Below, piece by piece: positions 1 to 64,000 of a stretch of DNA of 64,000 nt. This stretch comes from a virus. Lineage: Duplodnaviria; Caudoviricetes. The notes below the pieces were generated by a model. The model searched no databases. It saw only the letters and a program-made list of their open reading frames with translations, and had not been told where the DNA came from. How positions within the stretch are numbered: the stretch's first letter is position 1; the number at the start of each line of letters is the position of its first letter. Location: positions 256,001-320,000 of IMG/VR virus record IMGVR_UViG_3300021514_000002. One strand, written 5' to 3'. Both the position numbers and the translations under genes were made by a program.

Positions 1-1
1 A

Positions 2-373
2 TATATTAGCGATTTCAATAAACTAAAATTAGGGCTTAATAAGATTAATAATATTCGGGCACAAGAGGTTGGTTTATATAGTGATCGGCTAAAAGTTGCA
101 GGAACCGTAGATTGTGTTGCTGAATATGCAGGGGTGTTGTCTATTATCGATTTCAAGACATCTACGAATAATAAAACCAAGGATATGATTGATGATTACT
201 TTAAGCAATGCACCGCATATGCTATTGCTTGGCATGAGCGCACAGGTGAAGCAATCGAAAACATTACCATCATCATAACAGTGGAACGGGCATTAATGCC
301 TTTAATTTTTACAGAAAGCATTGAAAATTGGATTTCTCCATTATTACAAGACATTGCAGCTTATAAAGATTAA
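2..373 (+). CDS. PD-(D/E)XK exonuclease, 5'-truncated by the window edge
   Basis: The frame is open from base 2 and reads ...AQEVGLYSDRLKVAGTVDCVAEYAGVLSIIDFKTS...Q-C-T-A-Y, the AGTVD...IIDFKT...Q..AY motif set of phage PD-(D/E)XK exonucleases. The ORF track starts it too late (134). Confidence 0.85.
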   Translation, partial: YISDFNKLKLGLNKINNIRAQEVGLYSDRLKVAGTVDCVAEYAGVLSIIDFKTSTNNKTKDMIDDYFKQCTAYAIAWHERTGEAIENITIIITVERALMPLIFTESIENWISPLLQDIAAYKD

Positions 374-374
374 G

Positions 375-382
375 AATAAATA
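375..382 (+). promoter_or_regulatory. Possible T4-type late promoter (AATAAATA)
   Basis: Matches the NATAAATA motif found before structural genes in this window; 25 nt upstream of ORF 407. Confidence 0.4.
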
Positions 383-406
383 AAAGAAATACATAAGGGA
401 ATTCAC

Positions 407-1300
407 ATGGAATTTGCAAATTTAGACGAACTAAAACAACAATTTATTAGCGGGGGCGAATTTGCCTTCCCCGAAGAACTTACAATTGCAGGTATTAAAT
501 ATAAGACTAATAAATCATCATCCTATACCATGGAAAAAATGATAAAAGATGGAATTAAAGCAATGTGGGTATTTTTTACCCATTCCCCTGAACAAGCAAA
601 AGAAGTGGGATTAAATCACGCAATTGTATTTCTTTGGGGATTTGTACCTGATAAACATATCATGGTTCCGTACGATGTTCGTACTACATCAAAGGCTCGA
701 CTGGCTGGTCCAATTACAGAAAAGATCGATAGTGGTAATAGCGTCAATATTCCAAAAGAAAAAATCATTGGGGATGTAGTGGATGTTATGATTACGAGTA
801 TTCCTGGCAGCACGCCAATGAAAGGCAAAGTAGATACTGGAGCTGATGTTTCTTCGATCCACGCAGAAGATTGGCAGGTTGATAATGGACAGGTCACCTT
901 TAATTGTCCAGAATTGTCAGAGAATAAAATAACCCTTCCGGTTATTGAAAAACAAGCAATTAAATCATCAAATGGTGATACCGAATATCGTCCTGTTATT
1001 GAATTAAATATCCAAATTAATAATCAACAATTGCCGAATGTTATGTTCAACTTAAATGATCGTGGTACGATGACATATCCTATGCTGGTTGGCCAAAATA
1101 TTCTTGAGCGTGGTGGATTTATGATAGATCCAACTATAAACGATCCCGATAAAGTCAATGAAACCATAGACGTTAACTGGAATGCATTACAAGAAGAGTT
1201 CAAAGACGATATTATTCTAGACGTTATATCCGAAAATAAAAATGGTCATATGGAGAAAATTATTGATTTCATAAAAACAGAGATTGAAAATGAAAGTTAA
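407..1300 (+). CDS. Retropepsin-like aspartic protease (RimK-associated / PF05618-like) with N-terminal extension
   Basis: KGKVDTGADVSSIHA (DTG active site), YRPVIEL, FNLNDRGTMTYPMLVGQNIL motifs. Confidence 0.8.
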   Translation: MEFANLDELKQQFISGGEFAFPEELTIAGIKYKTNKSSSYTMEKMIKDGIKAMWVFFTHSPEQAKEVGLNHAIVFLWGFVPDKHIMVPYDVRTTSKARLAGPITEKIDSGNSVNIPKEKIIGDVVDVMITSIPGSTPMKGKVDTGADVSSIHAEDWQVDNGQVTFNCPELSENKITLPVIEKQAIKSSNGDTEYRPVIELNIQINNQQLPNVMFNLNDRGTMTYPMLVGQNILERGGFMIDPTINDPDKVNETIDVNWNALQEEFKDDIILDVISENKNGHMEKIIDFIKTEIENES

Positions 1301-1760
1301 AGACATCATAGTAGAGAGGGATGAGGGCGATGAAAGACAATACCCAAATCCAATTCACTATGATTACGAAAAAGCAACTGAAATCTATGATTTAGCAGAT
1401 GCTGTTGTTGGTGAACTAGTATCATTATATAATAAAGAACATGGGATAACCGAATTTGTACCTGCCCTATATAGAAAGGCTGCAGTTTTACAAAAAGAAA
1501 AATATGGGAAAGTGATGGATGTTCCTGTTGATAATTTAATATCAATGGAAAGTCACTTATATGAACCACATATGAAAAAGTTATCTAAAAATGTACCTGA
1601 GCAATCTATAGGTAAACTTCCACATATTTTCAAAGTAGAAAATGTTTTATTGGTTGCAGATGGAAATCATCGCATCGTAGCTGAAATGGAAAAGGGTAAT
1701 AAAACCATCAAAGCAATTGTACTTGATATTGTAGCACTAGCAAAACAATTTAAAATATAA
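1290..1760 (+). CDS. ParB/Srx-fold protein
   Basis: LPHIFK...LLVADGNHRIVA motif. ATG at 1290 preferred over TTG at 1284. Confidence 0.65.
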   Translation: MKVKDIIVERDEGDERQYPNPIHYDYEKATEIYDLADAVVGELVSLYNKEHGITEFVPALYRKAAVLQKEKYGKVMDVPVDNLISMESHLYEPHMKKLSKNVPEQSIGKLPHIFKVENVLLVADGNHRIVAEMEKGNKTIKAIVLDIVALAKQFKI

Positions 1761-1775
1761 CATAAGGAATATTAT

Positions 1776-2396
1776 ATGGCAGTTCCAAAATCACCATTCT
1801 ACGTAGTACAAAATTTTATTTCCCCAAAACAATGCGAGATGATTGTTGACAACTTAGGATATTATTCACCTGATGTTGATAAGGAAGGGAAGCCCATAAA
1901 AATGATGAGGCATCATGAAGAATCTGAAAAGATAGTCTATGAGAAATTCGCACCATTAATACCTACGCTCGAGAAATATTACGATTTTGAGCATAGAGGT
2001 ACAGAACCCATGACGTTTGAATTCCATGCAGAAGGTGTTGTTCCAGAAGCAATTGCCGATAATTCTAAATGGATTAAAAAGAAATGGTCGCGTACGCGTG
2101 ATAGAGATTTTAGTGCCGTATTATTTTTAAGTGACTATCAAGAACAATTACCGTTTGATTCCGATTACGAAGTATATGGTGGTAAGTTAGAATTCTTGCA
2201 GCACAAATTTGGATTCAATCCAGAGCGTGGAACTCTTATAGTATATCCGAGCAGTCCTCATTTTATTAATGCCATATCGGAAATTGCCGCTGGTGATTTG
2301 TTCATGGCGAGGTTTTATATGGCAGCACAAGTTCCATACCTATACTTACCAGAAAATTTCCCAGGCAACTATTTAAGTTGGTTTAGTGAATTATAG
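1776..2396 (+). CDS. 2OG-Fe(II) oxygenase (prolyl-hydroxylase-like) fold, catalytic residues apparently degenerate
   Basis: VVQNFISPKQC, RDFSAVLFLSD, GGKLEF, PERGTLIVYPS motifs. HxD reads IAD and the distal H...R reads N...L. Confidence 0.7.
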   Translation: MAVPKSPFYVVQNFISPKQCEMIVDNLGYYSPDVDKEGKPIKMMRHHEESEKIVYEKFAPLIPTLEKYYDFEHRGTEPMTFEFHAEGVVPEAIADNSKWIKKKWSRTRDRDFSAVLFLSDYQEQLPFDSDYEVYGGKLEFLQHKFGFNPERGTLIVYPSSPHFINAISEIAAGDLFMARFYMAAQVPYLYLPENFPGNYLSWFSEL

Positions 2397-2398
2397 GC

Positions 2399-2427
2399 TT
2401 GACATCGGCAACTAAATAGGTTATAAT
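2399..2427 (+). promoter_or_regulatory. sigma70 promoter, perfect consensus
   Basis: TTGACA (2399-2404), 17 bp spacer, TATAAT (2422-2427), upstream of the SLT gene. Confidence 0.85.
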
Positions 2428-2437
2428 TCTTCAAATT

Positions 2438-3502
2438 ATGAAAAATGGAAAAGGTAAATATATGAAATTCATCAATATTAATAAAATTAAATCACAATTT
2501 AAAAAGTATATCAACGCCCAAAACTTTAAACGGGCATCAGCAGCGGTTAATGAAGCTGGGTTAGTGATACGTGAAAAAATTTCTATTTTAAAACATCACA
2601 TTGATTCGGGTTCCTTTAATGCGGTAACAATGATAATGGTTATTACTATATCGGTTGTATTATTAACAAGTACTACGCATCATTATAACATAGTGATGGC
2701 TGAGGCAAAAGCGGAAGCGTCACATGCTAAAATTAAAATCGCACAAGAAGAAACCAAGCGAGTAGTTGCTGTTGCTAAAATTCGCGCAGATGCAATGATT
2801 GGGGTTGCCCATTATCAAGCGCGCACAGAAGAAGCGCGTGCAGCGAAAAATCCTTATATTGCTGCGGCAGAACACAGTAATACTCCCGTCAATGTTTATA
2901 TTAATGATAAAGATTTAAATTATGTAATTAATACATCTGATGGTGCTACTGAAATTGCCATTAGTACAATTCACGTAAAAGGGAAAAAATATACACCCGA
3001 GCAACGTAAATTAATGACAATTGCCTTTTATATAGGTAAAGAAATAGGTTATCCAGAAACTATTCAATCTTTATTGTTACAAGAAACCCGTGCAGGGGCG
3101 TATGGTGATAGAATTGGCGATACTAATTTACCAATCGGCAAACGTAGTTATGGTGTAATGCAAATGAAAGTTGCAACCGCACGTAAAGTATTAAGAAAAC
3201 ATCCTGCCCTCGTACCTAACTATTTTCCAAATCGCAAAACGTATAAGCGCATACGCGATGAAGAAATTATTATTAAATTGATTCAAGATGATGAGTTTAA
3301 TATTCGCTTGGCCACGTTGAATTTTGAGATCCACCGCAGATTATCTAACAGTTGGGCATTATCTGTCGTCGCTTACAATACTGGACAGGGTGCAGCTAAT
3401 CACATTACTAAACCTAAAGAACATATTTATTATGGTCATATTCTTAATAAATTAATTAAAGATGTTCGTCCTTTCAATAAAGAATCAAATTTAACAATAT
3501 AA
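2438..3502 (+). CDS. Lytic transglycosylase (SLT domain) with N-terminal transmembrane segment and coiled-coil stalk
   Basis: LLQETRAG (catalytic Glu), YGVMQM and AYNTG motifs; hydrophobic segment AVTMIMVITISVVLLT. Exact start uncertain. Confidence 0.8.
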   Translation: MKNGKGKYMKFININKIKSQFKKYINAQNFKRASAAVNEAGLVIREKISILKHHIDSGSFNAVTMIMVITISVVLLTSTTHHYNIVMAEAKAEASHAKIKIAQEETKRVVAVAKIRADAMIGVAHYQARTEEARAAKNPYIAAAEHSNTPVNVYINDKDLNYVINTSDGATEIAISTIHVKGKKYTPEQRKLMTIAFYIGKEIGYPETIQSLLLQETRAGAYGDRIGDTNLPIGKRSYGVMQMKVATARKVLRKHPALVPNYFPNRKTYKRIRDEEIIIKLIQDDEFNIRLATLNFEIHRRLSNSWALSVVAYNTGQGAANHITKPKEHIYYGHILNKLIKDVRPFNKESNLTI

Positions 3503-3505
3503 ATA
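3498..3505 (+). promoter_or_regulatory. T4-type late promoter TATAAATA
   Basis: Exact T4 late consensus overlapping the SLT stop codon, upstream of ORF 3566. Confidence 0.45.
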
Positions 3506-3565
3506 GTTGTTTTTCTATTCCTGTTATGTTATATTATAAAAAAATAATAATAACAGGAGTAGAAA

Positions 3566-3832
3566 ATGACAATAGTTGTAGATCCAGATGATCGCAGAGC
3601 GATGAAAGCAATGATTGTAGAAATGACATATTGCTTACAAAAAATAGAAGATCAAAGAGAAGCGATGAAAGATATCGCAACCGCAGCAGAAGAAAAATTC
3701 AGCATCAAGAAAAAGTTTGTCAATAAAATGGCAAGAACAATGTTCAAACATTCATACGCCGATTTGCAATCCGAAAACGAATCCTTTGAACTGTTGTATG
3801 AAACTGTAATCGAAGGTGCAGCAAACCAATAA
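3566..3832 (+). CDS. T4 DsbA-like / GapR-like dsDNA-binding protein
   Basis: 88-aa helical protein with pattern ...MKDIA..A.EKFSIKKKFVNKMA..MFK...E.E.FELLYETV, like T4 DsbA. Strong AGGAG RBS. Confidence 0.65.
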   Translation: MTIVVDPDDRRAMKAMIVEMTYCLQKIEDQREAMKDIATAAEEKFSIKKKFVNKMARTMFKHSYADLQSENESFELLYETVIEGAANQ

Positions 3833-3836
3833 AATT

Positions 3837-3863
3837 AAAAAAGGGGCATTTAGCCCCTTTTTT
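3837..3863. terminator. Intrinsic terminator (A-tract/T-tract, potentially bidirectional)
   Basis: AAAAAAGGGGC-ATTTA-GCCCCTTTTTT. Confidence 0.85.
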
Positions 3864-3896
3864 AATGCATTACAATTAACCACCAAAAAACACATC

Positions 3897-3925
3897 TTGA
3901 CAAACAAATGAGTATATTGTATTAT
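3897..3925 (+). promoter_or_regulatory. sigma70 promoter of the DNA polymerase
   Basis: TTGACA (3897-3902), 17 bp spacer, TATTAT (3920-3925). Confidence 0.8.
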
Positions 3926-3944
3926 GCAAAAAAGAGGATAATAA

Positions 3945-6587
3945 ATGGGATATATCGGCACAATAAAAAAAAATAACGATATTTTAGTCTGGGAACGAAA
4001 CAACGGAAAACGCGAAGTAGTTAATTATAGAGCACCTTATTATTTCTATACAAAATCCAAGACTGGTACATATACCAGCATGTATGGTGATAAATTAGAA
4101 CGTCATGATTTCGCAACAAGTAAAGAATTCAATACGGAACGGGCAAAATGTAATAGCATGGGGATTGAGATGTTTGAATCGGATATCCCTCCCGAACTGA
4201 AACTATTATCAGAAAAATACTATAATAAACCTGTTCCAGTTCTTAATGTAACCTTTTTCGATATTGAAGTAGATTACGACAAGCAACGCGGTTATTCGTC
4301 AATTGAAGATCCATACGCCCCGATTAATGCTATTGCATTATATAATACTTGGCAGAAGCGAATGTTGGTATTAGCAGTACCACCCGAAGAATATGATGGA
4401 CCGACAGACGAAAAAACTATCATTGCATTAATGAATGAAATCGCCGAATTATCAACAGATTATACCATTGAAGTAGTTTTGTTTGATAGCGAACGTGAAT
4501 TATTAATTCGTTTTTTGGAAGAAATTGAAGATAGTGATGCTCTTTCGGGTTGGAATAGTGAAATGTACGATATTCCAATGATGGGTAAACGGTTGGAGTT
4601 GTTAGGGAAACAATATTTCAATAAATTATCGTTCCCAGAAGGCAGACCCCCAAGGTTCAGAGAAGTTGAAGATCAGAATAAAAGAATTAACTGGGTATTA
4701 GATTTATCTGGTAGAATCAGCGCGGATTACATGCTTATATTTAAAAAATATGAGGTAGTTGAAAGGCCGACTTATCGCTTAGAAGCAATTTCCGATGAGA
4801 TATTAATTGATGCAAAAACTAAAGAACCTATTCTACCAAAATTAGAATATGAAGGGTCGTTGGCTAGTCAATACCGTAAGGATTTTATTTGGTTCTTACG
4901 ATATAATCTCCGCGATACTGAAATCTTGAAAGGTTTTGAAGACCGTTTAGGATATGTTGAACTTGCAAATCAAATGTACCATCTTTCAACTGGCCAATTC
5001 AAACACGTAACAGGTACATTAAAATTATCAGAGCTTGCAACGATTAATTACTGTCATTATGAATTAAACGGCGTGGTTGTTAATGATGTACATGTTCCCG
5101 ATCAAACAGAAAAAGCTAAAGGTGCGTTTGTATTACTTCCACAAATTGGGGAACATGAATGGATTGGAGCAATTGATATCAATTCATTATATCCGTCAGC
5201 CATTCGTTCAAACAACATTAGTCCAGAAACTATCATCGGACAATTCATTGAAAACGAACGAGCTTTTGTAGAAATCAAGAAACGGTCTTTTGTCCAATTG
5301 ACCCTTGAGATGGATAGTGGTGAAAAACTAACTGCAAGTGCCGACGAATGGCGCGAGGCATTGTTGAACAAAAACTGGTCAATTTCTGGTTACGGAACTG
5401 TATTTTCCCAAGAAAAACAAGGGATTATGCCAGCCATTCTCGAATATTGGTATTCTAGTAGAAAGAAATATCAGAAATTGATGATAGAAGCTAAAGAAAA
5501 CGGCGACCAAATAAAAGCCACATATTATGATAAATTACAATACGTTTATAAGATTAAACTGAACAGTTACTATGGTTCATTGTTGAATGGATATTTTAGA
5601 TTTTACGATAAGCGCCTTGGTGAAAGTACAACTGGTACTAGTCGTGCTATACTTTTACATCAATGCGCAAAGGTTGCCGAACTTCTTGACGGTGAATATG
5701 CTCAAACCGACAGATTGGAATATGATAAGCACGGTAAACCGCATATTGGATATTCTGATAAATGGTCAGTTCTATATGGCGATACTGATTCAACTTACTT
5801 TGAAACACATGCCACATGTGAAGAAGAGGCAGTTATAATCGCAGACGCTGTTGGCGAAAAGACAAGTGAATCTTTCCCAGAATTCATGCGCGAAACTTTT
5901 CTATGTGCCCATGGATTCGACGACATCATTAAAACAGGACGCGAGATCGTTTCAGACAAAGGAATCTTTGTTGATAAGAAACGTTACTTCTTACACATCG
6001 TTGACAATGAAGGATTTAAATGTGATAAGATTAAGGTCATGGGATTGGACACGAAAAAGACTACACTACCAAAAGAAGTATCTAATACATTAAATGGATT
6101 TGTTGAACGGTACTTAAAAGGCGAAAATTGGGATACGATTGCAACCGAGATTGTTGATTACAAAGATGTACTTTTTAACACAAAGAATGTTATGTTTATT
6201 GGGTTACCAAAAGGCGTTAAAAATGTTGAGAAATACACACAAGCATATGAGGATGATAAAACTACTAGACTTCCTGGTCATGTGGCTGCTAGTATATTTT
6301 ATAACATTTGTCGTCAATTATATGACGATAAGGAAAGTTTTGAAATTAAATCAGGCATGAAAATAAAAGTATTCTACTTGAATAAAATGTATGGTAGATT
6401 TAAGAGTATTGCAATTCCTGTTGACATTGAAAAAGTCCCTGATTGGTTTATTGAAGACTTTACTATTGATAGAAAAGCACACGTTGATAGGTTAGTAGAT
6501 AATCCTATGAATAATATAATTAAAGCAATAGACAAGGTATCACCATCACACCAAAGTCTATTGACGGATTCACTGTTGGATTTTTAA
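3945..6587 (+). CDS. 43: Family B DNA polymerase (T4 gp43-like)
   Basis: Exo motifs FFDIEVD, WNSEMYDIP, YNLRD; polymerase motifs DINSLYPS, KIKLNSYYG, YGDTDS; C-terminal SLLDF clamp-binding-like tail. Confidence 0.97.
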   Translation: MGYIGTIKKNNDILVWERNNGKREVVNYRAPYYFYTKSKTGTYTSMYGDKLERHDFATSKEFNTERAKCNSMGIEMFESDIPPELKLLSEKYYNKPVPVLNVTFFDIEVDYDKQRGYSSIEDPYAPINAIALYNTWQKRMLVLAVPPEEYDGPTDEKTIIALMNEIAELSTDYTIEVVLFDSERELLIRFLEEIEDSDALSGWNSEMYDIPMMGKRLELLGKQYFNKLSFPEGRPPRFREVEDQNKRINWVLDLSGRISADYMLIFKKYEVVERPTYRLEAISDEILIDAKTKEPILPKLEYEGSLASQYRKDFIWFLRYNLRDTEILKGFEDRLGYVELANQMYHLSTGQFKHVTGTLKLSELATINYCHYELNGVVVNDVHVPDQTEKAKGAFVLLPQIGEHEWIGAIDINSLYPSAIRSNNISPETIIGQFIENERAFVEIKKRSFVQLTLEMDSGEKLTASADEWREALLNKNWSISGYGTVFSQEKQGIMPAILEYWYSSRKKYQKLMIEAKENGDQIKATYYDKLQYVYKIKLNSYYGSLLNGYFRFYDKRLGESTTGTSRAILLHQCAKVAELLDGEYAQTDRLEYDKHGKPHIGYSDKWSVLYGDTDSTYFETHATCEEEAVIIADAVGEKTSESFPEFMRETFLCAHGFDDIIKTGREIVSDKGIFVDKKRYFLHIVDNEGFKCDKIKVMGLDTKKTTLPKEVSNTLNGFVERYLKGENWDTIATEIVDYKDVLFNTKNVMFIGLPKGVKNVEKYTQAYEDDKTTRLPGHVAASIFYNICRQLYDDKESFEIKSGMKIKVFYLNKMYGRFKSIAIPVDIEKVPDWFIEDFTIDRKAHVDRLVDNPMNNIIKAIDKVSPSHQSLLTDSLLDF

Positions 6588-7004
6588 ATGAAAAAGATAT
6601 ACACCTCAAATTATGCAAGGCATGGAAATAATCCCAACGCGTTCGCTATAAGTTTAACCATACCTGAATGGTATGAAGGTAAGCGACTTGAATATCTCGC
6701 ACCAAAAAGTGACATGGTTGGTAAAATTAAAAAAGATTCTGCAAATTACAATCAACGAAAATATACAAGAGATTATCTTGATATTTTGAGGGCACGTAAT
6801 GTAGATCCAAAAAAATTAATCGAATCTTTACCAGACGGTGCTATTCTGTTATGCTACGAATCCCCTGGTGAGTTTTGCCACAGAAGAATTCTAGCAGATT
6901 GGATTGAGCGGCATACAGAAGTTATTGTACCCGAGTGGAAAAACGAAAAAGAGATTGAAGCAGAAACGCAAAATAAAGTAGTTGACAGTATATTAGATTT
7001 TTAG
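6588..7004 (+). CDS. DUF488-family protein
   Basis: IYTSNY, LAP, LLCYESPGEFCHRRILADW motifs; C-terminal SILDF. Confidence 0.75.
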   Translation: MKKIYTSNYARHGNNPNAFAISLTIPEWYEGKRLEYLAPKSDMVGKIKKDSANYNQRKYTRDYLDILRARNVDPKKLIESLPDGAILLCYESPGEFCHRRILADWIERHTEVIVPEWKNEKEIEAETQNKVVDSILDF

Positions 7005-7010
7005 TATACT
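6982..7010 (+). promoter_or_regulatory. sigma70 promoter of the sliding clamp gene
   Basis: TTGACA (6982-6987), 17 bp spacer, TATACT (7005-7010). Confidence 0.8.
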
Positions 7011-7053
7011 ATGAATATAACATAAAAATAATAAAAATAGGAAATAAATAAAA

Positions 7054-7755
7054 ATGAAACTTACTCAAGATCTCATTGATTTCATCGAAACCGTAGTTAA
7101 AACTGGTCAAAGTGTTAACATTGATAATGTTATCATCGAACCTGATATGGTAAGAGCAATTGATGACGCTCGCACCGTAGTTCTATATCAAAATACTAAT
7201 GTACCTGAAATGCCATTTGGTTCTGTTGGCTTAAACCGGATTAGTGTTTTATTATCACGACTTGAAATCGCAAAATCACAAGACAATTTCACGCTCAATG
7301 TTGTTGTTGATAATGATAGTGAATACGCCCGTTCTATTACTATGAAGAGCACAGGAACAAAGATTGATTACCGCTGTGCTAATCCTTCAACTATCCAAGC
7401 TCCTCGTCAAATAAACGATAATCTGATATACAGCATCCAATTAAATGCCGAAGCGGTTAGTTTGCTTCAAAAGGGGCAAGCTGCAATGGGTTCAGAAACC
7501 GTAACAATTGTGAGTGCAGATGGTATTTCTTTTGAATTAACCGATATAAACAGTGATGTTTTTAAACACACTTTCGCGCCTGCAGTTGATGTATTAGATG
7601 AAGATGCAAATCCTAATTTTTCGCATCGTTATCCTGTAAAAACGTTACTAGCATTGTTTAAACAGAACCCAGATGGCCAATTTAAAATTGGTGAGAAAGG
7701 TATTCTTAATATTAATGTCAATGGTCTTGACATTTACGTTTTGCCACAAGTATAA
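7054..7755 (+). CDS. 45: DNA polymerase sliding clamp (T4 gp45-like)
   Basis: 233 aa, starts MKLTQD; IDYRCANPSTIQAP matches T4 gp45 IFWPAADPSTVVAP as I recall it; next to the polymerase. Confidence 0.8.
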   Translation: MKLTQDLIDFIETVVKTGQSVNIDNVIIEPDMVRAIDDARTVVLYQNTNVPEMPFGSVGLNRISVLLSRLEIAKSQDNFTLNVVVDNDSEYARSITMKSTGTKIDYRCANPSTIQAPRQINDNLIYSIQLNAEAVSLLQKGQAAMGSETVTIVSADGISFELTDINSDVFKHTFAPAVDVLDEDANPNFSHRYPVKTLLALFKQNPDGQFKIGEKGILNINVNGLDIYVLPQV

Positions 7756-7770
7756 ACAATACATGACATA

Positions 7771-7941
7771 ATGCGAACCATTGAACGACTTATAGATAAC
7801 GATTGGTATGTTTGTCGATTGTCAGAGTTAAATAAGGGTGACGTATTTAGAATGCATGAACCCACAGGTGAATTAGTCGGAGGTCAAAACTGGATCGCAG
7901 AAAGCGAGCCAAGCCCCGACTATTCCAATGATGTTGGGTGA
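7771..7941 (+). CDS. Small hypothetical protein (56 aa), not in the ORF track
   Basis: MRTIERLIDNDWYVCRLSELNKGDVFRMHEPTGELVGGQNWIAESEPSPDYSNDVG*; fills the gap between the clamp gene and the next gene. Confidence 0.55.
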   Translation: MRTIERLIDNDWYVCRLSELNKGDVFRMHEPTGELVGGQNWIAESEPSPDYSNDVG

Positions 7942-7978
7942 CCCATATGGGGCATTAGAGCAAAAGGAGAAAATGATA

Positions 7979-8506
7979 ATGACTAAAAAAAATACAAAAT
8001 CTAATCTAGATGAACCGATAATTGATATCGATGAAAAACCTAATCTAAACATAGAAGCACCAGAATTTGATATAACCACTGAAAGTTTTCCACCAACGAA
8101 AGTAGATGATTCTGAAAAAAAATCAACAAGCTCGCTTCTTTCAGGGGATGATTTAGCTGAAATAAAAAAACAATTAATGGAACAGGTCGTTGATGAACTC
8201 AAAGACGACAGAACGCGAAAAATAGAAGAAGCAAAGTTTCGCCGCGAAACAGAAGATACTGAACAAAAAAGATATATTGAAAAGATGAAACAATCCCCAG
8301 ATCCATGGGTCGATATTATTGGTTGGGTTCGCACCGATGAAGGTGTAAAAGTTGAACTTGAGTGGAACGAAGCATTTGTTGATTACTTGCGTGGCAATGG
8401 AATTAAAGGTGCTGACGATGAGCAGGTTGTTCAGAAATGGGTAACATTATTACTACGTGACATGGCCGATGAAATGGAAGAACGTTACGGTAGCGATTAC
8501 GAATAA
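7979..8506 (+). CDS. Hypothetical protein (acidic N-terminus, globular C-terminus)
   Basis: AGGAG at 7965-7969 favours ATG 7979; C-terminal PWVDIIGW...LEWNEAFVDYL domain. Confidence 0.7.
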   Translation: MTKKNTKSNLDEPIIDIDEKPNLNIEAPEFDITTESFPPTKVDDSEKKSTSSLLSGDDLAEIKKQLMEQVVDELKDDRTRKIEEAKFRRETEDTEQKRYIEKMKQSPDPWVDIIGWVRTDEGVKVELEWNEAFVDYLRGNGIKGADDEQVVQKWVTLLLRDMADEMEERYGSDYE

Positions 8507-8522
8507 AAATAGGTAACATATA

Positions 8523-9434
8523 ATGAAATTTCTATTATTAGATATTAGCAATCTACTATATCGAGCGTTTTATGCAAATAAAAATGAAGACGATATTACA
8601 ATTGCTGGTCTGGCAATGCATTCAGCCCTCTTAACATTAAACAAATACTATAAAGCACATAAACCAGACAAAGTAATTATGGCGTTTGATCGTCCGAATT
8701 GGCGTAAGGGATATACCAAGTCCGATAAATGCGTATCTGGTAAATTGTATAAGGGTAATCGTCGTAAGGATATGACGCAAAAGGAACGTGAAAAATATCA
8801 AATATTCATGGATCACTTAAAAGAATTTGAAGTATTAATGCAAAAACATACTAGTGTTATATGTTTGGCAGCTGAAGGATTAGAAGCGGATGATTTAGTC
8901 GGTGGATTTTGTCAGATGCACGCCAACGAAGACAATCAAATTGTTGCTGTTAGTACAGATAAAGATTATATTCAAATTCTTGGGTTCCCTAATACCAAAC
9001 TTATTAATCCAGCGGACGATAAAGAACGTACATTAGATGAATGGAATGGTGATGCAGAATTATTCATGTTTGAAAAATGTATTCGCGGGGATGCTGGGGA
9101 TAATGTTCAATCAGCGTATCCGCGTGTTAGAAAAACAAGAATAATGAAAGCTTGGGAAGATCCATTAGAACGCGTCAATATGATGCACGAAACATGGACT
9201 AATCATGAAGGCAAAGAACTCATGGTTAAAAACGTGTTCAAAGAAAATGAAATATTAATGGATTTACGTAAACAGCCTGATAAGTATCGTGAGTTAATTA
9301 AAGATACAATAAAAAAGGAAATGGAAGATCCCGGTGAATATTCCTATTTCCATTTTTTAGGTTTCTTGGGAAAGTACGAGATGAAAAAAGTTGCAAGCCA
9401 AGCCGAAGTATTTGCTACCATGTTAAGTAGGTAG
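8523..9434 (+). CDS. rnh: RNase H / 5'-3' exonuclease (T4 rnh, FEN family)
   Basis: LLDISNLLYRAF, EGLEADDLVG, STDKDYIQ, RGDAGDNV motifs. Confidence 0.92.
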   Translation: MKFLLLDISNLLYRAFYANKNEDDITIAGLAMHSALLTLNKYYKAHKPDKVIMAFDRPNWRKGYTKSDKCVSGKLYKGNRRKDMTQKEREKYQIFMDHLKEFEVLMQKHTSVICLAAEGLEADDLVGGFCQMHANEDNQIVAVSTDKDYIQILGFPNTKLINPADDKERTLDEWNGDAELFMFEKCIRGDAGDNVQSAYPRVRKTRIMKAWEDPLERVNMMHETWTNHEGKELMVKNVFKENEILMDLRKQPDKYRELIKDTIKKEMEDPGEYSYFHFLGFLGKYEMKKVASQAEVFATMLSR

Positions 9435-9785
9435 CTATTCGCTACCTTTTGAGTTTTCTACATCCTGTTCGGGTTTCTTTTTCCATGAAGTAAACCCGTT
9501 CCAGTTCTTACCAGTCCCAACATATAAACCAAATACTGCTGCCGCAATCCCTACTACAGCTGTAACTACCGCGACATGTTGGTTGGTAGGTGCTTGTACG
9601 ATACAATCTGTCACTGTTGGCGATGAACACTTTTCCAAAATATATGGGGCAAGATCCATATACCACACAACAACCTTATAAAGCAAATAACAATATCCTG
9701 CTGCCAATGCACGAGGGATAATGCGCCAAGCATCTAAGCTTTCGGCCATTGCCAAATGAATCCGTCTAAATTTATCTATATCCAT
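9435..9785 (-). CDS. Two-transmembrane-helix membrane protein, holin candidate
   Basis: DAWRIIPR followed by two hydrophobic segments and a charged C-terminus; AGGAG RBS; late promoter GATAAATA upstream on the - strand. Confidence 0.55.
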   Translation of the reverse strand: MDIDKFRRIHLAMAESLDAWRIIPRALAAGYCYLLYKVVVWYMDLAPYILEKCSSPTVTDCIVQAPTNQHVAVVTAVVGIAAAVFGLYVGTGKNWNGFTSWKKKPEQDVENSKGSE

Positions 9786-9806
9786 AGTTACACTCCTTGT
9801 AATCTG

Positions 9807-9827
9807 TATAAATATTTATCATAAATA
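9807..9827. promoter_or_regulatory. Back-to-back late promoters
   Basis: TATAAATA (9807-9814, +), CATAAATA (9820-9827, +), GATAAATA (9813-9820, -); core palindrome ATAAATATTTAT. Confidence 0.65.
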
Positions 9828-9846
9828 TGTTAAAATAGGAGAAATT

Positions 9847-10161
9847 ATGACACTTGCAGTTGCTAGGATCGGCGATACGTTTACTGATACTGATGTTATT
9901 AAGGAGGGCAGTGGAAATGTTTTCGTCAACAATATCCCTGTCGCAAGATTGGGTGACCATACAACAGGACATACCTTGCCATTTCATACTTTTTATCCTT
10001 CTGTCCCAATTAATACTGGTTCGGGTTCTGTTTTTGTAAATAATATATCAATCGCTAGGCTTACTGATACGCATATAATACATTGCGATTCACCACATCC
10101 TAGTTCTGATTGTCATGATGGCGTAATTAATAGCGCATCAGGTAACGTTTTTTCGGGGTAA
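9847..10161 (+). CDS. PAAR-like baseplate spike tip (T4 gp5.4-like)
   Basis: VARIGD, GSGNVFVNNIPVARLGDH, GSGSVFVNNISIARLTD, His/Cys metal ligands. Confidence 0.9.
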   Translation: MTLAVARIGDTFTDTDVIKEGSGNVFVNNIPVARLGDHTTGHTLPFHTFYPSVPINTGSGSVFVNNISIARLTDTHIIHCDSPHPSSDCHDGVINSASGNVFSG

Positions 10162-10164
10162 TTT

Positions 10165-10944
10165 ATGAGTATTTGTGTTCCAAGACATATAGCGTGTGGG
10201 TGGTATGAACCTAATTTTATCGCAGGTAATGAATCCTGTGAATTGCAGATATTTACTGAAAGTAGATCAAGATTATTGGAGGGTGGTACATTTTTTCGCA
10301 GCATTGAAATTGGCCAACATACAGAGAATATACAAATTGGTTGTAAATGGCAAGTTGCCACAGGAGGAAGTCCTGCGTGGAGATATTATGGTGGTGGGGA
10401 TACACTAGCGGATGTTGGACAAGTTGAATTAACAATTACCAACGGCACCACAACTGAAATCTTTTTTGCTGCACAGCAGATAGTAGGTAGTCCTAATGGT
10501 AGTCCTATTATTTGGGTGAATGCAATTCCCAATCTTCGGGCGCAACTAATAGGTTCTCCTAGTGGTTCGCAGCTTGTCGACATGCCCGAGGATGACATCC
10601 AAACTATAATGGGTGGGAGTCCTACAACGTGGAAAGCTTCATTATATGACGCAGATTACATTGGTGAATTTTTATTGAGCAATTTGGTAGGTGGTTCAGG
10701 TGGACCAACGACTGAAACAGAATTGGATAAGATTCGTACTGGTTCAGTAATGACAATGTTGTACATCGATCAAAGCGAAAGTGATAACCCAGATGGTTCA
10801 TTATCCGATGTTAAAGAAACAAGATACTGGAATGGTGCTTGTTGGAAATATTATGACCCCATAGCCATAGCCCCCGACTGCGATGGTTTATCTTTATGTG
10901 GTTCACCATTAGGATCGCCTTTACCACTTCCAACCTGTCCGTAA
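10165..10944 (+). CDS. Hypothetical GSP-rich, Cys-containing protein, probably virion-associated
   Basis: Co-oriented directly after PAAR; 7 GSP tripeptides in 259 aa. Confidence 0.65.
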   Translation: MSICVPRHIACGWYEPNFIAGNESCELQIFTESRSRLLEGGTFFRSIEIGQHTENIQIGCKWQVATGGSPAWRYYGGGDTLADVGQVELTITNGTTTEIFFAAQQIVGSPNGSPIIWVNAIPNLRAQLIGSPSGSQLVDMPEDDIQTIMGGSPTTWKASLYDADYIGEFLLSNLVGGSGGPTTETELDKIRTGSVMTMLYIDQSESDNPDGSLSDVKETRYWNGACWKYYDPIAIAPDCDGLSLCGSPLGSPLPLPTCP

Positions 10945-11025
10945 TTTTGATTGGTAACTCTCTAAATTTTAATGGTAAATAATAATAGAAATTTTGTTTA
11001 CAATATGAATTAAGGAGATAATAAT

Positions 11026-11517
11026 ATGGCTATAACAAAAAGAGCAGGTGGACATCAGCATGTTTACTGGATGGATTTAAAAGGAAATGGCGTATTAACA
11101 GAATGTGCTGTTTTTAAAGAAGATGGATTTGGTAACATATTCTATCTTGAAATTCCAACCTTGGATGGAATTGATAAAAATCGTTTATTGCGCATCATTT
11201 CTAACCGCAATGCGTCAAACTTTGAACTATGGGATTTAATGAGTCAAATAACACTTAACAATGGTCTTAATGCTCTTGAGTATTTCCATCAATTAGTTAA
11301 AGTTATTACACCAGATGGTGTTGTTATGAATCCTAAATCTGGTATTGTTGGTACCGGTTCTGTTGATACTACATCAGCGACCCAGATGGCTTCCATTGCA
11401 TTAAACAATGCACCAGTTGAAAGTGTATCGGAAAGTGTAGCACTTACCCCTGCCCAGAAACGAGCAGCCACTATAGCAGCCAAAAAAGAGTTGCAAAAGG
11501 AAGCAGCAGCTAAATAA
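11026..11517 (+). CDS. Hypothetical protein with Ala/Lys-rich tail
   Basis: AAGGAG RBS; globular N-terminal domain; followed by a terminator. Confidence 0.75.
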   Translation: MAITKRAGGHQHVYWMDLKGNGVLTECAVFKEDGFGNIFYLEIPTLDGIDKNRLLRIISNRNASNFELWDLMSQITLNNGLNALEYFHQLVKVITPDGVVMNPKSGIVGTGSVDTTSATQMASIALNNAPVESVSESVALTPAQKRAATIAAKKELQKEAAAK

Positions 11518-11532
11518 TATAGTGATATATTA

Positions 11533-11570
11533 AAACATAAAAAACCCGCTTTCGCGGGTTTTTTATGTTT
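11533..11570. terminator. Bidirectional intrinsic terminator
   Basis: 17-bp perfect inverted repeat AAACATAAAAAACCCGC-TTTC-GCGGGTTTTTTATGTTT between convergent genes. Confidence 0.92.
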
Positions 11571-11582
11571 ATTATTTTCTTA

Positions 11583-12770
11583 TTACGTTTGTGTTCTTGC
11601 TACGGAAATTGTAAGCGTATAGGTAATCGTAAGAGTCCTATTTGCCGCTTTCAATACTGGCGCAAAAATTAAATGGGTAAGAAGTCTTTCTTGTTCTGTT
11701 GCGGGCGTTATTGCATTATTCTGCACGCCTTTATCTGAACCATCTATTGCTGGTGTTACTATTACGCCCGGTAAATTCGCAAAAAGGTCACTTGCGGGTG
11801 GTGAACCAGCACCACCTAAACCAAGACTAATTGAAGATGTTGCTCCAGAAGTACCACTTGTAAATCTCACAAATCCATATGTTTGTAATCCTTCAATTGA
11901 TGGATATGTTCCAAATGTAGTATCCGTGATAGAAATAGTTGCACCACCCGGCAACGGTGCTGACACAAGCCATGCAATACCTGCAGCAGTTGTTGCATTA
12001 TTTAACGCTTCACATAATTCACCATAGGTAGGATTGTCTGCAGGTGGTGTTAAATAAATAACAGTTTCTGAACCACCATCAACGGTAATTCTGAAATTAT
12101 ATTCCGTCCCACCAACTAAAACAGTTTGATCCGTTGAAGATTTATCACTAACATCAACATCCTGAACACCAGCCGAAGCTGCGGCAGGTTTGCCTGTTGT
12201 AAAAAGCCCAAGTTCATCAAACGTAAAAGTACTATTAATATTATTTGGGGTTTGGTCATTCTCTAATTGCCCTGCGGGTTCAGTCGGGTTAAGCACTGCA
12301 ACAACCACGACTTCCGAAGTTAAACCAAGTTCTCTGCTGCGAGTGCCCGGTCCTGAAACATGTTCGACAGTAGCAGGATCACTGGAAGGATCACCACCGC
12401 CGCCGACTCGTGTTCCAACACTTGGACCTGCTGAACCAGGATCTGTTCCTAGTAAAGAAGAATTAGAATCATCTATTACTTCTGAATACGTTTCATTGTA
12501 TAGGCGAGATTCCCATGTTTGTGTATCTGGTGGCTGGCCATCATTTGGGGTTTTAAATGTGATGGTAAACGCCGCATCGATTTCTGTACCGCCGTTACCA
12601 AACGCTATCCTATGAATAAGATAATTATTTTCATTAGAAAGGGCTCTAGCAATGATCCGTGCCATGTTTTGCGGATGTACTGCGTTCCATTTATCTACAT
12701 ATACTTCGCCAAGGTCATCTTCGATCTTAACATGTCCATCTATTTCAAATGGTGAATTCGTTGAATACAT
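11583..12770 (-). CDS. Baseplate/tail structural protein
   Basis: RIAFGNGGT, FTFDELGLF, LLTHLIFAPVLKAANRTLTITYTL motifs typical of myophage baseplate/tail-collar proteins; late promoter CATAAATA at 12796-12803 (-). Confidence 0.7.
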   Translation of the reverse strand: MYSTNSPFEIDGHVKIEDDLGEVYVDKWNAVHPQNMARIIARALSNENNYLIHRIAFGNGGTEIDAAFTITFKTPNDGQPPDTQTWESRLYNETYSEVIDDSNSSLLGTDPGSAGPSVGTRVGGGGDPSSDPATVEHVSGPGTRSRELGLTSEVVVVAVLNPTEPAGQLENDQTPNNINSTFTFDELGLFTTGKPAAASAGVQDVDVSDKSSTDQTVLVGGTEYNFRITVDGGSETVIYLTPPADNPTYGELCEALNNATTAAGIAWLVSAPLPGGATISITDTTFGTYPSIEGLQTYGFVRFTSGTSGATSSISLGLGGAGSPPASDLFANLPGVIVTPAIDGSDKGVQNNAITPATEQERLLTHLIFAPVLKAANRTLTITYTLTISVARTQT

Positions 12771-12806
12771 TAATTTAACTCCTGTTTATTCCCTGTATTT
12801 ATGTAA

Positions 12807-13067
12807 TTAGTTGTTACGATTAAACGACACATTGGTGTTATCTCTGGTCATTCGTCTAACGCTCGTAGTTAACTGTTTAATCATATTGTTAAATGCTACA
12901 GGTTCTACCAGACATTTTCCAAGATCGTATTGGCTAATAAAGCCATCATCTATATTAGTGAATACAAATGTACCCTTATTACCTACAACTTCTATATTTA
13001 TTAATTCAACATCTGTTAGGCGTAAAGTAGCTGCCAAAATAATGTCTGACGTTCTAAACGATTCCAT
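12807..13067 (-). CDS. Small DUF5659-like protein
   Basis: FRTSDIILAATL...KGTFVF...VEPVAFNNMIKQL pattern; AAGGA RBS. Confidence 0.55.
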   Translation of the reverse strand: MESFRTSDIILAATLRLTDVELINIEVVGNKGTFVFTNIDDGFISQYDLGKCLVEPVAFNNMIKQLTTSVRRMTRDNTNVSFNRNN

Positions 13068-13109
13068 CTTATTTCCTTTTTATATCATTTATATTATTTA
13101 TATTAACTA

Positions 13110-16100
13110 TCATAAAGACTCTACCCAACCACCCGTATTACCTGTATTTGGTATAGTTTCAATAGTAGTTATTGTAGTATTTCTACCATCATACGTCGGT
13201 GTTACCGAAACAGTATAAATCCCATCGTTATTTATTTCCGGCGAGCCAAATATAGGCGAGCCGCCCGCATTAGTAGAATGTGATATTCTAATGCTATCAC
13301 TCGGTGAGCCGCCAGTAATATCCCCAGTAGCATCGCCCAGTACGACAATTGTATTTGCCGTAGTACCGACAATTAAATATTGGAACCATTGTTGGTATAG
13401 GGCTTTGCCGCTTTCTGTAAGTGGTGAACCACCGAAAATGCCGGTATTGAGGAGGATTTCTGCCACTGTTAATATTACATGGCTATTTGGTGAACCATAC
13501 TGCGTAGCGTCTAATATTGTATAAATTCCATCATTGTTTGGGGAACCTATAGAGTTCGTTATTTCGATTACTGTATCGGCCAATGTGGGTGGTGAACCAG
13601 TCTGCGGTTTAAAAATATTAAACACATCACCAGAAGCGGTATCTGGAATGTATATCCTATTCACTAATGGTGAACCTATTGATTCCGTCCCATCAATGTG
13701 AAACTTATACCCTTTTAACATATCAAAGGTTTCAGCAATGGCCGCGTTTGTATCAAATGCACCAATGAATGTATTACTAGGATCAGCAGTACTGTCGAAA
13801 ACACGGGCTTCAATAAAATCATCTATACGAAGTCTTGGACTTAATATTTCAAAAGAAGTAGTAGATAATATATTAACACTCGCAGGCGCGCTATTTACAT
13901 AAACTTCCAACATTAGGGGGTTCGGAAGTATAGGCGAGCCAACTAGTGGAATCGTTAATGTAGTTAAATTGAATACTGTTTCCGCTACAAATATACTCGA
14001 TTCTGTCGCAAAAAACGTTTCAATTCCAATTCGTTCTCTAGACGAGTTTCCTGTAAGAAGATCATTATAACCAGGAATTTTAGTATATTCCAAAACCCAG
14101 CCAGTATCGAGATTGTTTCCAATTGTTGGCGATGGATATTCTGGAACCGAATTATCATAATATTGATATATCATTCTATAATACATATATCCTGTATCAG
14201 TATCAACCCAATGTGCTGTGTTGCGCGGGATTTCTACCCAACCTTCCGACGGCGAACCTGTAAGTAAAAAACTATATTGTTTTAAAATACCGGGGGCTGA
14301 CAATACATCATCATTCGGTGAAGTATCAAACCACATGGTATCTTCTACGGGTGATATTGGTGCGGTATCTGATACCGTTACAGTTGGTTCACTACCACTT
14401 GTAAAAATTGTGGATGGTGGAAGATCAAACCCAGCATGGGAATCTTCTATACCATGTGCTATAATATCATCAGAAGCCCATACACCAATATTGTCAATAT
14501 ATAACCTATCTTTAATTCCAATCTTTATGAGTGTTTCAGGTACGACTTCACACAATTCTGGTGTTTGTCCGAAACCAGGCGATAAATATGTTAGCACGCC
14601 TTTTACAAATTCGTGGAGTTCACCTGTAGTATCCGTATCGTCATATGCCTCAGCAACTGCAATTGTTGTGCTGTTTGTACTAGAGCAATATATTGAGTCT
14701 GTTGCAGTATATGAACCATCATTTCTAATAGAAGATGTAACATTAAATTGCGTACCTTGTTTAAATATTGTTTGTACGTTTCCTTCAACAATAAAACCAT
14801 TTAATAATGGACTACCACAAGCAGAGGCACCATTGCCAATAATTAATCTACCACGTACGTGGCCTATAATATCTTCGTGTACGCGAATGTGAGTTTCATT
14901 ATTTGTAAATGTTGAATATAATGTTGTATAATTGCCGACTTTGCTTCCTGTAATTACTTTTATTCTGACGCCTTGTTTAAAGAAACTAATATAATTACCA
15001 TCGACGATAAACACATTTGATGGTATTTTTAATTTTACGAAACCATCAACAGAGGAATCGTGAATACTACCTACACCAAATGTAGTGATGGGATATTCTG
15101 GTGAACCTAAAACACCATGGGCGATGGATTTTATTATATAAGTCGTATTGTTATCTGTTGATTTAACAACAGAAATCTCATCACCTACAAAAATATTACT
15201 ATTTTCATAATTTCCTTCTACTACAAAATATGTTGGCGAGCCCTGTGAAAGTCCTACAATAGTAGCATATGCGACACCTTCATTTGGTGTCTGTAATAAA
15301 GTGGCAGGCGATGTTGAATTGTAATATCGCAATGCGTTACTATATGATAATATCTTTTTGTATTCAATTGCGACAATAGAAATCAACGATACATATCGTT
15401 GATTCTCCGTAATATTTGCTACAACAGGTGGGACTAAAACCATTCCTGTAATAAACACGGTAGTATAAGCACGGACAGAATTAGTGCCTTTGGTAAATAC
15501 CGAACTAACGATCAACACAGATCCATTATTATTAACATCTACGGTTTTTATAAATCCACTAACATCATCAGAATTTACAATTTGGCCGTCTACTTCTAAC
15601 GTTGTTGATGGAATCGGTGACCCAACATTAGGCGTGACTGCGGTAATTTTATATCCAGTATCATTATATAATGATCCTGAAACGGTAAAAATATCATTTA
15701 CACTATATTGTGCAGTTTTATCACCTAACACTGTAAATAATCCACCTGTAACAGGCGAGCCTGAACTTGCTGTCACATCAATTATTCTATCTTCAATAAA
15801 GCTCGTTATTTTAAATGTAAGATTAGAGGATGGTGTAAATAACGCACGTTGATCGCCAAGAACAATAAAAGAATTACTAGTAATTGCAGGAAATTCAGGA
15901 ACTGTTTTTGACGGATCAGGTGATAATATAGCTATAACATCTGGATCGTCATATGGCAATGAGCCAAATCCACCATCAGAACATCCAAGTTTATTAATAT
16001 CATATAGGTACTCCATTTCAATATCGAGTAAATAGTTTTCTAATAAAGTAACATCAACCAATTCTTGACTGACGTATTCAACCAAAGACTCAATCACTTT

Positions 16101-16178
16101 AGTATGATATGGTTTTATATCATTTACGTAATCTACGAGTCCTTGGACTGGATCTAAACCTTTAATATTACTTGCCAT
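13110..16178 (-). CDS. Baseplate/tail structural protein with about 7 repeated beta modules, GSP-rich
   Basis: N-terminal DYVNDIKPYHTKV; repeated F.V.G[DN]...F..G....V..S..NDG.Y.[IV] modules; 15 GSP. Confidence 0.75.
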   Translation of the reverse strand: MASNIKGLDPVQGLVDYVNDIKPYHTKVIESLVEYVSQELVDVTLLENYLLDIEMEYLYDINKLGCSDGGFGSLPYDDPDVIAILSPDPSKTVPEFPAITSNSFIVLGDQRALFTPSSNLTFKITSFIEDRIIDVTASSGSPVTGGLFTVLGDKTAQYSVNDIFTVSGSLYNDTGYKITAVTPNVGSPIPSTTLEVDGQIVNSDDVSGFIKTVDVNNNGSVLIVSSVFTKGTNSVRAYTTVFITGMVLVPPVVANITENQRYVSLISIVAIEYKKILSYSNALRYYNSTSPATLLQTPNEGVAYATIVGLSQGSPTYFVVEGNYENSNIFVGDEISVVKSTDNNTTYIIKSIAHGVLGSPEYPITTFGVGSIHDSSVDGFVKLKIPSNVFIVDGNYISFFKQGVRIKVITGSKVGNYTTLYSTFTNNETHIRVHEDIIGHVRGRLIIGNGASACGSPLLNGFIVEGNVQTIFKQGTQFNVTSSIRNDGSYTATDSIYCSSTNSTTIAVAEAYDDTDTTGELHEFVKGVLTYLSPGFGQTPELCEVVPETLIKIGIKDRLYIDNIGVWASDDIIAHGIEDSHAGFDLPPSTIFTSGSEPTVTVSDTAPISPVEDTMWFDTSPNDDVLSAPGILKQYSFLLTGSPSEGWVEIPRNTAHWVDTDTGYMYYRMIYQYYDNSVPEYPSPTIGNNLDTGWVLEYTKIPGYNDLLTGNSSRERIGIETFFATESSIFVAETVFNLTTLTIPLVGSPILPNPLMLEVYVNSAPASVNILSTTSFEILSPRLRIDDFIEARVFDSTADPSNTFIGAFDTNAAIAETFDMLKGYKFHIDGTESIGSPLVNRIYIPDTASGDVFNIFKPQTGSPPTLADTVIEITNSIGSPNNDGIYTILDATQYGSPNSHVILTVAEILLNTGIFGGSPLTESGKALYQQWFQYLIVGTTANTIVVLGDATGDITGGSPSDSIRISHSTNAGGSPIFGSPEINNDGIYTVSVTPTYDGRNTTITTIETIPNTGNTGGWVESL

Positions 16179-16195
16179 TCTATATTGCCTTATAG

Positions 16196-19100
16196 TTAAT
16201 CATCGAAAATGCCACTAGTTTGAAAAGGTCTGATTCCGTGAAGCGATATCATTGACGTTTTAAATATTTCAACATATTTTGACTTTGTGGTAAATGCGTC
16301 TTTTAATACAGAAAAATACATTCTATTTACGTTCGTAAACGTAAACGTGTTATATATTTCATCCATTGCTTTAATTATATTGTCTGTCGTGTTGAAATTA
16401 TTATTTTCAAAGAAAATATCAATATCAATTGGAGTAAAATCAATATTAGGATCAACAAGATAACTAACGATAGTATTTAGTGCTAAGTTACCATTCACAA
16501 ATGACTGTCCAATATCTAAACCATATTGTGTGTCTGTGTCATATTTTTCATCATATAATTCGCGTTCATATGAAGGGACACGAACAGACGGATCTGTTAA
16601 TTTATATCCAACTATAGATTCTGTTATTTTATCCCACTGCCATCTATCTATATTAAACTGTTGTTCTTGTCTAAATATCTTCCATTCTTCATGTAAGTTT
16701 TTTAAACCAAGGTTGCTAACATTTTCATTCTCAACATCTAATGTATCACGCAATGTAAAGTTTCTAGAAAATCTAACAGTATAGCGGTTGTCTGCATTAA
16801 CAATTCCCTGTAGACCACGAATAACCGTCTGTGTAAAGCGGGTTGGTACATCTACACCTTTATTATCTATGCCAGTATATGTAATCGTAATATCGTTGAG
16901 TGGGCTACCTGTAGCTACAAAAGAACTCGGGCTACCTACCTCAGACGTAAATGGTGGCTCATGAAGTCTTACAAATGTTTGTAGGGGTGAGCCGGTATTA
17001 TAAACATCATATTCCGTTGATGGGATATTCACCCCATTGACTTCTACTATAATATCATTTTCAAAGTCAGGTGATATCAATAATGTTAGCGCGAAAGCAT
17101 CTGGTGAACCCGAATGTGCAAAAAATTCCGTACGTAATACGTTTATATTATCCGTTGGTATTGTTGCTGCTGGTTTCACTTCTTGGAAGAACATATGAGC
17201 AGTTGGAATACTTACTAATTGATGTTGTGTTTCTAAGATCGACATAGTTCTATTTTTACCAGATGGTTTAGTTCCTTTATTTCCTACCCAGAAGTAGTAC
17301 TTATATGTAATATTTCCCAATTTATCATAATATGGAACCTGTGTATATTCATATTCTTGACGATGTGTTTCTGGAGAGCCTGCTAATAATAAATCAATTC
17401 CTGTTTGTGATTTTGGAACTAATTGTACAAATCTTACAATATCCGCCACGTTTGCGGCAACAATCGTACTAGAAGTTAATGGACTTCCAATTGGTGAAGT
17501 AAGAGGCATGTTCTCTACGAGAAGTGAGCCATTGACGTATACGTTCACTAAGTATTGAAGAGGTGAGGCAGACTGTACAAATTGTGACACAGGAACATCG
17601 AAAGTAAATGTTCCATCTAAATTATCAATCCCATCTGTTGCTGCGTATAATTCTTCGAACTTATTAACTGATTGTATCCAATCAACTCCATCTTTTTCAA
17701 GTAATACCTTCCGTGCAATACCTGCCTTACGAAGATGTTCAACAATTGTTTTATCACCTTCTTCTTTCGCAGCTAATGCATCCCATTCTGATGGTGGTAC
17801 GTCGGATTCTACCCATTCAAAGATTTCAATATCAGCCCAGTCAGTAAGTTGTCCCCAATTACGGAAACGTTCTGTGGTATCTGTAAAAACTTCCTTACTG
17901 TAATACGGAAGGTAATCTTGGTTTTTTGTGTTTAACCATGTAGTTCCCACGAACGATTCTTTCCAGATTATAGTATTCGTAATTGTTTTTGATGTATTAC
18001 CATAAAGTGCAGGATCATTATCATTTTGCAAATCTACATTATGTATCGCATTACTGTAGTGAATGCCACGCGCTGGATCCCAATATTGTATAGGCGAAAT
18101 ATGTGTTGCTGATTTTCTATCAATTATTCTTGCAGGATCTTGAGCATCATTGTTAAATACCATACCCCAAATAGTAACATCATCAGTTAAAGACATCGTA
18201 GGTGAGCCACTGAATAACATTTCAATTATATTATTATTAATAATCCTATAATGAATTCCTTCCTTAAGGGTTTCTGTTGTTTGTGTAGCACTTACATATT
18301 GGGTGAGTTCAATCGCATCTGCATCCAAATCATGTCTAATATAATTAAGCATAGGCGAACCAGAAATACTAGCAACCATTTTATTCTTTACTTTCAGCGC
18401 AAAGTACAAGATCTTACCATTGTTACGCAGTACACGTGACTGATCCGGTTGGTTGTACCAACGATCAGTATTTGCCATTTTTATCGGCGTGAATGTATCT
18501 TCAACAATAGAATCGTCGTCTTCGTTGCTAATAAATTCTAAACGAAGTTCATTAGATCTCGCATCCACAGTAGTAACGTACATTTCAGGAAATTCTTTCT
18601 CGGCAATAGAACCAAAGCTGCCAAGTTTAATTGCCCAAAAATCATCAATCTTCGCATCAATAAATCTTCGCGAATTAATAAATGCATTAACCGCGTTTAT
18701 GGAACCTTTACTTTGGATTTGACCTCTCCAAAATAAGAACTGTGATTTTTGTGATAAATTCAAATTAGATAGATATTCTACTGGTCCGTCATAGCCTAAC
18801 GTTTTACGTGAATATTGCGTCATTAAATTACTTTCAAGAGTGTTATGCGTATCATAAGCATTTCTTAAATTTTCGACTCCGGCTTCAATATTTTCTTTAA
18901 TATTTGCGCCTTGATTAAAGAACGTTTCGAGGTAATAACCACCAACATTTGGTCGTTGCGTAAACTCTGGCTGTCTATTAAATAACATTTCATATTTAGT
19001 TACATTTAATCCGATAAATGGATCGTATAATAGATTTCCATCTGATGTATAATTGCTTAATATCATAGCATGTTCATAGGCATCAACAAATAGGTGTAAT

Positions 19101-22100
19101 CCACCAAGATGTGTAAGCGTATATTCTGGTGATATTAGTGGAATCGTAGGTGTAGCATTAATCGCATCAATTACACTGACCTTGGTTTGCGTATCTTGAC
19201 GAAATACACGAAGTTGATCTATATTAATACGATTACCATCTTGATCGAATATCAATTGCGAAGTTCTAATATCTTCTGATGGACCTGTAATAATATTTGA
19301 AACTATACCACGCGATGGATTGAACCACGCAGCATTTCTAAACGGATTGATTTCAAAATCTTTAATGATTGCACCGTATTCAGTAGGACTAGAAACAGAT
19401 AAACTACCAACGCTTGTAATTGATGTTATGTCGATGACGATGCCATCTTTTGCATCTTGTTTAGATGCTGCTAATCTAAACGTATACATGTCGTCGCGTA
19501 TTAAATAATAACGTATACCACGTGATAATGGTGTTGGGTATATTGAATTTGAGGATATGATAGTAACAGGCTCGCCTGTTATAAAAGTTTTATTATCGCT
19601 CACAAATGTCCATATATTAGTTGCCGCATCGACAGTAACAGGATATCTATCATTAACCTGTTCTCTTACAACTCGTTGCGAATATGCATAAGTAATAAAC
19701 CGTTCTATTTCAATCTGCCAATTAACAAGGCGGCCACTATCAGGATCTTGTAATGAACTATCTTCATTTATCTTCCATCCACTGTCTTCAATATATGCAT
19801 CGTATCCATGAATGACATTAATAAGCGTTTGCATTCCCTGTACTGCTCTTGGAGTAATCGCCTGCAAGACATGGGATTTATCTATTGAATAAAATCTCCA
19901 ATTATTTGTTGTTCTTTCGCCTGCGTTTACTAAGAATGTATTTAAAATTTCACCAATAAAATGATCTTTGTTGCCAGTTGAAGTTATATCAATTGCGAGA
20001 TTCGTGTTTGCATCTTCTAATGTTTCAGAAAGAGCAAAAGTATTATTAGATAATCGTATAATAAAATACTTCGTTAATCCATTTACCGTATCACCTTCTA
20101 ATGGTATTGGAAGTACTTCTGCGGTTGATAAGTATACACCATCCCCCGTGCTCCATGGAAGTGAACGATAGTCCGCTGTAATTGTTCCGTCTTTAATATT
20201 AGACAATAATGCCGCATTAACAAATATTGTAGTGTTTTTTGTTATACTATCGTATGTTGATAACACAACAACATAATCGCCATTATTACCTGTAGAATTT
20301 GCCACAACAAATTGTCGTCCTGCTGAAAATACATACGTCTGGTCACCCTCAACAGTAAACGTTTTATTAAAGGTATCGAGGTCAGAGATTTCCCAAGTAT
20401 ACATTGTACATACATTGGTTGTAGGATTTGTGTAAAATTGGTAATTATGTACATCATAATACTTAATGGTTCTACTAATCGGCAAATTTGTTTTTAATTC
20501 AAATCTCCAATCAAGTTGATTATCATACCGAGCAATATTATAAGGGATATTAGTAATTCCAATTTTAAGGGCATCTAACCAAAAATCATCAACGCCTGGA
20601 GCTCGCTTTGAAGTTATATTATAATCAAAATTAGTAATATTAACATATCTATGTGCGATATTTAATGATGGGGTATCGACAAATGATGCAAATTGATACG
20701 TTAATGGTGCTTTCCAACCAGTCCACAATTCACGGAAATCAGAGAAATTTGCATCGTAGCCCGTGTACCTATTGTAGTTTACATACCATTGATTTAATCC
20801 ATTACTCTTAAATTGTGTGTTATTTACAATTTCACCATGAAAGGTAATTCTATTATGACTAGGTGTATTTTTTGCATCTCTATCAACTTGCAAACCACCA
20901 ACCTTAGTAAAGTTAAATCCAAATGTTGAAGACACATATCTTACAGGATCGATACGATATGCTACAGTTAATTGGTCATATAAAAATTGTGAACTTACTC
21001 TCCAATTCCATTCAACATTACCAGAATCCCCGAACGCGTAACTTGAATTTGGTGCGATAACTTCTGTACTATAGTCAAAATAAATCGACCGTATGATACG
21101 ATCAAGAAATAATGGCACTGCTGTAAACGCACCAACAAAATCCCAATAAGGCGGGAATACGCTATCAGGTTCATATGTTGTTGTACCGCCGTCGGCGCTA
21201 ACAGCAAGGTTGCTTATATTAACACTAAAATAATTAAACGTAGGTAACTCTGGAACGGATAAGAAATATGGCGAGGCGCTATCCGTTGCAGGAATGCCCG
21301 TAATACCAACAACCCCATTAGGATATGCTCTACCTTGTGGAATTTTACCAATACGAATATTCTCCCACATACCGTAGGCTTGCTCTATTCTTCCTGAAGG
21401 AATATCATTTGCAACCAAACCCACAATTTTTATTTCTGTTAAGTTTGTGGTTGGATTATATAACGTACCATTAATAAAACTAACACCTGTCGTAATATCA
21501 CCAGTTACTATTTCTTCTTCTACTGTAATAGTGAAGGCGTTTAACACATGATTCACATTTTTGATAGTATATGTTTTTATAATCTCGTTCGTACTAGAGA
21601 ATCCTATTGGCTCCGCAATAGAGAAAACCATTCCAGGAAAATATATTCCAGCAGCAGGATCTGGTGGGAAATCATCAATAATAATAGAGGCGGTGCCCGC
21701 TATTCCTACGCTTACCGCCGTAATTATATCATGTGCACCAACTGTATATTGTCCAGTATGTGATGGCGAGCCTGTTGCACTATCTATATTAAACGTGGCA
21801 TTTGAAACGAAGTTAGCATGATAATCCCCTTTAATTGCGAAGATACCGTAGGTGCTTGGACTTCCACTACCAATGTTATTGTTGTCCAATGCAATAATTT
21901 CAAACCCGTGTTTATATTTCCACGTTCTAATACCCCATTGATTGATATCATCGTTATAGTATTCAGCATCCCACCAGTCAGGTTTATCGCTATACCCTTG
22001 AAGTATCCATGGCTCAGCATGTGGATATGGTGTACCATATATCTTGGTGTATAAATCTTTCCAGTATCCACCAGATTCAGAACCATCATTTAAGTTATTT

Positions 22101-25100
22101 GGTTCAGATGATAATATTGGACTTGGAAGGATTCCTGCGTATATTGTTCCTTGAAGTGCGTCTAATACATCGCCTTCTACAAATACATATGTAACGTCAT
22201 TTATAGTATCATAATATGTAGCGGGCTTCGTTGGGGTAGAAATGAGAGTACTCCAAGAACCATCGTTGTTGCCTGAATCTTTAACGTAAAAATCAACTTG
22301 TGAGTTACAACTAGCAAAAGCGGGTGAACCAGTTCCTGATGCCGTGCACGGATCGAAGAACCCAACACGGTCACCTGAAACAACAAATGCGTTAGTAAGT
22401 CCATCGGCTTCTAATATACTAATCCCACCACCTAATACAGAACGGGAATAATTCCACGTAAATGCATCAGTTGATGAATACTCAGAATTGCTATATGGAT
22501 TTGATATTTCAGCTTGCGAAACATAATCTAAAAACGCTTGTTCAAGATAAGTCAAATATTTAGTAGGATTATTTTCTTCCATCTGCGTAAAATCATATGC
22601 TAAATTAGGAAACGATGGAACGTTATCATAAAGACGGTTTTCCAATTCAAATACAGTATCAGCGAGTAATTTATCAAGATCTATTTTTTGCCAAGCAGAT
22701 ATTGTGGCAGTTGTTAAATCACTTGGGTCTGTTCCATTGTGTAGTCTACCATCACCGATTGTTACACCATCTACAATATCCCATGTAATATTTCCAAGAA
22801 AATCAGTATCCTTTATGCGCAACGTTTCAGTACCTGGCGTTAGATCCATCCACAACGTTCCGTCAGGATATGCTGGTGATGGTATAATGATGCCAGACTC
22901 TGCTACAACATAACGATATAATACATTAGTGCTGCTAGCTGCCATGTGATACCAATAAACGCCTTCTCTGCTTAACGTAGTATCAAAATTGGCATCAAAT
23001 TCGCCAATATTGTTGGGCGGTAAGTTTGATGAAGTTCTGCCAATATCACTAGACGACGATCTTGAATCAGGGGATTTTATTATTAATTGTGAAATAATGT
23101 CTTTTGTCGCAGTAGTTAATGTATATTCCTTACGATGTCCGTCATGATGAACAACTTCATTAACCGATAAATTATCATCTATAATACGATCTGGAACATA
23201 TCGGTTTACAAGATTGACATACGGTAATGTTGCGATCCAGTTTCTTACGCCAATATCATCTGATCCAACAACATCTGTAAGTGTCGTAGAATCGCCGTAT
23301 ATGAACTCGGCTTGATCGTTTAATTCATGTATATTAATAACATTAGTTGCAACATAATCGGATAAGTTTAAAATATTATCTGTTTCTATATTAGTAAGAA
23401 AAGCTATAGCATTTTTACGATAAATTTCACTAAGGGAATTTAATAATCCTTCATACTGATCATGCGCGAATTCTATTAACGAGCGCGGTGTTACGTTATT
23501 AACAAACACAGATGATAAAAACGTATCAAACCCATCATTGAATTCTTTTATCGTTCCACCATATCCATAATTAATTTCATTTATTGGCAATAAATTAAAC
23601 ATTGCATCTTTTGCGCCAATAAATCCTGGTATTCTTGGTTGGTCTTCAATAATAGTATTGAAATGTGTTAGCAATTCACGCGTATCTAAGTATTTACGAT
23701 TTTCATGTAAATGATTGAAATATAATGGATCGGGAATTTCCCAGTCACCAGTCCATACACCCGATGGTGATAAATTATTGGATTGATCGTCGAGCCATTC
23801 TTGTGTTGCTGTTGTTGTTGCTTGTGATTCAGATAATGTTGGATCTGTAGTGCGTAATTCTATTACACGAGCAATAATATATGTACTTTTTTCATCTTCA
23901 TAAACTTCACTAGAACGACGTTCCCAATCAACCTTATTAGGAATATACAATTCATTATTGAGTCCTATTTTCCAAATTGTTTGTAAGTTTATATCAGTCA
24001 CAAAATCATCAATTGGGGTGATTTCATTCCATGTCCCAATAAAAGTATTAGGGTCAATGAATCGTTTAAATAATTTATTTAATGTTGTATTATACCAATA
24101 CACTCCATCTATTTCACGCTCACGTATGGAAGGTTCAATATTACTGATGACGGCCTTCCGATACTGATTAGACATTTCAGTCTTATTGCCCCATTTAGTT
24201 CCGTGCCAGAAATTTAACGTATTGGTTTCTGGGTTATACCAATAATCCTCTTGCTTATTAGCATAATCGCGGTAAGCAAGCAATTCCCCATTATCTTCGG
24301 TTAATAGAAATTGATCAAACTCGTATATGACATCAACTGGGTCAAACACAATTCGCAAACCCGTATTTAAATTAACATCATATTCTGATGATGTTCTATA
24401 CCCGAAAATAGGGTTTGCTTTATATGCTGGGTCGCCGTTAACGGTAAATATATCAAATAATGGATATTGGTTAATTTTTGTTTTTACTTGCTCTACGCGC
24501 CGATATTGTATTTGGCTTACAGTAGTATTGCCGTTAATAAGATACAATTCGTCGTCTGGTTCCATTCTAACTTTACTGAAATTATTTTGCAATTCGTTCA
24601 TCGCAGCAGGACCAACTTCAACCGTTACGTTAAGTCCCGCAGGTATCAAATCAAAAAATTCAATACCCATTACATAAACAGTTACATTTTTTGTATTTGT
24701 AAATTCATCGCCCTGTAATGGATTAGTAACATTGGATAATTCACCATCAACAGCAACATCACTAAAGGTATCTGGGCTGCTAATTGGATTTACCCTAATT
24801 CTGGTAGGATGGGTTGGTGCTGTTGAAGAAACAGTAAAGTCTAACGTACCGACAGCAGTGTTCCCATGTAAACGAATAGTATCACCAGCAGTGAAATAAG
24901 ATGTCCAATCGCCGCCGACAAGAAATTCATTAGTACTATAATCTATACCAACAACATCTAATACTGCTTCACCAATTTCATCGTAGTTACCAAATTGCCG
25001 AGTGTATTCTTCCCCTGCAGCGTCGCTGATATAAACACGAATATCATCAAATCCATATAACGCTTTGCGGCGTAAAGATCTTGTGGTTATTGATGTAGTA

Positions 25101-27304
25101 GGGGAACCTGTCCCTAAATCATCAGAAAACACAAAACTTCCATATCCTACTGGCAATGGCGAACCTGATTGTGGTGTTATTGAGTAAGTTTGTGAATATA
25201 ATGATAAACGGTATTCATATACTTTTTCAGCAGGTGAACCTACCATAAATTCTATCGGTATCGTCCCTTCTATAATCGGGATGTACGAATTATCTACCTG
25301 ATGGGGGACTGGTAATGCGTCCTTGGCACCAAGGAATAACCAATGCGTACCATATTCATACCATGAATCGCCGAATGTCGTTTCAATAGGATAAATTTCA
25401 TAAGTGTTTGGTATTTGATTAACCAAATCACCCGTTGATGTTACAGGTTTCGTTTTCAGCGTTACGTGTGTTCTATAAGGGTAATTACTAGCCGACGTTT
25501 TATATTCAGCGTAATCTACTTCATATACTACAATATCAGTATCCTTGCTTATGTGTATTCTTTTTTCTGGCTCAAACCAGTCGGTCAAATCACCGTAACG
25601 ATCATCAAGAATTATAGTATTGTTGTTAGCGTCAAACTCGTCTTCTAATTCCCACCATGTAATAGACTCTAATTCTATTAATGCAGGGGTATTTTCTGTT
25701 TCTTTGAATGTAGCGTCAATTTCTTTTCTATATGCCCAACGATAGTCAACATATGTCCATTCATTTAATTCAAGATCCCAATCATATTCTATAATTGGTT
25801 GTAGGGCGCGTTTAACAGTCGCAAAATTTGTAATATCACTTTTATGTAACCACTTATTTGCACGAATCCATTGTTCAGTTGCTTCTATCCTTGGACGGGT
25901 ATCACATGATGGTGTTTGATCCCATAACGCAAATCCTGTGGTTGCGTCAAGAATTAAATTGAAGTTATTCCAAATTATACTCCAACCTATAGTTGTATCA
26001 TATTGATATAATCTATTGCCTAATGTATCATACCATACTTCGCCTTGTGTACCTGCGGTTGAAGGTGGCACTAAGTTACTAATACGATCAAGAAAATTTT
26101 GATGATCTGAAATACCATCGGGAATTTGCTGTTCTAATATATTTTCAACATCACCCCATAGTGGCGATGAAGGATTATCATCCCATAACGTTCCATCATC
26201 CCAACCACCTAATATAGAGCATTGGCAATTCTGTTCTGCTACATAAACAGAGAGTTGTTCTTCAAGGGAGGCATCGCCACCAAGAAACGTATTGTCAGTG
26301 ACAAGACTGTTTATCGTTACAATTGTTGTATTGTTGGCAATATCTGCAACTGAACTAACTACTTCAACGTACGTATTGTTCAATTCAGTATTACTTATGC
26401 CACGTAAAAAGAATATAAATCCTTCTTCAAAAAGTTTAGTGTAGTCTCCGATTGGAATAATTTCATTAGCGCCAAGAATAATCTTATCAAATCTACGCAA
26501 TGTTACGGTACCGACATTTTCATTGGCGATTAATCCATCGACTGCGATTTTCGTCAAATTAGTAGTACCATCATACGTTGGTATTGTGGTTACTTGATAT
26601 GCTCCATCATTGGATACAGTACCCGTAATATTTAAAAAGTTGGTAGTTAATATGTAATCGGTAGCATCGCCTGTAACAACAACGAGACCTAGCCCAACAT
26701 CTATTGAGGTAATAGTATACGTTGGTAAACTGCTCACTATATCTGCTGCAAGAATACCCTCTATTGGGAAAGAGGAGCCATATTGGGTAATTACACCATT
26801 CCAAAAAGTGACGCGAGAAGTCGCATTTGAACACTTATTACGAATTGTAATATATTGTGGGCTTTTTCGTTCACTATCAACCCAATAATAATCCCTATAA
26901 TTTATCAACTTATTAATATCTATAGGCGGTGCCCAGTTGAATTTTTCGGTCGCACCCCAAGAAATAAAATCTTCCACGTCAATTTCCAGACGTTCTAATT
27001 CATTTTGAATATCTTTCCATGAAGCCATGTGCTCAATAGAGCCGATTTTATTATGTAAGATTGGCTGCAATTGGTATGCTTGACGATGGATATTGACTTC
27101 TTCGATTTGACGAGAAGCGATTGCGCTTTTATTACCAGTTCCAATATATCCAGATATCTTATCGATTTCTTGCTTTGCTAGAAATCGGTTAAATAGATTA
27201 TTAAATAAACTAACATTTGTATCAGATTGGTATGGTTCTGGTAAATATTTACTCAAGTCCATAAAAGGTTTATTATAATCTGATTTATTATTCTCGTCTG
27301 CCAC
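16196..27304 (-). CDS. Giant (3702 aa) baseplate wedge/structural protein
   Basis: Uninterrupted 11.1-kb ORF in the baseplate operon after the gp6-like gene; GTG start with GGAG RBS; TATAAATA at 27332-27339 (-); 14 GSP. Confidence 0.85.
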   Translation of the reverse strand: MADENNKSDYNKPFMDLSKYLPEPYQSDTNVSLFNNLFNRFLAKQEIDKISGYIGTGNKSAIASRQIEEVNIHRQAYQLQPILHNKIGSIEHMASWKDIQNELERLEIDVEDFISWGATEKFNWAPPIDINKLINYRDYYWVDSERKSPQYITIRNKCSNATSRVTFWNGVITQYGSSFPIEGILAADIVSSLPTYTITSIDVGLGLVVVTGDATDYILTTNFLNITGTVSNDGAYQVTTIPTYDGTTNLTKIAVDGLIANENVGTVTLRRFDKIILGANEIIPIGDYTKLFEEGFIFFLRGISNTELNNTYVEVVSSVADIANNTTIVTINSLVTDNTFLGGDASLEEQLSVYVAEQNCQCSILGGWDDGTLWDDNPSSPLWGDVENILEQQIPDGISDHQNFLDRISNLVPPSTAGTQGEVWYDTLGNRLYQYDTTIGWSIIWNNFNLILDATTGFALWDQTPSCDTRPRIEATEQWIRANKWLHKSDITNFATVKRALQPIIEYDWDLELNEWTYVDYRWAYRKEIDATFKETENTPALIELESITWWELEDEFDANNNTIILDDRYGDLTDWFEPEKRIHISKDTDIVVYEVDYAEYKTSASNYPYRTHVTLKTKPVTSTGDLVNQIPNTYEIYPIETTFGDSWYEYGTHWLFLGAKDALPVPHQVDNSYIPIIEGTIPIEFMVGSPAEKVYEYRLSLYSQTYSITPQSGSPLPVGYGSFVFSDDLGTGSPTTSITTRSLRRKALYGFDDIRVYISDAAGEEYTRQFGNYDEIGEAVLDVVGIDYSTNEFLVGGDWTSYFTAGDTIRLHGNTAVGTLDFTVSSTAPTHPTRIRVNPISSPDTFSDVAVDGELSNVTNPLQGDEFTNTKNVTVYVMGIEFFDLIPAGLNVTVEVGPAAMNELQNNFSKVRMEPDDELYLINGNTTVSQIQYRRVEQVKTKINQYPLFDIFTVNGDPAYKANPIFGYRTSSEYDVNLNTGLRIVFDPVDVIYEFDQFLLTEDNGELLAYRDYANKQEDYWYNPETNTLNFWHGTKWGNKTEMSNQYRKAVISNIEPSIREREIDGVYWYNTTLNKLFKRFIDPNTFIGTWNEITPIDDFVTDINLQTIWKIGLNNELYIPNKVDWERRSSEVYEDEKSTYIIARVIELRTTDPTLSESQATTTATQEWLDDQSNNLSPSGVWTGDWEIPDPLYFNHLHENRKYLDTRELLTHFNTIIEDQPRIPGFIGAKDAMFNLLPINEINYGYGGTIKEFNDGFDTFLSSVFVNNVTPRSLIEFAHDQYEGLLNSLSEIYRKNAIAFLTNIETDNILNLSDYVATNVINIHELNDQAEFIYGDSTTLTDVVGSDDIGVRNWIATLPYVNLVNRYVPDRIIDDNLSVNEVVHHDGHRKEYTLTTATKDIISQLIIKSPDSRSSSSDIGRTSSNLPPNNIGEFDANFDTTLSREGVYWYHMAASSTNVLYRYVVAESGIIIPSPAYPDGTLWMDLTPGTETLRIKDTDFLGNITWDIVDGVTIGDGRLHNGTDPSDLTTATISAWQKIDLDKLLADTVFELENRLYDNVPSFPNLAYDFTQMEENNPTKYLTYLEQAFLDYVSQAEISNPYSNSEYSSTDAFTWNYSRSVLGGGISILEADGLTNAFVVSGDRVGFFDPCTASGTGSPAFASCNSQVDFYVKDSGNNDGSWSTLISTPTKPATYYDTINDVTYVFVEGDVLDALQGTIYAGILPSPILSSEPNNLNDGSESGGYWKDLYTKIYGTPYPHAEPWILQGYSDKPDWWDAEYYNDDINQWGIRTWKYKHGFEIIALDNNNIGSGSPSTYGIFAIKGDYHANFVSNATFNIDSATGSPSHTGQYTVGAHDIITAVSVGIAGTASIIIDDFPPDPAAGIYFPGMVFSIAEPIGFSSTNEIIKTYTIKNVNHVLNAFTITVEEEIVTGDITTGVSFINGTLYNPTTNLTEIKIVGLVANDIPSGRIEQAYGMWENIRIGKIPQGRAYPNGVVGITGIPATDSASPYFLSVPELPTFNYFSVNISNLAVSADGGTTTYEPDSVFPPYWDFVGAFTAVPLFLDRIIRSIYFDYSTEVIAPNSSYAFGDSGNVEWNWRVSSQFLYDQLTVAYRIDPVRYVSSTFGFNFTKVGGLQVDRDAKNTPSHNRITFHGEIVNNTQFKSNGLNQWYVNYNRYTGYDANFSDFRELWTGWKAPLTYQFASFVDTPSLNIAHRYVNITNFDYNITSKRAPGVDDFWLDALKIGITNIPYNIARYDNQLDWRFELKTNLPISRTIKYYDVHNYQFYTNPTTNVCTMYTWEISDLDTFNKTFTVEGDQTYVFSAGRQFVVANSTGNNGDYVVVLSTYDSITKNTTIFVNAALLSNIKDGTITADYRSLPWSTGDGVYLSTAEVLPIPLEGDTVNGLTKYFIIRLSNNTFALSETLEDANTNLAIDITSTGNKDHFIGEILNTFLVNAGERTTNNWRFYSIDKSHVLQAITPRAVQGMQTLINVIHGYDAYIEDSGWKINEDSSLQDPDSGRLVNWQIEIERFITYAYSQRVVREQVNDRYPVTVDAATNIWTFVSDNKTFITGEPVTIISSNSIYPTPLSRGIRYYLIRDDMYTFRLAASKQDAKDGIVIDITSITSVGSLSVSSPTEYGAIIKDFEINPFRNAAWFNPSRGIVSNIITGPSEDIRTSQLIFDQDGNRINIDQLRVFRQDTQTKVSVIDAINATPTIPLISPEYTLTHLGGLHLFVDAYEHAMILSNYTSDGNLLYDPFIGLNVTKYEMLFNRQPEFTQRPNVGGYYLETFFNQGANIKENIEAGVENLRNAYDTHNTLESNLMTQYSRKTLGYDGPVEYLSNLNLSQKSQFLFWRGQIQSKGSINAVNAFINSRRFIDAKIDDFWAIKLGSFGSIAEKEFPEMYVTTVDARSNELRLEFISNEDDDSIVEDTFTPIKMANTDRWYNQPDQSRVLRNNGKILYFALKVKNKMVASISGSPMLNYIRHDLDADAIELTQYVSATQTTETLKEGIHYRIINNNIIEMLFSGSPTMSLTDDVTIWGMVFNNDAQDPARIIDRKSATHISPIQYWDPARGIHYSNAIHNVDLQNDNDPALYGNTSKTITNTIIWKESFVGTTWLNTKNQDYLPYYSKEVFTDTTERFRNWGQLTDWADIEIFEWVESDVPPSEWDALAAKEEGDKTIVEHLRKAGIARKVLLEKDGVDWIQSVNKFEELYAATDGIDNLDGTFTFDVPVSQFVQSASPLQYLVNVYVNGSLLVENMPLTSPIGSPLTSSTIVAANVADIVRFVQLVPKSQTGIDLLLAGSPETHRQEYEYTQVPYYDKLGNITYKYYFWVGNKGTKPSGKNRTMSILETQHQLVSIPTAHMFFQEVKPAATIPTDNINVLRTEFFAHSGSPDAFALTLLISPDFENDIIVEVNGVNIPSTEYDVYNTGSPLQTFVRLHEPPFTSEVGSPSSFVATGSPLNDITITYTGIDNKGVDVPTRFTQTVIRGLQGIVNADNRYTVRFSRNFTLRDTLDVENENVSNLGLKNLHEEWKIFRQEQQFNIDRWQWDKITESIVGYKLTDPSVRVPSYERELYDEKYDTDTQYGLDIGQSFVNGNLALNTIVSYLVDPNIDFTPIDIDIFFENNNFNTTDNIIKAMDEIYNTFTFTNVNRMYFSVLKDAFTTKSKYVEIFKTSMISLHGIRPFQTSGIFDD

Positions 27305-27331
27305 GGCTTCATATTCTCCAATAGTTGCAAG

Positions 27332-27339
27332 TATTTATA
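27332..27339 (-). promoter_or_regulatory. T4-type late promoter TATAAATA
   Basis: Exact consensus 28 nt upstream of the 3702-aa gene start. Confidence 0.75.
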
Positions 27340-27365
27340 CAATGCTCACATGGAGAAAAAGTGCA

Positions 27366-30300
27366 CTATTGGCGAATGTTTTCCTTTGTAAAGGATTGAA
27401 TAATTTCAACGTTTTCCGTGGAGATATCAGGGATGAATATTTCATTTTCCCTGGATTGCACCTGGAACATATCACCAAATTGATTCGTGGTATACGATGG
27501 AACCAATACAACTGAGTTTATTTCTGGTCCTAATGCTGAATGTATTGCGGTTGATAATTCGGTAAAGAAAAACGTGCTTCCGAAATCCCAATCTGAGATA
27601 TTAAAATAAGTTCGTATAACATCAACGATTTTAACTTTAACTTCATTATCCGTTAAATTGTTGATTGTAGGGCGGATTACTTTAAATTTCGCACGAATTT
27701 CAGGTATCGCTCTACTTCCAAATAATAATTTAAATTTACCAGCCTGTAAAATTACAGTATCTGATATCATACCATGTTGAAGTAAAGTATCATATGCCGT
27801 ACGTAAATCCAATGGACTTGGTTCATCGGGTTTAACGTCAGTCTTGTTTTCAAGCCAGCGGGTTATTCCTTCATAATAACCAGTAGTAATAATGAAGGTA
27901 TCGATTATGTTTGATGCGGTAGGATCAACTAAGTGGAATCGTGGTGTAGTATAGAACCATGCAAAATTTAATGGGTATCTACCATATTCGCGTTTATATA
28001 AGTTCGTCGTATTTGCTAAGTCTGAATACCACAATGTCCGTTTTATTGATGTATCATCAACAGGAACCCATGTATCAGTGCTTGATGCTCTGTTAAAATA
28101 AACATATTGTTTAGTACTAACCGTCACAGAAACTGGTAACGGTGAACCCGTTAATACGAAATTTACAACCAAGCCCGTTAATTCAGTTCCTAATGGAGAA
28201 CCCGTAGGATATCCCCATTTTCCTACAGCAGGCGAATGTGGGTCAACACTATCAAAAACATATGTAACACCATCGTCAGTAGTAACTGTTACACTTTCAG
28301 CTTCTTTGCCTAATGTATAGTACATTACTGTATTAGTAAAAACAATTTCGCCATTTGCAGGTGAACCACTTACTATAAAAGTATCCGTCGCATTTAATAA
28401 CGTTGATTGTGTTAAATTATCAGGAACGCCGTCATCATTTGTGTCGGTAGGCAAAACTGATAATCTATTATCATCCGGTACACCTGCGTTTGGTAAACTC
28501 TGTGTTACTAATTCTTGACCTAGTACATTATAATCTTTGTTCTCGCCCATCATTCCTGTTTTACTACCATCTAGGTTAGCACCAAGAATCTTAATATTAT
28601 CATCGCTCGACTTTAATGTATTAAAATTTACTATACTTGTAGTCGTATTACTGTGTCTAAATTTAGTAGTTTGACTTTGTGCGTTCATACGCTTCGTCTT
28701 CCATTGTACTACCCAGCCAGATAATTTACTCGCAGAGAATTGTGCCTCAATACGAACCATGAAAAGGGATAATAACGCTGTAGGATGTGAATCAACTGTC
28801 CATGCATCTGCATCTGCTGAAAAATATAAATCAACGCGTGGGTTTGCAGACGTGGCAGCGTTGTCAAGGGCTGCTTGTATTGTTGTCGATTCGGTGCTAG
28901 TAAAAGTACAGCGTAAATCATTGATTGTGTTTGATGATTTTTCAAATTCTTCTATCATTATATTATAGAAATCAGCACTACATAATAATGGCTCAACTAA
29001 ATTCGTTAATATTTCATTGGAAAGTAATGCCCTATTAGATGACATAAACCCACCGTTCTCAACGTCATTTTCAAGCCAATAGAGAGCAAGATCATCGCCA
29101 AAAATTCTAACATCTTCATAATATTCTTTTGGATCATGCCAAGTAATATATTTAGAATCACCAGAAAATGTTCTATTAACTGATTGAAGTTTTAATATTG
29201 AAGGGTCTTGTAGCATGAACGAATTATAATCGCGGCCATTAACCATTCTATCTTGTGTGTAATATACAGACGGTGCCACTCTACGAACGTGTTCAATATC
29301 TTCTGATACAGATGCATTCTGTAAAGAATTTATTAACGAAAACGTAAACGTAAGTGTTTGCGTAGTGTTAGTTAAATCAAGATACGTAAATGATGCTATT
29401 TTATCTACGACGGATGTCTTTTGTATGATGCTATTACGATTGGATGATGTTCTATACCAAACATCAAAATCACCCGATGGAATATCTGAAAATTCACCGT
29501 CACCAAAAACTAAACGAACCTGATCATTATCAAGTGTTTCGGTTTCAAACTTCTGCCTATTCTTGTTCGTATTAAATAATATATTTTGCGCGTTCGCTAA
29601 TGCTACTTCTATCCATTCACCGTACCTACTTGAGCTATCATCTAAGTGTGGTAATATTTTGGCGTACGGATTTGTTTCGAGGACGGCACGTGTATTAGAA
29701 TCTACATTATTCATCCATACATCGGTTTCATTTATGTTATTAATTGCGAGATCAAATGTTTGGTTTGGGGTTATACCATCAAATGTTTCTTCTTGACGCT
29801 GCAGCGTACCTTGTTTGGTAAAACAGAAAAAGCCTGTTGTATCTGAACCATCACCAAGTCCATCAGACCCGTATAATAATGAGAATTTTAAATTTCGCTC
29901 TGGGCGTTTTTCAACCGGCGAGGTGTCGGTAAGTGTTACAGGTACCAATTCCATTGGAAATGACGTACCAGCACTAGAAGCTGAATAATTGAAAGTGGTA
30001 ATACCATTACCCCTTAGTGACAAATTGCCCCACGTATACAATTCAAACAATACATCTTCTATCTGCACGCGCTCATTAGGGGCAATTGTACCAAAATCTT
30101 GTTCTAATACTCTATTCATTACAAGAAGAAATTGTTCTTTCCAATCAGGATTATTTAAATCGTTCCAAACTATTTTAGCGTTTGATAAATTTCTTCCCTG
30201 TGCGTCTGTTACTAGTTCAGTAGTCTGTATGGTCGTAATTTTTACTAACCCACGAGCTGCAATGTTTCTAGATGCTTTATATGATATAAGTTTAGCTAAT

Positions 30301-30581
30301 CTAAGAATAGATTCCTTACGCTCAGCAGTTGTAATAAAATTTTCATGGGCATTTAAATCAAGACGATATGCCAACACTTCACCAACATAGGCGAAGATTT
30401 CAAGGATGGCAATAAATTCGCTTGATTCTATATAATCATTGAAGTCTTCTGGAAAGTATAATTTTACATAATCCAATAAACTTTCTTTAATAGTACTATA
30501 GTCGAATGCGTTGAAGTTTACACGTGTAAATACTTCATGTGCTCGTGTCCAAGCTTCCGCTCTTGAAATTTCTATTGCCAT
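27366..30581 (-). CDS. 6: Baseplate wedge protein (T4 gp6-like)
   Basis: NAFDYSTIKESL...PEDFNDYIESS...LAYRLD..A.ENF..TA....S...LA...Y and QDRMVNGRDY motifs. ATG 30581 with GAGG RBS preferred. Confidence 0.85.
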   Translation of the reverse strand: MAIEISRAEAWTRAHEVFTRVNFNAFDYSTIKESLLDYVKLYFPEDFNDYIESSEFIAILEIFAYVGEVLAYRLDLNAHENFITTAERKESILRLAKLISYKASRNIAARGLVKITTIQTTELVTDAQGRNLSNAKIVWNDLNNPDWKEQFLLVMNRVLEQDFGTIAPNERVQIEDVLFELYTWGNLSLRGNGITTFNYSASSAGTSFPMELVPVTLTDTSPVEKRPERNLKFSLLYGSDGLGDGSDTTGFFCFTKQGTLQRQEETFDGITPNQTFDLAINNINETDVWMNNVDSNTRAVLETNPYAKILPHLDDSSSRYGEWIEVALANAQNILFNTNKNRQKFETETLDNDQVRLVFGDGEFSDIPSGDFDVWYRTSSNRNSIIQKTSVVDKIASFTYLDLTNTTQTLTFTFSLINSLQNASVSEDIEHVRRVAPSVYYTQDRMVNGRDYNSFMLQDPSILKLQSVNRTFSGDSKYITWHDPKEYYEDVRIFGDDLALYWLENDVENGGFMSSNRALLSNEILTNLVEPLLCSADFYNIMIEEFEKSSNTINDLRCTFTSTESTTIQAALDNAATSANPRVDLYFSADADAWTVDSHPTALLSLFMVRIEAQFSASKLSGWVVQWKTKRMNAQSQTTKFRHSNTTTSIVNFNTLKSSDDNIKILGANLDGSKTGMMGENKDYNVLGQELVTQSLPNAGVPDDNRLSVLPTDTNDDGVPDNLTQSTLLNATDTFIVSGSPANGEIVFTNTVMYYTLGKEAESVTVTTDDGVTYVFDSVDPHSPAVGKWGYPTGSPLGTELTGLVVNFVLTGSPLPVSVTVSTKQYVYFNRASSTDTWVPVDDTSIKRTLWYSDLANTTNLYKREYGRYPLNFAWFYTTPRFHLVDPTASNIIDTFIITTGYYEGITRWLENKTDVKPDEPSPLDLRTAYDTLLQHGMISDTVILQAGKFKLLFGSRAIPEIRAKFKVIRPTINNLTDNEVKVKIVDVIRTYFNISDWDFGSTFFFTELSTAIHSALGPEINSVVLVPSYTTNQFGDMFQVQSRENEIFIPDISTENVEIIQSFTKENIRQ

Positions 30582-30582
30582 G

Positions 30583-30963
30583 TTAACCCTCAAATTGGAT
30601 GTTTAAATTTAAATCATCCACTGTATTTAATTCTACGTAAAATAATGTCGCTTCTACGTATACTGAATTTGTATCAAACTCAGGTGTTAGTACTAAATTA
30701 ACAATATTCACCCTTGGATCATAATCAAATATCATAAGTAATTCTGCGTATAGTTCATCCACTAGATCGCCATCAAGCTGTTCAAATGCTAATTCAGGTA
30801 TACCGCTGCCAAAATCTGGCATCATTACACGCGTTCCACGTGAAGTGAAAATATGAGATAGTATATCCATTTTTACTAATTCAATATCCCGAATAGATAA
30901 CGATTTAGTGTTTTGGAACTCAAAACTAGAATATCCTCTGTATAAATTAACGCGATTTGTCAT
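30583..30963 (-). CDS. 25: Baseplate wedge protein (T4 gp25-like)
   Basis: GTRVMMPDFGSGIPELAFE...YDPRV motif; GATAAATA at 30987-30994 (-). Confidence 0.9.
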   Translation of the reverse strand: MTNRVNLYRGYSSFEFQNTKSLSIRDIELVKMDILSHIFTSRGTRVMMPDFGSGIPELAFEQLDGDLVDELYAELLMIFDYDPRVNIVNLVLTPEFDTNSVYVEATLFYVELNTVDDLNLNIQFEG

Positions 30964-31011
30964 ATTAAAACCTCAACATTTTCTAATATTTATCTTTTGT
31001 CGGTTTAGGAA

Positions 31012-32631
31012 TTATCGATGCCATTTTGGGTTCCTATTAAATGGTGGTTCATCCCGTTCTGTTTTACGACCCACATCTGTGCTATCATATAGATACTCTG
31101 CTGAATTCTCATGAGTATTCTCATTTGCAAGACTACTAGCATTGACACCATTATTATCTGTTGAACCTATACCTGTCTCCTTTGTCATGACTCTTGCCCA
31201 TGGTTCATGTTCTGGAACGCGACTTGTCCACCATGCTTCAAATGTATTAGTAGGGTCTGATTCTATTGCCGACGCGGTAATAACAGCTGGCGGACCGTTA
31301 AAATGTATCTGTGCGCCTTGTTGTATAATGTTACCACCTGCATTCATTTTAGTATCTGAGCCAGATTTTAAATTTAATATACCACCTGCAAGAACGCTAG
31401 TGTCACCTGTAGCTTCTAAAACCAAAGCACCCTTGGCTTTTATGTCAATATTTGTAATCGCTGTCAAGAGTAGATTTGGAACTGACATATTCATATTACC
31501 AATGGAATGCATCTCTGTGGTACCACCTGATTTCAAATGTAAGTTTCCTGCTTTCGCATGAACCCGCACCTCATTTTCGGATATCAAATGGATACCATTG
31601 GCCTTTACGCGAAAGGTCTCACCTGCGGTAAAGTTAATATCTTTTTCAGCATGTACAGAAATATTGCGTTCGCCGTAGATATCAATGTTTCCTTTTTCAT
31701 CGAGCTCAATCCACGTCTTACCACCAGCCGTACTAATATATACGCGCTCGTTGGTATCATCCATAATGATTTGGTGGCCGTGTGTTGTTCTAAAGCGAAC
31801 ACGACAATTCGCTGCACTATCTGACATTGATATGGAGTGAAATCCTGGGGATGACCATGAATATACTTGCGAATCTTGCGCAAATTCTGTGGCACTTGAC
31901 AATAATCCTTCTTGGGTTCTACTTTTAGTATAACCCTGTGTATTCTTTACTTCGTTTCCATCTGCTTCTGTAAATGGTTCTTCTTTATCATCAGACGAAG
32001 CACTGAATACCATATCTTCCGTATCAATATACTCTGAATCAATTCCAGCAACGGATGAATCTGCCCCACGTGTACGATACTCGAAATTTTTTCTTGGTTC
32101 AGATGGGATGCCTGAGCCTGTCGTATCATTTAATCTGGTGAATGCATCTGTTTGTGTATCATATAATGGTTGTATCTGATTTTCCGTAGACGATAATGGT
32201 CCAGATGGTTCGTCTTGTAAGTCGTCGGTTTTCTTGTAAGTATATCTACCATGCGGCAATGTATGCACCATAAATTGGTCATGCATCGCGCCTAAATATA
32301 TGCGGAATCTTGGATCGCCTTCAATACATGCCACTAAAACATACGATCCAACTTTGGGCGTATTAAACATACCATATGCTACAGGTCCATTCGTTCTATT
32401 ATTTTCACGTCCTCTTGTGGTTGTTGAAGAAGATCCTGCTAACGGCGAAATCGGCGATGCCCATGGAATGCTATCAATTATTGTATTTTCAAGATCACCA
32501 AAAAACGGACAAGCTACACGAACCCTGCCCATTTGTTGTGGATCGTTTGTATCGACGACTTCACCTAATGTTAATTGGTCGTAATTATCATCAGCATCTA
32601 ATAATTTTTTTACGTCATTAAATATAACCAT
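31012..32631 (-). CDS. 5: Baseplate hub spike (gp5/VgrG-like: OB fold plus beta-helix), no lysozyme domain seen
   Basis: GEVVDTNDPQQMGRVRV, P.VGSYVLV....GDP, FRTTHGHQI.MDD, ISTAGG..WIEL motifs, then beta-helix repeats. Confidence 0.85.
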   Translation of the reverse strand: MVIFNDVKKLLDADDNYDQLTLGEVVDTNDPQQMGRVRVACPFFGDLENTIIDSIPWASPISPLAGSSSTTTRGRENNRTNGPVAYGMFNTPKVGSYVLVACIEGDPRFRIYLGAMHDQFMVHTLPHGRYTYKKTDDLQDEPSGPLSSTENQIQPLYDTQTDAFTRLNDTTGSGIPSEPRKNFEYRTRGADSSVAGIDSEYIDTEDMVFSASSDDKEEPFTEADGNEVKNTQGYTKSRTQEGLLSSATEFAQDSQVYSWSSPGFHSISMSDSAANCRVRFRTTHGHQIIMDDTNERVYISTAGGKTWIELDEKGNIDIYGERNISVHAEKDINFTAGETFRVKANGIHLISENEVRVHAKAGNLHLKSGGTTEMHSIGNMNMSVPNLLLTAITNIDIKAKGALVLEATGDTSVLAGGILNLKSGSDTKMNAGGNIIQQGAQIHFNGPPAVITASAIESDPTNTFEAWWTSRVPEHEPWARVMTKETGIGSTDNNGVNASSLANENTHENSAEYLYDSTDVGRKTERDEPPFNRNPKWHR

Positions 32632-32633
32632 TA

Positions 32634-34607
32634 TTATTTACCTCGTTTTCCGCGATTTACCCGTTGGGATTTTTGTTGACCAACTGTTATTTTATCGCCA
32701 TCTGTATCACTTGTTAGATTTTCATAAATATCGTATTCTGAATCTTTCATTCCCTGCCATGTAGATCTATCATCTTCTGTTGCATCTACTTTAGTTGTAA
32801 GTTTATCTGCCACAGGAATACTCATCATGTCTAATTCTTGTAAAAATTCACCACCTTCAAATAGTTGTTTAACCGCAAATAGTGTATAGTAACCCGTATA
32901 CCAAAAATCTTCATATTCAGTATTAACATCATTTGAATCCGTTGGCATTTTAATATTTACCTTTACTAATGTGGGCGTATCAATCCATCTTGGATTTATT
33001 GTTTTATGTTTCTCTGGTTTTTCCGCTTGCCGATTTTTTAAATCGCTTGGTATCATCTGCATTTCACTTAACAACTGCGGGTTTCCAAAAATCAACATTG
33101 TTGCTTCAATGTTTTCTAACGCTGCATGTCTATTTAATAATGCTTGAAATGATGCGCTATCGCCTGGACTTTTAGTGTTTCGAGCAATTGATTGTTTTAT
33201 CTTACTACCAAGAAATAGAGGGGTTTTAGGTCTCTGTTTCTTACCTTTAGATGCAATATAATTTGCGCCTGTTGTTCGTTGCATGGTAGATGTCTTCTCA
33301 CCTGCATTGTTTTGTTGATTAGACAACGTATCCGTTGTTGCGGCGATTTGAAAAAATGACATACCCATTTCCATTTTGATATCAAAATTCTTAATATCTA
33401 TATTTTTACCAGTAAAAATATAATTAAATTCTATAGATTGGCCATCTTTTGGTTTGAATTCTTCGCCATTGAACGCTGCATCATATGGGAGTTGCGCTAC
33501 TTCATATTTATTAACGTAATATTCTACAACAAAGTTGTCATGGGATGATTGTAAACCAGACACAATTTTATAAATATACTTTTTACCTTCGCTACCCTCG
33601 ACGCCATCCTTTATTACACCCGTAGAAGATGCCATTAATTTTTTAATTATATCTTCTATACCAACATTTTTACCAAAGTTAAAACTGCCAACTTCGCGTT
33701 TGTTTGCAATTCTAACACTCTCATTATCGCCTGCTACGTATCGCGCGTCGTCGTAATCAGGAGCGATAATTTTATATGTAACCCCACGATAATTGTTTTT
33801 GAAAAATTGTTTTGCGTCTACTTCTGCTTGTTTGGACGTTAGTGAATTTCCTTCCTTCTTAGCCTCTTCATATAATGATATTGCGAATTCTTTTATTGCT
33901 TGTTCCTCATATCCATCATAGGATGCATTTAACTGTTCTGCCAATCCATCAAAAGTTTTTGCTAACGTATTGCCTTTATTTACAGTAAATGAAAGGCCGT
34001 TGGCGATTTTTTGGGTATGAGGGAGTTTACCTAAACCATTTACCGCACCCACAAATAACATTTTATATTTTGCGCCTGAGCTATCAAATATTGAACTAAT
34101 GTCATAAACAATAAACAATAGTGGTTTTATATTTGATATCATTTCAGTGGTGCCGTCGTCGTTGTGGCCAATAAAGATTGTTTTTAATACAAAAACCAAT
34201 CCAATGGGATCTGATTCTAGTGCATCACATACGTCTGTTAATCTATTAAGAAATTTTGCTCCCAATGGTTCAATGATCTCGAGTTCCCCTTCTAACGACA
34301 TTGATGTTGACTGGGGAGTATCATTATCACCAACATAATTTTCCATTGCGATTATATTTTCCCATGATGCGACGGTTATATAAAACCTCGCATCTGTGGT
34401 ACCATCTATAAGTGTAATGTATTTGCTGTTTGGATTTCTACCGATTTGACGCGGTGAATATCTAACGTTTTCACTTGGATGTTGAAATGTTGTTATTTCG
34501 CTTGTATTTGTTAATTCTTCTGCTGCTTCCGTATTATTACATACCATAAGTATGTGATGGTAGGAATAAGATTTAAACTTTCCAAGAATATTTTGTGGGT
34601 TTGACAT
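32634..34607 (-). CDS. Baseplate hub / tail protein (gp27-like position)
   Basis: Lies between the gp53-like and gp5-like genes; C-terminal IFGNPQ...Y.G.Y....V...F.GG.F.Q.L pattern. Confidence 0.55.
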   Translation of the reverse strand: MSNPQNILGKFKSYSYHHILMVCNNTEAAEELTNTSEITTFQHPSENVRYSPRQIGRNPNSKYITLIDGTTDARFYITVASWENIIAMENYVGDNDTPQSTSMSLEGELEIIEPLGAKFLNRLTDVCDALESDPIGLVFVLKTIFIGHNDDGTTEMISNIKPLLFIVYDISSIFDSSGAKYKMLFVGAVNGLGKLPHTQKIANGLSFTVNKGNTLAKTFDGLAEQLNASYDGYEEQAIKEFAISLYEEAKKEGNSLTSKQAEVDAKQFFKNNYRGVTYKIIAPDYDDARYVAGDNESVRIANKREVGSFNFGKNVGIEDIIKKLMASSTGVIKDGVEGSEGKKYIYKIVSGLQSSHDNFVVEYYVNKYEVAQLPYDAAFNGEEFKPKDGQSIEFNYIFTGKNIDIKNFDIKMEMGMSFFQIAATTDTLSNQQNNAGEKTSTMQRTTGANYIASKGKKQRPKTPLFLGSKIKQSIARNTKSPGDSASFQALLNRHAALENIEATMLIFGNPQLLSEMQMIPSDLKNRQAEKPEKHKTINPRWIDTPTLVKVNIKMPTDSNDVNTEYEDFWYTGYYTLFAVKQLFEGGEFLQELDMMSIPVADKLTTKVDATEDDRSTWQGMKDSEYDIYENLTSDTDGDKITVGQQKSQRVNRGKRGK

Positions 34608-34620
34608 TAATTTCTCTTTA

Positions 34621-34980
34621 TTATGTTATGGGTTTGCCGCCAACTGGTTTAGTAATTATATCTAATACCAATCTCGATTGTGTTGGTAAATAAATTTCCG
34701 CACCCGGAACTAATTCAGTTACAGGATCGACAATATTATTATATTGTAGAACTAACCACGCATATTGGGCTTTTCCATATACACGATACGATATTAAATC
34801 TGGGCGGTTGGCCTCGTATTCTTGGATGGTAATAATGAAATCGTTATCTTGACGTTCAAGAATTCTTTTTTCCCACCAACCAAGACGGTTATTATATCTA
34901 TCAGTCAGACCACCTTGTACCATTCGGGAACTGCGGTTATCTGTTGAATTTTTATTGATATCGGTTATTGTAAATGCCAT
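34621..34980 (-). CDS. 53: Baseplate wedge protein (gp53-like, LysM-like)
   Basis: RPDLISYRVYG....WLVLQYNNIVDP motif. Confidence 0.85.
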   Translation of the reverse strand: MAFTITDINKNSTDNRSSRMVQGGLTDRYNNRLGWWEKRILERQDNDFIITIQEYEANRPDLISYRVYGKAQYAWLVLQYNNIVDPVTELVPGAEIYLPTQSRLVLDIITKPVGGKPIT

Positions 34981-34982
34981 AA

Positions 34983-35708
34983 TTAAAATCCTTGTAATAT
35001 TCCTTGTTTAAACGCATTTAAGTTAAATCCTTCATAACTATTCGGCGAATGTGTTTCTATTAATGTTAAGTCTATATTCATGATTATTGGCATTGGTACA
35101 CCTGTTGACGTAGTAATATAGTCTACATCGTTTGGGTACGGTATCGTAAGTTGTTGTATAACGACAGGGATTCGGTTTATATGTTGCGAGACAGTCCATA
35201 CGTTAGAAACGCCTAAGCGTGTTTCTTTAGTGGCACTAGTAACTTCTTTTGAATATGCGCTTAGATATAATATCGGTGGTGGTGCGCCTAATAGTTCCGC
35301 ACCAAGCGACAAATTTTCGCCTGTGTTGGGATCTTTTTGTACGGGATTCTTAATACCCGCACCTTTCTGTGCATTATAACCAACCCGTGCGTTATATTCT
35401 TCTGTCTCAAGGGTAGTACTGTTTAATCCAAAACGTGGCATACACCATCCACGGAGCATCCATAATTTTTTTAAATTTACATCAGCTTCGGTAATAGTTC
35501 TTGATATAAGACGAATATCAGATATTTGAAAATTTCTAGACGATGTATTTTTATACACCTGTATTTGTCCAGGAGCATGTAACGGGTCTAATGAACCATA
35601 ATTAATATTTCTATTTTCCGATACGGTTGGGGATGCGTCAAACGTAACACGCCCTCCGCCCTTCGATGCAGATGTTAATTTAACTTTATACGGATTTTCT
35701 ATTGCCAT
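34983..35708 (-). CDS. Baseplate tube-initiator-like protein
   Basis: First gene of the late baseplate operon; PPPILYLSAY...IPVVI..L.I.YP.DVDY pattern; ATG 35708 with AAGGA RBS; GATAAATA at 35735-35742 (-). Confidence 0.6.
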   Translation of the reverse strand: MAIENPYKVKLTSASKGGGRVTFDASPTVSENRNINYGSLDPLHAPGQIQVYKNTSSRNFQISDIRLISRTITEADVNLKKLWMLRGWCMPRFGLNSTTLETEEYNARVGYNAQKGAGIKNPVQKDPNTGENLSLGAELLGAPPPILYLSAYSKEVTSATKETRLGVSNVWTVSQHINRIPVVIQQLTIPYPNDVDYITTSTGVPMPIIMNIDLTLIETHSPNSYEGFNLNAFKQGILQGF

Positions 35709-35746
35709 GTGTATATCCTTGTCTGTGTTATTGATATTTATCATGG

Positions 35747-35775
35747 TTGACATAGTTTAAAAAGTGATATATACT
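35747..35775 (+). promoter_or_regulatory. sigma70 promoter of the gp55-47-46 operon
   Basis: TTGACA (35747-35752), 17 bp spacer, TATACT (35770-35775). Confidence 0.8.
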
Positions 35776-35795
35776 GTCAATTATTGGAGAATAAA

Positions 35796-36314
35796 ATGGC
35801 AATAAAAAAAGAAGAAAAGCCGCCAGTTAAGAAAAAAGTCAATTATATAAAGAATAAAGACCTCCTTGCAGAAGTAATAGTTTGCAAGGAGGAGGGTAAG
35901 ATGTCCGATAAATTAGCGAACATGCTTATTCTTCTAACTGCAAAATATGGACGTTCATCCCAGTTTGGTGGATACACATTTAATGATGATATGCAGGCAT
36001 ATGCCTTAATGATGTTGTGTAAAACTTGGATTGGATTCAAACCCGAAAGAAGCAGCAACGCATTTGCATATTATACACAAAGTATTAAAAATTCATTTAA
36101 ACAATTCTTAAACCGTGAAAAAGTACAACGAGTTGTGCGTGATGAATTATTAGTAGATAAGGGATTAAATCCGTCATTTACATATACAAACGAACATACA
36201 ACTAGCGATTCACATTATGTTCATGATGAAGAAGACCATGGTCAATCTGTGGAAGATCTGAAGAAAATAAATGAAGATGCTAATTCAGAAGAATTAATAT
36301 CTTACAAAAAATAA
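35796..36314 (+). CDS. 55: Late-transcription sigma factor (T4 gp55-like)
   Basis: NYIKNKDLL, F.GYTFNDDM, F.PERSSNAFAYYTQ...N.F...L..EK motifs; T4 55-47-46 synteny. Confidence 0.9.
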   Translation: MAIKKEEKPPVKKKVNYIKNKDLLAEVIVCKEEGKMSDKLANMLILLTAKYGRSSQFGGYTFNDDMQAYALMMLCKTWIGFKPERSSNAFAYYTQSIKNSFKQFLNREKVQRVVRDELLVDKGLNPSFTYTNEHTTSDSHYVHDEEDHGQSVEDLKKINEDANSEELISYKK

Positions 36315-36339
36315 TAATAATAATACAGGAAATAACAAG

Positions 36340-37389
36340 ATGGGTAATAGCACCCCCGCATTAAGTAAAGGTGCGTACTTTACTGACTTGCATGTTGGGG
36401 CTAAATCCAATTCACAACAACATAACGAAGATTGTGTCAATTATATTGATTGGTTCTGTGCTAATGTAAAAGCAGACCCTGAAATTGATTACATTTGTTT
36501 TGTAGGTGATTGGCACGAAGTCCGAAGCGCGATTAACGTGTTTACATTAAAATATTCATATGAAATTGCTACAAAAATCAATGACTTAGATCTGCCTGTA
36601 TATTTTATCATTGGCAACCATGATCTATATCATAGAAATAATAGGGACATTTATTCAGTTGTCCCTTTTAATGAGTTTAAAAATTTCAATATAATTGATA
36701 AACCTACGGTAATTGAGAATATTGGGGATGGTGTATTAATGTGCCCATTCCTGTTCCATGAAGAATATACCAAATTATCACAATATAATAAGATTCCTTT
36801 CTGGGTAGGACATTTTGAATTCAAGGGGTTTGTTGTTACTGGTTACAATATTACAATGAAAACCGGCCCAGACCATACGGACTTCGATGGACCAGAAAAT
36901 ATTATATCTGGTCATTTTCACAAAAGACAAACTAGCGGGAACGTAACCTATATTGGGAATACCTTTCCGACTAACTTCAGTGACGCTGGGGATGTTGAAC
37001 GCGGCATGATGATTTTTAACCATACTAATAAAGATATGAAGTTTCTTGATTGGGAAGATTGTCCCAAATATATAACAGGTACCTTATCCGATATAATAGC
37101 TGAAAAAATCAAATTGTATCCAAATTCACGAGTTCGTTGTGTAGCTGATATTCCCATAACATACGAGGAAAGTTTAGAATTGAAGAAAACTTTCATAGAG
37201 GGTTATGATTTGCGGGAATTTGCTATTGAGGAATCTAGTGAAATCCAAGAAGCATTGACCGAGACAGAAACAACCATCAACGAAAGAAATCTTGGTACTG
37301 TTGATGAAATGGTAGTAGAAATGTTAAACGACATCGAATCGGAACATATCGACAATGATTTACTTTCCGAAATCTACCAAAACTTATAA
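36340..37389 (+). CDS. 47: Mre11/SbcD-like nuclease (T4 gp47)
   Basis: FTDLHVG, FVGDW, IIGNHD, GHFE, SGHFH metallophosphoesterase motifs. Confidence 0.95.
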   Translation: MGNSTPALSKGAYFTDLHVGAKSNSQQHNEDCVNYIDWFCANVKADPEIDYICFVGDWHEVRSAINVFTLKYSYEIATKINDLDLPVYFIIGNHDLYHRNNRDIYSVVPFNEFKNFNIIDKPTVIENIGDGVLMCPFLFHEEYTKLSQYNKIPFWVGHFEFKGFVVTGYNITMKTGPDHTDFDGPENIISGHFHKRQTSGNVTYIGNTFPTNFSDAGDVERGMMIFNHTNKDMKFLDWEDCPKYITGTLSDIIAEKIKLYPNSRVRCVADIPITYEESLELKKTFIEGYDLREFAIEESSEIQEALTETETTINERNLGTVDEMVVEMLNDIESEHIDNDLLSEIYQNL

Positions 37390-37415
37390 CATAAAAAAAA
37401 TAAAAAAATAGGGTT

Positions 37416-39707
37416 ATGATTAAATTTAAACAACTTTCAATTAAAAATTTTCTGTCATATGGCGAAGTTCCAACAATAATAGACCTTGACGATACGGGCA
37501 CTACGTTGATTGTAGGGGAAGATCTGGATAATACTGCATCTGGAACTGGGGCTAATGGCGTCGGGAAAACTGTATGGATAAATGCGCTTATCTACGGATT
37601 GTATGGCAAACCAATATCTAATATATCATTAGATAATCTCGTCAATAATATTAATAAGAAGAACATGGAAGTTATTATTGAATTTGAAAAAGATGGAAAT
37701 GTGTGTACTGTTAAACGTGCGCGCAAGATAACGGGTTCAGGTAACTATGCTAAAGTCTTTATCCGTCCATCTGGTACAGATTTAGATGAAAATAAGCACG
37801 ACAAGACACCAGATAGTATAAGCAATATAAATGATTTTATTGCCGAGCTACTTGGGATTCCCTATGAACTATTTGTTCGCATTGTTGCTTTTGCGGCAAC
37901 CCATACACCGTTCCTCGATTTACCTGTTAGACATGCGTCACAAGCAAATCAATCTGATATTATGGAAGAACTATTTAGACTAACACAATTGTCTGTTAAA
38001 GCAGAATCCCTTAAAGTTGAAATTAGGGATACTAAACAATCGTTAGAAATTAAAACTTTACATAATGAACATCTCGAAAAAGAACATGAGCGCCATAATA
38101 AACAATTACTATCTGCAAGAAATCGCGTAGATGATTGGGAAGATGACCGCGATGTTGAAGTGATTGCTCTAAAAAAAGTATTAGAAGATTATGAAGCTGT
38201 TCCTATTGAGGAACAAGAAAAACTATATGAGCGCGTTGCAGAATTAAAGATTACGCTTGCAGAAGAAAAAGAAAAACAACAGACCCTTGAAACGATTATT
38301 ACTGAAATTAGTGCAGAATTCACTGTATCAAAATCAAAGTTAGTGGTTATTACAGAAAGTAAAGAAAGAATTATAAAGTGGAAGGAAGAAAATATAAAGA
38401 AGATTGCTGATTATAAAGCAGCAGCTGAGAAACTTCCTACTGCATATGTACTTAGCGAACAACAAAAATTACATCAGAAACTAGATACTTTAACAGAAAA
38501 TTTAAAAACTCTTACGGCTAAAGAAAAAGAAATAGAAGGCGACATTACACTTACCACTAATGAGTTAAATGAAGCCGAAGATGAATTAGTACATCTAGAA
38601 GAAGCAAAATGTCCATATTGTTTACAACAACTTGAAGATGCTGCAGCGAAAATTAATAAATGTAAAGATGATATAAAAATTAAAGAACAAGAGTTGTTTA
38701 ATTTTTCAGTGCTTTTAGATGTTGTTCAAAAAAACATAGTAGTTACATCTAAGGATGTTAAAACAGTTTCCGATGATATTGATTATTCTATAAACGAAAT
38801 AAACAATTATGAATATACGCGCAATGAATACGTTGTAAAATTACAAGAGTTGTTTAATGAACAGTGTCCACATGGTAATGCTAAAACTGTAGGTGATATG
38901 ATTTCAGTTATTTCCGAAATGACCGAAGAAAATATGCACTTAAAAGAAACCCTTGCAAAAGAAGCCGACGGGTTAGTTGCGATTGACGATGTAATTGAAT
39001 TAATCAATAATGAATTAATAGAATGTGAAAGCAACATTACAATTTCATCCTTGAATGAATTATACGAAATAAAGAACAAAATTAAACAACAAAAAGATAA
39101 GATTAAAGAATTAAAATCTGCTATTAATCCATATCTTGCACCATTAAATGAGTTACTAGATATTAAACTGGAACCTATTGATATGGATGCAATTAATAAA
39201 CTAACTAACTTGATAACACATCAGAATTATTTAGTTAAATTATTAACCAAGAAAGATAGTTTCATTCGTAAAACATTGTTGACTAAAAACCTTGTATTTT
39301 TAAATCAACGATTAAAAGAATATCTATTAGCTTTGGGATTGCCACACAAGGTAGAATTTACCCATGAAATGACTGCAAACATATCACAATTTGGTAGAGA
39401 ATTGGATTTTGGGAACTTGTCTAGTGGACAAAAAGCGCGCGTAAATCTCGCGTTGTCTTTCTCGTTTAGGGACGTATTACAAAAATCACACGATAGTATT
39501 AATGTTTGTATGCTTGATGAAGTTCTTGACGTTGGCCTTGATTCGGTTGGCGTACAAAACGCAGCACGAATGCTGAAGCGCAAGGCACGTGATGAAGATT
39601 TGGCACTGTTCATTATTTCACACAGGGACGAAGTTAGTAATATATTCGACCGAAGAATGACAGTCCAAATGGAAAAAGGTTTCAGTTCTGTGAAGGTAGA
39701 AGAATAA
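37416..39707 (+). CDS. 46: Rad50/SbcC-like ATPase (T4 gp46)
   Basis: Walker A GANGVGKT, coiled coils with CPYC hook, LSSGQKAR signature, MLDEVLD Walker B. Confidence 0.96.
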   Translation: MIKFKQLSIKNFLSYGEVPTIIDLDDTGTTLIVGEDLDNTASGTGANGVGKTVWINALIYGLYGKPISNISLDNLVNNINKKNMEVIIEFEKDGNVCTVKRARKITGSGNYAKVFIRPSGTDLDENKHDKTPDSISNINDFIAELLGIPYELFVRIVAFAATHTPFLDLPVRHASQANQSDIMEELFRLTQLSVKAESLKVEIRDTKQSLEIKTLHNEHLEKEHERHNKQLLSARNRVDDWEDDRDVEVIALKKVLEDYEAVPIEEQEKLYERVAELKITLAEEKEKQQTLETIITEISAEFTVSKSKLVVITESKERIIKWKEENIKKIADYKAAAEKLPTAYVLSEQQKLHQKLDTLTENLKTLTAKEKEIEGDITLTTNELNEAEDELVHLEEAKCPYCLQQLEDAAAKINKCKDDIKIKEQELFNFSVLLDVVQKNIVVTSKDVKTVSDDIDYSINEINNYEYTRNEYVVKLQELFNEQCPHGNAKTVGDMISVISEMTEENMHLKETLAKEADGLVAIDDVIELINNELIECESNITISSLNELYEIKNKIKQQKDKIKELKSAINPYLAPLNELLDIKLEPIDMDAINKLTNLITHQNYLVKLLTKKDSFIRKTLLTKNLVFLNQRLKEYLLALGLPHKVEFTHEMTANISQFGRELDFGNLSSGQKARVNLALSFSFRDVLQKSHDSINVCMLDEVLDVGLDSVGVQNAARMLKRKARDEDLALFIISHRDEVSNIFDRRMTVQMEKGFSSVKVEE

Positions 39708-39886
39708 TGGGAAACAACAACGAATCATATCGCATTGTGCAGGATTTTCAACTTATCAGTGTATCGCTTGTTGCTAATCCTGAAAAAGGGATGGAAATAC
39801 AAACTCTAATGGAACGCGACGTTAATATTCTCATAGATAAATACGATAGAACTATGAAATTATTGGAGATGTATATAAATGAATAA
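39707..39886 (+). CDS. 59-aa ORF with a prohead-protease-like segment and YDRTMKLL motif (not in the ORF track)
   Basis: TAATG coupling to gp46; MGNNNESYRIVQDFQLISVSLVANPEKGMEIQTLMERDVNILIDKYDRTMKLLEMYINE*. Confidence 0.7.
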   Translation: MGNNNESYRIVQDFQLISVSLVANPEKGMEIQTLMERDVNILIDKYDRTMKLLEMYINE

Positions 39887-40244
39887 CGTAGAAGCTGTTG
39901 ATTATATCAACCGTGCAAAACAAGCAATGACAAATGTAATGGAATTTTTTCTATTTGAACCGATAAATGATAATTTAATGGCACGAATGGAAACCGCCCT
40001 TGTTGGCGAATTAATTACCGAAATTGATATTGATTTTGGTGTTGATGTTAAATATGAAGACAATGATGTATGTGTGGTAGTTTCACTCGACGGAATTAAA
40101 GTTGATAAAGGAATTCTAGAAATTGAAGGACGTTATACAAACTGTCCAGCATTATTTGCGGAATTGGAAACGTTAGACGCTGCTATTGAGTTTACAGATA
40201 GTGAAAGTAATATCGCATTTGACAGGGCTATGGAAATAGTTTAA
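39879..40244 (+). CDS. 121-aa ORF with a tail-sheath-C-terminal-like segment, ending FDRAMEIV
   Basis: FFLFEPINDNL resembles sheath FVFEPNDQL; overlaps the previous stop codon. Confidence 0.8.
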   Translation: MNNVEAVDYINRAKQAMTNVMEFFLFEPINDNLMARMETALVGELITEIDIDFGVDVKYEDNDVCVVVSLDGIKVDKGILEIEGRYTNCPALFAELETLDAAIEFTDSESNIAFDRAMEIV

Positions 40245-40573
40245 TGAAATATTGGAGAGATTCAGAAGCCGAATATCTTGAATATGAAGAAGCTGGACGA
40301 ATACTACCGTATAAACATCCTGCTGCTATAGCAGCGTCTGAGGACATTCGTACAGAAGTAGAGATAATTCCTAATACTATGGAATTTCGTGACTACCTTG
40401 ATCCAACAACATTCGTTACTAGTTTACGGAAATGTGTTAAGGTAGAACGTAGGTTGTTTCGTTTTGGCAAAGACATGCTTGAACAAATTGCATGGATTCC
40501 ATTAGATATAATGGGTTACAAAGTACCACCTAATAAATTTGCGGCCTTTGAGCGCGCAATGGAGATTATATAA
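40244..40573 (+). CDS. 109-aa ORF with a possible major-capsid-like segment, ending FERAMEII
   Basis: TAATG coupling; IIP..M....LDPTTFVTSL versus capsid YIPLM....VNPTTFQPVVSL. Confidence 0.8.
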   Translation: MKYWRDSEAEYLEYEEAGRILPYKHPAAIAASEDIRTEVEIIPNTMEFRDYLDPTTFVTSLRKCVKVERRLFRFGKDMLEQIAWIPLDIMGYKVPPNKFAAFERAMEII

Positions 40574-40869
40574 TGAACAATGAAATAGAAATTTCAATGT
40601 TAGATTTTACGAATATGTCGAGTGAAGATACGCATGTATTAATTAACGTGAATATTGGGGCAATGCCTCCTAAACGAGCGTACGATTATCTTGTCAATAT
40701 CAAAACAACACTTCCACTATGTAAGATGTTGAATGAAAGAGGTATCACCTATTCCCTGATTGGTTGTAGATCTGATGGGGCTGGTAATATTGTAACAAGT
40801 ATCGAATCTAATGATAATATTGTTGATACAGAAAATACAAAGTTTGATGACGCAATGAATATTGTTTAA
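40573..40869 (+). CDS. 98-aa ORF with a portal-like segment, ending FDDAMNIV
   Basis: TAATG coupling; INVNIGAMPPKRAYDYLVNIK versus portal FYIDVGKMPPQRVKQYLEGIK. Confidence 0.8.
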   Translation: MNNEIEISMLDFTNMSSEDTHVLINVNIGAMPPKRAYDYLVNIKTTLPLCKMLNERGITYSLIGCRSDGAGNIVTSIESNDNIVDTENTKFDDAMNIV

Positions 40870-40915
40870 TTTTAACATATTTTAAGTTATTGATTTTGAT
40901 AATAAAAAATTAATT

Positions 40916-40967
40916 AAATATTCCTTATAGGTGGTATACTAAATATTACCAATTATAAGGAATATTT
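40916..40967 (+). promoter_or_regulatory. 14-bp inverted repeat enclosing an extended -10 promoter; right arm contains the ruvC RBS
   Basis: AAATATTCCTTATA (40916-40929) / TATAAGGAATATTT (40954-40967); TGgTATACT at 40932-40940. Confidence 0.65.
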
Positions 40968-40969
40968 CA

Positions 40970-41470
40970 GTGTCATTAAAAATACTTGGTATAGATCAAA
41001 GTTACAATTCGAGTGGACTAGTAGTTTTAAGCGATGATAATATCATACATTCAGAATGCTTTAAATCTAATAAAGAATCAAATCGTTTTGGACAAGCGCA
41101 CGAGGTTGCAATGTATATTGCATCTATAATAGATACATTCAATCCAGATGTTATTGCCATTGAAGGCTTGGCGTTCGGCATGAAAGGTAACGTCACCCGC
41201 GACTTAGGTGGTCTACAGTTTGTGATTATTTCGCACTTACAAGAAGTAAAGAAGCGCGAAGTAGTAATCGTTGCGCCGTTGACCGTAAAGAAACATGCGA
41301 CGGGTAATGGTAGGGCTAAAAAAGAAGAAATGATAGAAAGTTTACCCAAATATGCATCAGATATTTTTCTGGCATTAGGGGTGAAAAAAACAACTGGACT
41401 TGCAGATTTGGCAGATGCGTATTGGATCGCTAAAGTTGCAGAACAACTACATAAAGAAGAAAATAATTAA
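40970..41470 (+). CDS. ruvC: RuvC-like Holliday junction resolvase
   Basis: ILGIDQS, IAIEG, TVKKHATGNG.A.K, DLADAYWIA motifs. Confidence 0.9.
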   Translation: MSLKILGIDQSYNSSGLVVLSDDNIIHSECFKSNKESNRFGQAHEVAMYIASIIDTFNPDVIAIEGLAFGMKGNVTRDLGGLQFVIISHLQEVKKREVVIVAPLTVKKHATGNGRAKKEEMIESLPKYASDIFLALGVKKTTGLADLADAYWIAKVAEQLHKEENN

Positions 41471-41471
41471 T

Positions 41472-41678
41472 ATGGCCACATACGTATATAAATGTACAAA
41501 TAAAGAATGTGAAATACATAACATTGAATGGGAAGTAAAACAAAGTATGAAAGATGATGCTTTAACTACATGCCCAGAATGTGGGAAAGAGAGTTTGATT
41601 AAAGTAATATCCAGTGGTGGCGGATTCCGCATTGGTGGTCTAGGCGTACAAAAACCAACGGCGCACTGGGGCGATTGA
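41472..41678 (+). CDS. FmdB-family zinc-ribbon protein
   Basis: MATYVYKC....C...EV.QSMKDD.LT.CPECG...L.KVIS..GF; ATG 41472. Confidence 0.85.
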   Translation: MATYVYKCTNKECEIHNIEWEVKQSMKDDALTTCPECGKESLIKVISSGGGFRIGGLGVQKPTAHWGD

Positions 41679-41896
41679 TGCGCCATTGGAGCGAAGATAT
41701 TGTAACCATAACTTCCTCCAGTAATATAATATCCTTTTTTAATAAACATAAACACCAATTAGATCTCGAGGATGTAAAATTAATCGTTGACAAGTGCGAA
41801 GAATGTAGATTATACTTGAATGAACATAGTTGTTCGTATATAGAACAACACGAAGTTAATCCAAATATTCGTAAATATTTAGAAAAAATAAAGTAG
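41675..41896 (+). CDS. Small hypothetical protein
   Basis: Overlaps the FmdB stop codon (TGATG); 73 aa with C-x2-C. Confidence 0.5.
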   Translation: MMRHWSEDIVTITSSSNIISFFNKHKHQLDLEDVKLIVDKCEECRLYLNEHSCSYIEQHEVNPNIRKYLEKIK

Positions 41897-42309
41897 AAGT
41901 GACATACAAGTCCCATATTAGGACAATCTCATTGCCTGTCACCAATGAGTCGGTGTACGTTGCCCAATTTATCGAAAGACGTTGAGGCTAGTCCATCGTA
42001 AGATGTTAAAAACATTAAAAGGTAGAAGTTAAATACGCTACAGTATTCCAGACATCCCCCGTTATGGCTGTAGGCAGCTAGGTCCGCTTTACCCTTCAGC
42101 GACCGACCTTGGTTATTTTTTGACCTAAATGGGAAGGGACTGTTCTCTCAACTGTGTTGAGACTGTGTTTATATAAACAATAAATTATATATTAATAACA
42201 AGGGGGGGTTTATCCCCGAAGTTATTAATATATAATTTCCGTCAAGCGCAGCGATGGCGGCATTATTGTAACTATTGCTTTTTTCATTTTTTTGTGGTAA
42301 ACTTCGTAG
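41897..42309. other. Structured non-coding region (possible origin or ncRNA)
   Basis: Largest ORF-free gap in the window; several hairpins, a 14-bp palindrome (42166-42179) and an 18-bp perfect inverted repeat (42182-42199 / 42221-42238). Confidence 0.5.
42275..42303 (+). promoter_or_regulatory. sigma70-type promoter of the helicase
   Basis: TTGCTT, 17 bp spacer, TAAACT with extended TG. Confidence 0.55.
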
Positions 42310-43908
42310 ATGGATAATAAAAACAACATTTTAAATTACTGGCCAACGCCTGAATTCACACCCCGTACTAATCAAGTCGCTGCACTTGAATGGATTACAA
42401 AACAAGAAGCCAAATACATTATACTTGAATTGCCCGTTGGCTCAGGTAAAAGCATACTTGGTCTTAACTTATCAAAATACCTTTCAAATGGACAAGGTAG
42501 CTCTTTCATATTAACCCCACAGCGTATTTTACAAGATCAATACGAACAAGATTTTCTAAGTAAAGGTAAGAGTTTCTTGGCATCGTTACATGGCAAAGGT
42601 AACTATAAATGCAAAAGCAAAAATACCTCTTGTAATATTGGTTCGTTAGTTAAACCCCGTTGTAACAACTGTCCCTTTGCAGATGCAAAAAAAGAAGCGA
42701 TTGATTCACATAACACCGTACTTAATTACAAATTGGCATTAACTTCTTTTTCATATACAGAAACTTTCAAAAAACGGAATCTAATGATTATGGATGAAGC
42801 CCATACATTAGAACGTCACTTAGTCGACTTCGATTCAGTTGACATATCATATGTCAGATGTAAACGATACGATATAAATTTTCAAGTACATACGTCACTT
42901 GAATCTGCGATGGCGTGGGTTAAAGACGCATATTTACCAAGAATTGAATCTATTTTTAATGACATGGAAGAAGAAAACGAATACCTATATGAAAAGGCGG
43001 GTACTGATATTACGCGCAAAGAACTCAATAAATTGAAAGAACTAGACGAGCTAGGTGATCACGTAAGTGAAGTACTATTGATGTCAGCCCGTACTACTGA
43101 ATACCTAAATGAAAACTTTGTGTTGGTTTGGGATAAAACAATGTTCAAATTTAAACGCCTCAAAGGATCTTATTCATTCAGAAAAATATTAGAACCTATG
43201 GCTAATAAGTTCTTGTTTATGTCTTCAACTATTTTGAATAAGAATACATTTTGTCATGACCTTGGTATTAATCCTAAAGATACAGCTTTCTTATCATTAC
43301 CTTCCGATTTTCCTGTCGAAAACAGACCGATTTATTATATGCCTGTCATGAAAATGAATGCATCGTGGAATAAACCAGAAAATGTCAATAATCGTAAACT
43401 GATGCTTTCACGTATTAAAGATTTATTAGAAATTCATAAAGACGAATCAGGTATTATACATACTGCTAATTATCAAATTGCTATTTGGTTAGTGAAGGAA
43501 CTTACTGGAAAAATCACCCATGATATCCATCACCATAATCCAGATGAAGATATTAATCGCAATAGTGCCATTGGTAATTTTATTGAATCTGATAGACCTT
43601 CAATTTTAATTAGCCCTTCTTCTACAGAAGGACTAGATCTCAAAGATTCTCTTGCAAGATTTGCCATTACGGTAAAAGTACCATTTGGGTACCTTGGTGA
43701 TCAATGGATTAAGCGTCGTATGGAAATGTCAAATGAATGGTATCGCCGCCGAGCCATTACGGATATTATTCAGGGGGGTGGTCGTATTGTTCGTAGCGCA
43801 GAAGATGAAGGTACGGTATACATATTAGATGGTAGTTTTGCATATTTGTACTCCCAATCAATGGCAATGGTACCACAGTGGTGGAAAGACTCATATAACG
43901 TATTGTAA
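42310..43908 (+). CDS. DinG/Rad3-family SF2 helicase
   Basis: ELPVGSGKS (Walker A), four-Cys cluster (C..C..C..C, probable Fe-S), IMDEAH, Q..GRIVRS..D.G.V.ILD motifs. Confidence 0.92.
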   Translation: MDNKNNILNYWPTPEFTPRTNQVAALEWITKQEAKYIILELPVGSGKSILGLNLSKYLSNGQGSSFILTPQRILQDQYEQDFLSKGKSFLASLHGKGNYKCKSKNTSCNIGSLVKPRCNNCPFADAKKEAIDSHNTVLNYKLALTSFSYTETFKKRNLMIMDEAHTLERHLVDFDSVDISYVRCKRYDINFQVHTSLESAMAWVKDAYLPRIESIFNDMEEENEYLYEKAGTDITRKELNKLKELDELGDHVSEVLLMSARTTEYLNENFVLVWDKTMFKFKRLKGSYSFRKILEPMANKFLFMSSTILNKNTFCHDLGINPKDTAFLSLPSDFPVENRPIYYMPVMKMNASWNKPENVNNRKLMLSRIKDLLEIHKDESGIIHTANYQIAIWLVKELTGKITHDIHHHNPDEDINRNSAIGNFIESDRPSILISPSSTEGLDLKDSLARFAITVKVPFGYLGDQWIKRRMEMSNEWYRRRAITDIIQGGGRIVRSAEDEGTVYILDGSFAYLYSQSMAMVPQWWKDSYNVL

Positions 43909-43947
43909 GTTATTGATTATATTAGTTAAATATTATAACCTAATTGC

Positions 43948-43976
43948 TTGACTTTTGTAACCTAATTTGTTATAGT
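43948..43976 (+). promoter_or_regulatory. sigma70 promoter
   Basis: TTGACT (43948-43953), 17 bp spacer, TGnTATAGT (-10 at 43971-43976). Confidence 0.75.
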
Positions 43977-44007
43977 AAGTTTAATATATTAATTAAGGAT
44001 ATACACG

Positions 44008-44427
44008 ATGTTAACTAAAATCATGAACCTCATATCATATTGTATAGTTATTGGTTTTGGGTTTATATTACTTAGTCCCTCTATACCATTTTGGGAAACA
44101 TTCATCGGCGCATTAAGATTTGTAGTTTGGGGTTTGCCTTTTGAAATTATAGCAAATCCGTTCGCGATATGGATGGACACGCTTGGAAGTGCACAAAGCA
44201 CCCTTGGTTTGTTTATTTCTTTTGCATTTCTTGCTACATATTATCTTGGCTGTTTTGTTGCTTTCACATCGTGGGTACATGTCCCAGACGCACCACCATC
44301 AGACCCATTTTGGGATAATGAGTTTTATTGGTTATTGGGACTTAAGAGCACGAAAGAATTACAAGATGTAGAAGTTCAAGCGAATGCAATAGTTCACGCA
44401 ATGAACAAACAGAAACGAACACAATAA
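44008..44427 (+). CDS. Multi-pass membrane protein
   Basis: Three hydrophobic segments; has its own promoter and terminator. Confidence 0.7.
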   Translation: MLTKIMNLISYCIVIGFGFILLSPSIPFWETFIGALRFVVWGLPFEIIANPFAIWMDTLGSAQSTLGLFISFAFLATYYLGCFVAFTSWVHVPDAPPSDPFWDNEFYWLLGLKSTKELQDVEVQANAIVHAMNKQKRTQ

Positions 44428-44453
44428 AAAAGGGGGCATTGCCCCCTTTTTTT
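44426..44453. terminator. Bidirectional intrinsic terminator
   Basis: AAAAAAGGGGGC-ATT-GCCCCCTTTTTTT between convergent genes. Confidence 0.9.
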
Positions 44454-44472
44454 CACCTTATTATCATTAAAA

Positions 44473-44664
44473 TTAGTAGGTAGGATTTGGTGACTTACTT
44501 TCCAAGTCTAGTCTATTTTTTAAGAACTCTGAGACTAATTGACGTTCAGCATATGACATGGTTAAAAGGATACTTTCATACGACATCCCGCCTCGCATAA
44601 AATAAGTCATATCAATGATATTATTAATTAACATTTTTGCTTCATCTTGTAATGTTAAAAACAT
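44473..44664 (-). CDS. Small baseplate-hub assembly protein (gp51-like position)
   Basis: YFMRGGMSYESIL.MSYAERQLV..FL..R motif directly after the gp26-like gene; ATG 44664 with AGGA RBS. Confidence 0.6.
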   Translation of the reverse strand: MFLTLQDEAKMLINNIIDMTYFMRGGMSYESILLTMSYAERQLVSEFLKNRLDLESKSPNPTY

Positions 44665-44699
44665 ATGTTGAATATCCTTCACTGAACCTGATTTTAATG

Positions 44700-45560
44700 T
44701 TACATAAAATAAGATAAGGGATTTATCGGCGCGGTAACTTTCATCTTCTTACCACAATCTTTACACTTTGTTTCGTATACGAAATCAGGACCCCAGTCAC
44801 TTGTTTTTTCTATAGCTTCTGACAATTTAGTCATCCAACCAGCAGAAATAGTAGTCAACCATTCTTTGATCATGTCCTTATTATCAATATTATCTACTGA
44901 ACTAATTACACTCATTATTGTATCAACAATACTCGCGGTTTCTTCTTCTGGGGTAAGATTAGCGCTTGGATCATAGCTTTGCATCATTTTAATAACATCT
45001 TTAAATCTTGGTGGATGCATTTTTATTACTTGATCGTTGGGGAGTTTGGTAGTATACATTTTTCCAATTGTTGTAGGATCTATACGTTTAGTGTTGTTGA
45101 TAAAATAATCAATACTAATACTATATTCTTGTGATTTTGCATCCTTACAATCATGTGTATATATTAATTGAAAAGTATCCCCGTATGTTATTTTTCTCAA
45201 GCACACCATAAGAAAATCTATATCTTTACTAAACAACTCCTTCGGTTTCATAATTTGTGGAATACATCGCTTGAATATTTGCTCAACCGCTTCACCTGAG
45301 AATAATAGATCTGGGGTTTTAAGTAATACTTCATCAAATGCGGTCATCGGATGTATGTGTACTTCACCGTCAACCACTGAAGCATCTAACTCATTATCTG
45401 TATAAAAAATCCCACCAGATGGCAATTTGAACGTAGAACCTGGCATGTGCACGCGCGCCAGAAGGGGATTAACTGTTTTTTGTGCCGTTTCAGGCAATAT
45501 TGTTTTCTTTATTTCATCTACCCTATTGTTTTCAGGTGATGAATTATCCATATTATCCAT
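44700..45560 (-). CDS. 26: Baseplate hub assembly chaperone (T4 gp26-like)
   Basis: FKLPSGG.FY, PMTAFDEVLL, DIDFLMV.LR..TYG, C..C motifs. Confidence 0.8.
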   Translation of the reverse strand: MDNMDNSSPENNRVDEIKKTILPETAQKTVNPLLARVHMPGSTFKLPSGGIFYTDNELDASVVDGEVHIHPMTAFDEVLLKTPDLLFSGEAVEQIFKRCIPQIMKPKELFSKDIDFLMVCLRKITYGDTFQLIYTHDCKDAKSQEYSISIDYFINNTKRIDPTTIGKMYTTKLPNDQVIKMHPPRFKDVIKMMQSYDPSANLTPEEETASIVDTIMSVISSVDNIDNKDMIKEWLTTISAGWMTKLSEAIEKTSDWGPDFVYETKCKDCGKKMKVTAPINPLSYFM

Positions 45561-45682
45561 TCTTTTCTCCTATGGTCGTATGTTTTTATATTTAGTTTAT
45601 ATGCATTATATTTATTATGGGGTTTTTCCGTATGGTATATAGGATAAATATAGAATAATAAGTATCTATTTAGGTTAAAATA

Positions 45683-47764
45683 ATGGCATTTAGTTCTGAA
45701 CAAAATGAAATTCTACAAGCATTAGCGGCTATGATTAAGCAATCAGCAGGTGTACGTGAACCCATTGTGGGCGTTGAAGCGCGTGCGGAAAAAGAAAACG
45801 CAGAAGCGAATAAGAAATTACTCGAAGCAAATAAACAATTAATCGCTGCCCTTAAGAAATATAAAAATGTAACAGAGTTATCCAATGATCAATTTGATGA
45901 AATTGCAAAGGCCGCAGATAAGGCAGGTGTTAAATTAGATGACTTAATTGACGCCACCACATTGACAGTTAAAAGTTTTGACGATTTGCAAGAAGAAACT
46001 GACGAACTTGCCGCTGCAATGGACAAGACAACAGATAAAACTAAGAAACACACAAAAACAGTACAGACCGCAATCAACATATGGGATCAACATTCTCAGA
46101 AAATAAAAGATTCATTTGGATTATTTGTTGAAGAAAATCGCATAATGAAAGAACGTGCTGCAAACGACGCAACATATGCTGATGCTGTGATAGGGTTGGG
46201 AATATCAATGAAAGAATGGTCAACTATTCTTGCTGATAATCGTGGCGTGCAACAAGCAATGGCATCTAGTGGTAGGGATTTTACAGAAGAACTATCAGCA
46301 GGTTCTGAACGTATGAGAAGTTTTAGTAAGGATAATGTTCAAGCCGCAAAAACTACGGCAGCACTTATGAAAGGTATTGCAGGATTCGGTGTATCGCAAA
46401 AAAATCTTGATGGCGCGCTTAATGAACAAATAAACATGTATGAAAAAAATTATAGAGTATTTGGAATAACAGCTGAAGCTTTTGCTGAATCCACCGCCGC
46501 TCTCGTTACAGATACTGATATTCGCAACAATCTTTCAATAATGGGCGAAAAGGAAAGAAAAGCATTTATTGTTGGTCTGCAAGCGCGCGAAGCCGAAAGA
46601 CTTGCAATGGGTTATACCGCAGAACAAGCACGTGAATTAACGAAAACTTTTGCGGCGTTGGCAGGCGAAACACCAAAAGAAAGAATGAAAAAGGCAGCTA
46701 AACAAAGAGCATTAGCAGGCGCATTGGGGATGGGCGAAGAAGGTGCTCGTTTGCAACAATTAATGGTTAATATTAATCAGTTACAAGGCAAAGAGCGTAC
46801 CGCAGCTTTAAAAGAAATTGAAGATATTCAACGTGGAATGGCGAATGCGTTACAAGTCAAAAAAGGCCAAGGTATTGCTAGTGAAATGTTCGCAACCGCA
46901 TTTGCAGATAAAGCAGGATTTCTCGAACTTGCCCGTACCCTTGAAACACGTTCAAAGGAAGGTCAAAAAATTGATAAAGCACAAATGGCAGCAACTGCGG
47001 CTGGTCGTGAAGTTCCATGGTTAATAGATAAAGGATTAACCGTTCTTAGTTGGATAGAAGGATATCAAGCAACATCGGTTGCCTTGCTTGGGACTATTGC
47101 CTTTGCACTTACAAAAGGCAAAATATTAAGTCTTATTTCCAATGTATTTAAAGGTGGCGGCGGTAAAGCAGCTGCTGCGGGAGCAGGCAAACTGGCATCA
47201 ATGGCAGGTGGCGCGAAAAGCGTTCTTGGTAGTGTTGTAGCAAAGGTTGCAGCACCTCTTGCAGGTGTTATCGCGGGCTATGAAAAATATGCAGAATTGA
47301 AAGACAAAAAAGAATTAACCGCAGGACAAAAAACTGCTCAAATTGGCACGACAGCAGTCGGTGGAACAGGCGGCGCATTAGCGGGTGCTGCGGCGGGTGC
47401 TGCTATTGGAACACTTGCGGGACCAATTGGCACAATTGTTGGTGGATTAATCGGCGGCGCTGTCGGGGCGTGGGGCGGCTCGGAAGCAGGTGCATCTATT
47501 GGGGAAGGTATTAGTGACTTAATGGCTAAACCTGAAACACAGCAAGCAGCAAAAGAAAAGATCGCCGCTGAACCTGCTGTTACAACAGAAATTTCTAAAA
47601 AAACCACAGACAATGATTCACTAGTTGCAACATTAAAAGAACTTATGAAATATATTAAAACTATCAACGAACAAAATAGCGAACAAGCCGCTGCTATGAG
47701 AGCATTGGCAGAAGTAATAAAAGACAATAAAAGGTTCGCAGTTAATAATAGATCAAGAGTTTAA
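45683..47764 (+). CDS. Tape measure protein
   Basis: 693 aa, Ala/Glu/Lys helical body with Gly/Ala-rich GGALAGAAAGAAIGT C-terminus; GATAAATA at 45643-45650. Confidence 0.75.
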   Translation: MAFSSEQNEILQALAAMIKQSAGVREPIVGVEARAEKENAEANKKLLEANKQLIAALKKYKNVTELSNDQFDEIAKAADKAGVKLDDLIDATTLTVKSFDDLQEETDELAAAMDKTTDKTKKHTKTVQTAINIWDQHSQKIKDSFGLFVEENRIMKERAANDATYADAVIGLGISMKEWSTILADNRGVQQAMASSGRDFTEELSAGSERMRSFSKDNVQAAKTTAALMKGIAGFGVSQKNLDGALNEQINMYEKNYRVFGITAEAFAESTAALVTDTDIRNNLSIMGEKERKAFIVGLQAREAERLAMGYTAEQARELTKTFAALAGETPKERMKKAAKQRALAGALGMGEEGARLQQLMVNINQLQGKERTAALKEIEDIQRGMANALQVKKGQGIASEMFATAFADKAGFLELARTLETRSKEGQKIDKAQMAATAAGREVPWLIDKGLTVLSWIEGYQATSVALLGTIAFALTKGKILSLISNVFKGGGGKAAAAGAGKLASMAGGAKSVLGSVVAKVAAPLAGVIAGYEKYAELKDKKELTAGQKTAQIGTTAVGGTGGALAGAAAGAAIGTLAGPIGTIVGGLIGGAVGAWGGSEAGASIGEGISDLMAKPETQQAAKEKIAAEPAVTTEISKKTTDNDSLVATLKELMKYIKTINEQNSEQAAAMRALAEVIKDNKRFAVNNRSRV

Positions 47765-47843
47765 TTAAACGCAAGGTTTGCTAAAAAATAGTCCTCATAA
47801 ATATAATTATAATAGTAAACATACACTAAGAAGAATTAATTTT

Positions 47844-49472
47844 ATGACAGCAAAATGGACGGGATATTTTAAGGTTGTTTCACCGCAACCCTCTACAACC
47901 AAAATGACAGATAGCCAGGAAATGGCTGACTCTGGCGCGTACAACAACTATACATGGTATCAACGATTAGTACAAGGTTCCGCATCACGTATGACGCGGT
48001 ATCGTGAATATGATCTCATGGATAATGACATTGAAGTCGCGCGTGCACTTGATACTATCGCAGAAGAAATGACAGGGAATAATCCTAAAACAAAAGAACC
48101 TCTTATTCTTGATATTATGACAGAAGATGAAGACAATGTTGAAGGCATTGCGGTTCTTACGTTGAAGGCAGCATTACGACGTTGGGCACATTTGCACAAT
48201 TTTCCAAATCGTTTATATGCCATTGCACGCTTAACAATAAAATATGGCGATGTTTTTTTCCGCAAAGGAAAAAAACTAAATGATAAGTGGCAATTCATTC
48301 ATCCTAAAAATATAATTGCAGCCGTTGTTGATGAACATGATGCAACTAAAGTTTTGGCATGGCAGATGAAAAAAGATATAGAAAAACCAAGAACTGGTGG
48401 TTATGCTATGCCAATCGGCGCTAAAGAAGATTCTGCACATGAAAGTGAAATTGTTTCAACTAATGAACTTATTCGCTTTTCGTTAAACGATGATATGTCA
48501 GATACCCAACCATTTGGTGAATCTGTTCTACGTCCAGTTTATCGTTCACACAAACAAAAAGAATTATTGGAAGATGCTGTTATTATCTATCGTGTACAAC
48601 GTGCACCTGAGCGTCGTGTATTCTATATTGATGTTGGTAAGATGCCTCCACAGCGTGTTAAACAATACCTTGAAGGTATTAAGAATGAAATTAAACAAAA
48701 GAAAATCCCAACACAAAATGGTGGACAATCAGAAGTAGATTCCGTTTATAACCCACATTCAATGAGTGAAGATTTCTTTTTCGCGTCACGACCAGATGGT
48801 CGTGGTTCACGCGTTGAAACATTACCAGGTGGTCAAGGTCTTGGTGAATTATCCGATCTTGAATACTTCCAACGTAAAGTCTGGCGTGGTTTGAAAGTTC
48901 CAGTCTCTTATATGATAGAACAACAAGAAGGTGGCCAAGTCTGGAATGATGGTAAAGTCGGCATCGCATATATTCAGGAATTGCGTTTTTCATTATACGT
49001 AGAACGACTACAAGGTTATCTTGAAAGAACATTAGATGCTGAATTTAAAGAATTCTTACGCAAGACGAATATCCGCATTGATGAATCAATGTATCGTATT
49101 ATGCTTCCAGAACCTTCTAACTTTGGTAAGTACAAACAACTTGAATTAGATAGTCAGTTACTTAGTGCATATACAACTCCAGATGGAATTAGTTATATGT
49201 CTAAACGATTTGCAATGAAACGCTATTTACAAATGTCTGATGAAGAAATGATTACCAATGAACGGTTAAAGCGCGAAGAATTAGGTATTGATGCTGATAG
49301 TACAGATCCTGCCGACTTACAAGCAATCTATGGTGCACCAGAAGAAGGTGCCATGGGCGGCATGACAGGTGGCCTAGGTGGTGGATTTGGTGGTGCAGAA
49401 TTAGGCATGAGCGGTGAACCCGCAACCCCAGAAAGTGGCACTCCACCCGCTGCTGCAACGCCAACAACATAA
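47844..49472 (+). CDS. 20: Portal protein (T4 gp20)
   Basis: PFGESVL....R..KQ..LLEDAVIIYRVQRAPERRVFYIDVG.MP, EDFF, VETLPGGQ.LGE..D..YF motifs; CATAAATA at 47796-47803; ATG 47844. Confidence 0.97.
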   Translation: MTAKWTGYFKVVSPQPSTTKMTDSQEMADSGAYNNYTWYQRLVQGSASRMTRYREYDLMDNDIEVARALDTIAEEMTGNNPKTKEPLILDIMTEDEDNVEGIAVLTLKAALRRWAHLHNFPNRLYAIARLTIKYGDVFFRKGKKLNDKWQFIHPKNIIAAVVDEHDATKVLAWQMKKDIEKPRTGGYAMPIGAKEDSAHESEIVSTNELIRFSLNDDMSDTQPFGESVLRPVYRSHKQKELLEDAVIIYRVQRAPERRVFYIDVGKMPPQRVKQYLEGIKNEIKQKKIPTQNGGQSEVDSVYNPHSMSEDFFFASRPDGRGSRVETLPGGQGLGELSDLEYFQRKVWRGLKVPVSYMIEQQEGGQVWNDGKVGIAYIQELRFSLYVERLQGYLERTLDAEFKEFLRKTNIRIDESMYRIMLPEPSNFGKYKQLELDSQLLSAYTTPDGISYMSKRFAMKRYLQMSDEEMITNERLKREELGIDADSTDPADLQAIYGAPEEGAMGGMTGGLGGGFGGAELGMSGEPATPESGTPPAAATPTT

Positions 49473-49518
49473 AAGTTTACATAAATATAATGAACCGTAT
49501 AAATAAAAGGAGATAACA

Positions 49519-49683
49519 ATGGCTGATACTGAACAACTTAGTAAAATGCTTGATAATTTAATTAATAAAAAGGATGAACAGGCGCAAGTTCACTTCCATG
49601 ATTATTTGCAAGGAAAAATGCAGGAAGTAATTCATGGTGATGAAGAAGTAAGCGAAGAACCTGATAATTCTATTACCAAATAA
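49519..49683 (+). CDS. Small prohead core protein (54 aa, not in the ORF track)
   Basis: AAGGAG RBS; TATAAATA at 49498-49505; MADTEQLSKMLDNLINKKDEQAQVHFHDYLQGKMQEVIHG..., paralogous to the N-terminus of the next gene. Confidence 0.8.
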   Translation: MADTEQLSKMLDNLINKKDEQAQVHFHDYLQGKMQEVIHGDEEVSEEPDNSITK

Positions 49684-49695
49684 GGGGAACACAAC

Positions 49696-50208
49696 ATGAG
49701 CAGCGGCACAAAAAAGGTATTATCTGCCACTAAAATAAAACAACAAGCTATCCAAAAGATGCTTGAATCTTTAATTACAGGTAATCCAGAAGAAGCAAGT
49801 GTGCAACTTCATGAATATCTTCAGTTAAAAACACGCGAATTAATCATTGGTGAATCGTCTGAAAAGGATGAAGATGAAGATGATAAAGAATGTGATGACG
49901 ACAAAGTCGATGACAAAGATGACAAAGATGACGACAAAGATGGTAAGGAAGATGTAAAAGAAACAGTTACACATCATCCTGACGGCGCAATGTCGCGTAC
50001 GATAAGTGGTCTTTTGAATTTTGAAAATGGTGGTAAGAAAACACTTAAGAAGCATGATAATTCTACCAAAGAACTTGATGGTACTAAAGTTGTAAAAACT
50101 AAATTCAAGTCTGGTGGTAAGCAACCTGCTAAAACACTTGAAAAAACCCCAAAACCTGAAAAGTTTAATGATGGTCGCTCTAAAGATTTAGGTACTACTA
50201 AATCTTAA
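49696..50208 (+). CDS. Prohead core protein (acidic, gp67/68-like position)
   Basis: Between portal and protease; D/E/K-rich. Confidence 0.65.
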   Translation: MSSGTKKVLSATKIKQQAIQKMLESLITGNPEEASVQLHEYLQLKTRELIIGESSEKDEDEDDKECDDDKVDDKDDKDDDKDGKEDVKETVTHHPDGAMSRTISGLLNFENGGKKTLKKHDNSTKELDGTKVVKTKFKSGGKQPAKTLEKTPKPEKFNDGRSKDLGTTKS

Positions 50209-50330
50209 TGTGGTGGTTTAAGGCACTATCTGTAATCAAAACAACATATACATGGATTGGTACATTACAGATGGTAGCCAAAATGGTTAAATGGTTAAAG
50301 AGATTTAAAAAAGAAGCAAAGGAAAGCTAA
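50208..50330 (+). CDS. 40-aa Trp-rich amphipathic cationic peptide (not in the ORF track)
   Basis: TAATG coupling; MWWFKALSVIKTTYTWIGTLQMVAKMVKWLKRFKKEAKES*. Confidence 0.4.
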   Translation: MWWFKALSVIKTTYTWIGTLQMVAKMVKWLKRFKKEAKES

Positions 50331-50339
50331 GGAAAGATT

Positions 50340-50978
50340 ATGTCACAACAATTATTATTTGAAGAACTAACACCATCGCAGGCAGGTTTGATTAAAGAAT
50401 CATCTCATGATGGTAAAGACACATGGTTAAATGGTATTTTCATGCAAGGTGGTATAAAGAACCGTAATGGGCGTCTTTATCCTATGAATGAAATCCAAGC
50501 CGCAGTATCTTCTGCACAGATGCGAATTAAAGAATCAAATGGTATATTTGGTGAACTTGATCATCCGCAAACACTAACAATTAATCTTGATCGCATTTCG
50601 CATGTTATCACTGAATTAGCAGTTAATGGTAATAATGCAGTCGGTAAGGCTAAATTACTTAATACCCCTATGGGCAATATTGCAAAAGAACTTGCTAACT
50701 CTGGTGTTGCGTTAGGTGTATCTTCGCGTGGTGCAGGTCAAGTGAATGAAAATGGTGGTGTTCAAGGATTCAACTTTGTTACTGTTGATATTGTTGCACA
50801 ACCTTCTGCACCGAATGCTTATCCAACTACGGTCATTGAATCATTGGACATTGCAAAGAATGGTCATAATATTCTTGATCTTTCCGAAGCAGTTCGTTAC
50901 GACCCAGCAGCACAAAAATATTTCAAAAAAGAAATTGAAAAGTGGTTAAATACTGGACTTTTTGCAAAATGCAAATAA
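50340..50978 (+). CDS. 21: Prohead protease (T4 gp21)
   Basis: GIFMQGGIKNRNGRLYP, GELDHP, NTPMGNI, GVSSRGAG, VDIVAQPSAPNAYP motifs. Confidence 0.97.
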   Translation: MSQQLLFEELTPSQAGLIKESSHDGKDTWLNGIFMQGGIKNRNGRLYPMNEIQAAVSSAQMRIKESNGIFGELDHPQTLTINLDRISHVITELAVNGNNAVGKAKLLNTPMGNIAKELANSGVALGVSSRGAGQVNENGGVQGFNFVTVDIVAQPSAPNAYPTTVIESLDIAKNGHNILDLSEAVRYDPAAQKYFKKEIEKWLNTGLFAKCK

Positions 50979-51038
50979 ACAAAAATAAAAGTTCAATTAT
51001 TTTAACTTTTTATTGCATCGTAAGTGCATGAAATTATT

Positions 51039-51075
51039 AAGGATTTTGTCTGTTAAAAGACAAGATCCTTTTTTT
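51039..51075 (+). terminator. Intrinsic terminator-like hairpin
   Basis: AAGGATTTTGTC-TGTTAAAA-GACAAGATCCTT followed by a T-run; late promoter AATAAATA follows at 51087-51094. Confidence 0.6.
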
Positions 51076-51158
51076 GTTGCGTCTTTAATAAATATTTAAC
51101 ATAGAAATATTACTAACTACTTGAAATACAAAACAGTTTTAAACATTAGGAGAAAAAA

Positions 51159-52139
51159 ATGGAAGAACTACTGCAAAAACTATTGGAAGCAGAAGTGCTA
51201 TCTGAAGATACTAAGAAAGAATTAGAAAGCGCTTTCCAACAAAAGTTGGACGAAGCTATAACTGCTGCCAAAGATGATGCAGCTGCCGATGTCCGTGCCG
51301 AGCTTACTGAACAGTGGGTTGTAGAACGTGATCAGCTTATAGAAGCCGTCGATTCCAAAGTAACAGAATTTCTTGGAAAAGAAGTTGAAGAATTAAAAGA
51401 AGATATCGAACGCTTTCGTGATCTCGAAGCTGAATATGCTGAAAAATTAGTTGAATCTAAAGCAGCTATGTCAGATGAGTTGAAAGATGATTTGATGGAA
51501 CTTGTAGAAAAAGTTGATGCGTTCTTAGAAATCCGCCTTGGTGCTGAAATCGAAGAATTACGTGAAGATCTTGAAAGCGTTCGTAAGAATGATTTTGGTC
51601 GTCGTGTATTTGAAGCATTTTCTGATGAGTTCATGGTTAACTACTCTGATGAAGAATCAGCAGAAGTATCATTACGTGAAACTCAAGAACGTCTTCGTGA
51701 CGCAGAAGACGCATTAGTGGAATCTGAATCCAAGCGTGCTGAAACAGATCGTACTATCGCAATGGAAACAATTTTATCATCACTTGCTGGACGCCAGCGC
51801 GAAGTGATGGAAGCAATCCTCCGAAACGTTGACACGGATCATTTGGAAGAAGGCTATAAGACCTTTATTGGTCGCGTAATCCGTGAAACAGATAACTCAG
51901 AGAAGGAAGGTTCAGTACTAGCTGAGAGTGAAGAAAAAGATGACGACAATGACGACAACGATGATAAGAAATCTAAGAAAGCTAAGTCTAAAGAAGGTAA
52001 AGACGAAGACGATAAGAAAGAAAAGATCGAAGAAGGCACAAAAGTCACAGGCAATACCGAAGAAATGATTATTGAGACTGCAGATCCTGCAAATAAAGCT
52101 CAACTTGATTATCTTCGTAAACTCGCAGGCATTAACTAA
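51159..52139 (+). CDS. 22: Prohead scaffolding protein (T4 gp22-like)
   Basis: Acidic coiled coil; GRRVFEAF motif; between gp21 and gp23. Confidence 0.88.
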   Translation: MEELLQKLLEAEVLSEDTKKELESAFQQKLDEAITAAKDDAAADVRAELTEQWVVERDQLIEAVDSKVTEFLGKEVEELKEDIERFRDLEAEYAEKLVESKAAMSDELKDDLMELVEKVDAFLEIRLGAEIEELREDLESVRKNDFGRRVFEAFSDEFMVNYSDEESAEVSLRETQERLRDAEDALVESESKRAETDRTIAMETILSSLAGRQREVMEAILRNVDTDHLEEGYKTFIGRVIRETDNSEKEGSVLAESEEKDDDNDDNDDKKSKKAKSKEGKDEDDKKEKIEEGTKVTGNTEEMIIETADPANKAQLDYLRKLAGIN

Positions 52140-52169
52140 AAATTATTTAAACTTCTAGGAGAAGAAAAA

Positions 52170-53651
52170 ATGAACGAATTATTCGAAAACTGGGCAGAAA
52201 CTAAAGCAGCATTGCTTGAAGGTCTTGACGCTCAAAAACAAAAGGTCGTAGCACCGCTGTTAGAAAATCAGAAAAATCATTTGATTGCTGAATCTGCAGC
52301 CGCTGGTTCTACTGCCGCACACGATATCGCTGGTTTCAGAAAGATTTTAATCCCAATGATCCGACGTATCATTCCAGGTACAATTGCTACTGAGCTTGTT
52401 GGTGTTCAACCAATGACTGGTCCAGTTGGACTTGTATACACTTTACGTTACCGTTATACTGAAAGCGTATCTGCTACTTCACATGCTAACCCATTTGGTC
52501 TTCCAGGTGCAATTACAGCTGGTGATGAAGTATTTGGTAACAGTTCACCAATCCGTCAATGGTATTCTGGCGCAGCTGGTCAACCTGTAGGTTCACCGTT
52601 AGTTGCTTCTGATGCACAGCCACAAGCACCTGGTGCCGGCGCTATCGCAGGTACAGACGCAGATGGAACAGTTGGTGCTGAAGCAATTGATACTGCATTG
52701 GCTTCTGGTCAAGCATGGCCTTCAAGCTTAGGTGCTTCTGCTGGTAACATTGGTTACGTTGACGGTCTTGGCCGTACAGTAGCTGGTTCAGTTTGGGGTG
52801 GTTCTGGTAGCTTTATTGAAGGTTCTGGTGGTCGTAAGATGACTATGGACGTTGTTAGTCAATCAGTTGAAGCTGGTTCACGTAAGTTACAAGCTGGTTG
52901 GACTATTGAAGCTATGCAAGATCTTAATGCACAGCACGGTTTAGATCTTGAATCTGAAATGACACAGGCATTGTCTGCTGAAATCGTTCAAGAAATTGAT
53001 CAAGAAATCATTACTGATCTTCTTGCCCTTGCAGGTACAGTAGATACATTTGATGGCGCTGGCGCTGGACAGTACAGCTTTAACAGTACTTCTGGTAACT
53101 ATGCACCTGCATATGTTGGTGATCGTCTTGCTAACCTTGGTGTTATCATCAATCGTGTTGCAAATGAAATCGCACGTAAGACTCGTCGTGGCGCTGGCAA
53201 CTTTATCGTTGTTTCTCCACTTATCGTTTCTGTTCTTCAGTCTGCTGCTAAGTCAGTATTCGCACCAGCTGTTGAAGGTTCATTCAAAGGTCCTAACAAC
53301 TCTATGTTAGTTGGTACTTTAAACGGGACTATCAAAGTATATAGTTACCTTTGGAACCAAGCAGGTGCAAACCTTGATCTTGGTGGTGGTGCTTCACCGC
53401 TTGAAAGTGCAAATGATACAATCCTTGTTGGTTATAAAGGTGGAAACGGAGAAACTGATACTGGTTACTTCTACTGCCCTTACATTCCATTGATGTCTTC
53501 TGGTGTTGTTGTTAATCCAACTACATTCCAACCAGTTGTTAGTTTAATGACTCGCTACGGTAAGTCTGTTTTCACTAACACTGAAACATCCTTGGGCAAT
53601 TCTGCAGATTATTACGGGAAAATAAATGTTGCAAATCTTGACCTTGTATAA
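52170..53651 (+). CDS. 23: Major capsid protein (T4 gp23)
   Basis: GVQPMTGPVGLVYTLR, SRKLQA.WT.EA.QDL...HGLD.E.E, FYCPYIPL, TRYG motifs. Confidence 0.98.
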   Translation: MNELFENWAETKAALLEGLDAQKQKVVAPLLENQKNHLIAESAAAGSTAAHDIAGFRKILIPMIRRIIPGTIATELVGVQPMTGPVGLVYTLRYRYTESVSATSHANPFGLPGAITAGDEVFGNSSPIRQWYSGAAGQPVGSPLVASDAQPQAPGAGAIAGTDADGTVGAEAIDTALASGQAWPSSLGASAGNIGYVDGLGRTVAGSVWGGSGSFIEGSGGRKMTMDVVSQSVEAGSRKLQAGWTIEAMQDLNAQHGLDLESEMTQALSAEIVQEIDQEIITDLLALAGTVDTFDGAGAGQYSFNSTSGNYAPAYVGDRLANLGVIINRVANEIARKTRRGAGNFIVVSPLIVSVLQSAAKSVFAPAVEGSFKGPNNSMLVGTLNGTIKVYSYLWNQAGANLDLGGGASPLESANDTILVGYKGGNGETDTGYFYCPYIPLMSSGVVVNPTTFQPVVSLMTRYGKSVFTNTETSLGNSADYYGKINVANLDLV

Positions 53652-53702
53652 GGTTCTTGATAAACTACATTAAGTTTATTCTATAATATCTACATGTACG
53701 TA

Positions 53703-53738
53703 GAACAAAAAAGCCACCCAACGGTGGCTTTTTTGTTC
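53703..53738 (+). terminator. Intrinsic terminator after the major capsid gene
   Basis: GAACAAAAAAGCCACC-CAAC-GGTGGCTTTTTTGTTC. Confidence 0.92.
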
Positions 53739-53800
53739 CTAATTGTGGATTCGCACATACTATTATGGTTGTGATATATAATATCGATAAAGGAAATAAT

Positions 53801-54601
53801 ATGACATATAACTATCCAAAAACTAATGCAAATCTTAATACAACATATCCTGACAAATTGAAAGATATTGGATTAACGTTATTAGAACAATATACTGGTT
53901 CTAAAAAACACCATTTAATGAAATGTAACACATGTGAACATGAATGGTCGGCAACACCAAAATCTAAGATTGCAAACTTCAAGAAATTTGGAAAGGGTGG
54001 ATGTCCAGAATGTACTAAACGACTAAGAGAAGAAAATGATTATATTCCAAAACGCAAAGCATTCATCCAAAAAATTCTGAATAACGGATTTGAAATATTA
54101 TCAGATTATGATGGTAGTCAAGAATTAAATAATAAATTTACTGTTCGTAATATTAAATGTGGTCATGTTTTTGAAACAAGACCAAAGAATATTATATCAA
54201 GAAACGTAAATTGTCCTATCTGTAATACGCAACGCAAACGCGAAGCTTTCCAACAATTCAACATAGAAAGACAAGAAGAATACCAAAAAACAGCATCTGA
54301 CTGGAACATCTATCGTCATTGTGTATATCAACTTACGCGTCAAACTTATAAAGAACACCAATCTACTATAAATCCCACAAACCTTCCACGAGGTAAAGCG
54401 GGAGTTGATGGTGCTTATCATCTTGATCATATCGTACCCGTTCGTTATTGTTTTAACAACAATATACCATCCGATATCTGTGCTCATTCATCAAACCTTC
54501 AAATGCTTAATTGGAACGATAACGTAGGTTCGCGAGATAAATTAAAACTCGACTTACCAATCCCAACCATATTACAAGAATATGTAAATTCAACATCATA
54601 A
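53801..54601 (+). CDS. Free-standing HNH endonuclease with two N-terminal zinc ribbons (homing-endonuclease-like)
   Basis: CNTCEH...CPEC, CGH...CPIC, YHLDHIVP...NLQML...N; ATG 53801 with AAGGA RBS. Confidence 0.75.
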   Translation: MTYNYPKTNANLNTTYPDKLKDIGLTLLEQYTGSKKHHLMKCNTCEHEWSATPKSKIANFKKFGKGGCPECTKRLREENDYIPKRKAFIQKILNNGFEILSDYDGSQELNNKFTVRNIKCGHVFETRPKNIISRNVNCPICNTQRKREAFQQFNIERQEEYQKTASDWNIYRHCVYQLTRQTYKEHQSTINPTNLPRGKAGVDGAYHLDHIVPVRYCFNNNIPSDICAHSSNLQMLNWNDNVGSRDKLKLDLPIPTILQEYVNSTS

Positions 54602-54655
54602 CGTTCATAAATATAAATATAATAAACAACAAAAACAATATATGGATTTTTTATA

Positions 54656-54994
54656 ATGGGAATCAATTTAACCTTTAAAGAATATCTTGAATCGAAAGAA
54701 AAGTTGCGCGAAGCGATTAAAATCACTCCTCAACAAACCGTCCAGTATACGGTTAATAAGTATTGTAAACTTATCGTCGGTGAATCTAAAGATGAAAAGC
54801 AACAGATAAACTTAAAACCAAATCAATCGATTATAGTTGAATGGCTCTATAATGATATTGATAATCCAACTCCACTAAACATCACATTTGAAGGTGTTTG
54901 TCCTAATATAGATACACTTAAATATAGTAGTTATTGGCAACCACATAAACTACAAAAATGGTTATTAAATAATACCCGCGAACAAAGATCTTAA
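54656..54994 (+). CDS. Hypothetical late protein, possible internal head protein
   Basis: TATAAATA at 54612-54619; N-terminal LTFKEYLE. Confidence 0.65.
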   Translation: MGINLTFKEYLESKEKLREAIKITPQQTVQYTVNKYCKLIVGESKDEKQQINLKPNQSIIVEWLYNDIDNPTPLNITFEGVCPNIDTLKYSSYWQPHKLQKWLLNNTREQRS

Positions 54995-55045
54995 TTTTTA
55001 ACACCTCACGTATAAATATAATAAAGCCACAAACGGGGATTGGTC

Positions 55046-55222
55046 ATGACTAAATTTAGTACTTTTAGAGAATTTTTACTTACAGAAAAAAAGAAGCCAG
55101 ATGTAGATAGCGATGGTATTCCTGACTGGGCAGACAAAGACAGTAATGGTAAGGAAGAAGAGAAAGCATCAGATGATAATTCTAATAAATCTGATAAAGC
55201 TACGGAAAAGAAAAAAGACTAA
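55046..55222 (+). CDS. Small late protein with a DxDxDG-type motif
   Basis: TATAAATA at 55011-55018; STFREFLLTE leader; DVDSDGIPDWAD. Confidence 0.6.
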   Translation: MTKFSTFREFLLTEKKKPDVDSDGIPDWADKDSNGKEEEKASDDNSNKSDKATEKKKD

Positions 55223-55330
55223 TATCTTATTTTATTCTAAATCCTACAAAAGAACAAAAATGTCGTCTTCAAAACAAACTTTCACCTGCCAATAGTATAA
55301 ATACTTTGTAGCATACTACAGGAGTATTAT

Positions 55331-58300
55331 ATGTCCGGATTTGACCCGATTGGCGATTCTGCAAATAGCCTACGAACAGAAGGCCAGGAAATAAAATTAA
55401 AATTCAAACAAGGCGTCCCTGCGACTAGTCAAGGGACGATTGAATGGAATATACCAGTACCCGCACATGGTTGTGTTTCTGGCGAAACAGGCGCATATGC
55501 AGGTATTATATTTCTTCTTAGCACTGAACCCCTTGATGCCACAAATATTCCACAAGATGGGACAGTTTATGTAGCAGATCCAACCGCAGATTTTGATTTA
55601 AGTACAGCAGATATGATTGGCAATGCCATTGTTGTTGGTGCGGTATACGAATGTGAACAGAAAGGCCGTGGTGAAACATTAACAACTTCTCTTGTTATAA
55701 GTAATTTACAACAAGGTATATCATACTACTTGGGCGGTTACGCAGTAGATTGTCAATATCGTTATCATTCCGATGGTATCCGCTCCTATTCTGATTCTTA
55801 TGGTGAAAAGGATGGTACTAGTATACCATCTACCCAAACTATTAGTCTTGGCAACGAGTCAACAGGCGTGTTGCCAACAGATGGCACAGGATTAGTTCCC
55901 AGTGTTAATTATGAGTTTGATTTGATCGTAGATAATTCATTCCCTAATGGGTATGATTATAAGACGATACCGATTACAATTGATGGTATTAACGCAGGCA
56001 CGTATCAAGATTTATTAGACACAATTAAAGCACAGATAAAATTATCCGATAATCCACCACAATCGCCTGTTCCACCACATACTAATGATTTTTATTGGAA
56101 CGCAACAGAAGAAGAATTATATCAATACGATGGTACTAATTATAATTTAATAGACGTTATAAAAGAACTTACTGATCCTGCTAATGTAGTGGTAGGTACA
56201 TATTGGTATAATCCTACTAGTAAAGTTTTACAGAATTATGATAGTCTCGCAGGCTCACCAATACCAGCCGCCACGTGGAACGTTGTTAACTTTTTGGAAA
56301 CTGAATCTGATCCAACAAATCCAGCATGTGATTTATATTGGTACGATAGTACGCTCGCACGTAAATGGGATGGTTCTACTTGGTGCAATCAAGTAACATT
56401 AATATCATCAACAGACCCAAGCGATTACCCTACATTAGATTGTGGTACATATTGGTACGATTCAACTAATACGACATTATTCGGATGGGACAATATATGG
56501 GTAGAAAAATCAGCTATTTATTGGCCAGAGGCTCCCACCGCGTTATCTAATGGTACTTATTGGTTCAACAATACGTCTTCTGAAATGTTCCGTAGGGTTT
56601 CATCTGCGTGGACTGACATTACAATAACCACAAAGATTCAAGAAACCGAGCCAACTGTTCTATTGGATGGTATTGTATGGTATAAACCATCAACAGAAGA
56701 ATTAAAAGTATATTCAACAGGCTCACCTTTTGGATGGATACTAACAGACGTATTAGTTTGGGCAGACGATCCAACAGATATAACATCATGTGATTTATGG
56801 TGGAACCAAACAACAAACGTTTTATCTGTCTGGGATGTTGTTAATAGTGAATGGGATGCGGTTGTCAGTTTTACTATTTCCGTATTAGATCCTGCTTTAC
56901 CTGTAGTAATAGTAACTGATACTGTTTGGTATGAACCTACTAATGGTGTTTTGACGCGCTGGGATGGTAGCGATTGGGTTTCTACTACACATGTAGAGAA
57001 AGCAACCGATCCAACACAACCTAGTGTTGGCGAAGGTTGGTATAAACCATCAACAAACACATGGAATATATGGAATACTCCAGTTGCAGGGTGGAATATA
57101 ATAGATCCTATTGATGCCATTATTGATCCAACTAGTATACCAAATGGAACTTACTGGTTTGATACCACCACCATTGCATTAAATGTTCGCAACGGCATTA
57201 GTTGGATTTCTGTAACATTTTCTACAGTGCCATTCGTTCCAGCAAGAAAAAGTTTATGGTTTGATACTTCAACCTCGGTACTAAATGAATGGAATGGTAC
57301 TATGTGGACTGAAGCCACTCCTACTGTAGAAGTATATTTTAATACGGCAGGTGGTATAACTTTCCGTACAGTAAAAAGAGGAAGTGATACTGCTATTTTA
57401 GTACCAGTACCTCCTGGTTCTCTTTCAGCAACTGATACCGTTGTTAATGGTTTTGCAGATTTTTCTGAATTCGATATAGACCCCGTATCAGGATATACAT
57501 TCGAGCGTGAGACATCTGGACGAATATACACAGCACGAAATATTCCAGCTAATTCGTTTCTATGGAGTAATTTAAAATACGTAGGTAAAATTCAATTTCC
57601 AGGTGCTGGTAATGATGGTAAATCTGGCGTACCTTCTTATGCTGAGCTTGGTGTTGGTGATGACGGAACTCCTGATGAACGTCGTGAATTAATGGATAGT
57701 ATTCGCTCCCAACTTGGTTATCCCGTAGTCGATGTTGAGTTAACCAATTATCAATTAGATACTGCAATCCAAGGTGCACTTGAATCATTCAGAAAACGTT
57801 CTGGCGCTGCTACGCATAGAGGGTTCTTTTTCTTAAATATTGAACCAGGAAAACAACAATATATATTAACAAACAAAGCGTTGGGATACAATAAAATTGT
57901 TACTATTATGGAAGCTAAACGCTTTACATCTGCATTCTTATCATCTGCGCATGGTTCAGGGGTTTATGGTCAAGTAGTATTGCAGCATTTATATAATATG
58001 GGTACTTTTGATTTAACTAGTTTTCATTTGGTGGCACAATATGTTGAACAATTGGAACACTTATTCTCGACTAGGTTAACGTTTACATTCCATGAAAGTG
58101 ATCGTGTTTTTTCATTGTTTAATTCTTTTACCCGCCCTGAAAAGATATTACTTGATTGTATGGTCGAGCGAACAGAACAAGATTTACTTAAAGATAGATA
58201 TATTAAAACATGGATTGAGCGATATGCGTTATCAGAAGCAATGATGATGTTAGCGCATATTCGTGGTAAATTTGCATCATTACCTGGTGCAGGCGGTGGT

Positions 58301-58432
58301 ATTGCATTAAACGCAGGCGAATTAATTTCAATTGCGCAATCTTATCGCGAAGAATTATTAAATCAGATAGATGAATTTATAGTTGATTTACCAGAAGAAG
58401 TTGGAATGTATAGTACGTTTATTTTAGGATAA
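55331..58432 (+). CDS. 13: Neck protein (gp13-like C-terminal domain) fused to a long W-rich repeat region
   Basis: C-terminal IRSQLGYPVVDVEL...QLD.AI..AL..FR...W...YAL...M..L..IRGKF..LPG motif; TATAAATA at 55296-55303. Confidence 0.85.
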   Translation: MSGFDPIGDSANSLRTEGQEIKLKFKQGVPATSQGTIEWNIPVPAHGCVSGETGAYAGIIFLLSTEPLDATNIPQDGTVYVADPTADFDLSTADMIGNAIVVGAVYECEQKGRGETLTTSLVISNLQQGISYYLGGYAVDCQYRYHSDGIRSYSDSYGEKDGTSIPSTQTISLGNESTGVLPTDGTGLVPSVNYEFDLIVDNSFPNGYDYKTIPITIDGINAGTYQDLLDTIKAQIKLSDNPPQSPVPPHTNDFYWNATEEELYQYDGTNYNLIDVIKELTDPANVVVGTYWYNPTSKVLQNYDSLAGSPIPAATWNVVNFLETESDPTNPACDLYWYDSTLARKWDGSTWCNQVTLISSTDPSDYPTLDCGTYWYDSTNTTLFGWDNIWVEKSAIYWPEAPTALSNGTYWFNNTSSEMFRRVSSAWTDITITTKIQETEPTVLLDGIVWYKPSTEELKVYSTGSPFGWILTDVLVWADDPTDITSCDLWWNQTTNVLSVWDVVNSEWDAVVSFTISVLDPALPVVIVTDTVWYEPTNGVLTRWDGSDWVSTTHVEKATDPTQPSVGEGWYKPSTNTWNIWNTPVAGWNIIDPIDAIIDPTSIPNGTYWFDTTTIALNVRNGISWISVTFSTVPFVPARKSLWFDTSTSVLNEWNGTMWTEATPTVEVYFNTAGGITFRTVKRGSDTAILVPVPPGSLSATDTVVNGFADFSEFDIDPVSGYTFERETSGRIYTARNIPANSFLWSNLKYVGKIQFPGAGNDGKSGVPSYAELGVGDDGTPDERRELMDSIRSQLGYPVVDVELTNYQLDTAIQGALESFRKRSGAATHRGFFFLNIEPGKQQYILTNKALGYNKIVTIMEAKRFTSAFLSSAHGSGVYGQVVLQHLYNMGTFDLTSFHLVAQYVEQLEHLFSTRLTFTFHESDRVFSLFNSFTRPEKILLDCMVERTEQDLLKDRYIKTWIERYALSEAMMMLAHIRGKFASLPGAGGGIALNAGELISIAQSYREELLNQIDEFIVDLPEEVGMYSTFILG

Positions 58433-58484
58433 TACACGTAGTACAAAATTATTTTACAAAATATAGGTTAAGGAGAAAAACCAA

Positions 58485-59075
58485 ATGTCAAAACGGTTAG
58501 ATAAAATTATTGAAGAAATGGGAAACTATTCAGATATGGGAATGCCCGATGGACAAGGTGCCATGGGAATGGGTAGCGCAGCATCAATGGGCGGTTTACG
58601 AGGTGGTTCATCAGATGGTCGCCCAAAATTAAAAGCATATAAGCTTAATGATCTTCTTCGTTCACGTAATCGTGCAGAAGAAGAAGAAGGTTTGGATGAT
58701 AACGATAATGGTATGGAAGATACTGGTATGGAAGATACTGGTATGGAAGATATGGACATGGAAGACGAAGGAGGAACAGCAGAATTAACGCAATTCTTTA
58801 CTGACAATCCTGAACCAGCTGATGACGAAATCGCTGCATATGCAGAAGAGCATGGCATGGATCTACAAGAAATGCGTCTGGCTGTTTATCGTTTAATTCA
58901 ATCGTTACTTCCTAGTGATGAAGAAAATATGGATGATGAAGACACTATGGGCGATGAAGACACTATGGGCGATGAAGACACTATGGATTTCTCTGTGTCA
59001 GGTGATACAGGTGAAAAACCAGCATCTAATGAATTAAACATGGGTTCACGTCGGACATCACGCGATAGAATGTAA
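58485..59075 (+). CDS. Acidic Met/Gly-rich protein with tandem repeats
   Basis: AAGGAG RBS; EDTGM and DEDTMG repeats around a small helical domain (FFTDNPEPADDEI...). Confidence 0.7.
   Translation: MSKRLDKIIEEMGNYSDMGMPDGQGAMGMGSAASMGGLRGGSSDGRPKLKAYKLNDLLRSRNRAEEEEGLDDNDNGMEDTGMEDTGMEDMDMEDEGGTAELTQFFTDNPEPADDEIAAYAEEHGMDLQEMRLAVYRLIQSLLPSDEENMDDEDTMGDEDTMGDEDTMDFSVSGDTGEKPASNELNMGSRRTSRDRM
58710..58752 (+). repeat. 15-bp tandem repeat, about 2.9 copies
   Basis: GGTATGGAAGATACT units. Confidence 0.85.
58935..58986 (+). repeat. 18-bp tandem repeat, about 2.9 copies
   Basis: GATGAAGACACTATGGGC units. Confidence 0.9.
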
Positions 59076-59083
59076 ATAGTAAC

Positions 59084-59503
59084 ATGAAGTTATTTGAAGT
59101 AATTGGATTCGAAGACAAAAAAACTGGTATGCCAACATACGATGATATGATGGCAGACCCAGATTATTTTGCACGTGCCAAGCGCAGAAAACATGGGATA
59201 GTGATGATGAGTCCTGATGAATATATTAATAAAGCCGTCAAAGGATTCAAGCAATCTGATCCAGATGCTACAGCTGAAAGCGTTATTAGAACAAGAGATC
59301 CTGACTTAATAAGTAAATATGCTAAGCAGATGCAAACAGGAGCTAAATTTCCTACTATAATGTTAGATTATTCAATTGGTTTTAGTCAAGAAGGATTGCA
59401 TCGTGCTCTTGCAGCTAAACAACTCGGATTAGATGAAATACCTGTTATGATAATTAGTATGACTAGACGTAGTGACAGAGGAACTAAAAGGGCATCGTAT
59501 TAA
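59084..59503 (+). CDS. ParB/Srx-fold protein
   Basis: FPTIMLDY....QEGLHRALAAKQLGLDEIPVMII motif. Confidence 0.7.
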   Translation: MKLFEVIGFEDKKTGMPTYDDMMADPDYFARAKRRKHGIVMMSPDEYINKAVKGFKQSDPDATAESVIRTRDPDLISKYAKQMQTGAKFPTIMLDYSIGFSQEGLHRALAAKQLGLDEIPVMIISMTRRSDRGTKRASY

Positions 59504-61222
59504 ATGAATGATTATAAAAAAGTTAGTGACTCGTGTAATGGAACAATTGGTCCAGATTATAATTTAAACCCAGATGGTACTATTAATACTGCCGTGTCTG
59601 GAACACAAGCGTGCCCAACGATTCAAAACGATAGTCGCCGTTTGCCTGATCAAAGCGACGACCTTAGATGTAGACCGTTCCAATTAGAAAATGGAAAAAG
59701 TAATCAATATGTTGATCGTTTAGTCAATGAAGCATTGAACATTGGTGGTGCTACTTTAAACATTTATAAATTATTAGGAGTACATGAACAAGGTAAACTT
59801 GTGGATTGTACTGGTAGAGGTGAACCAATATCAAATGGTGATTTGCCTAATTTCCCTGCTAGTAATGCATTTGATAAGTACGTTACTGAATGGCGATCTA
59901 TTCAACGTGGTACGGGTGTTCTTGTGTCTACTTATATTGGTTATGATTTTGGTAATATTAAAACAACCAATGGCACAGAACGCGCCTATGGTATTAATAC
60001 ATCCATTTATAAACATGTCGCAACAATTGCAATTAAGCAAAGCGCACAACAATTACGTCGTGTAACGCGCGCAAGAATCGAGCGTTCCGATGATGGTATA
60101 AAATGGTATGGTGTTAATATTGTATTATTTCCAGATGATGATTGTTTGAATATTATACAATTTAAACATTCAGTGCCATCACGTTATTGGCGCATTCGTC
60201 CAATGGATTTCAATGGCGTCGATACTAATGATGTATGGGCAGTTCCTGCAATTCAAATGTTTCATAATTATACTGGCACAGACGAATATAATATTCAAGA
60301 TAAGGTGTTGTTGGAAAATAGAGATCGTGATTATTCTACCGATGTGATTTTATTAAAAGGATATTATGATTTAACCGATAACCTAAGCGAACTTACAGCA
60401 CTAGGTTTAGAAGTACCATCTATGACAATATACATAACAGTAAGTTTTTCTGCATGTGTAGCAGTACTTGGTCGCCCTCTTGTCGTAGGCGATATTATGG
60501 AAATTCCAAGTGAAGCACAATATTCAGCAGAAATGAAAAGAATTTTAAAATGGATGGAAGTCACAGACGTTTCTTGGGCAACAGAAGGGTATACTCCTGG
60601 ATGGCAACCAACGCTACTTCGTATAGTAGCACAGCCAGCATTTGTTTCACAAGAAACTCAAGACATATTTGGTGACCTTGGCGAAACGTTACCAGATGGG
60701 GTTGGCACAGTATCTGGTGAAGATGGTAAAAATCCTATCTACCAAGATTATTTTGATGTAAGTCAGACAATTGAAGCAGAAGCACGTGATGCTGTTCCTG
60801 AACGAGGAGCTGAAGGGTCAAGTACTATTAGGGCATGGGAAGAATCAGAGATAGAGGCCGCCACAGACAAAGGCGTAAACAATCTTCAAAAGATTGGACT
60901 AAATCCAACAGGATTATATGTTGAAGATGCGATGCCACCAAACAATTCACCGTTTACGGAAGGTGACGAATATGAGGCAAATCCAACCCATGGTGATTAT
61001 CATAGATTGACTTATTCTGGGTTAGCAGGCGATATACCTGCAAGATTATATCGTTATTCTTCATCTAAAGGACGGTGGATTTATTTAGAAACTGATTTGC
61101 GTGCGCAATATGATCCCGCCAAACCAACAATGAAAGAATTTATAGTAAGTCCTGATGCAGTACCAAATAACCAAATAACCAGAAACAGGGAAACTATCGA
61201 CAAGGATTGTGAGGAAACTTAA
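59504..61222 (+). CDS. 14: Neck/head-completion protein (gp14-like) with discoidin-like insertion
   Basis: VNEALNIGGATLNIYKLLG N-terminus; ASNAFD....WRS...IERSDDGIKW...SRYWRI insertion; between the gp13- and gp15-like genes. Confidence 0.7.
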   Translation: MNDYKKVSDSCNGTIGPDYNLNPDGTINTAVSGTQACPTIQNDSRRLPDQSDDLRCRPFQLENGKSNQYVDRLVNEALNIGGATLNIYKLLGVHEQGKLVDCTGRGEPISNGDLPNFPASNAFDKYVTEWRSIQRGTGVLVSTYIGYDFGNIKTTNGTERAYGINTSIYKHVATIAIKQSAQQLRRVTRARIERSDDGIKWYGVNIVLFPDDDCLNIIQFKHSVPSRYWRIRPMDFNGVDTNDVWAVPAIQMFHNYTGTDEYNIQDKVLLENRDRDYSTDVILLKGYYDLTDNLSELTALGLEVPSMTIYITVSFSACVAVLGRPLVVGDIMEIPSEAQYSAEMKRILKWMEVTDVSWATEGYTPGWQPTLLRIVAQPAFVSQETQDIFGDLGETLPDGVGTVSGEDGKNPIYQDYFDVSQTIEAEARDAVPERGAEGSSTIRAWEESEIEAATDKGVNNLQKIGLNPTGLYVEDAMPPNNSPFTEGDEYEANPTHGDYHRLTYSGLAGDIPARLYRYSSSKGRWIYLETDLRAQYDPAKPTMKEFIVSPDAVPNNQITRNRETIDKDCEET

Positions 61223-61998
61223 TGGCCACATCAGTATTAGATAATTATCATTACGACGCGCAATTGCGTAAGTACATTGTACAGTTTGCGGCAGTATTTG
61301 CTGGCATTCAAGTAGAAGTTGGAAAGCGTGATGATATTGAACCGCATTTAATTAGCGTGCCTATTAAAAATGCCAGCGTGGATCGTGTCGTTGGTCATAT
61401 TAAAAGCGAAAACACCCAAAATAAACCAATTAGATTGCCTATTATGTCATTCCAACTCGTAAATCCTGACCTCGCGCCAGACTTACGCAAAGGAATTGGT
61501 ACGAAACGTCGATCCACATACATGCCCACTGGTGGATTATTTCCAGATGACATGAAAGTAGTAGAACAACGCCAGCCCGTGCCTTATCGTGCCTTATTTG
61601 AATTAACTATATGGGCAAGTAATCAAGATCAACATTATCAGATTGTGGAGCAAATTCTTACACTTTTCGATCCGATACTTCAAATCCAAACCACCGATGA
61701 TATATTTGATTGGTCTAAATTAACATCCATAGAACTGACTGATGTTAGGTTCGATGAGACTGTTCCACAAGGTTCAGATCGTCGAATCATCCAGAGTAGA
61801 CTCGGTTTTTCAGTACCAATATATCTATCTATTCCTGCGAAAGTACACAGTAATTATGTTAAGGATATTTACCTTAGAATTGGAGCGGCGGGCACAGATT
61901 CCGAATCTTCATATGACATAATTGCAGATCTTGATTCTCAAGGCGTTGAATATGAAAAAGTATTCTCTTTAGATGATATCGATATAGATAAAAAATAA
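61222..61998 (+). CDS. 15: Tail terminator / sheath stabilizer (T4 gp15-like)
   Basis: YHYDAQLRKYI.QF..VF, RLPIMSF, P.PY...FEL.IW..N.DQ..QI.EQIL..F.P motifs. Confidence 0.88.
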   Translation: MATSVLDNYHYDAQLRKYIVQFAAVFAGIQVEVGKRDDIEPHLISVPIKNASVDRVVGHIKSENTQNKPIRLPIMSFQLVNPDLAPDLRKGIGTKRRSTYMPTGGLFPDDMKVVEQRQPVPYRALFELTIWASNQDQHYQIVEQILTLFDPILQIQTTDDIFDWSKLTSIELTDVRFDETVPQGSDRRIIQSRLGFSVPIYLSIPAKVHSNYVKDIYLRIGAAGTDSESSYDIIADLDSQGVEYEKVFSLDDIDIDKK

Positions 61999-62026
61999 CA
62001 TATTTTATCATTTTTCGGTACGTCCG

Positions 62027-62034
62027 TATAAATA
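62027..62034 (+). promoter_or_regulatory. T4-type late promoter TATAAATA
   Basis: Exact consensus upstream of the tail sheath gene. Confidence 0.8.
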
Positions 62035-62090
62035 GTAATAGCCACGTTATGTTAGTGAAGAAATAACGTTTAGTTAAGGAGAATCCCGAT

Positions 62091-63923
62091 ATGGCAACTT
62101 TGGTAAGCCCAGGTGTAAGTGTAACAGTAACAGATGAAAGTTTTTTCATCCCTGTATCAGCGCCTACAGTCCCTTTGTTTTTTATTGCGACAGCCGATGA
62201 AAAATTCCGCCCTGATGGTTTAACGCCAGCAGAAGGCACATACGAATATAATGTTGTTCGCACCGTTACATCTTTAAATCAAAGTACACAATTATATGGT
62301 GTTCCAAAGTTTCTTGAAGATGATACATCAGGCAAACCACATCATGGTGATGCCCGTAACGAATACGGATTATTTGCTTTAAACCAATACTTGGGATTAG
62401 GCAATCGCGCATATGTTGTACGCTCAAACGTTAACTTAAATGATAATATTACAGATATCCGCACTATGTGGGATACAAAAATTCTTGAAGCGCAAACAGT
62501 ACTTCAAAACTTAATTCAGAATTTTTTAAATGAAAAGGATGCAATTGGCACACCAGCGCAAGTACCTGATGGTTCACCTGTTGGTTCACCAATAGTATAT
62601 GTAGACGGCTCACCGTTAGTATACGTTCCGAATCTTCCAGGCACATCAACAACCGTAACCGCCGCCGAATTACAAGATCTTGCAAGAACTGCAACTGCAG
62701 AATTGTTTTCTTCATATTCGTTTAATATCGTAGATACTGATTTCTTTGGTGCCGTGGGCGTAGCCTCTGGGCTTCTTGTTTATGCTAATGGATATTCATT
62801 AGCATCAACGGGGGTCTTTGATGGATTTGATTACATGACATCTAATATTGGCTCATATCCATCTTATCCTGGTGGTACAGGTTCACCTCCTGGTGAATTT
62901 ACTGCAGTAGAGGGCGCGGCGTTCTTAGTTGCTGCTGCTGATGATATGAAATTCACGCTTGAATTTTTATCACAAACAAGTCTTGGTGCTAATGATGCCG
63001 CCCGTCGTACAGCGATTGTAACAGCACTTCAAGCATCTATTGTTTCAAATACAGATATTCGTGCTGAAAACTTTGATTATAATTTAATTACATGTCCTGG
63101 TTATCCAGAGGTTGCAGACGAGTTACTTAGTCTTGTTGCAGACATGCAGGATGAAGCATTAGTTATTGCTGATACTCCAATGAATTTAGATCCAGATGGT
63201 ATTACCAATCCATCAACGGGTTGGGCTGGTACTGTTGCTCGTCAACGTTCTACGCACATTGCATATTATTATCCATCAGCCCTTGCCTCAAATCTTGATG
63301 GTAAGAATGTTGTTTGTTCGGCAGCAGGTGTTGCTCTTCGCACATATACTTATAGTGATAATGTATCATTCTTATGGTTTGCACCAGCTGGTATCCGTCG
63401 TGGTCTTATCACAGGAATATCAAATCTTGGTTACGTAACAGGTGAATTAGGTACCCCAACAACATTTGTTGAGGTAAGTTTAAATCCTGGTCAACGCGAT
63501 GCGTTGTATCAATACTTGGCATCTGGTGATATTAATCCATTAGTATTCTTCCCAGGAAATGGCTTCCTTGTTTGGGGACAGAAAACTTCTGCACCTGCTG
63601 CAAGCGCAATGGATCGTGTTAGTGTTTCACGGCTTATGAAATACATTAAACGTCAACTTCGTAGAAATACGTTAAGTTTCGTATTTGAACCAAATGATCA
63701 ATTAACACGTGATAATTTAAAAGCGGTTATAGATGGCTTCCTCGGTGACTTAATTGTTAAACGTGGATTATACGATTACGCTACTATTTGTGATGAAAGT
63801 AATAACACACCGGATAGAATTGATAGAAATGAATTATATGTTGATATTGCATTGAAACCCGTTAAAGCGGCAGAATTTATCTACATACCAATTCGTATAG
63901 TTGCAACTGGTGCAGAAATTTAA
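62091..63923 (+). CDS. 18: Tail sheath protein (T4 gp18)
   Basis: LVSPGVSVTV.DES, WFAPAG..RG, INPL..FPG.G..VWGQKT, FVFEPND..TR, DESNNTP..ID.NE..VDI..KP.KAAEFI motifs. Confidence 0.98.
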   Translation: MATLVSPGVSVTVTDESFFIPVSAPTVPLFFIATADEKFRPDGLTPAEGTYEYNVVRTVTSLNQSTQLYGVPKFLEDDTSGKPHHGDARNEYGLFALNQYLGLGNRAYVVRSNVNLNDNITDIRTMWDTKILEAQTVLQNLIQNFLNEKDAIGTPAQVPDGSPVGSPIVYVDGSPLVYVPNLPGTSTTVTAAELQDLARTATAELFSSYSFNIVDTDFFGAVGVASGLLVYANGYSLASTGVFDGFDYMTSNIGSYPSYPGGTGSPPGEFTAVEGAAFLVAAADDMKFTLEFLSQTSLGANDAARRTAIVTALQASIVSNTDIRAENFDYNLITCPGYPEVADELLSLVADMQDEALVIADTPMNLDPDGITNPSTGWAGTVARQRSTHIAYYYPSALASNLDGKNVVCSAAGVALRTYTYSDNVSFLWFAPAGIRRGLITGISNLGYVTGELGTPTTFVEVSLNPGQRDALYQYLASGDINPLVFFPGNGFLVWGQKTSAPAASAMDRVSVSRLMKYIKRQLRRNTLSFVFEPNDQLTRDNLKAVIDGFLGDLIVKRGLYDYATICDESNNTPDRIDRNELYVDIALKPVKAAEFIYIPIRIVATGAEI

Positions 63924-63970
63924 AACTTTATGTAAACACGTAAAGAAGACATAGAGAAGGAAAAAATAAA

Positions 63971-64000
63971 ATGGCTACAATTAATGATCAAGGTATCCCA
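63971..64000 (+). CDS. Probable tail tube protein, first 10 codons only
   Basis: AAGGA RBS and ATG directly after the sheath gene (MATINDQGIP); assigned by position only. Confidence 0.5.
   Translation, partial: MATINDQGIP

Follow-up and report, generated by a model that had tools for sequence, protein, structure and literature searches.

The tripeptide Gly-Ser-Pro (GSP) occurs 47 times in eight proteins encoded by a window of 64,000 nucleotides from the 363.5-kb genome of a jumbo myophage known from a metagenome alone, while 2.6 copies are expected in these proteins from the composition of each. What maintains so many copies of one short peptide: is it read by an enzyme, bound by a partner, or favoured as a turn of the polypeptide chain? 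An earlier note on this DNA, whose count for each protein is reproduced exactly by our recount, took GSP to be a recognition sequon for a phage-encoded modification coating the virion, with Ser O-glycosylation or phosphorylation and Pro hydroxylation as its possible chemistries, or else a docking site for decoration filaments. The eight carriers (8,589 aa in total) are the following.

10165..10944, plus strand: 259-aa Cys-flanked protein, 7 GSP (residues 68, 108, 112, 130, 151, 246, 250), P = 1e-9
11583..12770, minus strand: 395-aa conserved virion-module protein (phrog_11259), 1 GSP, P = 0.2, chance level
13110..16178, minus strand: 1022-aa fibre-like protein, 15 GSP, P = 1e-17
16196..27304, minus strand: 3702-aa giant baseplate/fibre protein, orthologue of XacN1 ORF325, 14 GSP, P = 1e-13
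27366..30593, minus strand: gp6-like baseplate wedge protein, 3 GSP, P = 6e-4
52170..53651, plus strand: gp23-type major capsid protein, 1 GSP (residue 141), P = 0.2, chance level alone
55331..58432, plus strand: gp13-like head-tail adaptor (phrog_211), 2 GSP, P = 0.05, borderline
62091..63923, plus strand: tail sheath, 4 GSP (residues 161, 165, 173, 264), P = 5e-5

The positions quoted in the note for copies in the capsid (52590-52598) and sheath (62571-62615) genes are correct, as are its codons, and the remaining 38 open reading frames of the window contain no GSP, as it had said.

Distribution of GSP in the Window and the Genome

GSP is the most enriched tripeptide of the window (12.3-fold), and the runner-up, SPL (4.4-fold), is a by-product of GSP. 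In the whole genome there are 87 copies against 15 expected (5.7-fold), and 72 of these fall in 13 proteins of the fibres, baseplate or sheath, which are all the proteins with at least two copies. When each of these 13 sequences is shuffled within itself in 2,000 trials, the mean number of copies is 3.8 and the maximum 12, and the proteome outside them is at chance, with 15 copies against 12.2 expected. The confinement of GSP to eight virion-module proteins holds within the window but not beyond it: five further GSP-rich fibre-like proteins, with 11, 4, 3, 3 and 2 sites, are encoded at 208-222 kb and at 26 kb of the genome.

Within the window, five of the eight carriers are individually significant (the 259-aa, 1022-aa and 3702-aa proteins, the gp6-like protein and the sheath). 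A coat over head, neck, sheath and baseplate, as the note had it, is overstated, since capsid and 395-aa protein, with one copy each, are at chance level and the sites in neck and sheath are not shared with relatives. The capsid site is retained in two related genomes, G001 and G003, and missing from a third, G004, and from phage XacN1; neither of the two adaptor sites is kept in any relative; and all four sheath sites lie in a variable insertion (about residues 149-269) that cannot be aligned to relatives, none of them being kept in G001 (82% identical), G003 or G004.

The conserved GSP signal is that of the fibre and baseplate-peripheral proteins. In the 1022-aa protein, all 17 database homologues of which have 8-21 copies, 11 of the 15 sites persist, compared with 22% of the remaining tripeptides, and in the 259-aa protein, which has no Pfam or PHROG match, three of the seven persist in G001, compared with 5% of the remaining tripeptides. 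The 259-aa protein (residues ~100-135) and the sheath insertion have a GSPxGSP-I-[IV]-[WY]-V module in common. The copies in the giant 3702-aa protein are mostly within short lineage-specific insertions. Those of the gp6-like protein are all in a C-terminal extension (residues 743-816), past the core (residues 8-740) that aligns with XacN1, and its G001 orthologue has six copies, five of them at different sites.

Evidence for Selection on the Exact Tripeptide

The genes of the 13 proteins with two or more copies encode the motif 72 times in frame; the two remaining sense frames have none, and the antisense strand has four. All six serine codons, from both families, are used, and among 40 conserved sites 39 differ synonymously between orthologues and 6 swap TCN and AGY codons. 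Several GSP columns are invariant across 14 orthologues of 51-71% identity, while their flanks vary. Judged from these sequence comparisons, selection on GSP is purifying and at the level of the peptide, as the note had argued from the codons, and GSP conservation is above background in the fibre proteins.

The excess could, in principle, be a functionless mutational by-product of slippage duplication and module shuffling. There are 11 tandem GSPxGSP pairs with a spacing of 4-5 residues, domains have been shuffled among sheath, fibres and giant protein, and two families of paralogous modules hold about 16 of the 72 sites. However, about 56 of the 72 are in unrelated contexts, GSP is also found in insertions that do not adjoin any existing copy, and both the diversity of codons, with switches of serine family at conserved sites, and the maintenance of sites well above background in the 14 orthologues speak against this explanation, which is disfavoured as highly improbable.

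How exact the motif is can be seen from 45 GSP-rich distal-tail proteins in seven related genomes or contigs. GSP occurs 275 times in this set against 14.1 expected (19.6-fold), while the single-residue variants GTP, GAP, ASP, TSP, GSA and GST are at 1.1-, 0.8-, 1.5-, 1.3-, 1.1- and 1.1-fold, respectively, and no xSP variant exceeds the value for ASP. GDP is at 0.87-fold, GNP, NSP and DSP are likewise at about 1-fold, and GS without a following P is found 292 times against 293 expected. The note had regarded ASP and SSP as variants of the motif, but neither is meaningfully enriched, and in the window both are near expectation (5 against 3.8 and 8 against 4.1). A short and exact motif is, in other words, strongly enriched in one putative class of substrates and at chance in the rest of the proteome, as a sequon would be.

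In an AF2 model of residues 600-1022 of the 1022-aa protein, which is of moderate confidence (mean pLDDT 60.6), the Ser-Pro of all ten GSP copies is predicted in coil or turn beside beta-strands, and the sequence contexts agree with turns between beta-strands. To the extent that this model is right, GSP is located in loops, in accordance with the note. It may then be asked if GSP is purely structural, i.e., a tight turn between beta-strands preferred by this clade and read by no enzyme or partner, with an advantage in, e.g., faster trimer folding, rigid loops or protease resistance. All sites appear as strand-turn-strand in sequence and model, a minority are in repeated modules such as GSPxxDGxYT, no enzyme has been tied to GSP, and the glycine of the turn is already present in GSP-poor relatives, as in G004, where the aligned positions have either this glycine (G-x-x) or a gap. 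Turn preferences are degenerate, however, yet GTP, GDP, GNP, NSP, DSP and GSA are at about 1-fold against the 19.6-fold of GSP, and alignable homologous fibres of G004, L173 and XacN1 fold without GSP. Because such fibres of sister lineages lack the motif and degenerate turn variants are unenriched, GSP does not behave as the generic turn of beta-rich fibres that the note had named as fatal to its proposal. In addition, GSP has been gained and lost among close relatives, which is hard to square with a requirement of the fold, and we regard a purely structural role as rather unlikely.

Turnover of Sites within One Clade

Apart from the phage's own genome, the GSP-rich relatives are G001 (11.7-fold), G002 (6-fold), G003 (3.4-fold), G006 (7.6-fold), G008 (5.4-fold) and G009 (17-fold), and the GSP-poor ones are G004 (0.79-fold) and XacN1 (0.95-fold), Xoo-sp13, RAS14 and RsoM2USA, at 0.89-1.03-fold; neither these last four nor a relative that is 90% complete has any excess. 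In a gp6 tree every GSP-rich row falls in one clade, with at least 3-4 changes within it, and L178 and L173 form a sister pair of which one is GSP-rich and the other GSP-poor. The count over genome and relatives that the note had proposed extends the excess to proteins encoded beyond the window but, as far as these sequences tell, the excess is limited to a single clade of uncultured jumbo myophages related to XacN1.

Within the clade, all 21 lineage-specific inserted segments in the fibre alignment contain GSP (about 9-10 events), and there are 13 gains of GSP in G001 and 12 in G003. The alignments indicate that new copies are positively selected and continually added by micro-insertions. From an exact motif, site turnover at a maintained density and restriction to one clade follows just the pattern that is predicted by a recognition sequon.

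Exactness and multiplicity would also suit another kind of recognition, in which GSP loops are multivalent, non-covalent docking sites for a host-surface ligand or for a protein partner, e.g., an assembly chaperone, a decoration protein or the product of a clade-specific small ORF. Clade-restricted small ORFs do adjoin the fibre genes, and one of 86 aa (window 12807-13067) has counterparts of 66-89% identity in GSP-rich relatives, but this ORF is present in GSP-poor RsoM2USA too, and no candidate partner was found. A three-residue epitope would, furthermore, be very short for specific protein binding, and the rapid turnover of individual sites means that no fixed geometry is preserved. Docking, to whichever of these partners, is in our view improbable.

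Candidate Enzymes

No obvious glycosyltransferase or kinase is encoded in the window, as the note had said, and the genome's plausible machinery for protein glycosylation is all outside it: a 447-aa protein with a TPR domain and a GT9-like transferase resembling TibC (genome 345098-346441), a GT8 enzyme, DUF115/Maf-like genes and a sulfotransferase.

The 447-aa protein has no match among NCBIfam families (E up to 0.001), E = 0.017 against Pfam Glyco_transf_9 (14.9 bits, under the 22-bit cut-off), no Pfam GT41 family even at E up to 1, and weak TPR matches only in a PDB profile search. Its predicted fold (pLDDT 93.8) is TPR followed by GT-B, with ten helices over residues 4-173 and then Rossmann-type strand-helix repeats according to DSSP. 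The best 40 or so Foldseek matches (probability 1.0) are to SPY and OGT, both of them O-glycosyltransferases that act on proteins. When the catalytic domain is aligned by VIA-align (matches of 230-242 residues, rmsd 2.9-3.7 A), Z is 17.1 for the GT9 structure 3tov, 15.3-15.8 for WaaC/WaaF and 15.3 for TibC (4rb4), while for OGT it is about 12, with an rmsd of 16 A over the entire chain. The order of domains is in this model that of GT41, and the catalytic domain has a predicted GT-B fold that is closer to GT9 than to GT41. The family has invariant D, R, W, T, S and K positions.

The gene is part of a late-module operon with the sulfotransferase, directly after fibre and RCC1 genes. GSP-rich G006 retains this operon, and five GSP-poor genomes lack it; the cassette was not found in G001-G003 and G008, the contigs of which are only 17-34% complete (G009 is fragmentary, too), and in G007 and G008 it is missing where synteny would place it. 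It also occurs in many jumbo phages without GSP-rich sampled virion genes, and in three of these (L288, L289 and L292) such genes, 7,895 aa in all, have 2 GSP against 2.6 expected. The GT8 and DUF115 genes are 65-82% conserved in G007, which is from the same sample as G001, and GT8 and one Maf-like gene are found also in the GSP-poor XacN1 group. Across the genomes compared, no enzyme co-varies cleanly with GSP. The search suggested by the note has led to candidate glycosylation genes elsewhere in the genome, but to none that is tied to GSP, and its recognition sequon has in its favour the exactness, turnover and clade restriction of the motif.

Other covalent chemistries could act on the same tripeptide: phosphorylation, Ser O-sulfation, Pro hydroxylation, a radical-SAM reaction or modification by a host enzyme. 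Ser-Pro is the classic target of proline-directed kinases, the sulfotransferase adjoins the fibre genes, a related cassette has an APS kinase, and there are five radical SAM genes in the genome. There is, however, no Pkinase match in the genome, and the sole kinase-like candidate, a 212-aa ORF, does not track GSP, as the GSP-poor XacN1 and Xoo-sp13 have it and the GSP-rich G003 and G008 lack it. A genome search with PF13640 finds no 2OG-Fe(II) prolyl hydroxylase, and phosphorylation and Pro hydroxylation, both raised in the note, are in this way disfavoured. As for radical SAM genes, the G001-G003 contigs yielded none, and GSP-rich G002 has the fibre orthologues that flank rSAM1-4 but not these genes between them; rSAM1-4 adjoin, moreover, a fibre whose tail has alternating Cys and which is their likelier substrate. 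Taken together, these other chemistries are distinctly improbable.

Comparison with Known Systems

Enzymes of the BAHT family (E. coli TibC and Aah; PDB 4rap, 4rb4) hyper-glycosylate many serines of a beta-rich surface protein in the cytoplasm. TibC glycosylates Ser, not Thr, with ADP-heptose as donor and Asp110, Arg286, Trp305, Thr226 and Lys230 as conserved catalytic residues (PMC4358343). Like TibC, with which it aligns over 240 residues, the phage 447-aa protein is predicted to have a GT-B fold of GT9 type. It differs in having an N-terminal TPR domain in place of TibC's distinctive features and, unlike curated family members, in matching no NCBIfam model; BAHT substrates are autotransporters, glycosylated without a sequence sequon, whereas the putative phage substrates are fibres with an exact tripeptide. 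We know of no glycosyltransferase that uses G-S-P.

With OGT and SPINDLY (GT41), cytoplasmic Ser/Thr O-glycosyltransferases that choose their substrates via the TPR domain, the protein has in common the predicted arrangement of a TPR superhelix N-terminal to a GT-B catalytic region; unlike in OGT, the catalytic domain is nearer to GT9, and no report known to us describes a preference of OGT or SPY for G-S-P.

To our knowledge, mycobacteriophages provide the sole well-established case of phage virion glycosylation. According to Freeman et al. 2023, as cited in PMC12619734, glycosyltransferases encoded by these phages act on virion proteins in the cytoplasm, and the glycans are on C-terminal extensions of capsid and tail-tube subunits. 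As described there, the glycans are not on a dispersed fibre-loop tripeptide, the host is actinobacterial, the enzymes are others, and no sequon is mentioned.

XacN1 is a member of this phage's family, with 61% identity in the capsid, and its virions have at least two PAS-positive glycoproteins, seen as bands (PMC5852040). Its GT genes are inside the baseplate and fibre modules, and its homologues of the phage's GT8 and Maf-like genes adjoin fibre genes. Unlike the present phage, it has no GSP excess, and its fibres have Pro-Thr linkers that are long and of low complexity; TPT is present in 325 copies against 26 expected.

The chlorovirus PBCV-1 protein Vp54 has a virus-specific sequon. There, as in the N-X-S/T glycan shields of enveloped viruses and as proposed for GSP, short acceptor motifs are placed on exposed surfaces, and sites shift or are inserted in variable loops while their density is held; the chemistry of both known cases is N-linked and their hosts are eukaryotes, and the analogy is one of evolutionary pattern only.

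A Putative Recognition Tag on Distal Tail Proteins

The exact GSP looks like an undescribed recognition tag, for which a sugar-attachment site is most plausible. We tentatively favour GSP as a sequon for modification of its serine, probably by O-glycosylation, a reading to which we give slightly less than an even chance; that an enzyme reads the tag, that the chemistry is glycosylation and which enzyme is responsible are all three things that we infer. Selection would have produced this tag again and again, and kept it, in strand-loop-strand turns that face the solvent on distal tail proteins, i.e., on the fibres, the giant baseplate protein, the extension of gp6 and, sporadically, the insertion of the sheath. 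Most likely, its serine would be the acceptor for a cytoplasmic, phage-encoded O-glycosyltransferase, for which the TPR protein with its TibC-like, GT9-type catalytic domain, the GT8 enzyme and the DUF115/Maf-like proteins are the candidates. The fibres would then leave the cell bearing a glycan, which may be further methylated or sulfated.

Gly-Ser-Pro Excess and Its Carriers

The record comprises 363,531 bp with 36% GC; in the window, its bases 256001-320000, a T4-like virion module comes after replication genes. The gp23-type capsid protein is 61% identical to that of the Xanthomonas jumbo phage XacN1, 55-59% identical to those of Xoo-sp13 and the Stenotrophomonas phages CM1 and RAS14, and 50% identical to that of the Ralstonia phage RsoM2USA. 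When the 46 main ORFs of the window are translated, the tripeptide Gly-Ser-Pro (GSP) is found 7 times in a 259-aa protein, once in a 395-aa protein, 15 times in a 1022-aa fibre, 14 times in a 3702-aa giant baseplate/fibre protein, 3 times in a gp6-like protein, once in the capsid protein, twice in a gp13-like protein and 4 times in the sheath. These counts, 47 in all, are exactly those of the earlier note, which also quoted its coordinates and codons correctly; its confinement of the motif to eight proteins, with a total of 8,589 aa, holds as well, and the remaining 38 ORFs have none. No tripeptide of the window is enriched as strongly as GSP (12.3-fold); the second, SPL (4.4-fold), owes its rank to being a by-product of GSP.

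The whole genome has 87 GSP, where 15.3 would be expected, and 72 of these occur in 13 proteins. Shuffling of residues within the 13 proteins (2,000 trials) gives 3.8 on average and never more than 12, and the other 97,061 aa of the proteome contain 15 GSP against 12.2 expected. Judged singly, the capsid and 395-aa proteins have no more GSP than chance would give (P=0.2), and the count in the gp13-like protein is of borderline significance (P=0.05). The carriers outside the window, in coordinates of the whole record ("genome"), are fibre-like:

genome 208-222 kb: fibre-like proteins with 11, 4, 3 and 2 sites
genome 26 kb: fibre-like protein with 3 sites

Selection for an Exact Tripeptide

In the GSP-rich genes the motif occurs 72 times in frame, never in the two other sense frames and 4 times in antisense. 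The sites use all six Ser codons, 39 of 40 orthologue-conserved sites differ synonymously, mostly at 2-3 of the 9 nucleotides, and 6 of the 40 have swapped between the TCN and AGY serine families. A motif at the DNA level is ruled out by the restriction to one frame, by the codon diversity and by the switching of serine family, and that the excess is a by-product of mutation is scarcely credible.

To define how exact the motif is, consider a pool of 45 proteins (44,429 aa) from this phage and six related contigs, each with at least two GSP. The pool contains 275 GSP, where 14.1 are expected, and all one-residue variants stay near expectation: ASP 1.5, TSP 1.3, GTP 1.1, GAP 0.8, GDP 0.87, GSA 1.1 and GST 1.1 times. 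Gly-Ser without a following Pro occurs 292 times against 293 expected, and Ser-Pro without a preceding Gly 122 times against 150. The flanks are weakly biased, toward G or T at -1 and L, A or I at +1, by at most 0.45 bits per position. Two recognisable paralogous modules hold about 16 of this phage's 72 sites, and the contexts of the others are unrelated. One module is a fibre domain, GSPxxDGxYT; the 259-aa protein and an insertion in the sheath have the other in common, which indicates that small segments are shuffled between unrelated virion proteins. The pattern GSPxGSP-I-[IV]-[WY]-V ... GSP occurs at two places:

window 10165-10944, residues ~100-135: 259-aa protein
window 62091-63923, residues ~155-180: sheath protein

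The second most enriched tripeptide of the genome is GCP, and its rank follows from a family of zinc-ribbon paralogues, one of which matches the Pfam DUF4379 treble clef. A joint G-[S/C]-P motif was rejected, as all 15 GCP belong to H-x3-G-GCP-x-C repeats in these non-virion proteins, which have 1-3 repeats each:

genome 51683-52456: zinc-ribbon protein
genome 95647-96585: zinc-ribbon protein
genome 204591-205574: zinc-ribbon protein
genome 240986-241579: zinc-ribbon protein
genome 250530-251462: zinc-ribbon protein
genome 347486-348412: zinc-ribbon protein
window 53765-54601: zinc-ribbon protein

Distribution among Relatives

The full genomes of XacN1, Xoo-sp13, RAS14 and RsoM2USA have no GSP excess (ratio 0.89-1.03). 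Related uncultured-phage genomes and contigs are of both kinds.

Table. GSP in related IMG/VR genomes and contigs (observed; expected)
G001: 75; 6.4 (11.7-fold)
G002: 26; 4.3
G003: 23; 6.7
G006: 28; 3.7
G008: 19; 3.5
G009: 55; 3.2 (17-fold; two proteins with 20 GSP each)
G004: 12; 15.2 (90% complete, capsid 77% identical)
G007: 2; 4.2 (non-virion part, probably of the G001 phage)

The 1022-aa fibre has 17 homologues in the databases, every one with 8-21 GSP where 0.3-0.9 are expected. In a tree of gp6, the rich and intermediate genomes all belong to a single clade (support 99/98), and the XacN1 clade and one other clade are uniformly poor. Inside the rich clade the trait has changed at least 3-4 times, as between the sisters L178 (11 sites) and L173 (2 sites).

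Two side observations belong here. The densest carriage found is a neighbouring pair of 1116-aa and 1442-aa proteins with 20 GSP apiece in G009 (IMGVR_UViG_3300009514_000363, 40848-48536), which is an insertion relative to this phage at the equivalent of genome ~259 kb. In the whole genome of RsoM2USA (MG752970.1), QDW occurs 24 times against 3.4 expected, and no protein has three or more copies.

Turnover of Sites in Fibre Loops

GSP sites are retained in G001 at much higher rates than the remaining tripeptides of the proteins that carry them: 11 of 15 against 22% in the 1022-aa fibre, 7 of 14 against 31% in the 3702-aa protein and 3 of 7 against 5% in the 259-aa protein. In an alignment of 14 fibre sequences several GSP columns are invariant and their adjoining columns variable. 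Sites are also gained, 13 in G001 and 12 in G003 relative to this phage, and all 21 inserted segments of the alignment, from some 9-10 independent insertion events, contain or abut GSP. The giant protein has lineage-specific insertions with the motif (e.g., ASGSPVS, LIGSPNT and TAGSPAA), and in that of the GSP-poor sister L173 the motifs are missing or degraded, with, for instance, VAGTPVA for VAGSPIT. Opposite this phage's sites the G004 sequence shows either a gap (17 of 45) or G-x-x, from which it follows that the turn glycine predates Ser-Pro.

The sheath and gp13-like sites behave differently. None of the four in the sheath and neither of the two in the gp13-like protein is common to any relative, even at 82% identity, and they fall in variable insertion regions. 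To call the motif virion-wide, as had been done, was therefore an overstatement; the conserved phenomenon is one of baseplate-peripheral and fibre proteins. The observation is confirmed, and it is stronger than first described: the motif is exact, extends across the clade and is still being selected. In scope it is narrower, being limited to the distal tail rather than extending over the virion.

In an AlphaFold2 model of fibre residues 600-1022 (pLDDT 60.6 on average and 70-90 in the beta-rich cores), 9 of 10 GSP are wholly coil or turn and directly flank strands. In the tenth the glycine is a strand end and S237-P238 form a two-residue hairpin turn, so that Ser-Pro lies within a strand or helix in none of the 10. 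These positions would suit a purely structural element, which next to the near-expected frequencies of all one-residue variants we regard as unlikely. A docking motif we regard as quite unlikely. That GSP is a recognition tag is well supported.

Directly downstream of the 1022-aa fibre gene lies a small ORF, which may be a putative fibre assembly factor. Every GSP-rich relative has it, at 66-89% identity, as does RsoM2USA at 52%; G004 and the XacN1 group lack it:

window 12807-13067 (-): 86-aa ORF

Candidate Enzymes

A candidate operon directly follows fibre and RCC1 genes:

genome 342691-346441 (L163:14691-18441): sulfotransferase (PF13469, E=1e-16), CxxCxxCC protein, homing-endonuclease insert, 183-aa ORF and 447-aa protein

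The 447-aa protein has 676 homologues and by sequence matched no curated family. Its predicted fold (pLDDT 93.8) has ten TPR-like helices and a GT-B domain; the best Foldseek matches are the protein O-glycosyltransferases SPINDLY and OGT, and the catalytic domain aligns structurally best to GT9 enzymes (Z 17.1) and to the heptosyltransferase TibC (Z 15.3). XacN1 ORF334 was considered as a homologue and has no similarity. A complex prediction of this TPR-GT9 protein with fibre residues 730-929 scored 0.00, which speaks neither for nor against an interaction.

The operon is kept in the GSP-rich G006 at 57-75% identity. A cassette with TPR-GT9 is widespread in jumbo phages, there also placed after RCC1 genes, and its companions vary among GT1, GT2, GT9, GT25, methyltransferase, carbamoyltransferase and APS-kinase genes. 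In sampled virion genes of three cassette-bearing phages GSP is not enriched (2 against 2.6 expected), so the presence of the cassette does not suffice for the motif. Its conserved part, in this phage and in many jumbo-phage contigs (L261, L287, L288, L289, L291 and L292), consists of a sulfotransferase, a YkgJ-like Cys protein, a methyltransferase-like protein of ~182 aa and a TPR-GT9-like protein, after RCC1-repeat fibre genes, with variable inserts (GT1/GT2 fusion, GT25, GT9, carbamoyltransferase, rSAM and APS kinase). Its gene content suggests an island for protein glycosylation in which the glycan toolkit varies. The S-S-P-V-Q motifs in the neighbouring RCC1 repeats were set aside as uninformative, because they are presumably ordinary RCC1 consensus. 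At the position of the operon, G007 (IMGVR_UViG_3300022562_000870, 91175-100960) has two very large ORFs of 2172 aa and at least 1088 aa, with no GSP and no homologue in this phage.

A second set of candidates is a cluster at genome 44-51 kb with GT8, DUF115/Maf-like genes (one firm, one weak), methyltransferases and a fifth rSAM/SPASM gene. It is kept in G007 (GT8 82%, rSAM5 85% identity). None of the candidate genes of this cluster or of the operon is present in G004 or RsoM2USA; of them the XacN1 group has just GT8 and a single Maf-like gene, next to its Pro-Thr-rich fibres. Two further genes would constitute a predicted CMP-Kdo-type donor pathway, which could feed Maf-like transferases or host LPS:

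genome 57811-58641 (L162:9811-10641): KDO8P synthase (KdsA) equivalog, 437 bits against a cut-off of 242
genome 176783-177400 (L293): CMP-sugar-type cytidylyltransferase, CTP_transf_3, 158 bits

Chemistry at GSP other than glycosylation is very unlikely, and several enzymes for it were rejected. For hydroxylation of Pro, the prolyl hydroxylase family PF13640 has no match in the genome; for a kinase, there is no Pkinase match and a 212-aa kinase-like ORF fails to track GSP. GT2 (PF00535) likewise has no match in the genome. Peculiar to this phage is a four-gene cluster inside its fibre operon:

genome 213041-218232 (L001:8041-13232) and 219249-220904 (L001:14249-15904): three firm radical SAM genes and a 523-aa ORF

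The firm genes best match a PapB-type ranthipeptide maturase (E=2e-36, far below cut-off). As a GSP modifier this rSAM/SPASM cluster was rejected, since it is missing between the flanking fibre orthologues in the GSP-rich G002; the G001-G005 contigs have no radical SAM genes, and a pattern search of IMG/VR found no relatives of the cluster. Its likelier substrate, by prediction, is the adjoining upstream 551-aa fibre, which ends in an alternating-Cys tail (TCGCTCTCTCTCTCNCAHSKC). In a comparison of fragmentary contigs, the only genes restricted to GSP-rich genomes were small non-enzymatic ORFs.

Relation to Known Systems

The nearest mechanistic precedent for the tag is the BAHT family of heptosyltransferases, to which TibC belongs. 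TibC modifies Ser and not Thr, and does so in the cytoplasm (PMC4358343). The catalytic domain of the 447-aa protein resembles TibC in structure, but BAHT enzymes have no sequence sequon, whereas the phage tag is an exact tripeptide, and the phage protein fails BAHT membership by sequence, so that the claim is one of resemblance rather than of membership.

For this phage family there is experimental indication of virion glycosylation: PAS staining marks at least two glycoproteins in XacN1 virions (PMC5852040). The established case of such glycosylation in phages is that of the mycobacteriophage capsid and tail-tube glycans (PMC12619734). The tripeptides TPT and PTP are hugely enriched in XacN1 (AP018399.1; TPT 325 against 26 expected; 83-134, 203-213 and 235-281 kb), as long Pro-Thr linkers in 12-16 fibre-like proteins, and occur so in Xoo-sp13 and RAS14; GT8 and DUF115/Maf-like genes directly adjoin some of these proteins. 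TPT in the three phages was rejected as an analogous sequon, since it makes up low-complexity linkers and not dispersed single motifs. A literature search found no report of a G-S-P sequon; to our knowledge, phage virion glycosylation is barely documented, and we know of no acceptor sequon for it.

The best current hypothesis, to which we give somewhat less than an even chance, is that the tag is a putative O-glycosylation sequon. The fuller proposal is tentative: GSP may be the first exact-tripeptide O-glycosylation sequon of a phage, by which a phage-encoded cytoplasmic TibC-like/OGT-like transferase (or a Maf-like/GT8 set) would give the distal tail fibres a coat of glycan. The donor would possibly be of Kdo type or a heptose, with sulfation or methylation afterwards; micro-insertions would add GSP loops, the coat evolving in the manner of a viral glycan shield, and loss of the enzyme from a lineage would entail wholesale loss of the coat.

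Even without glycosylation, an exact tripeptide so selected in surface loops has no described explanation. If the tag is true, three strictly defined residues, 20-fold enriched and constantly re-created in fibre loops, would be a sequence-readable marker of modified virion surfaces in metagenomes, and, if the enzyme is found, tag and enzyme would make a compact pair for protein engineering. For the phages themselves, a true GSP tag would be a handle on the shielding of fibres or the tuning of host recognition.

Follow-up and report, generated by a model that had tools for sequence, protein, structure and literature searches.

Why should four consecutive small proteins, encoded directly behind the rad50 gene of a large phage, end in the same eight residues? 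The locus belongs to a 363,531-bp IMG/VR virus record from a hydrothermal-vent metagenome (GC 36%, rated complete by CheckV), of which a stretch of 64,000 nucleotides was analyzed (bases 256001-320000, hereafter the window). The 363.5-kb genome contains the core genes of the T4 superfamily, and the phage represents an uncultured deep-sea jumbo-phage lineage. Its capsid protein is merely 27-30% identical to those of Xoo-sp13 and GAP32, and therefore no cultured phage is a close relative; searches of cultured phages with the locus region (megablast) and with the 121-aa protein described below (tblastn) gave no match. The sequencing runs listed for this sequence are all of metagenome DNA.

The four genes lie at the end of an apparent operon. 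A near-consensus sigma-70-type promoter (window 35747-35775) is located 5' of a gene for a gp55-like late sigma factor (35784-36314), which is followed on the plus strand by the genes for Mre11/gp47 (36340-37389) and Rad50/gp46 (37416-39707). Four plus-strand ORFs come next, of 59 aa (39707-39886, its start overlapping the rad50 stop), 121 aa (39879-40244), 109 aa (40244-40573) and 98 aa (40573-40869), and then, on the same strand, a RuvC-like resolvase gene (40970-41470), a conserved downstream neighbor of such ORFs. The stop codons of rad50 and of the small ORFs overlap the following start, either as TAATG or by 8 nt, so the four genes are very probably cotranscribed and translationally coupled with mre11-rad50.

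The earlier note had described three ORFs ending exactly at a common motif and a fourth, the 59-aa one, with the motif six residues before its stop, and the ORFs confirm this. We write the motif of the four window ORFs as [FY]-[DEN]-x-A-M-x-[IVL]-[VIL]. All copies are on the plus strand: FDRAMEIV (window 40218-40241, 121-aa ORF), FERAMEII (40547-40570, 109-aa ORF) and FDDAMNIV (40843-40866, 98-aa ORF) adjoin the stop codon, and YDRTMKLL (39842-39865, 59-aa ORF) is followed by EMYINE. It was also correct that no other protein of the window carries the motif, yet ten further carriers are found elsewhere in the genome, giving 14 in total. They came from a pattern scan of the whole genome, which had been suggested together with a scan of relatives. 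In a six-frame translation of the 363,531 bp, the strict expression [FY][DE].[AT]M.[IL][VIL] gave 9 matches and a slightly looser form 14, where composition predicts 0.14 in long ORFs and 0.8 in all frames. Every one of the 14 lies 0-6 residues from a stop codon, and none of the six frames of the genome contains an internal copy. The outside carriers are encoded at genome positions 64255-64758, 65412-65702, 65699-65905, 83539-83961, 84028-84255, 124671-124889, 135927-136214, 147455-147685, 223295-224602 and 323016-324188.

In the motif codons of the 14 copies the third base varies (entropy 1.3-1.8 bits), whereas the first two bases hardly change at F, D, A, M and the two final residues. We conclude that selection acts on the peptide, in agreement with the protein-level conservation claimed before. 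This bears directly on the reading in which the tail has no function as a protein and only reflects Shine-Dalgarno sequences or coupling to the following gene, or the common descent of paralogues. In some cases the ATG-GAR of the motif does supply GGA(G/A) at a distance of 9-13 nt from the overlapping start of the gene behind it, and two pairs of carriers are paralogous (96 and 68 aa, E 1e-7; 95 and 76 aa, E 4e-4). However, the wobble positions are free, most cargoes (the protein parts in front of the tail) are dissimilar, and the motif is never internal. An artefact of ribosome-binding sites is excluded by position 6, which is K, G, S or N as often as E among 80 tails collected from databases (see below), and by several carriers that have no overlapping downstream gene, such as the 98-aa ORF, which ends at 40869 with the next start at 40970. 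The reading without protein function is largely refuted, and we give it hardly any credence.

Loci of relatives were located through Rad50, complemented by pattern searches of whole contigs, and five related contigs carry the tail. Five tagged proteins are present in G001, two in G002 (plus a degenerate copy on a capsid paralogue), six in G009, three in G006 and four in G007, and the tail also occurs on the shorter loci L027, L029 and L038. The 109-aa protein, to which no cargo identity could be assigned, retains the tail in its orthologues in G001 and G002. Contigs G003, G004, G005, G008 and G010 showed nothing beyond chance-like matches, and the DNA pattern of the motif reached only control level in T4, Xoo-sp13, GAP32 and XbC2. 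The tag-positive contigs form the nearer clade, with portal proteins 65-88% identical to that of this phage, while most tag-negative ones have 60% or less. A degenerate DNA pattern for F-D-x-A-M-x-I-V-TAA identified four stretches in IMG/VR, and the two that were read contain no tagged gene.

Absence of the motif from orthologs, named beforehand as evidence against a tag, was looked for at a larger scale by searching three cargo families against 5.8 billion proteins and counting the members that end in the motif. The tail is present in 51 of 53 homologues: in all 22 members of the gp25-like family, in all 20 of the DUF6794 family and in 9 of 11 in the portal-mimic family. The linkers preceding the motif are variable among these homologues while the tail is kept. 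The 80 distinct tagged proteins collected from databases follow the consensus (A/D/N)-[F41/Y38]-[D51/E16/N11]-[R34/D17]-A76-M80-[K30/E16/G13]-[I45/V21]-[V35/L28/I16]; Met5 is invariant (80/80), Ala4 is found in 76 and an F or Y at position 1 in 79. The motif forms the very end of 39 of these proteins, and 1-6 residues follow it in the other 41, often K, D, E or G-D.

The proteins that share this end had been called otherwise unrelated, which is too simple: the 98-aa protein copies the portal, the 121-aa protein is sheath/gp25-like and the 59-aa protein resembles a segment of the prohead protease. PHROGs and Pfam returned nothing for the four window proteins and for most other cargoes; the likenesses of the window proteins come from alignment, profile and fold comparisons. 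By alignment, the 98-aa protein reproduces in miniature the portal segment at residues about 281-305, where the GxMPPxR motif lies, and its orthologue in G007 matches the portal of this phage in BLASTP with 16 of 25 residues identical (E 1e-9). Residues 1-90 of the 121-aa protein form a folded domain resembling the "handshake" domain of gp25 and of the sheath C terminus. Its best Foldseek match is T4 gp25 (5iw9; prob 0.99, E 0.013), and VIA-align places residues 586-671 of the phi-kp24 sheath, which belong to its C-terminal domain, at the top (Z 8.0), with gp25-like proteins, TssE and the C-terminal domains of several sheaths further down; comparison of the family with the sheath sequence alone is weak (hhalign E 0.089). 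As this assignment draws mainly on fold searches with borderline scores, we regard it as reasonably supported, not proven. Residues 2-27 of the 59-aa protein resemble residues 133-157 of the prohead protease gp21 (hhalign E 0.0025 over 25 columns, 40% identity).

A similar picture emerged for the carriers outside the window. They include a 167-aa protease-like protein (phrog_207, 2.7e-5), a 390-aa paralogue of the capsid protein (phrog_138, 2.3e-45), a DUF6794 protein and a 435-aa mosaic that combines sheath residues 504-610 (1.9e-21), portal residues 329-380 (6.7e-16) and a capsid segment (1.8e-3); the rest comprise the two paralogous pairs and further small proteins without known relatives. 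Most cargoes have no detectable similarity to each other, their folds differ, and the tail is independent of the fold. Natural fusions of several modules, namely the 435-aa mosaic and a 308-aa protein of G002 with protease-like, fibre-repeat-like and gp25-like modules, bear a single tail at their end. By eye, some tagged mini-proteins of relatives resemble one unit of the W-x…W-D-G-x-x-W repeat that is found in a 1033-aa virion protein of this phage (window 55331-58432).

The tail can be described as a modular short linear motif of eight residues. The conserved positions 1, 4, 5 and 8 are spaced as i, i+3, i+4 and i+7 and thus fall on one helical face. In the AlphaFold2 model of the 121-aa protein (mean pLDDT 73.6), residues 11-70 score about 90 and residues 91-121 below 50; 20 such low-pLDDT residues precede the tail, and a short helix is predicted with low confidence at residues 112-117, over the motif. 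The tail is probably a two-turn amphipathic helix that ends a disordered acidic linker. The small alanine next to the invariant methionine suggests close packing into a groove. The amphipathic address or docking tag that the earlier note had imagined gains indirect support from the single helical face, the disordered linker, the independence of cargo and the conservation in 51 of 53 homologues.

We propose, with an even chance of being right, that the tail is a modular docking peptide recognized by a single common partner in the cytoplasm, in the early or middle phase of infection. Inside the infected cell it would bind at least 14 small, mostly acidic phage proteins to that partner; many of these are truncated versions of the portal, the sheath/gp25 domain, the prohead protease and the capsid protein of the same phage. 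We infer both the binding and its location, for which we favor the cytoplasm over the prohead. The eight residues could also act without a single hub, either as a degron for a host protease or as an element of self-association.

The location matters most for the view that the tail attaches to the scaffold or to the inner surface of the procapsid, so that tagged proteins would be packaged and later ejected. The capsid paralogue and the protease-like protein among the carriers fit such a route, as does the order of small cargo, flexible linker and short C-terminal peptide, an architecture of cargo-loading peptides that the 121-aa protein matches in its AlphaFold2 model. The model of the tagged capsid paralogue (mean pLDDT 56) is too poor to reveal docking of its own tail on the HK97-type fold. 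However, 13 of the 14 carrier genes are not part of the late structural modules but are found in early-type or replication/recombination regions, without a nearby T4-type late promoter motif (TATAAATA, searched within about 1.4 kb upstream); the capsid paralogue is the only carrier in a late region. The window cluster is coupled in translation to rad50 and lies downstream of a sigma-70-type promoter, and the true scaffold, prohead protease, capsid protein and portal of this phage lack the motif. The carriers are also strongly acidic (13 of 14, median pI 4.5), whereas the internal proteins of T4 are basic. None of these points (location, absence from true virion proteins, acidity) is decisive against capsid targeting, which we consider rather unlikely.

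The coupling of the four genes could be read differently, since overlapping stops and starts are usual for subunits of one complex. The tails might associate with each other and thereby join separate modules into one particle, as the mosaic proteins do covalently; the fusions of 308 aa (G002) and 435 aa (this genome) would be the "Rosetta stones" of such an assembly. A stable bundle would hardly be expected from only eight residues, however, and some single tagged genes are isolated elsewhere in the genome, which makes assembly from tail to tail quite improbable.

A stronger challenge to the docking peptide comes from proteolysis. The tail could be a degron that shortens the life of early proteins, or an SspB-like tether to a host AAA+ protease such as ClpXP. 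It is a non-polar C-terminal end on early proteins, the phage encodes a two-piece tmRNA and a ClpP-like protease, and M-x-[IV]-[VIL], at times followed by K, resembles the LRVVK of SspB and the LREIV of UmuD, a likeness that serves as a lead. LRVVK is the ClpX-binding tail of Escherichia coli SspB. Signals of the ssrA type, in turn, require a non-polar end with a free carboxylate (…LAA-COOH) and do not tolerate extra residues. In 41 of 80 tails, 1-6 further residues follow, charged ones included, so a free carboxylate directly after the motif is not required, and we rejected an ssrA-like degron of the ClpX C-motif-1 class. The trailing lysine is accounted for by AAATGA stop/start overlaps. The tmRNA tag of the phage, AANDAFFEETRLAA, ends in …RLAA, and the conserved aromatic and acidic residues at positions 1 and 2 would be superfluous for a simple non-polar-end degron. 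The genome gave no match to the S41 protease (PF03572) or PDZ_2 (PF13180) domains in searches whose controls were positive, which disposes of Tsp/Prc-type recognition by a phage-encoded reader, and no Clp-type AAA_2 ATPase or unfoldase was found in it. The ClpXP- or Tsp-type degron put forward at the outset is not supported by these observations, although a host protease or unfoldase may read the tail, and we regard a proteolysis signal in general as unlikely, though not far-fetched.

The position of the genes raises a further candidate for the partner of the docking peptide, namely a hub of the replisome or of recombination: the gp45 sliding clamp (gene at window 7054-7755), the partners of the acidic gp32 tail, or Mre11-Rad50. 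In every tag-positive relative, tagged ORFs directly follow rad50 and surround ruvC, lying either between the two genes or on both sides of ruvC. The gene of the mosaic carrier follows the clamp-loader gene, and the gp32 tail (…DSDDILAII…) is loosely similar. Yet the clamp-type tails of this phage differ in sequence, those of the polymerase, the adjacent DUF488 protein and gp55 being …DSLLDF, …DSILDF and …EELISYKK, respectively, and thus the sliding clamp is an unlikely partner. A homologue of T4 gp33 was not detectable in the 363.5-kb genome. The gp32 tail motif, D-[IA]-IL-A-x-I-R-x-R-R, has no aromatic residue and no methionine and is conserved in tag-negative relatives as well, and copies of virion proteins have no obvious role at a fork. 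A hub of this kind is, in our judgment, very unlikely.

We also searched for the partner by gene content, comparing the genes of this genome between the five tag-positive and the five tag-negative contigs. A 145-aa tail-region protein and a 170-aa prohead-core-like protein emerged. Both were set aside, as presence and absence are confounded here: the tag follows portal phylogeny, and the comparison therefore does not discriminate between partners.

What could a phage gain from early, tagged fragments of its own virion proteins? Bacterial sensors of the STAND/Avs type are now known to read many core phage proteins, such as portal, terminase and major capsid protein (PMC13581612), so the cargoes may plausibly serve as decoys. 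In such a "bait-and-tether" counter-defence, tagged mini-copies of conserved portal, sheath, protease and capsid surfaces would be produced early and would bait the sensors, and the common tail would hand bait and bound sensor to one effector, for example a host protease, in a natural device for targeted degradation or sequestration. This is a tentative possibility, which we regard as unlikely. Whatever its partner, the tail unites at least 14 genes of this genome that lack an assigned function, and 80 from the databases, into a single functional group, and it links that group to truncated copies of virion assembly proteins of the phage itself. The eight-residue peptide is an ideal experimental handle, and the identity of the partner would tell decoys against virion-sensing immunity from assembly regulators or packaged proteins.

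Short shared docking peptides wire hubs in phages and cells, among them clamps, SSB tails and encapsulin cargo, and the new tail can be compared with each. It resembles the T4-type tails by which gp43, gp33 and gp55 bind gp45 in being a short hydrophobic and acidic C-terminal peptide that brings unrelated proteins to one hub, and this phage has tails of the clamp type on its polymerase, the adjacent DUF488 protein and gp55. These follow x-L-[LI]-[DS]-[FY] and the new tail [FY]-D-x-A-M-x-I-V. All 14 carriers bear the latter form and not (S/T)-L-D-F or L-[LI]-D-F, so by sequence an assignment to the clamp-binding type was rejected. In addition, the new tail is found on no replication or transcription protein, its carriers being small, acidic and in many cases copies of virion proteins.

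SSB-type acidic tails, such as those of E. coli SSB (…DDDIPF), T4 gp32, and T7 gp2.5 and gp4, are docking peptides for multiple partners. Here too acidic residues precede hydrophobic ones at the C terminus, and the F-D-D start is shared with SSB; the new tail, in contrast, ends in aliphatic residues and contains the invariant Ala-Met. The phage's own gp32 tail (…DSDDILAIIRNRKNKAAE) is probably a separate conserved motif, which has D-D-hydrophobic-hydrophobic-x-I-I in common with the new tail but no aromatic residue or methionine and a basic stretch behind it.

The SspB tail that tethers to ClpX and the ssrA degron of E. coli likewise consist of a flexible linker and a short non-polar C-terminal peptide, and the presence of tmRNA and a ClpP-like protease adds to this likeness. 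The new tail differs from them in accepting extra residues and in its aromatic and acidic positions 1 and 2, and the phage's own tmRNA tag is of the LAA type.

Cargo-loading peptides of encapsulins, the tail of the HK97 protease and the N-terminal capsid-targeting sequence of T4 are peptides that dock on capsids. With them the new tail shares a terminal peptide that follows a flexible linker and is common to unrelated proteins, and a capsid paralogue and a protease-like protein are among its carriers. In a related case, the 80alpha scaffold and SaPI1 CpmB, each through its C-terminal domain, vie for a single site of the capsid protein (PMC5644958). In contrast to these peptides, the carrier genes of the new tail lie in early, replication or recombination regions, and the true scaffold, protease and capsid protein go without it; coexpression of cargo with its shell, by late genes or by genes adjoining that of the shell, does not apply to 13 of 14 carriers. 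No description of such a system was retrieved from the literature, which was searched for tagged virion-protein decoys and for DUF6794. Shared terminal docking peptides are a known device, while the sequence of this tail, the set of its carriers and its link to miniature copies of virion proteins match none of the systems compared here.

A second shared C-terminal tail, differing from the [FY]-[DEN]-x-A-M-x-[IVL]-[VIL] ending of the tagged proteins, was found in the window on a DNA polymerase, a DUF488 protein and a gp55-like sigma factor. The polymerase ends in …TDSLLDF (window 6567-6587), the DUF488 protein, whose gene adjoins that of the polymerase, in …VDSILDF (6984-7004), and the gp55-like factor in …EELISYKK (36288-36314). 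A gp45-like clamp is encoded at window 7054-7755. Judged from the sequences, the tail on these three proteins looks like the putative clamp-binding motif of the phage, and it would seem to place the DUF488 protein on the clamp.

A 1033-aa virion protein (window 55331-58432) consists in part of about ten W-[YF]-x…W-D-G-x-x-W repeat units. By eye, tagged mini-proteins of relatives (locus L026, 7757-7984; locus L037, 8102-8326 and 8526-8720) resemble a single such unit, and they look like copies of it. In the phage itself, two tagged paralogues of 96 and 68 aa lie side by side at genome 65412-65905 (L001 5412-5905) and have the Cys-rich motif C-G-x-D-C-P-V…D-C in common. The AT-rich spacer that separates the last tagged ORF of the window from the GTG start of ruvC contains an inverted repeat of 21 nt (window 40916-40967) with 90% complementarity and a loop of 10 nt, possibly a terminator or a hairpin with a regulatory role.

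In one region of the genome (about 232.4-234.2 kb; L058 3393-3989 and 4835-5219), a two-piece (permuted) tmRNA with the tag AANDAFFEETRLAA is encoded about 0.85 kb from the gene of a ClpP-like protease, and the interval contains an ORF predicted to be homing-endonuclease-like. A search of the genome for a Clp ATPase found none. In a fold search, E. coli IraD was a structural neighbour (Z 7.1) of the AF2 model of the 121-aa tagged ORF (window 39879-40244). IraD, an anti-adaptor with the gp25 fold, blocks RssB delivery to ClpXP; gp25-like domains are thus reused in proteolysis control.

The large terminase subunit (L007 6029-7585, genome 325029-326585) ends in an acidic run and …EGLPSIF, and its orthologue in the related phage contig G002 in …EGMPVVF; both resemble the bacterial SSB tail …DDDIPF. 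The C-terminal motif shared by the gp32 homologue (L179, genome 346593-347480) and those of all relatives, an acidic run followed by D-[IA]-IL-A-x-I-R-x-R-R, is unlike the tail of T4 gp32.
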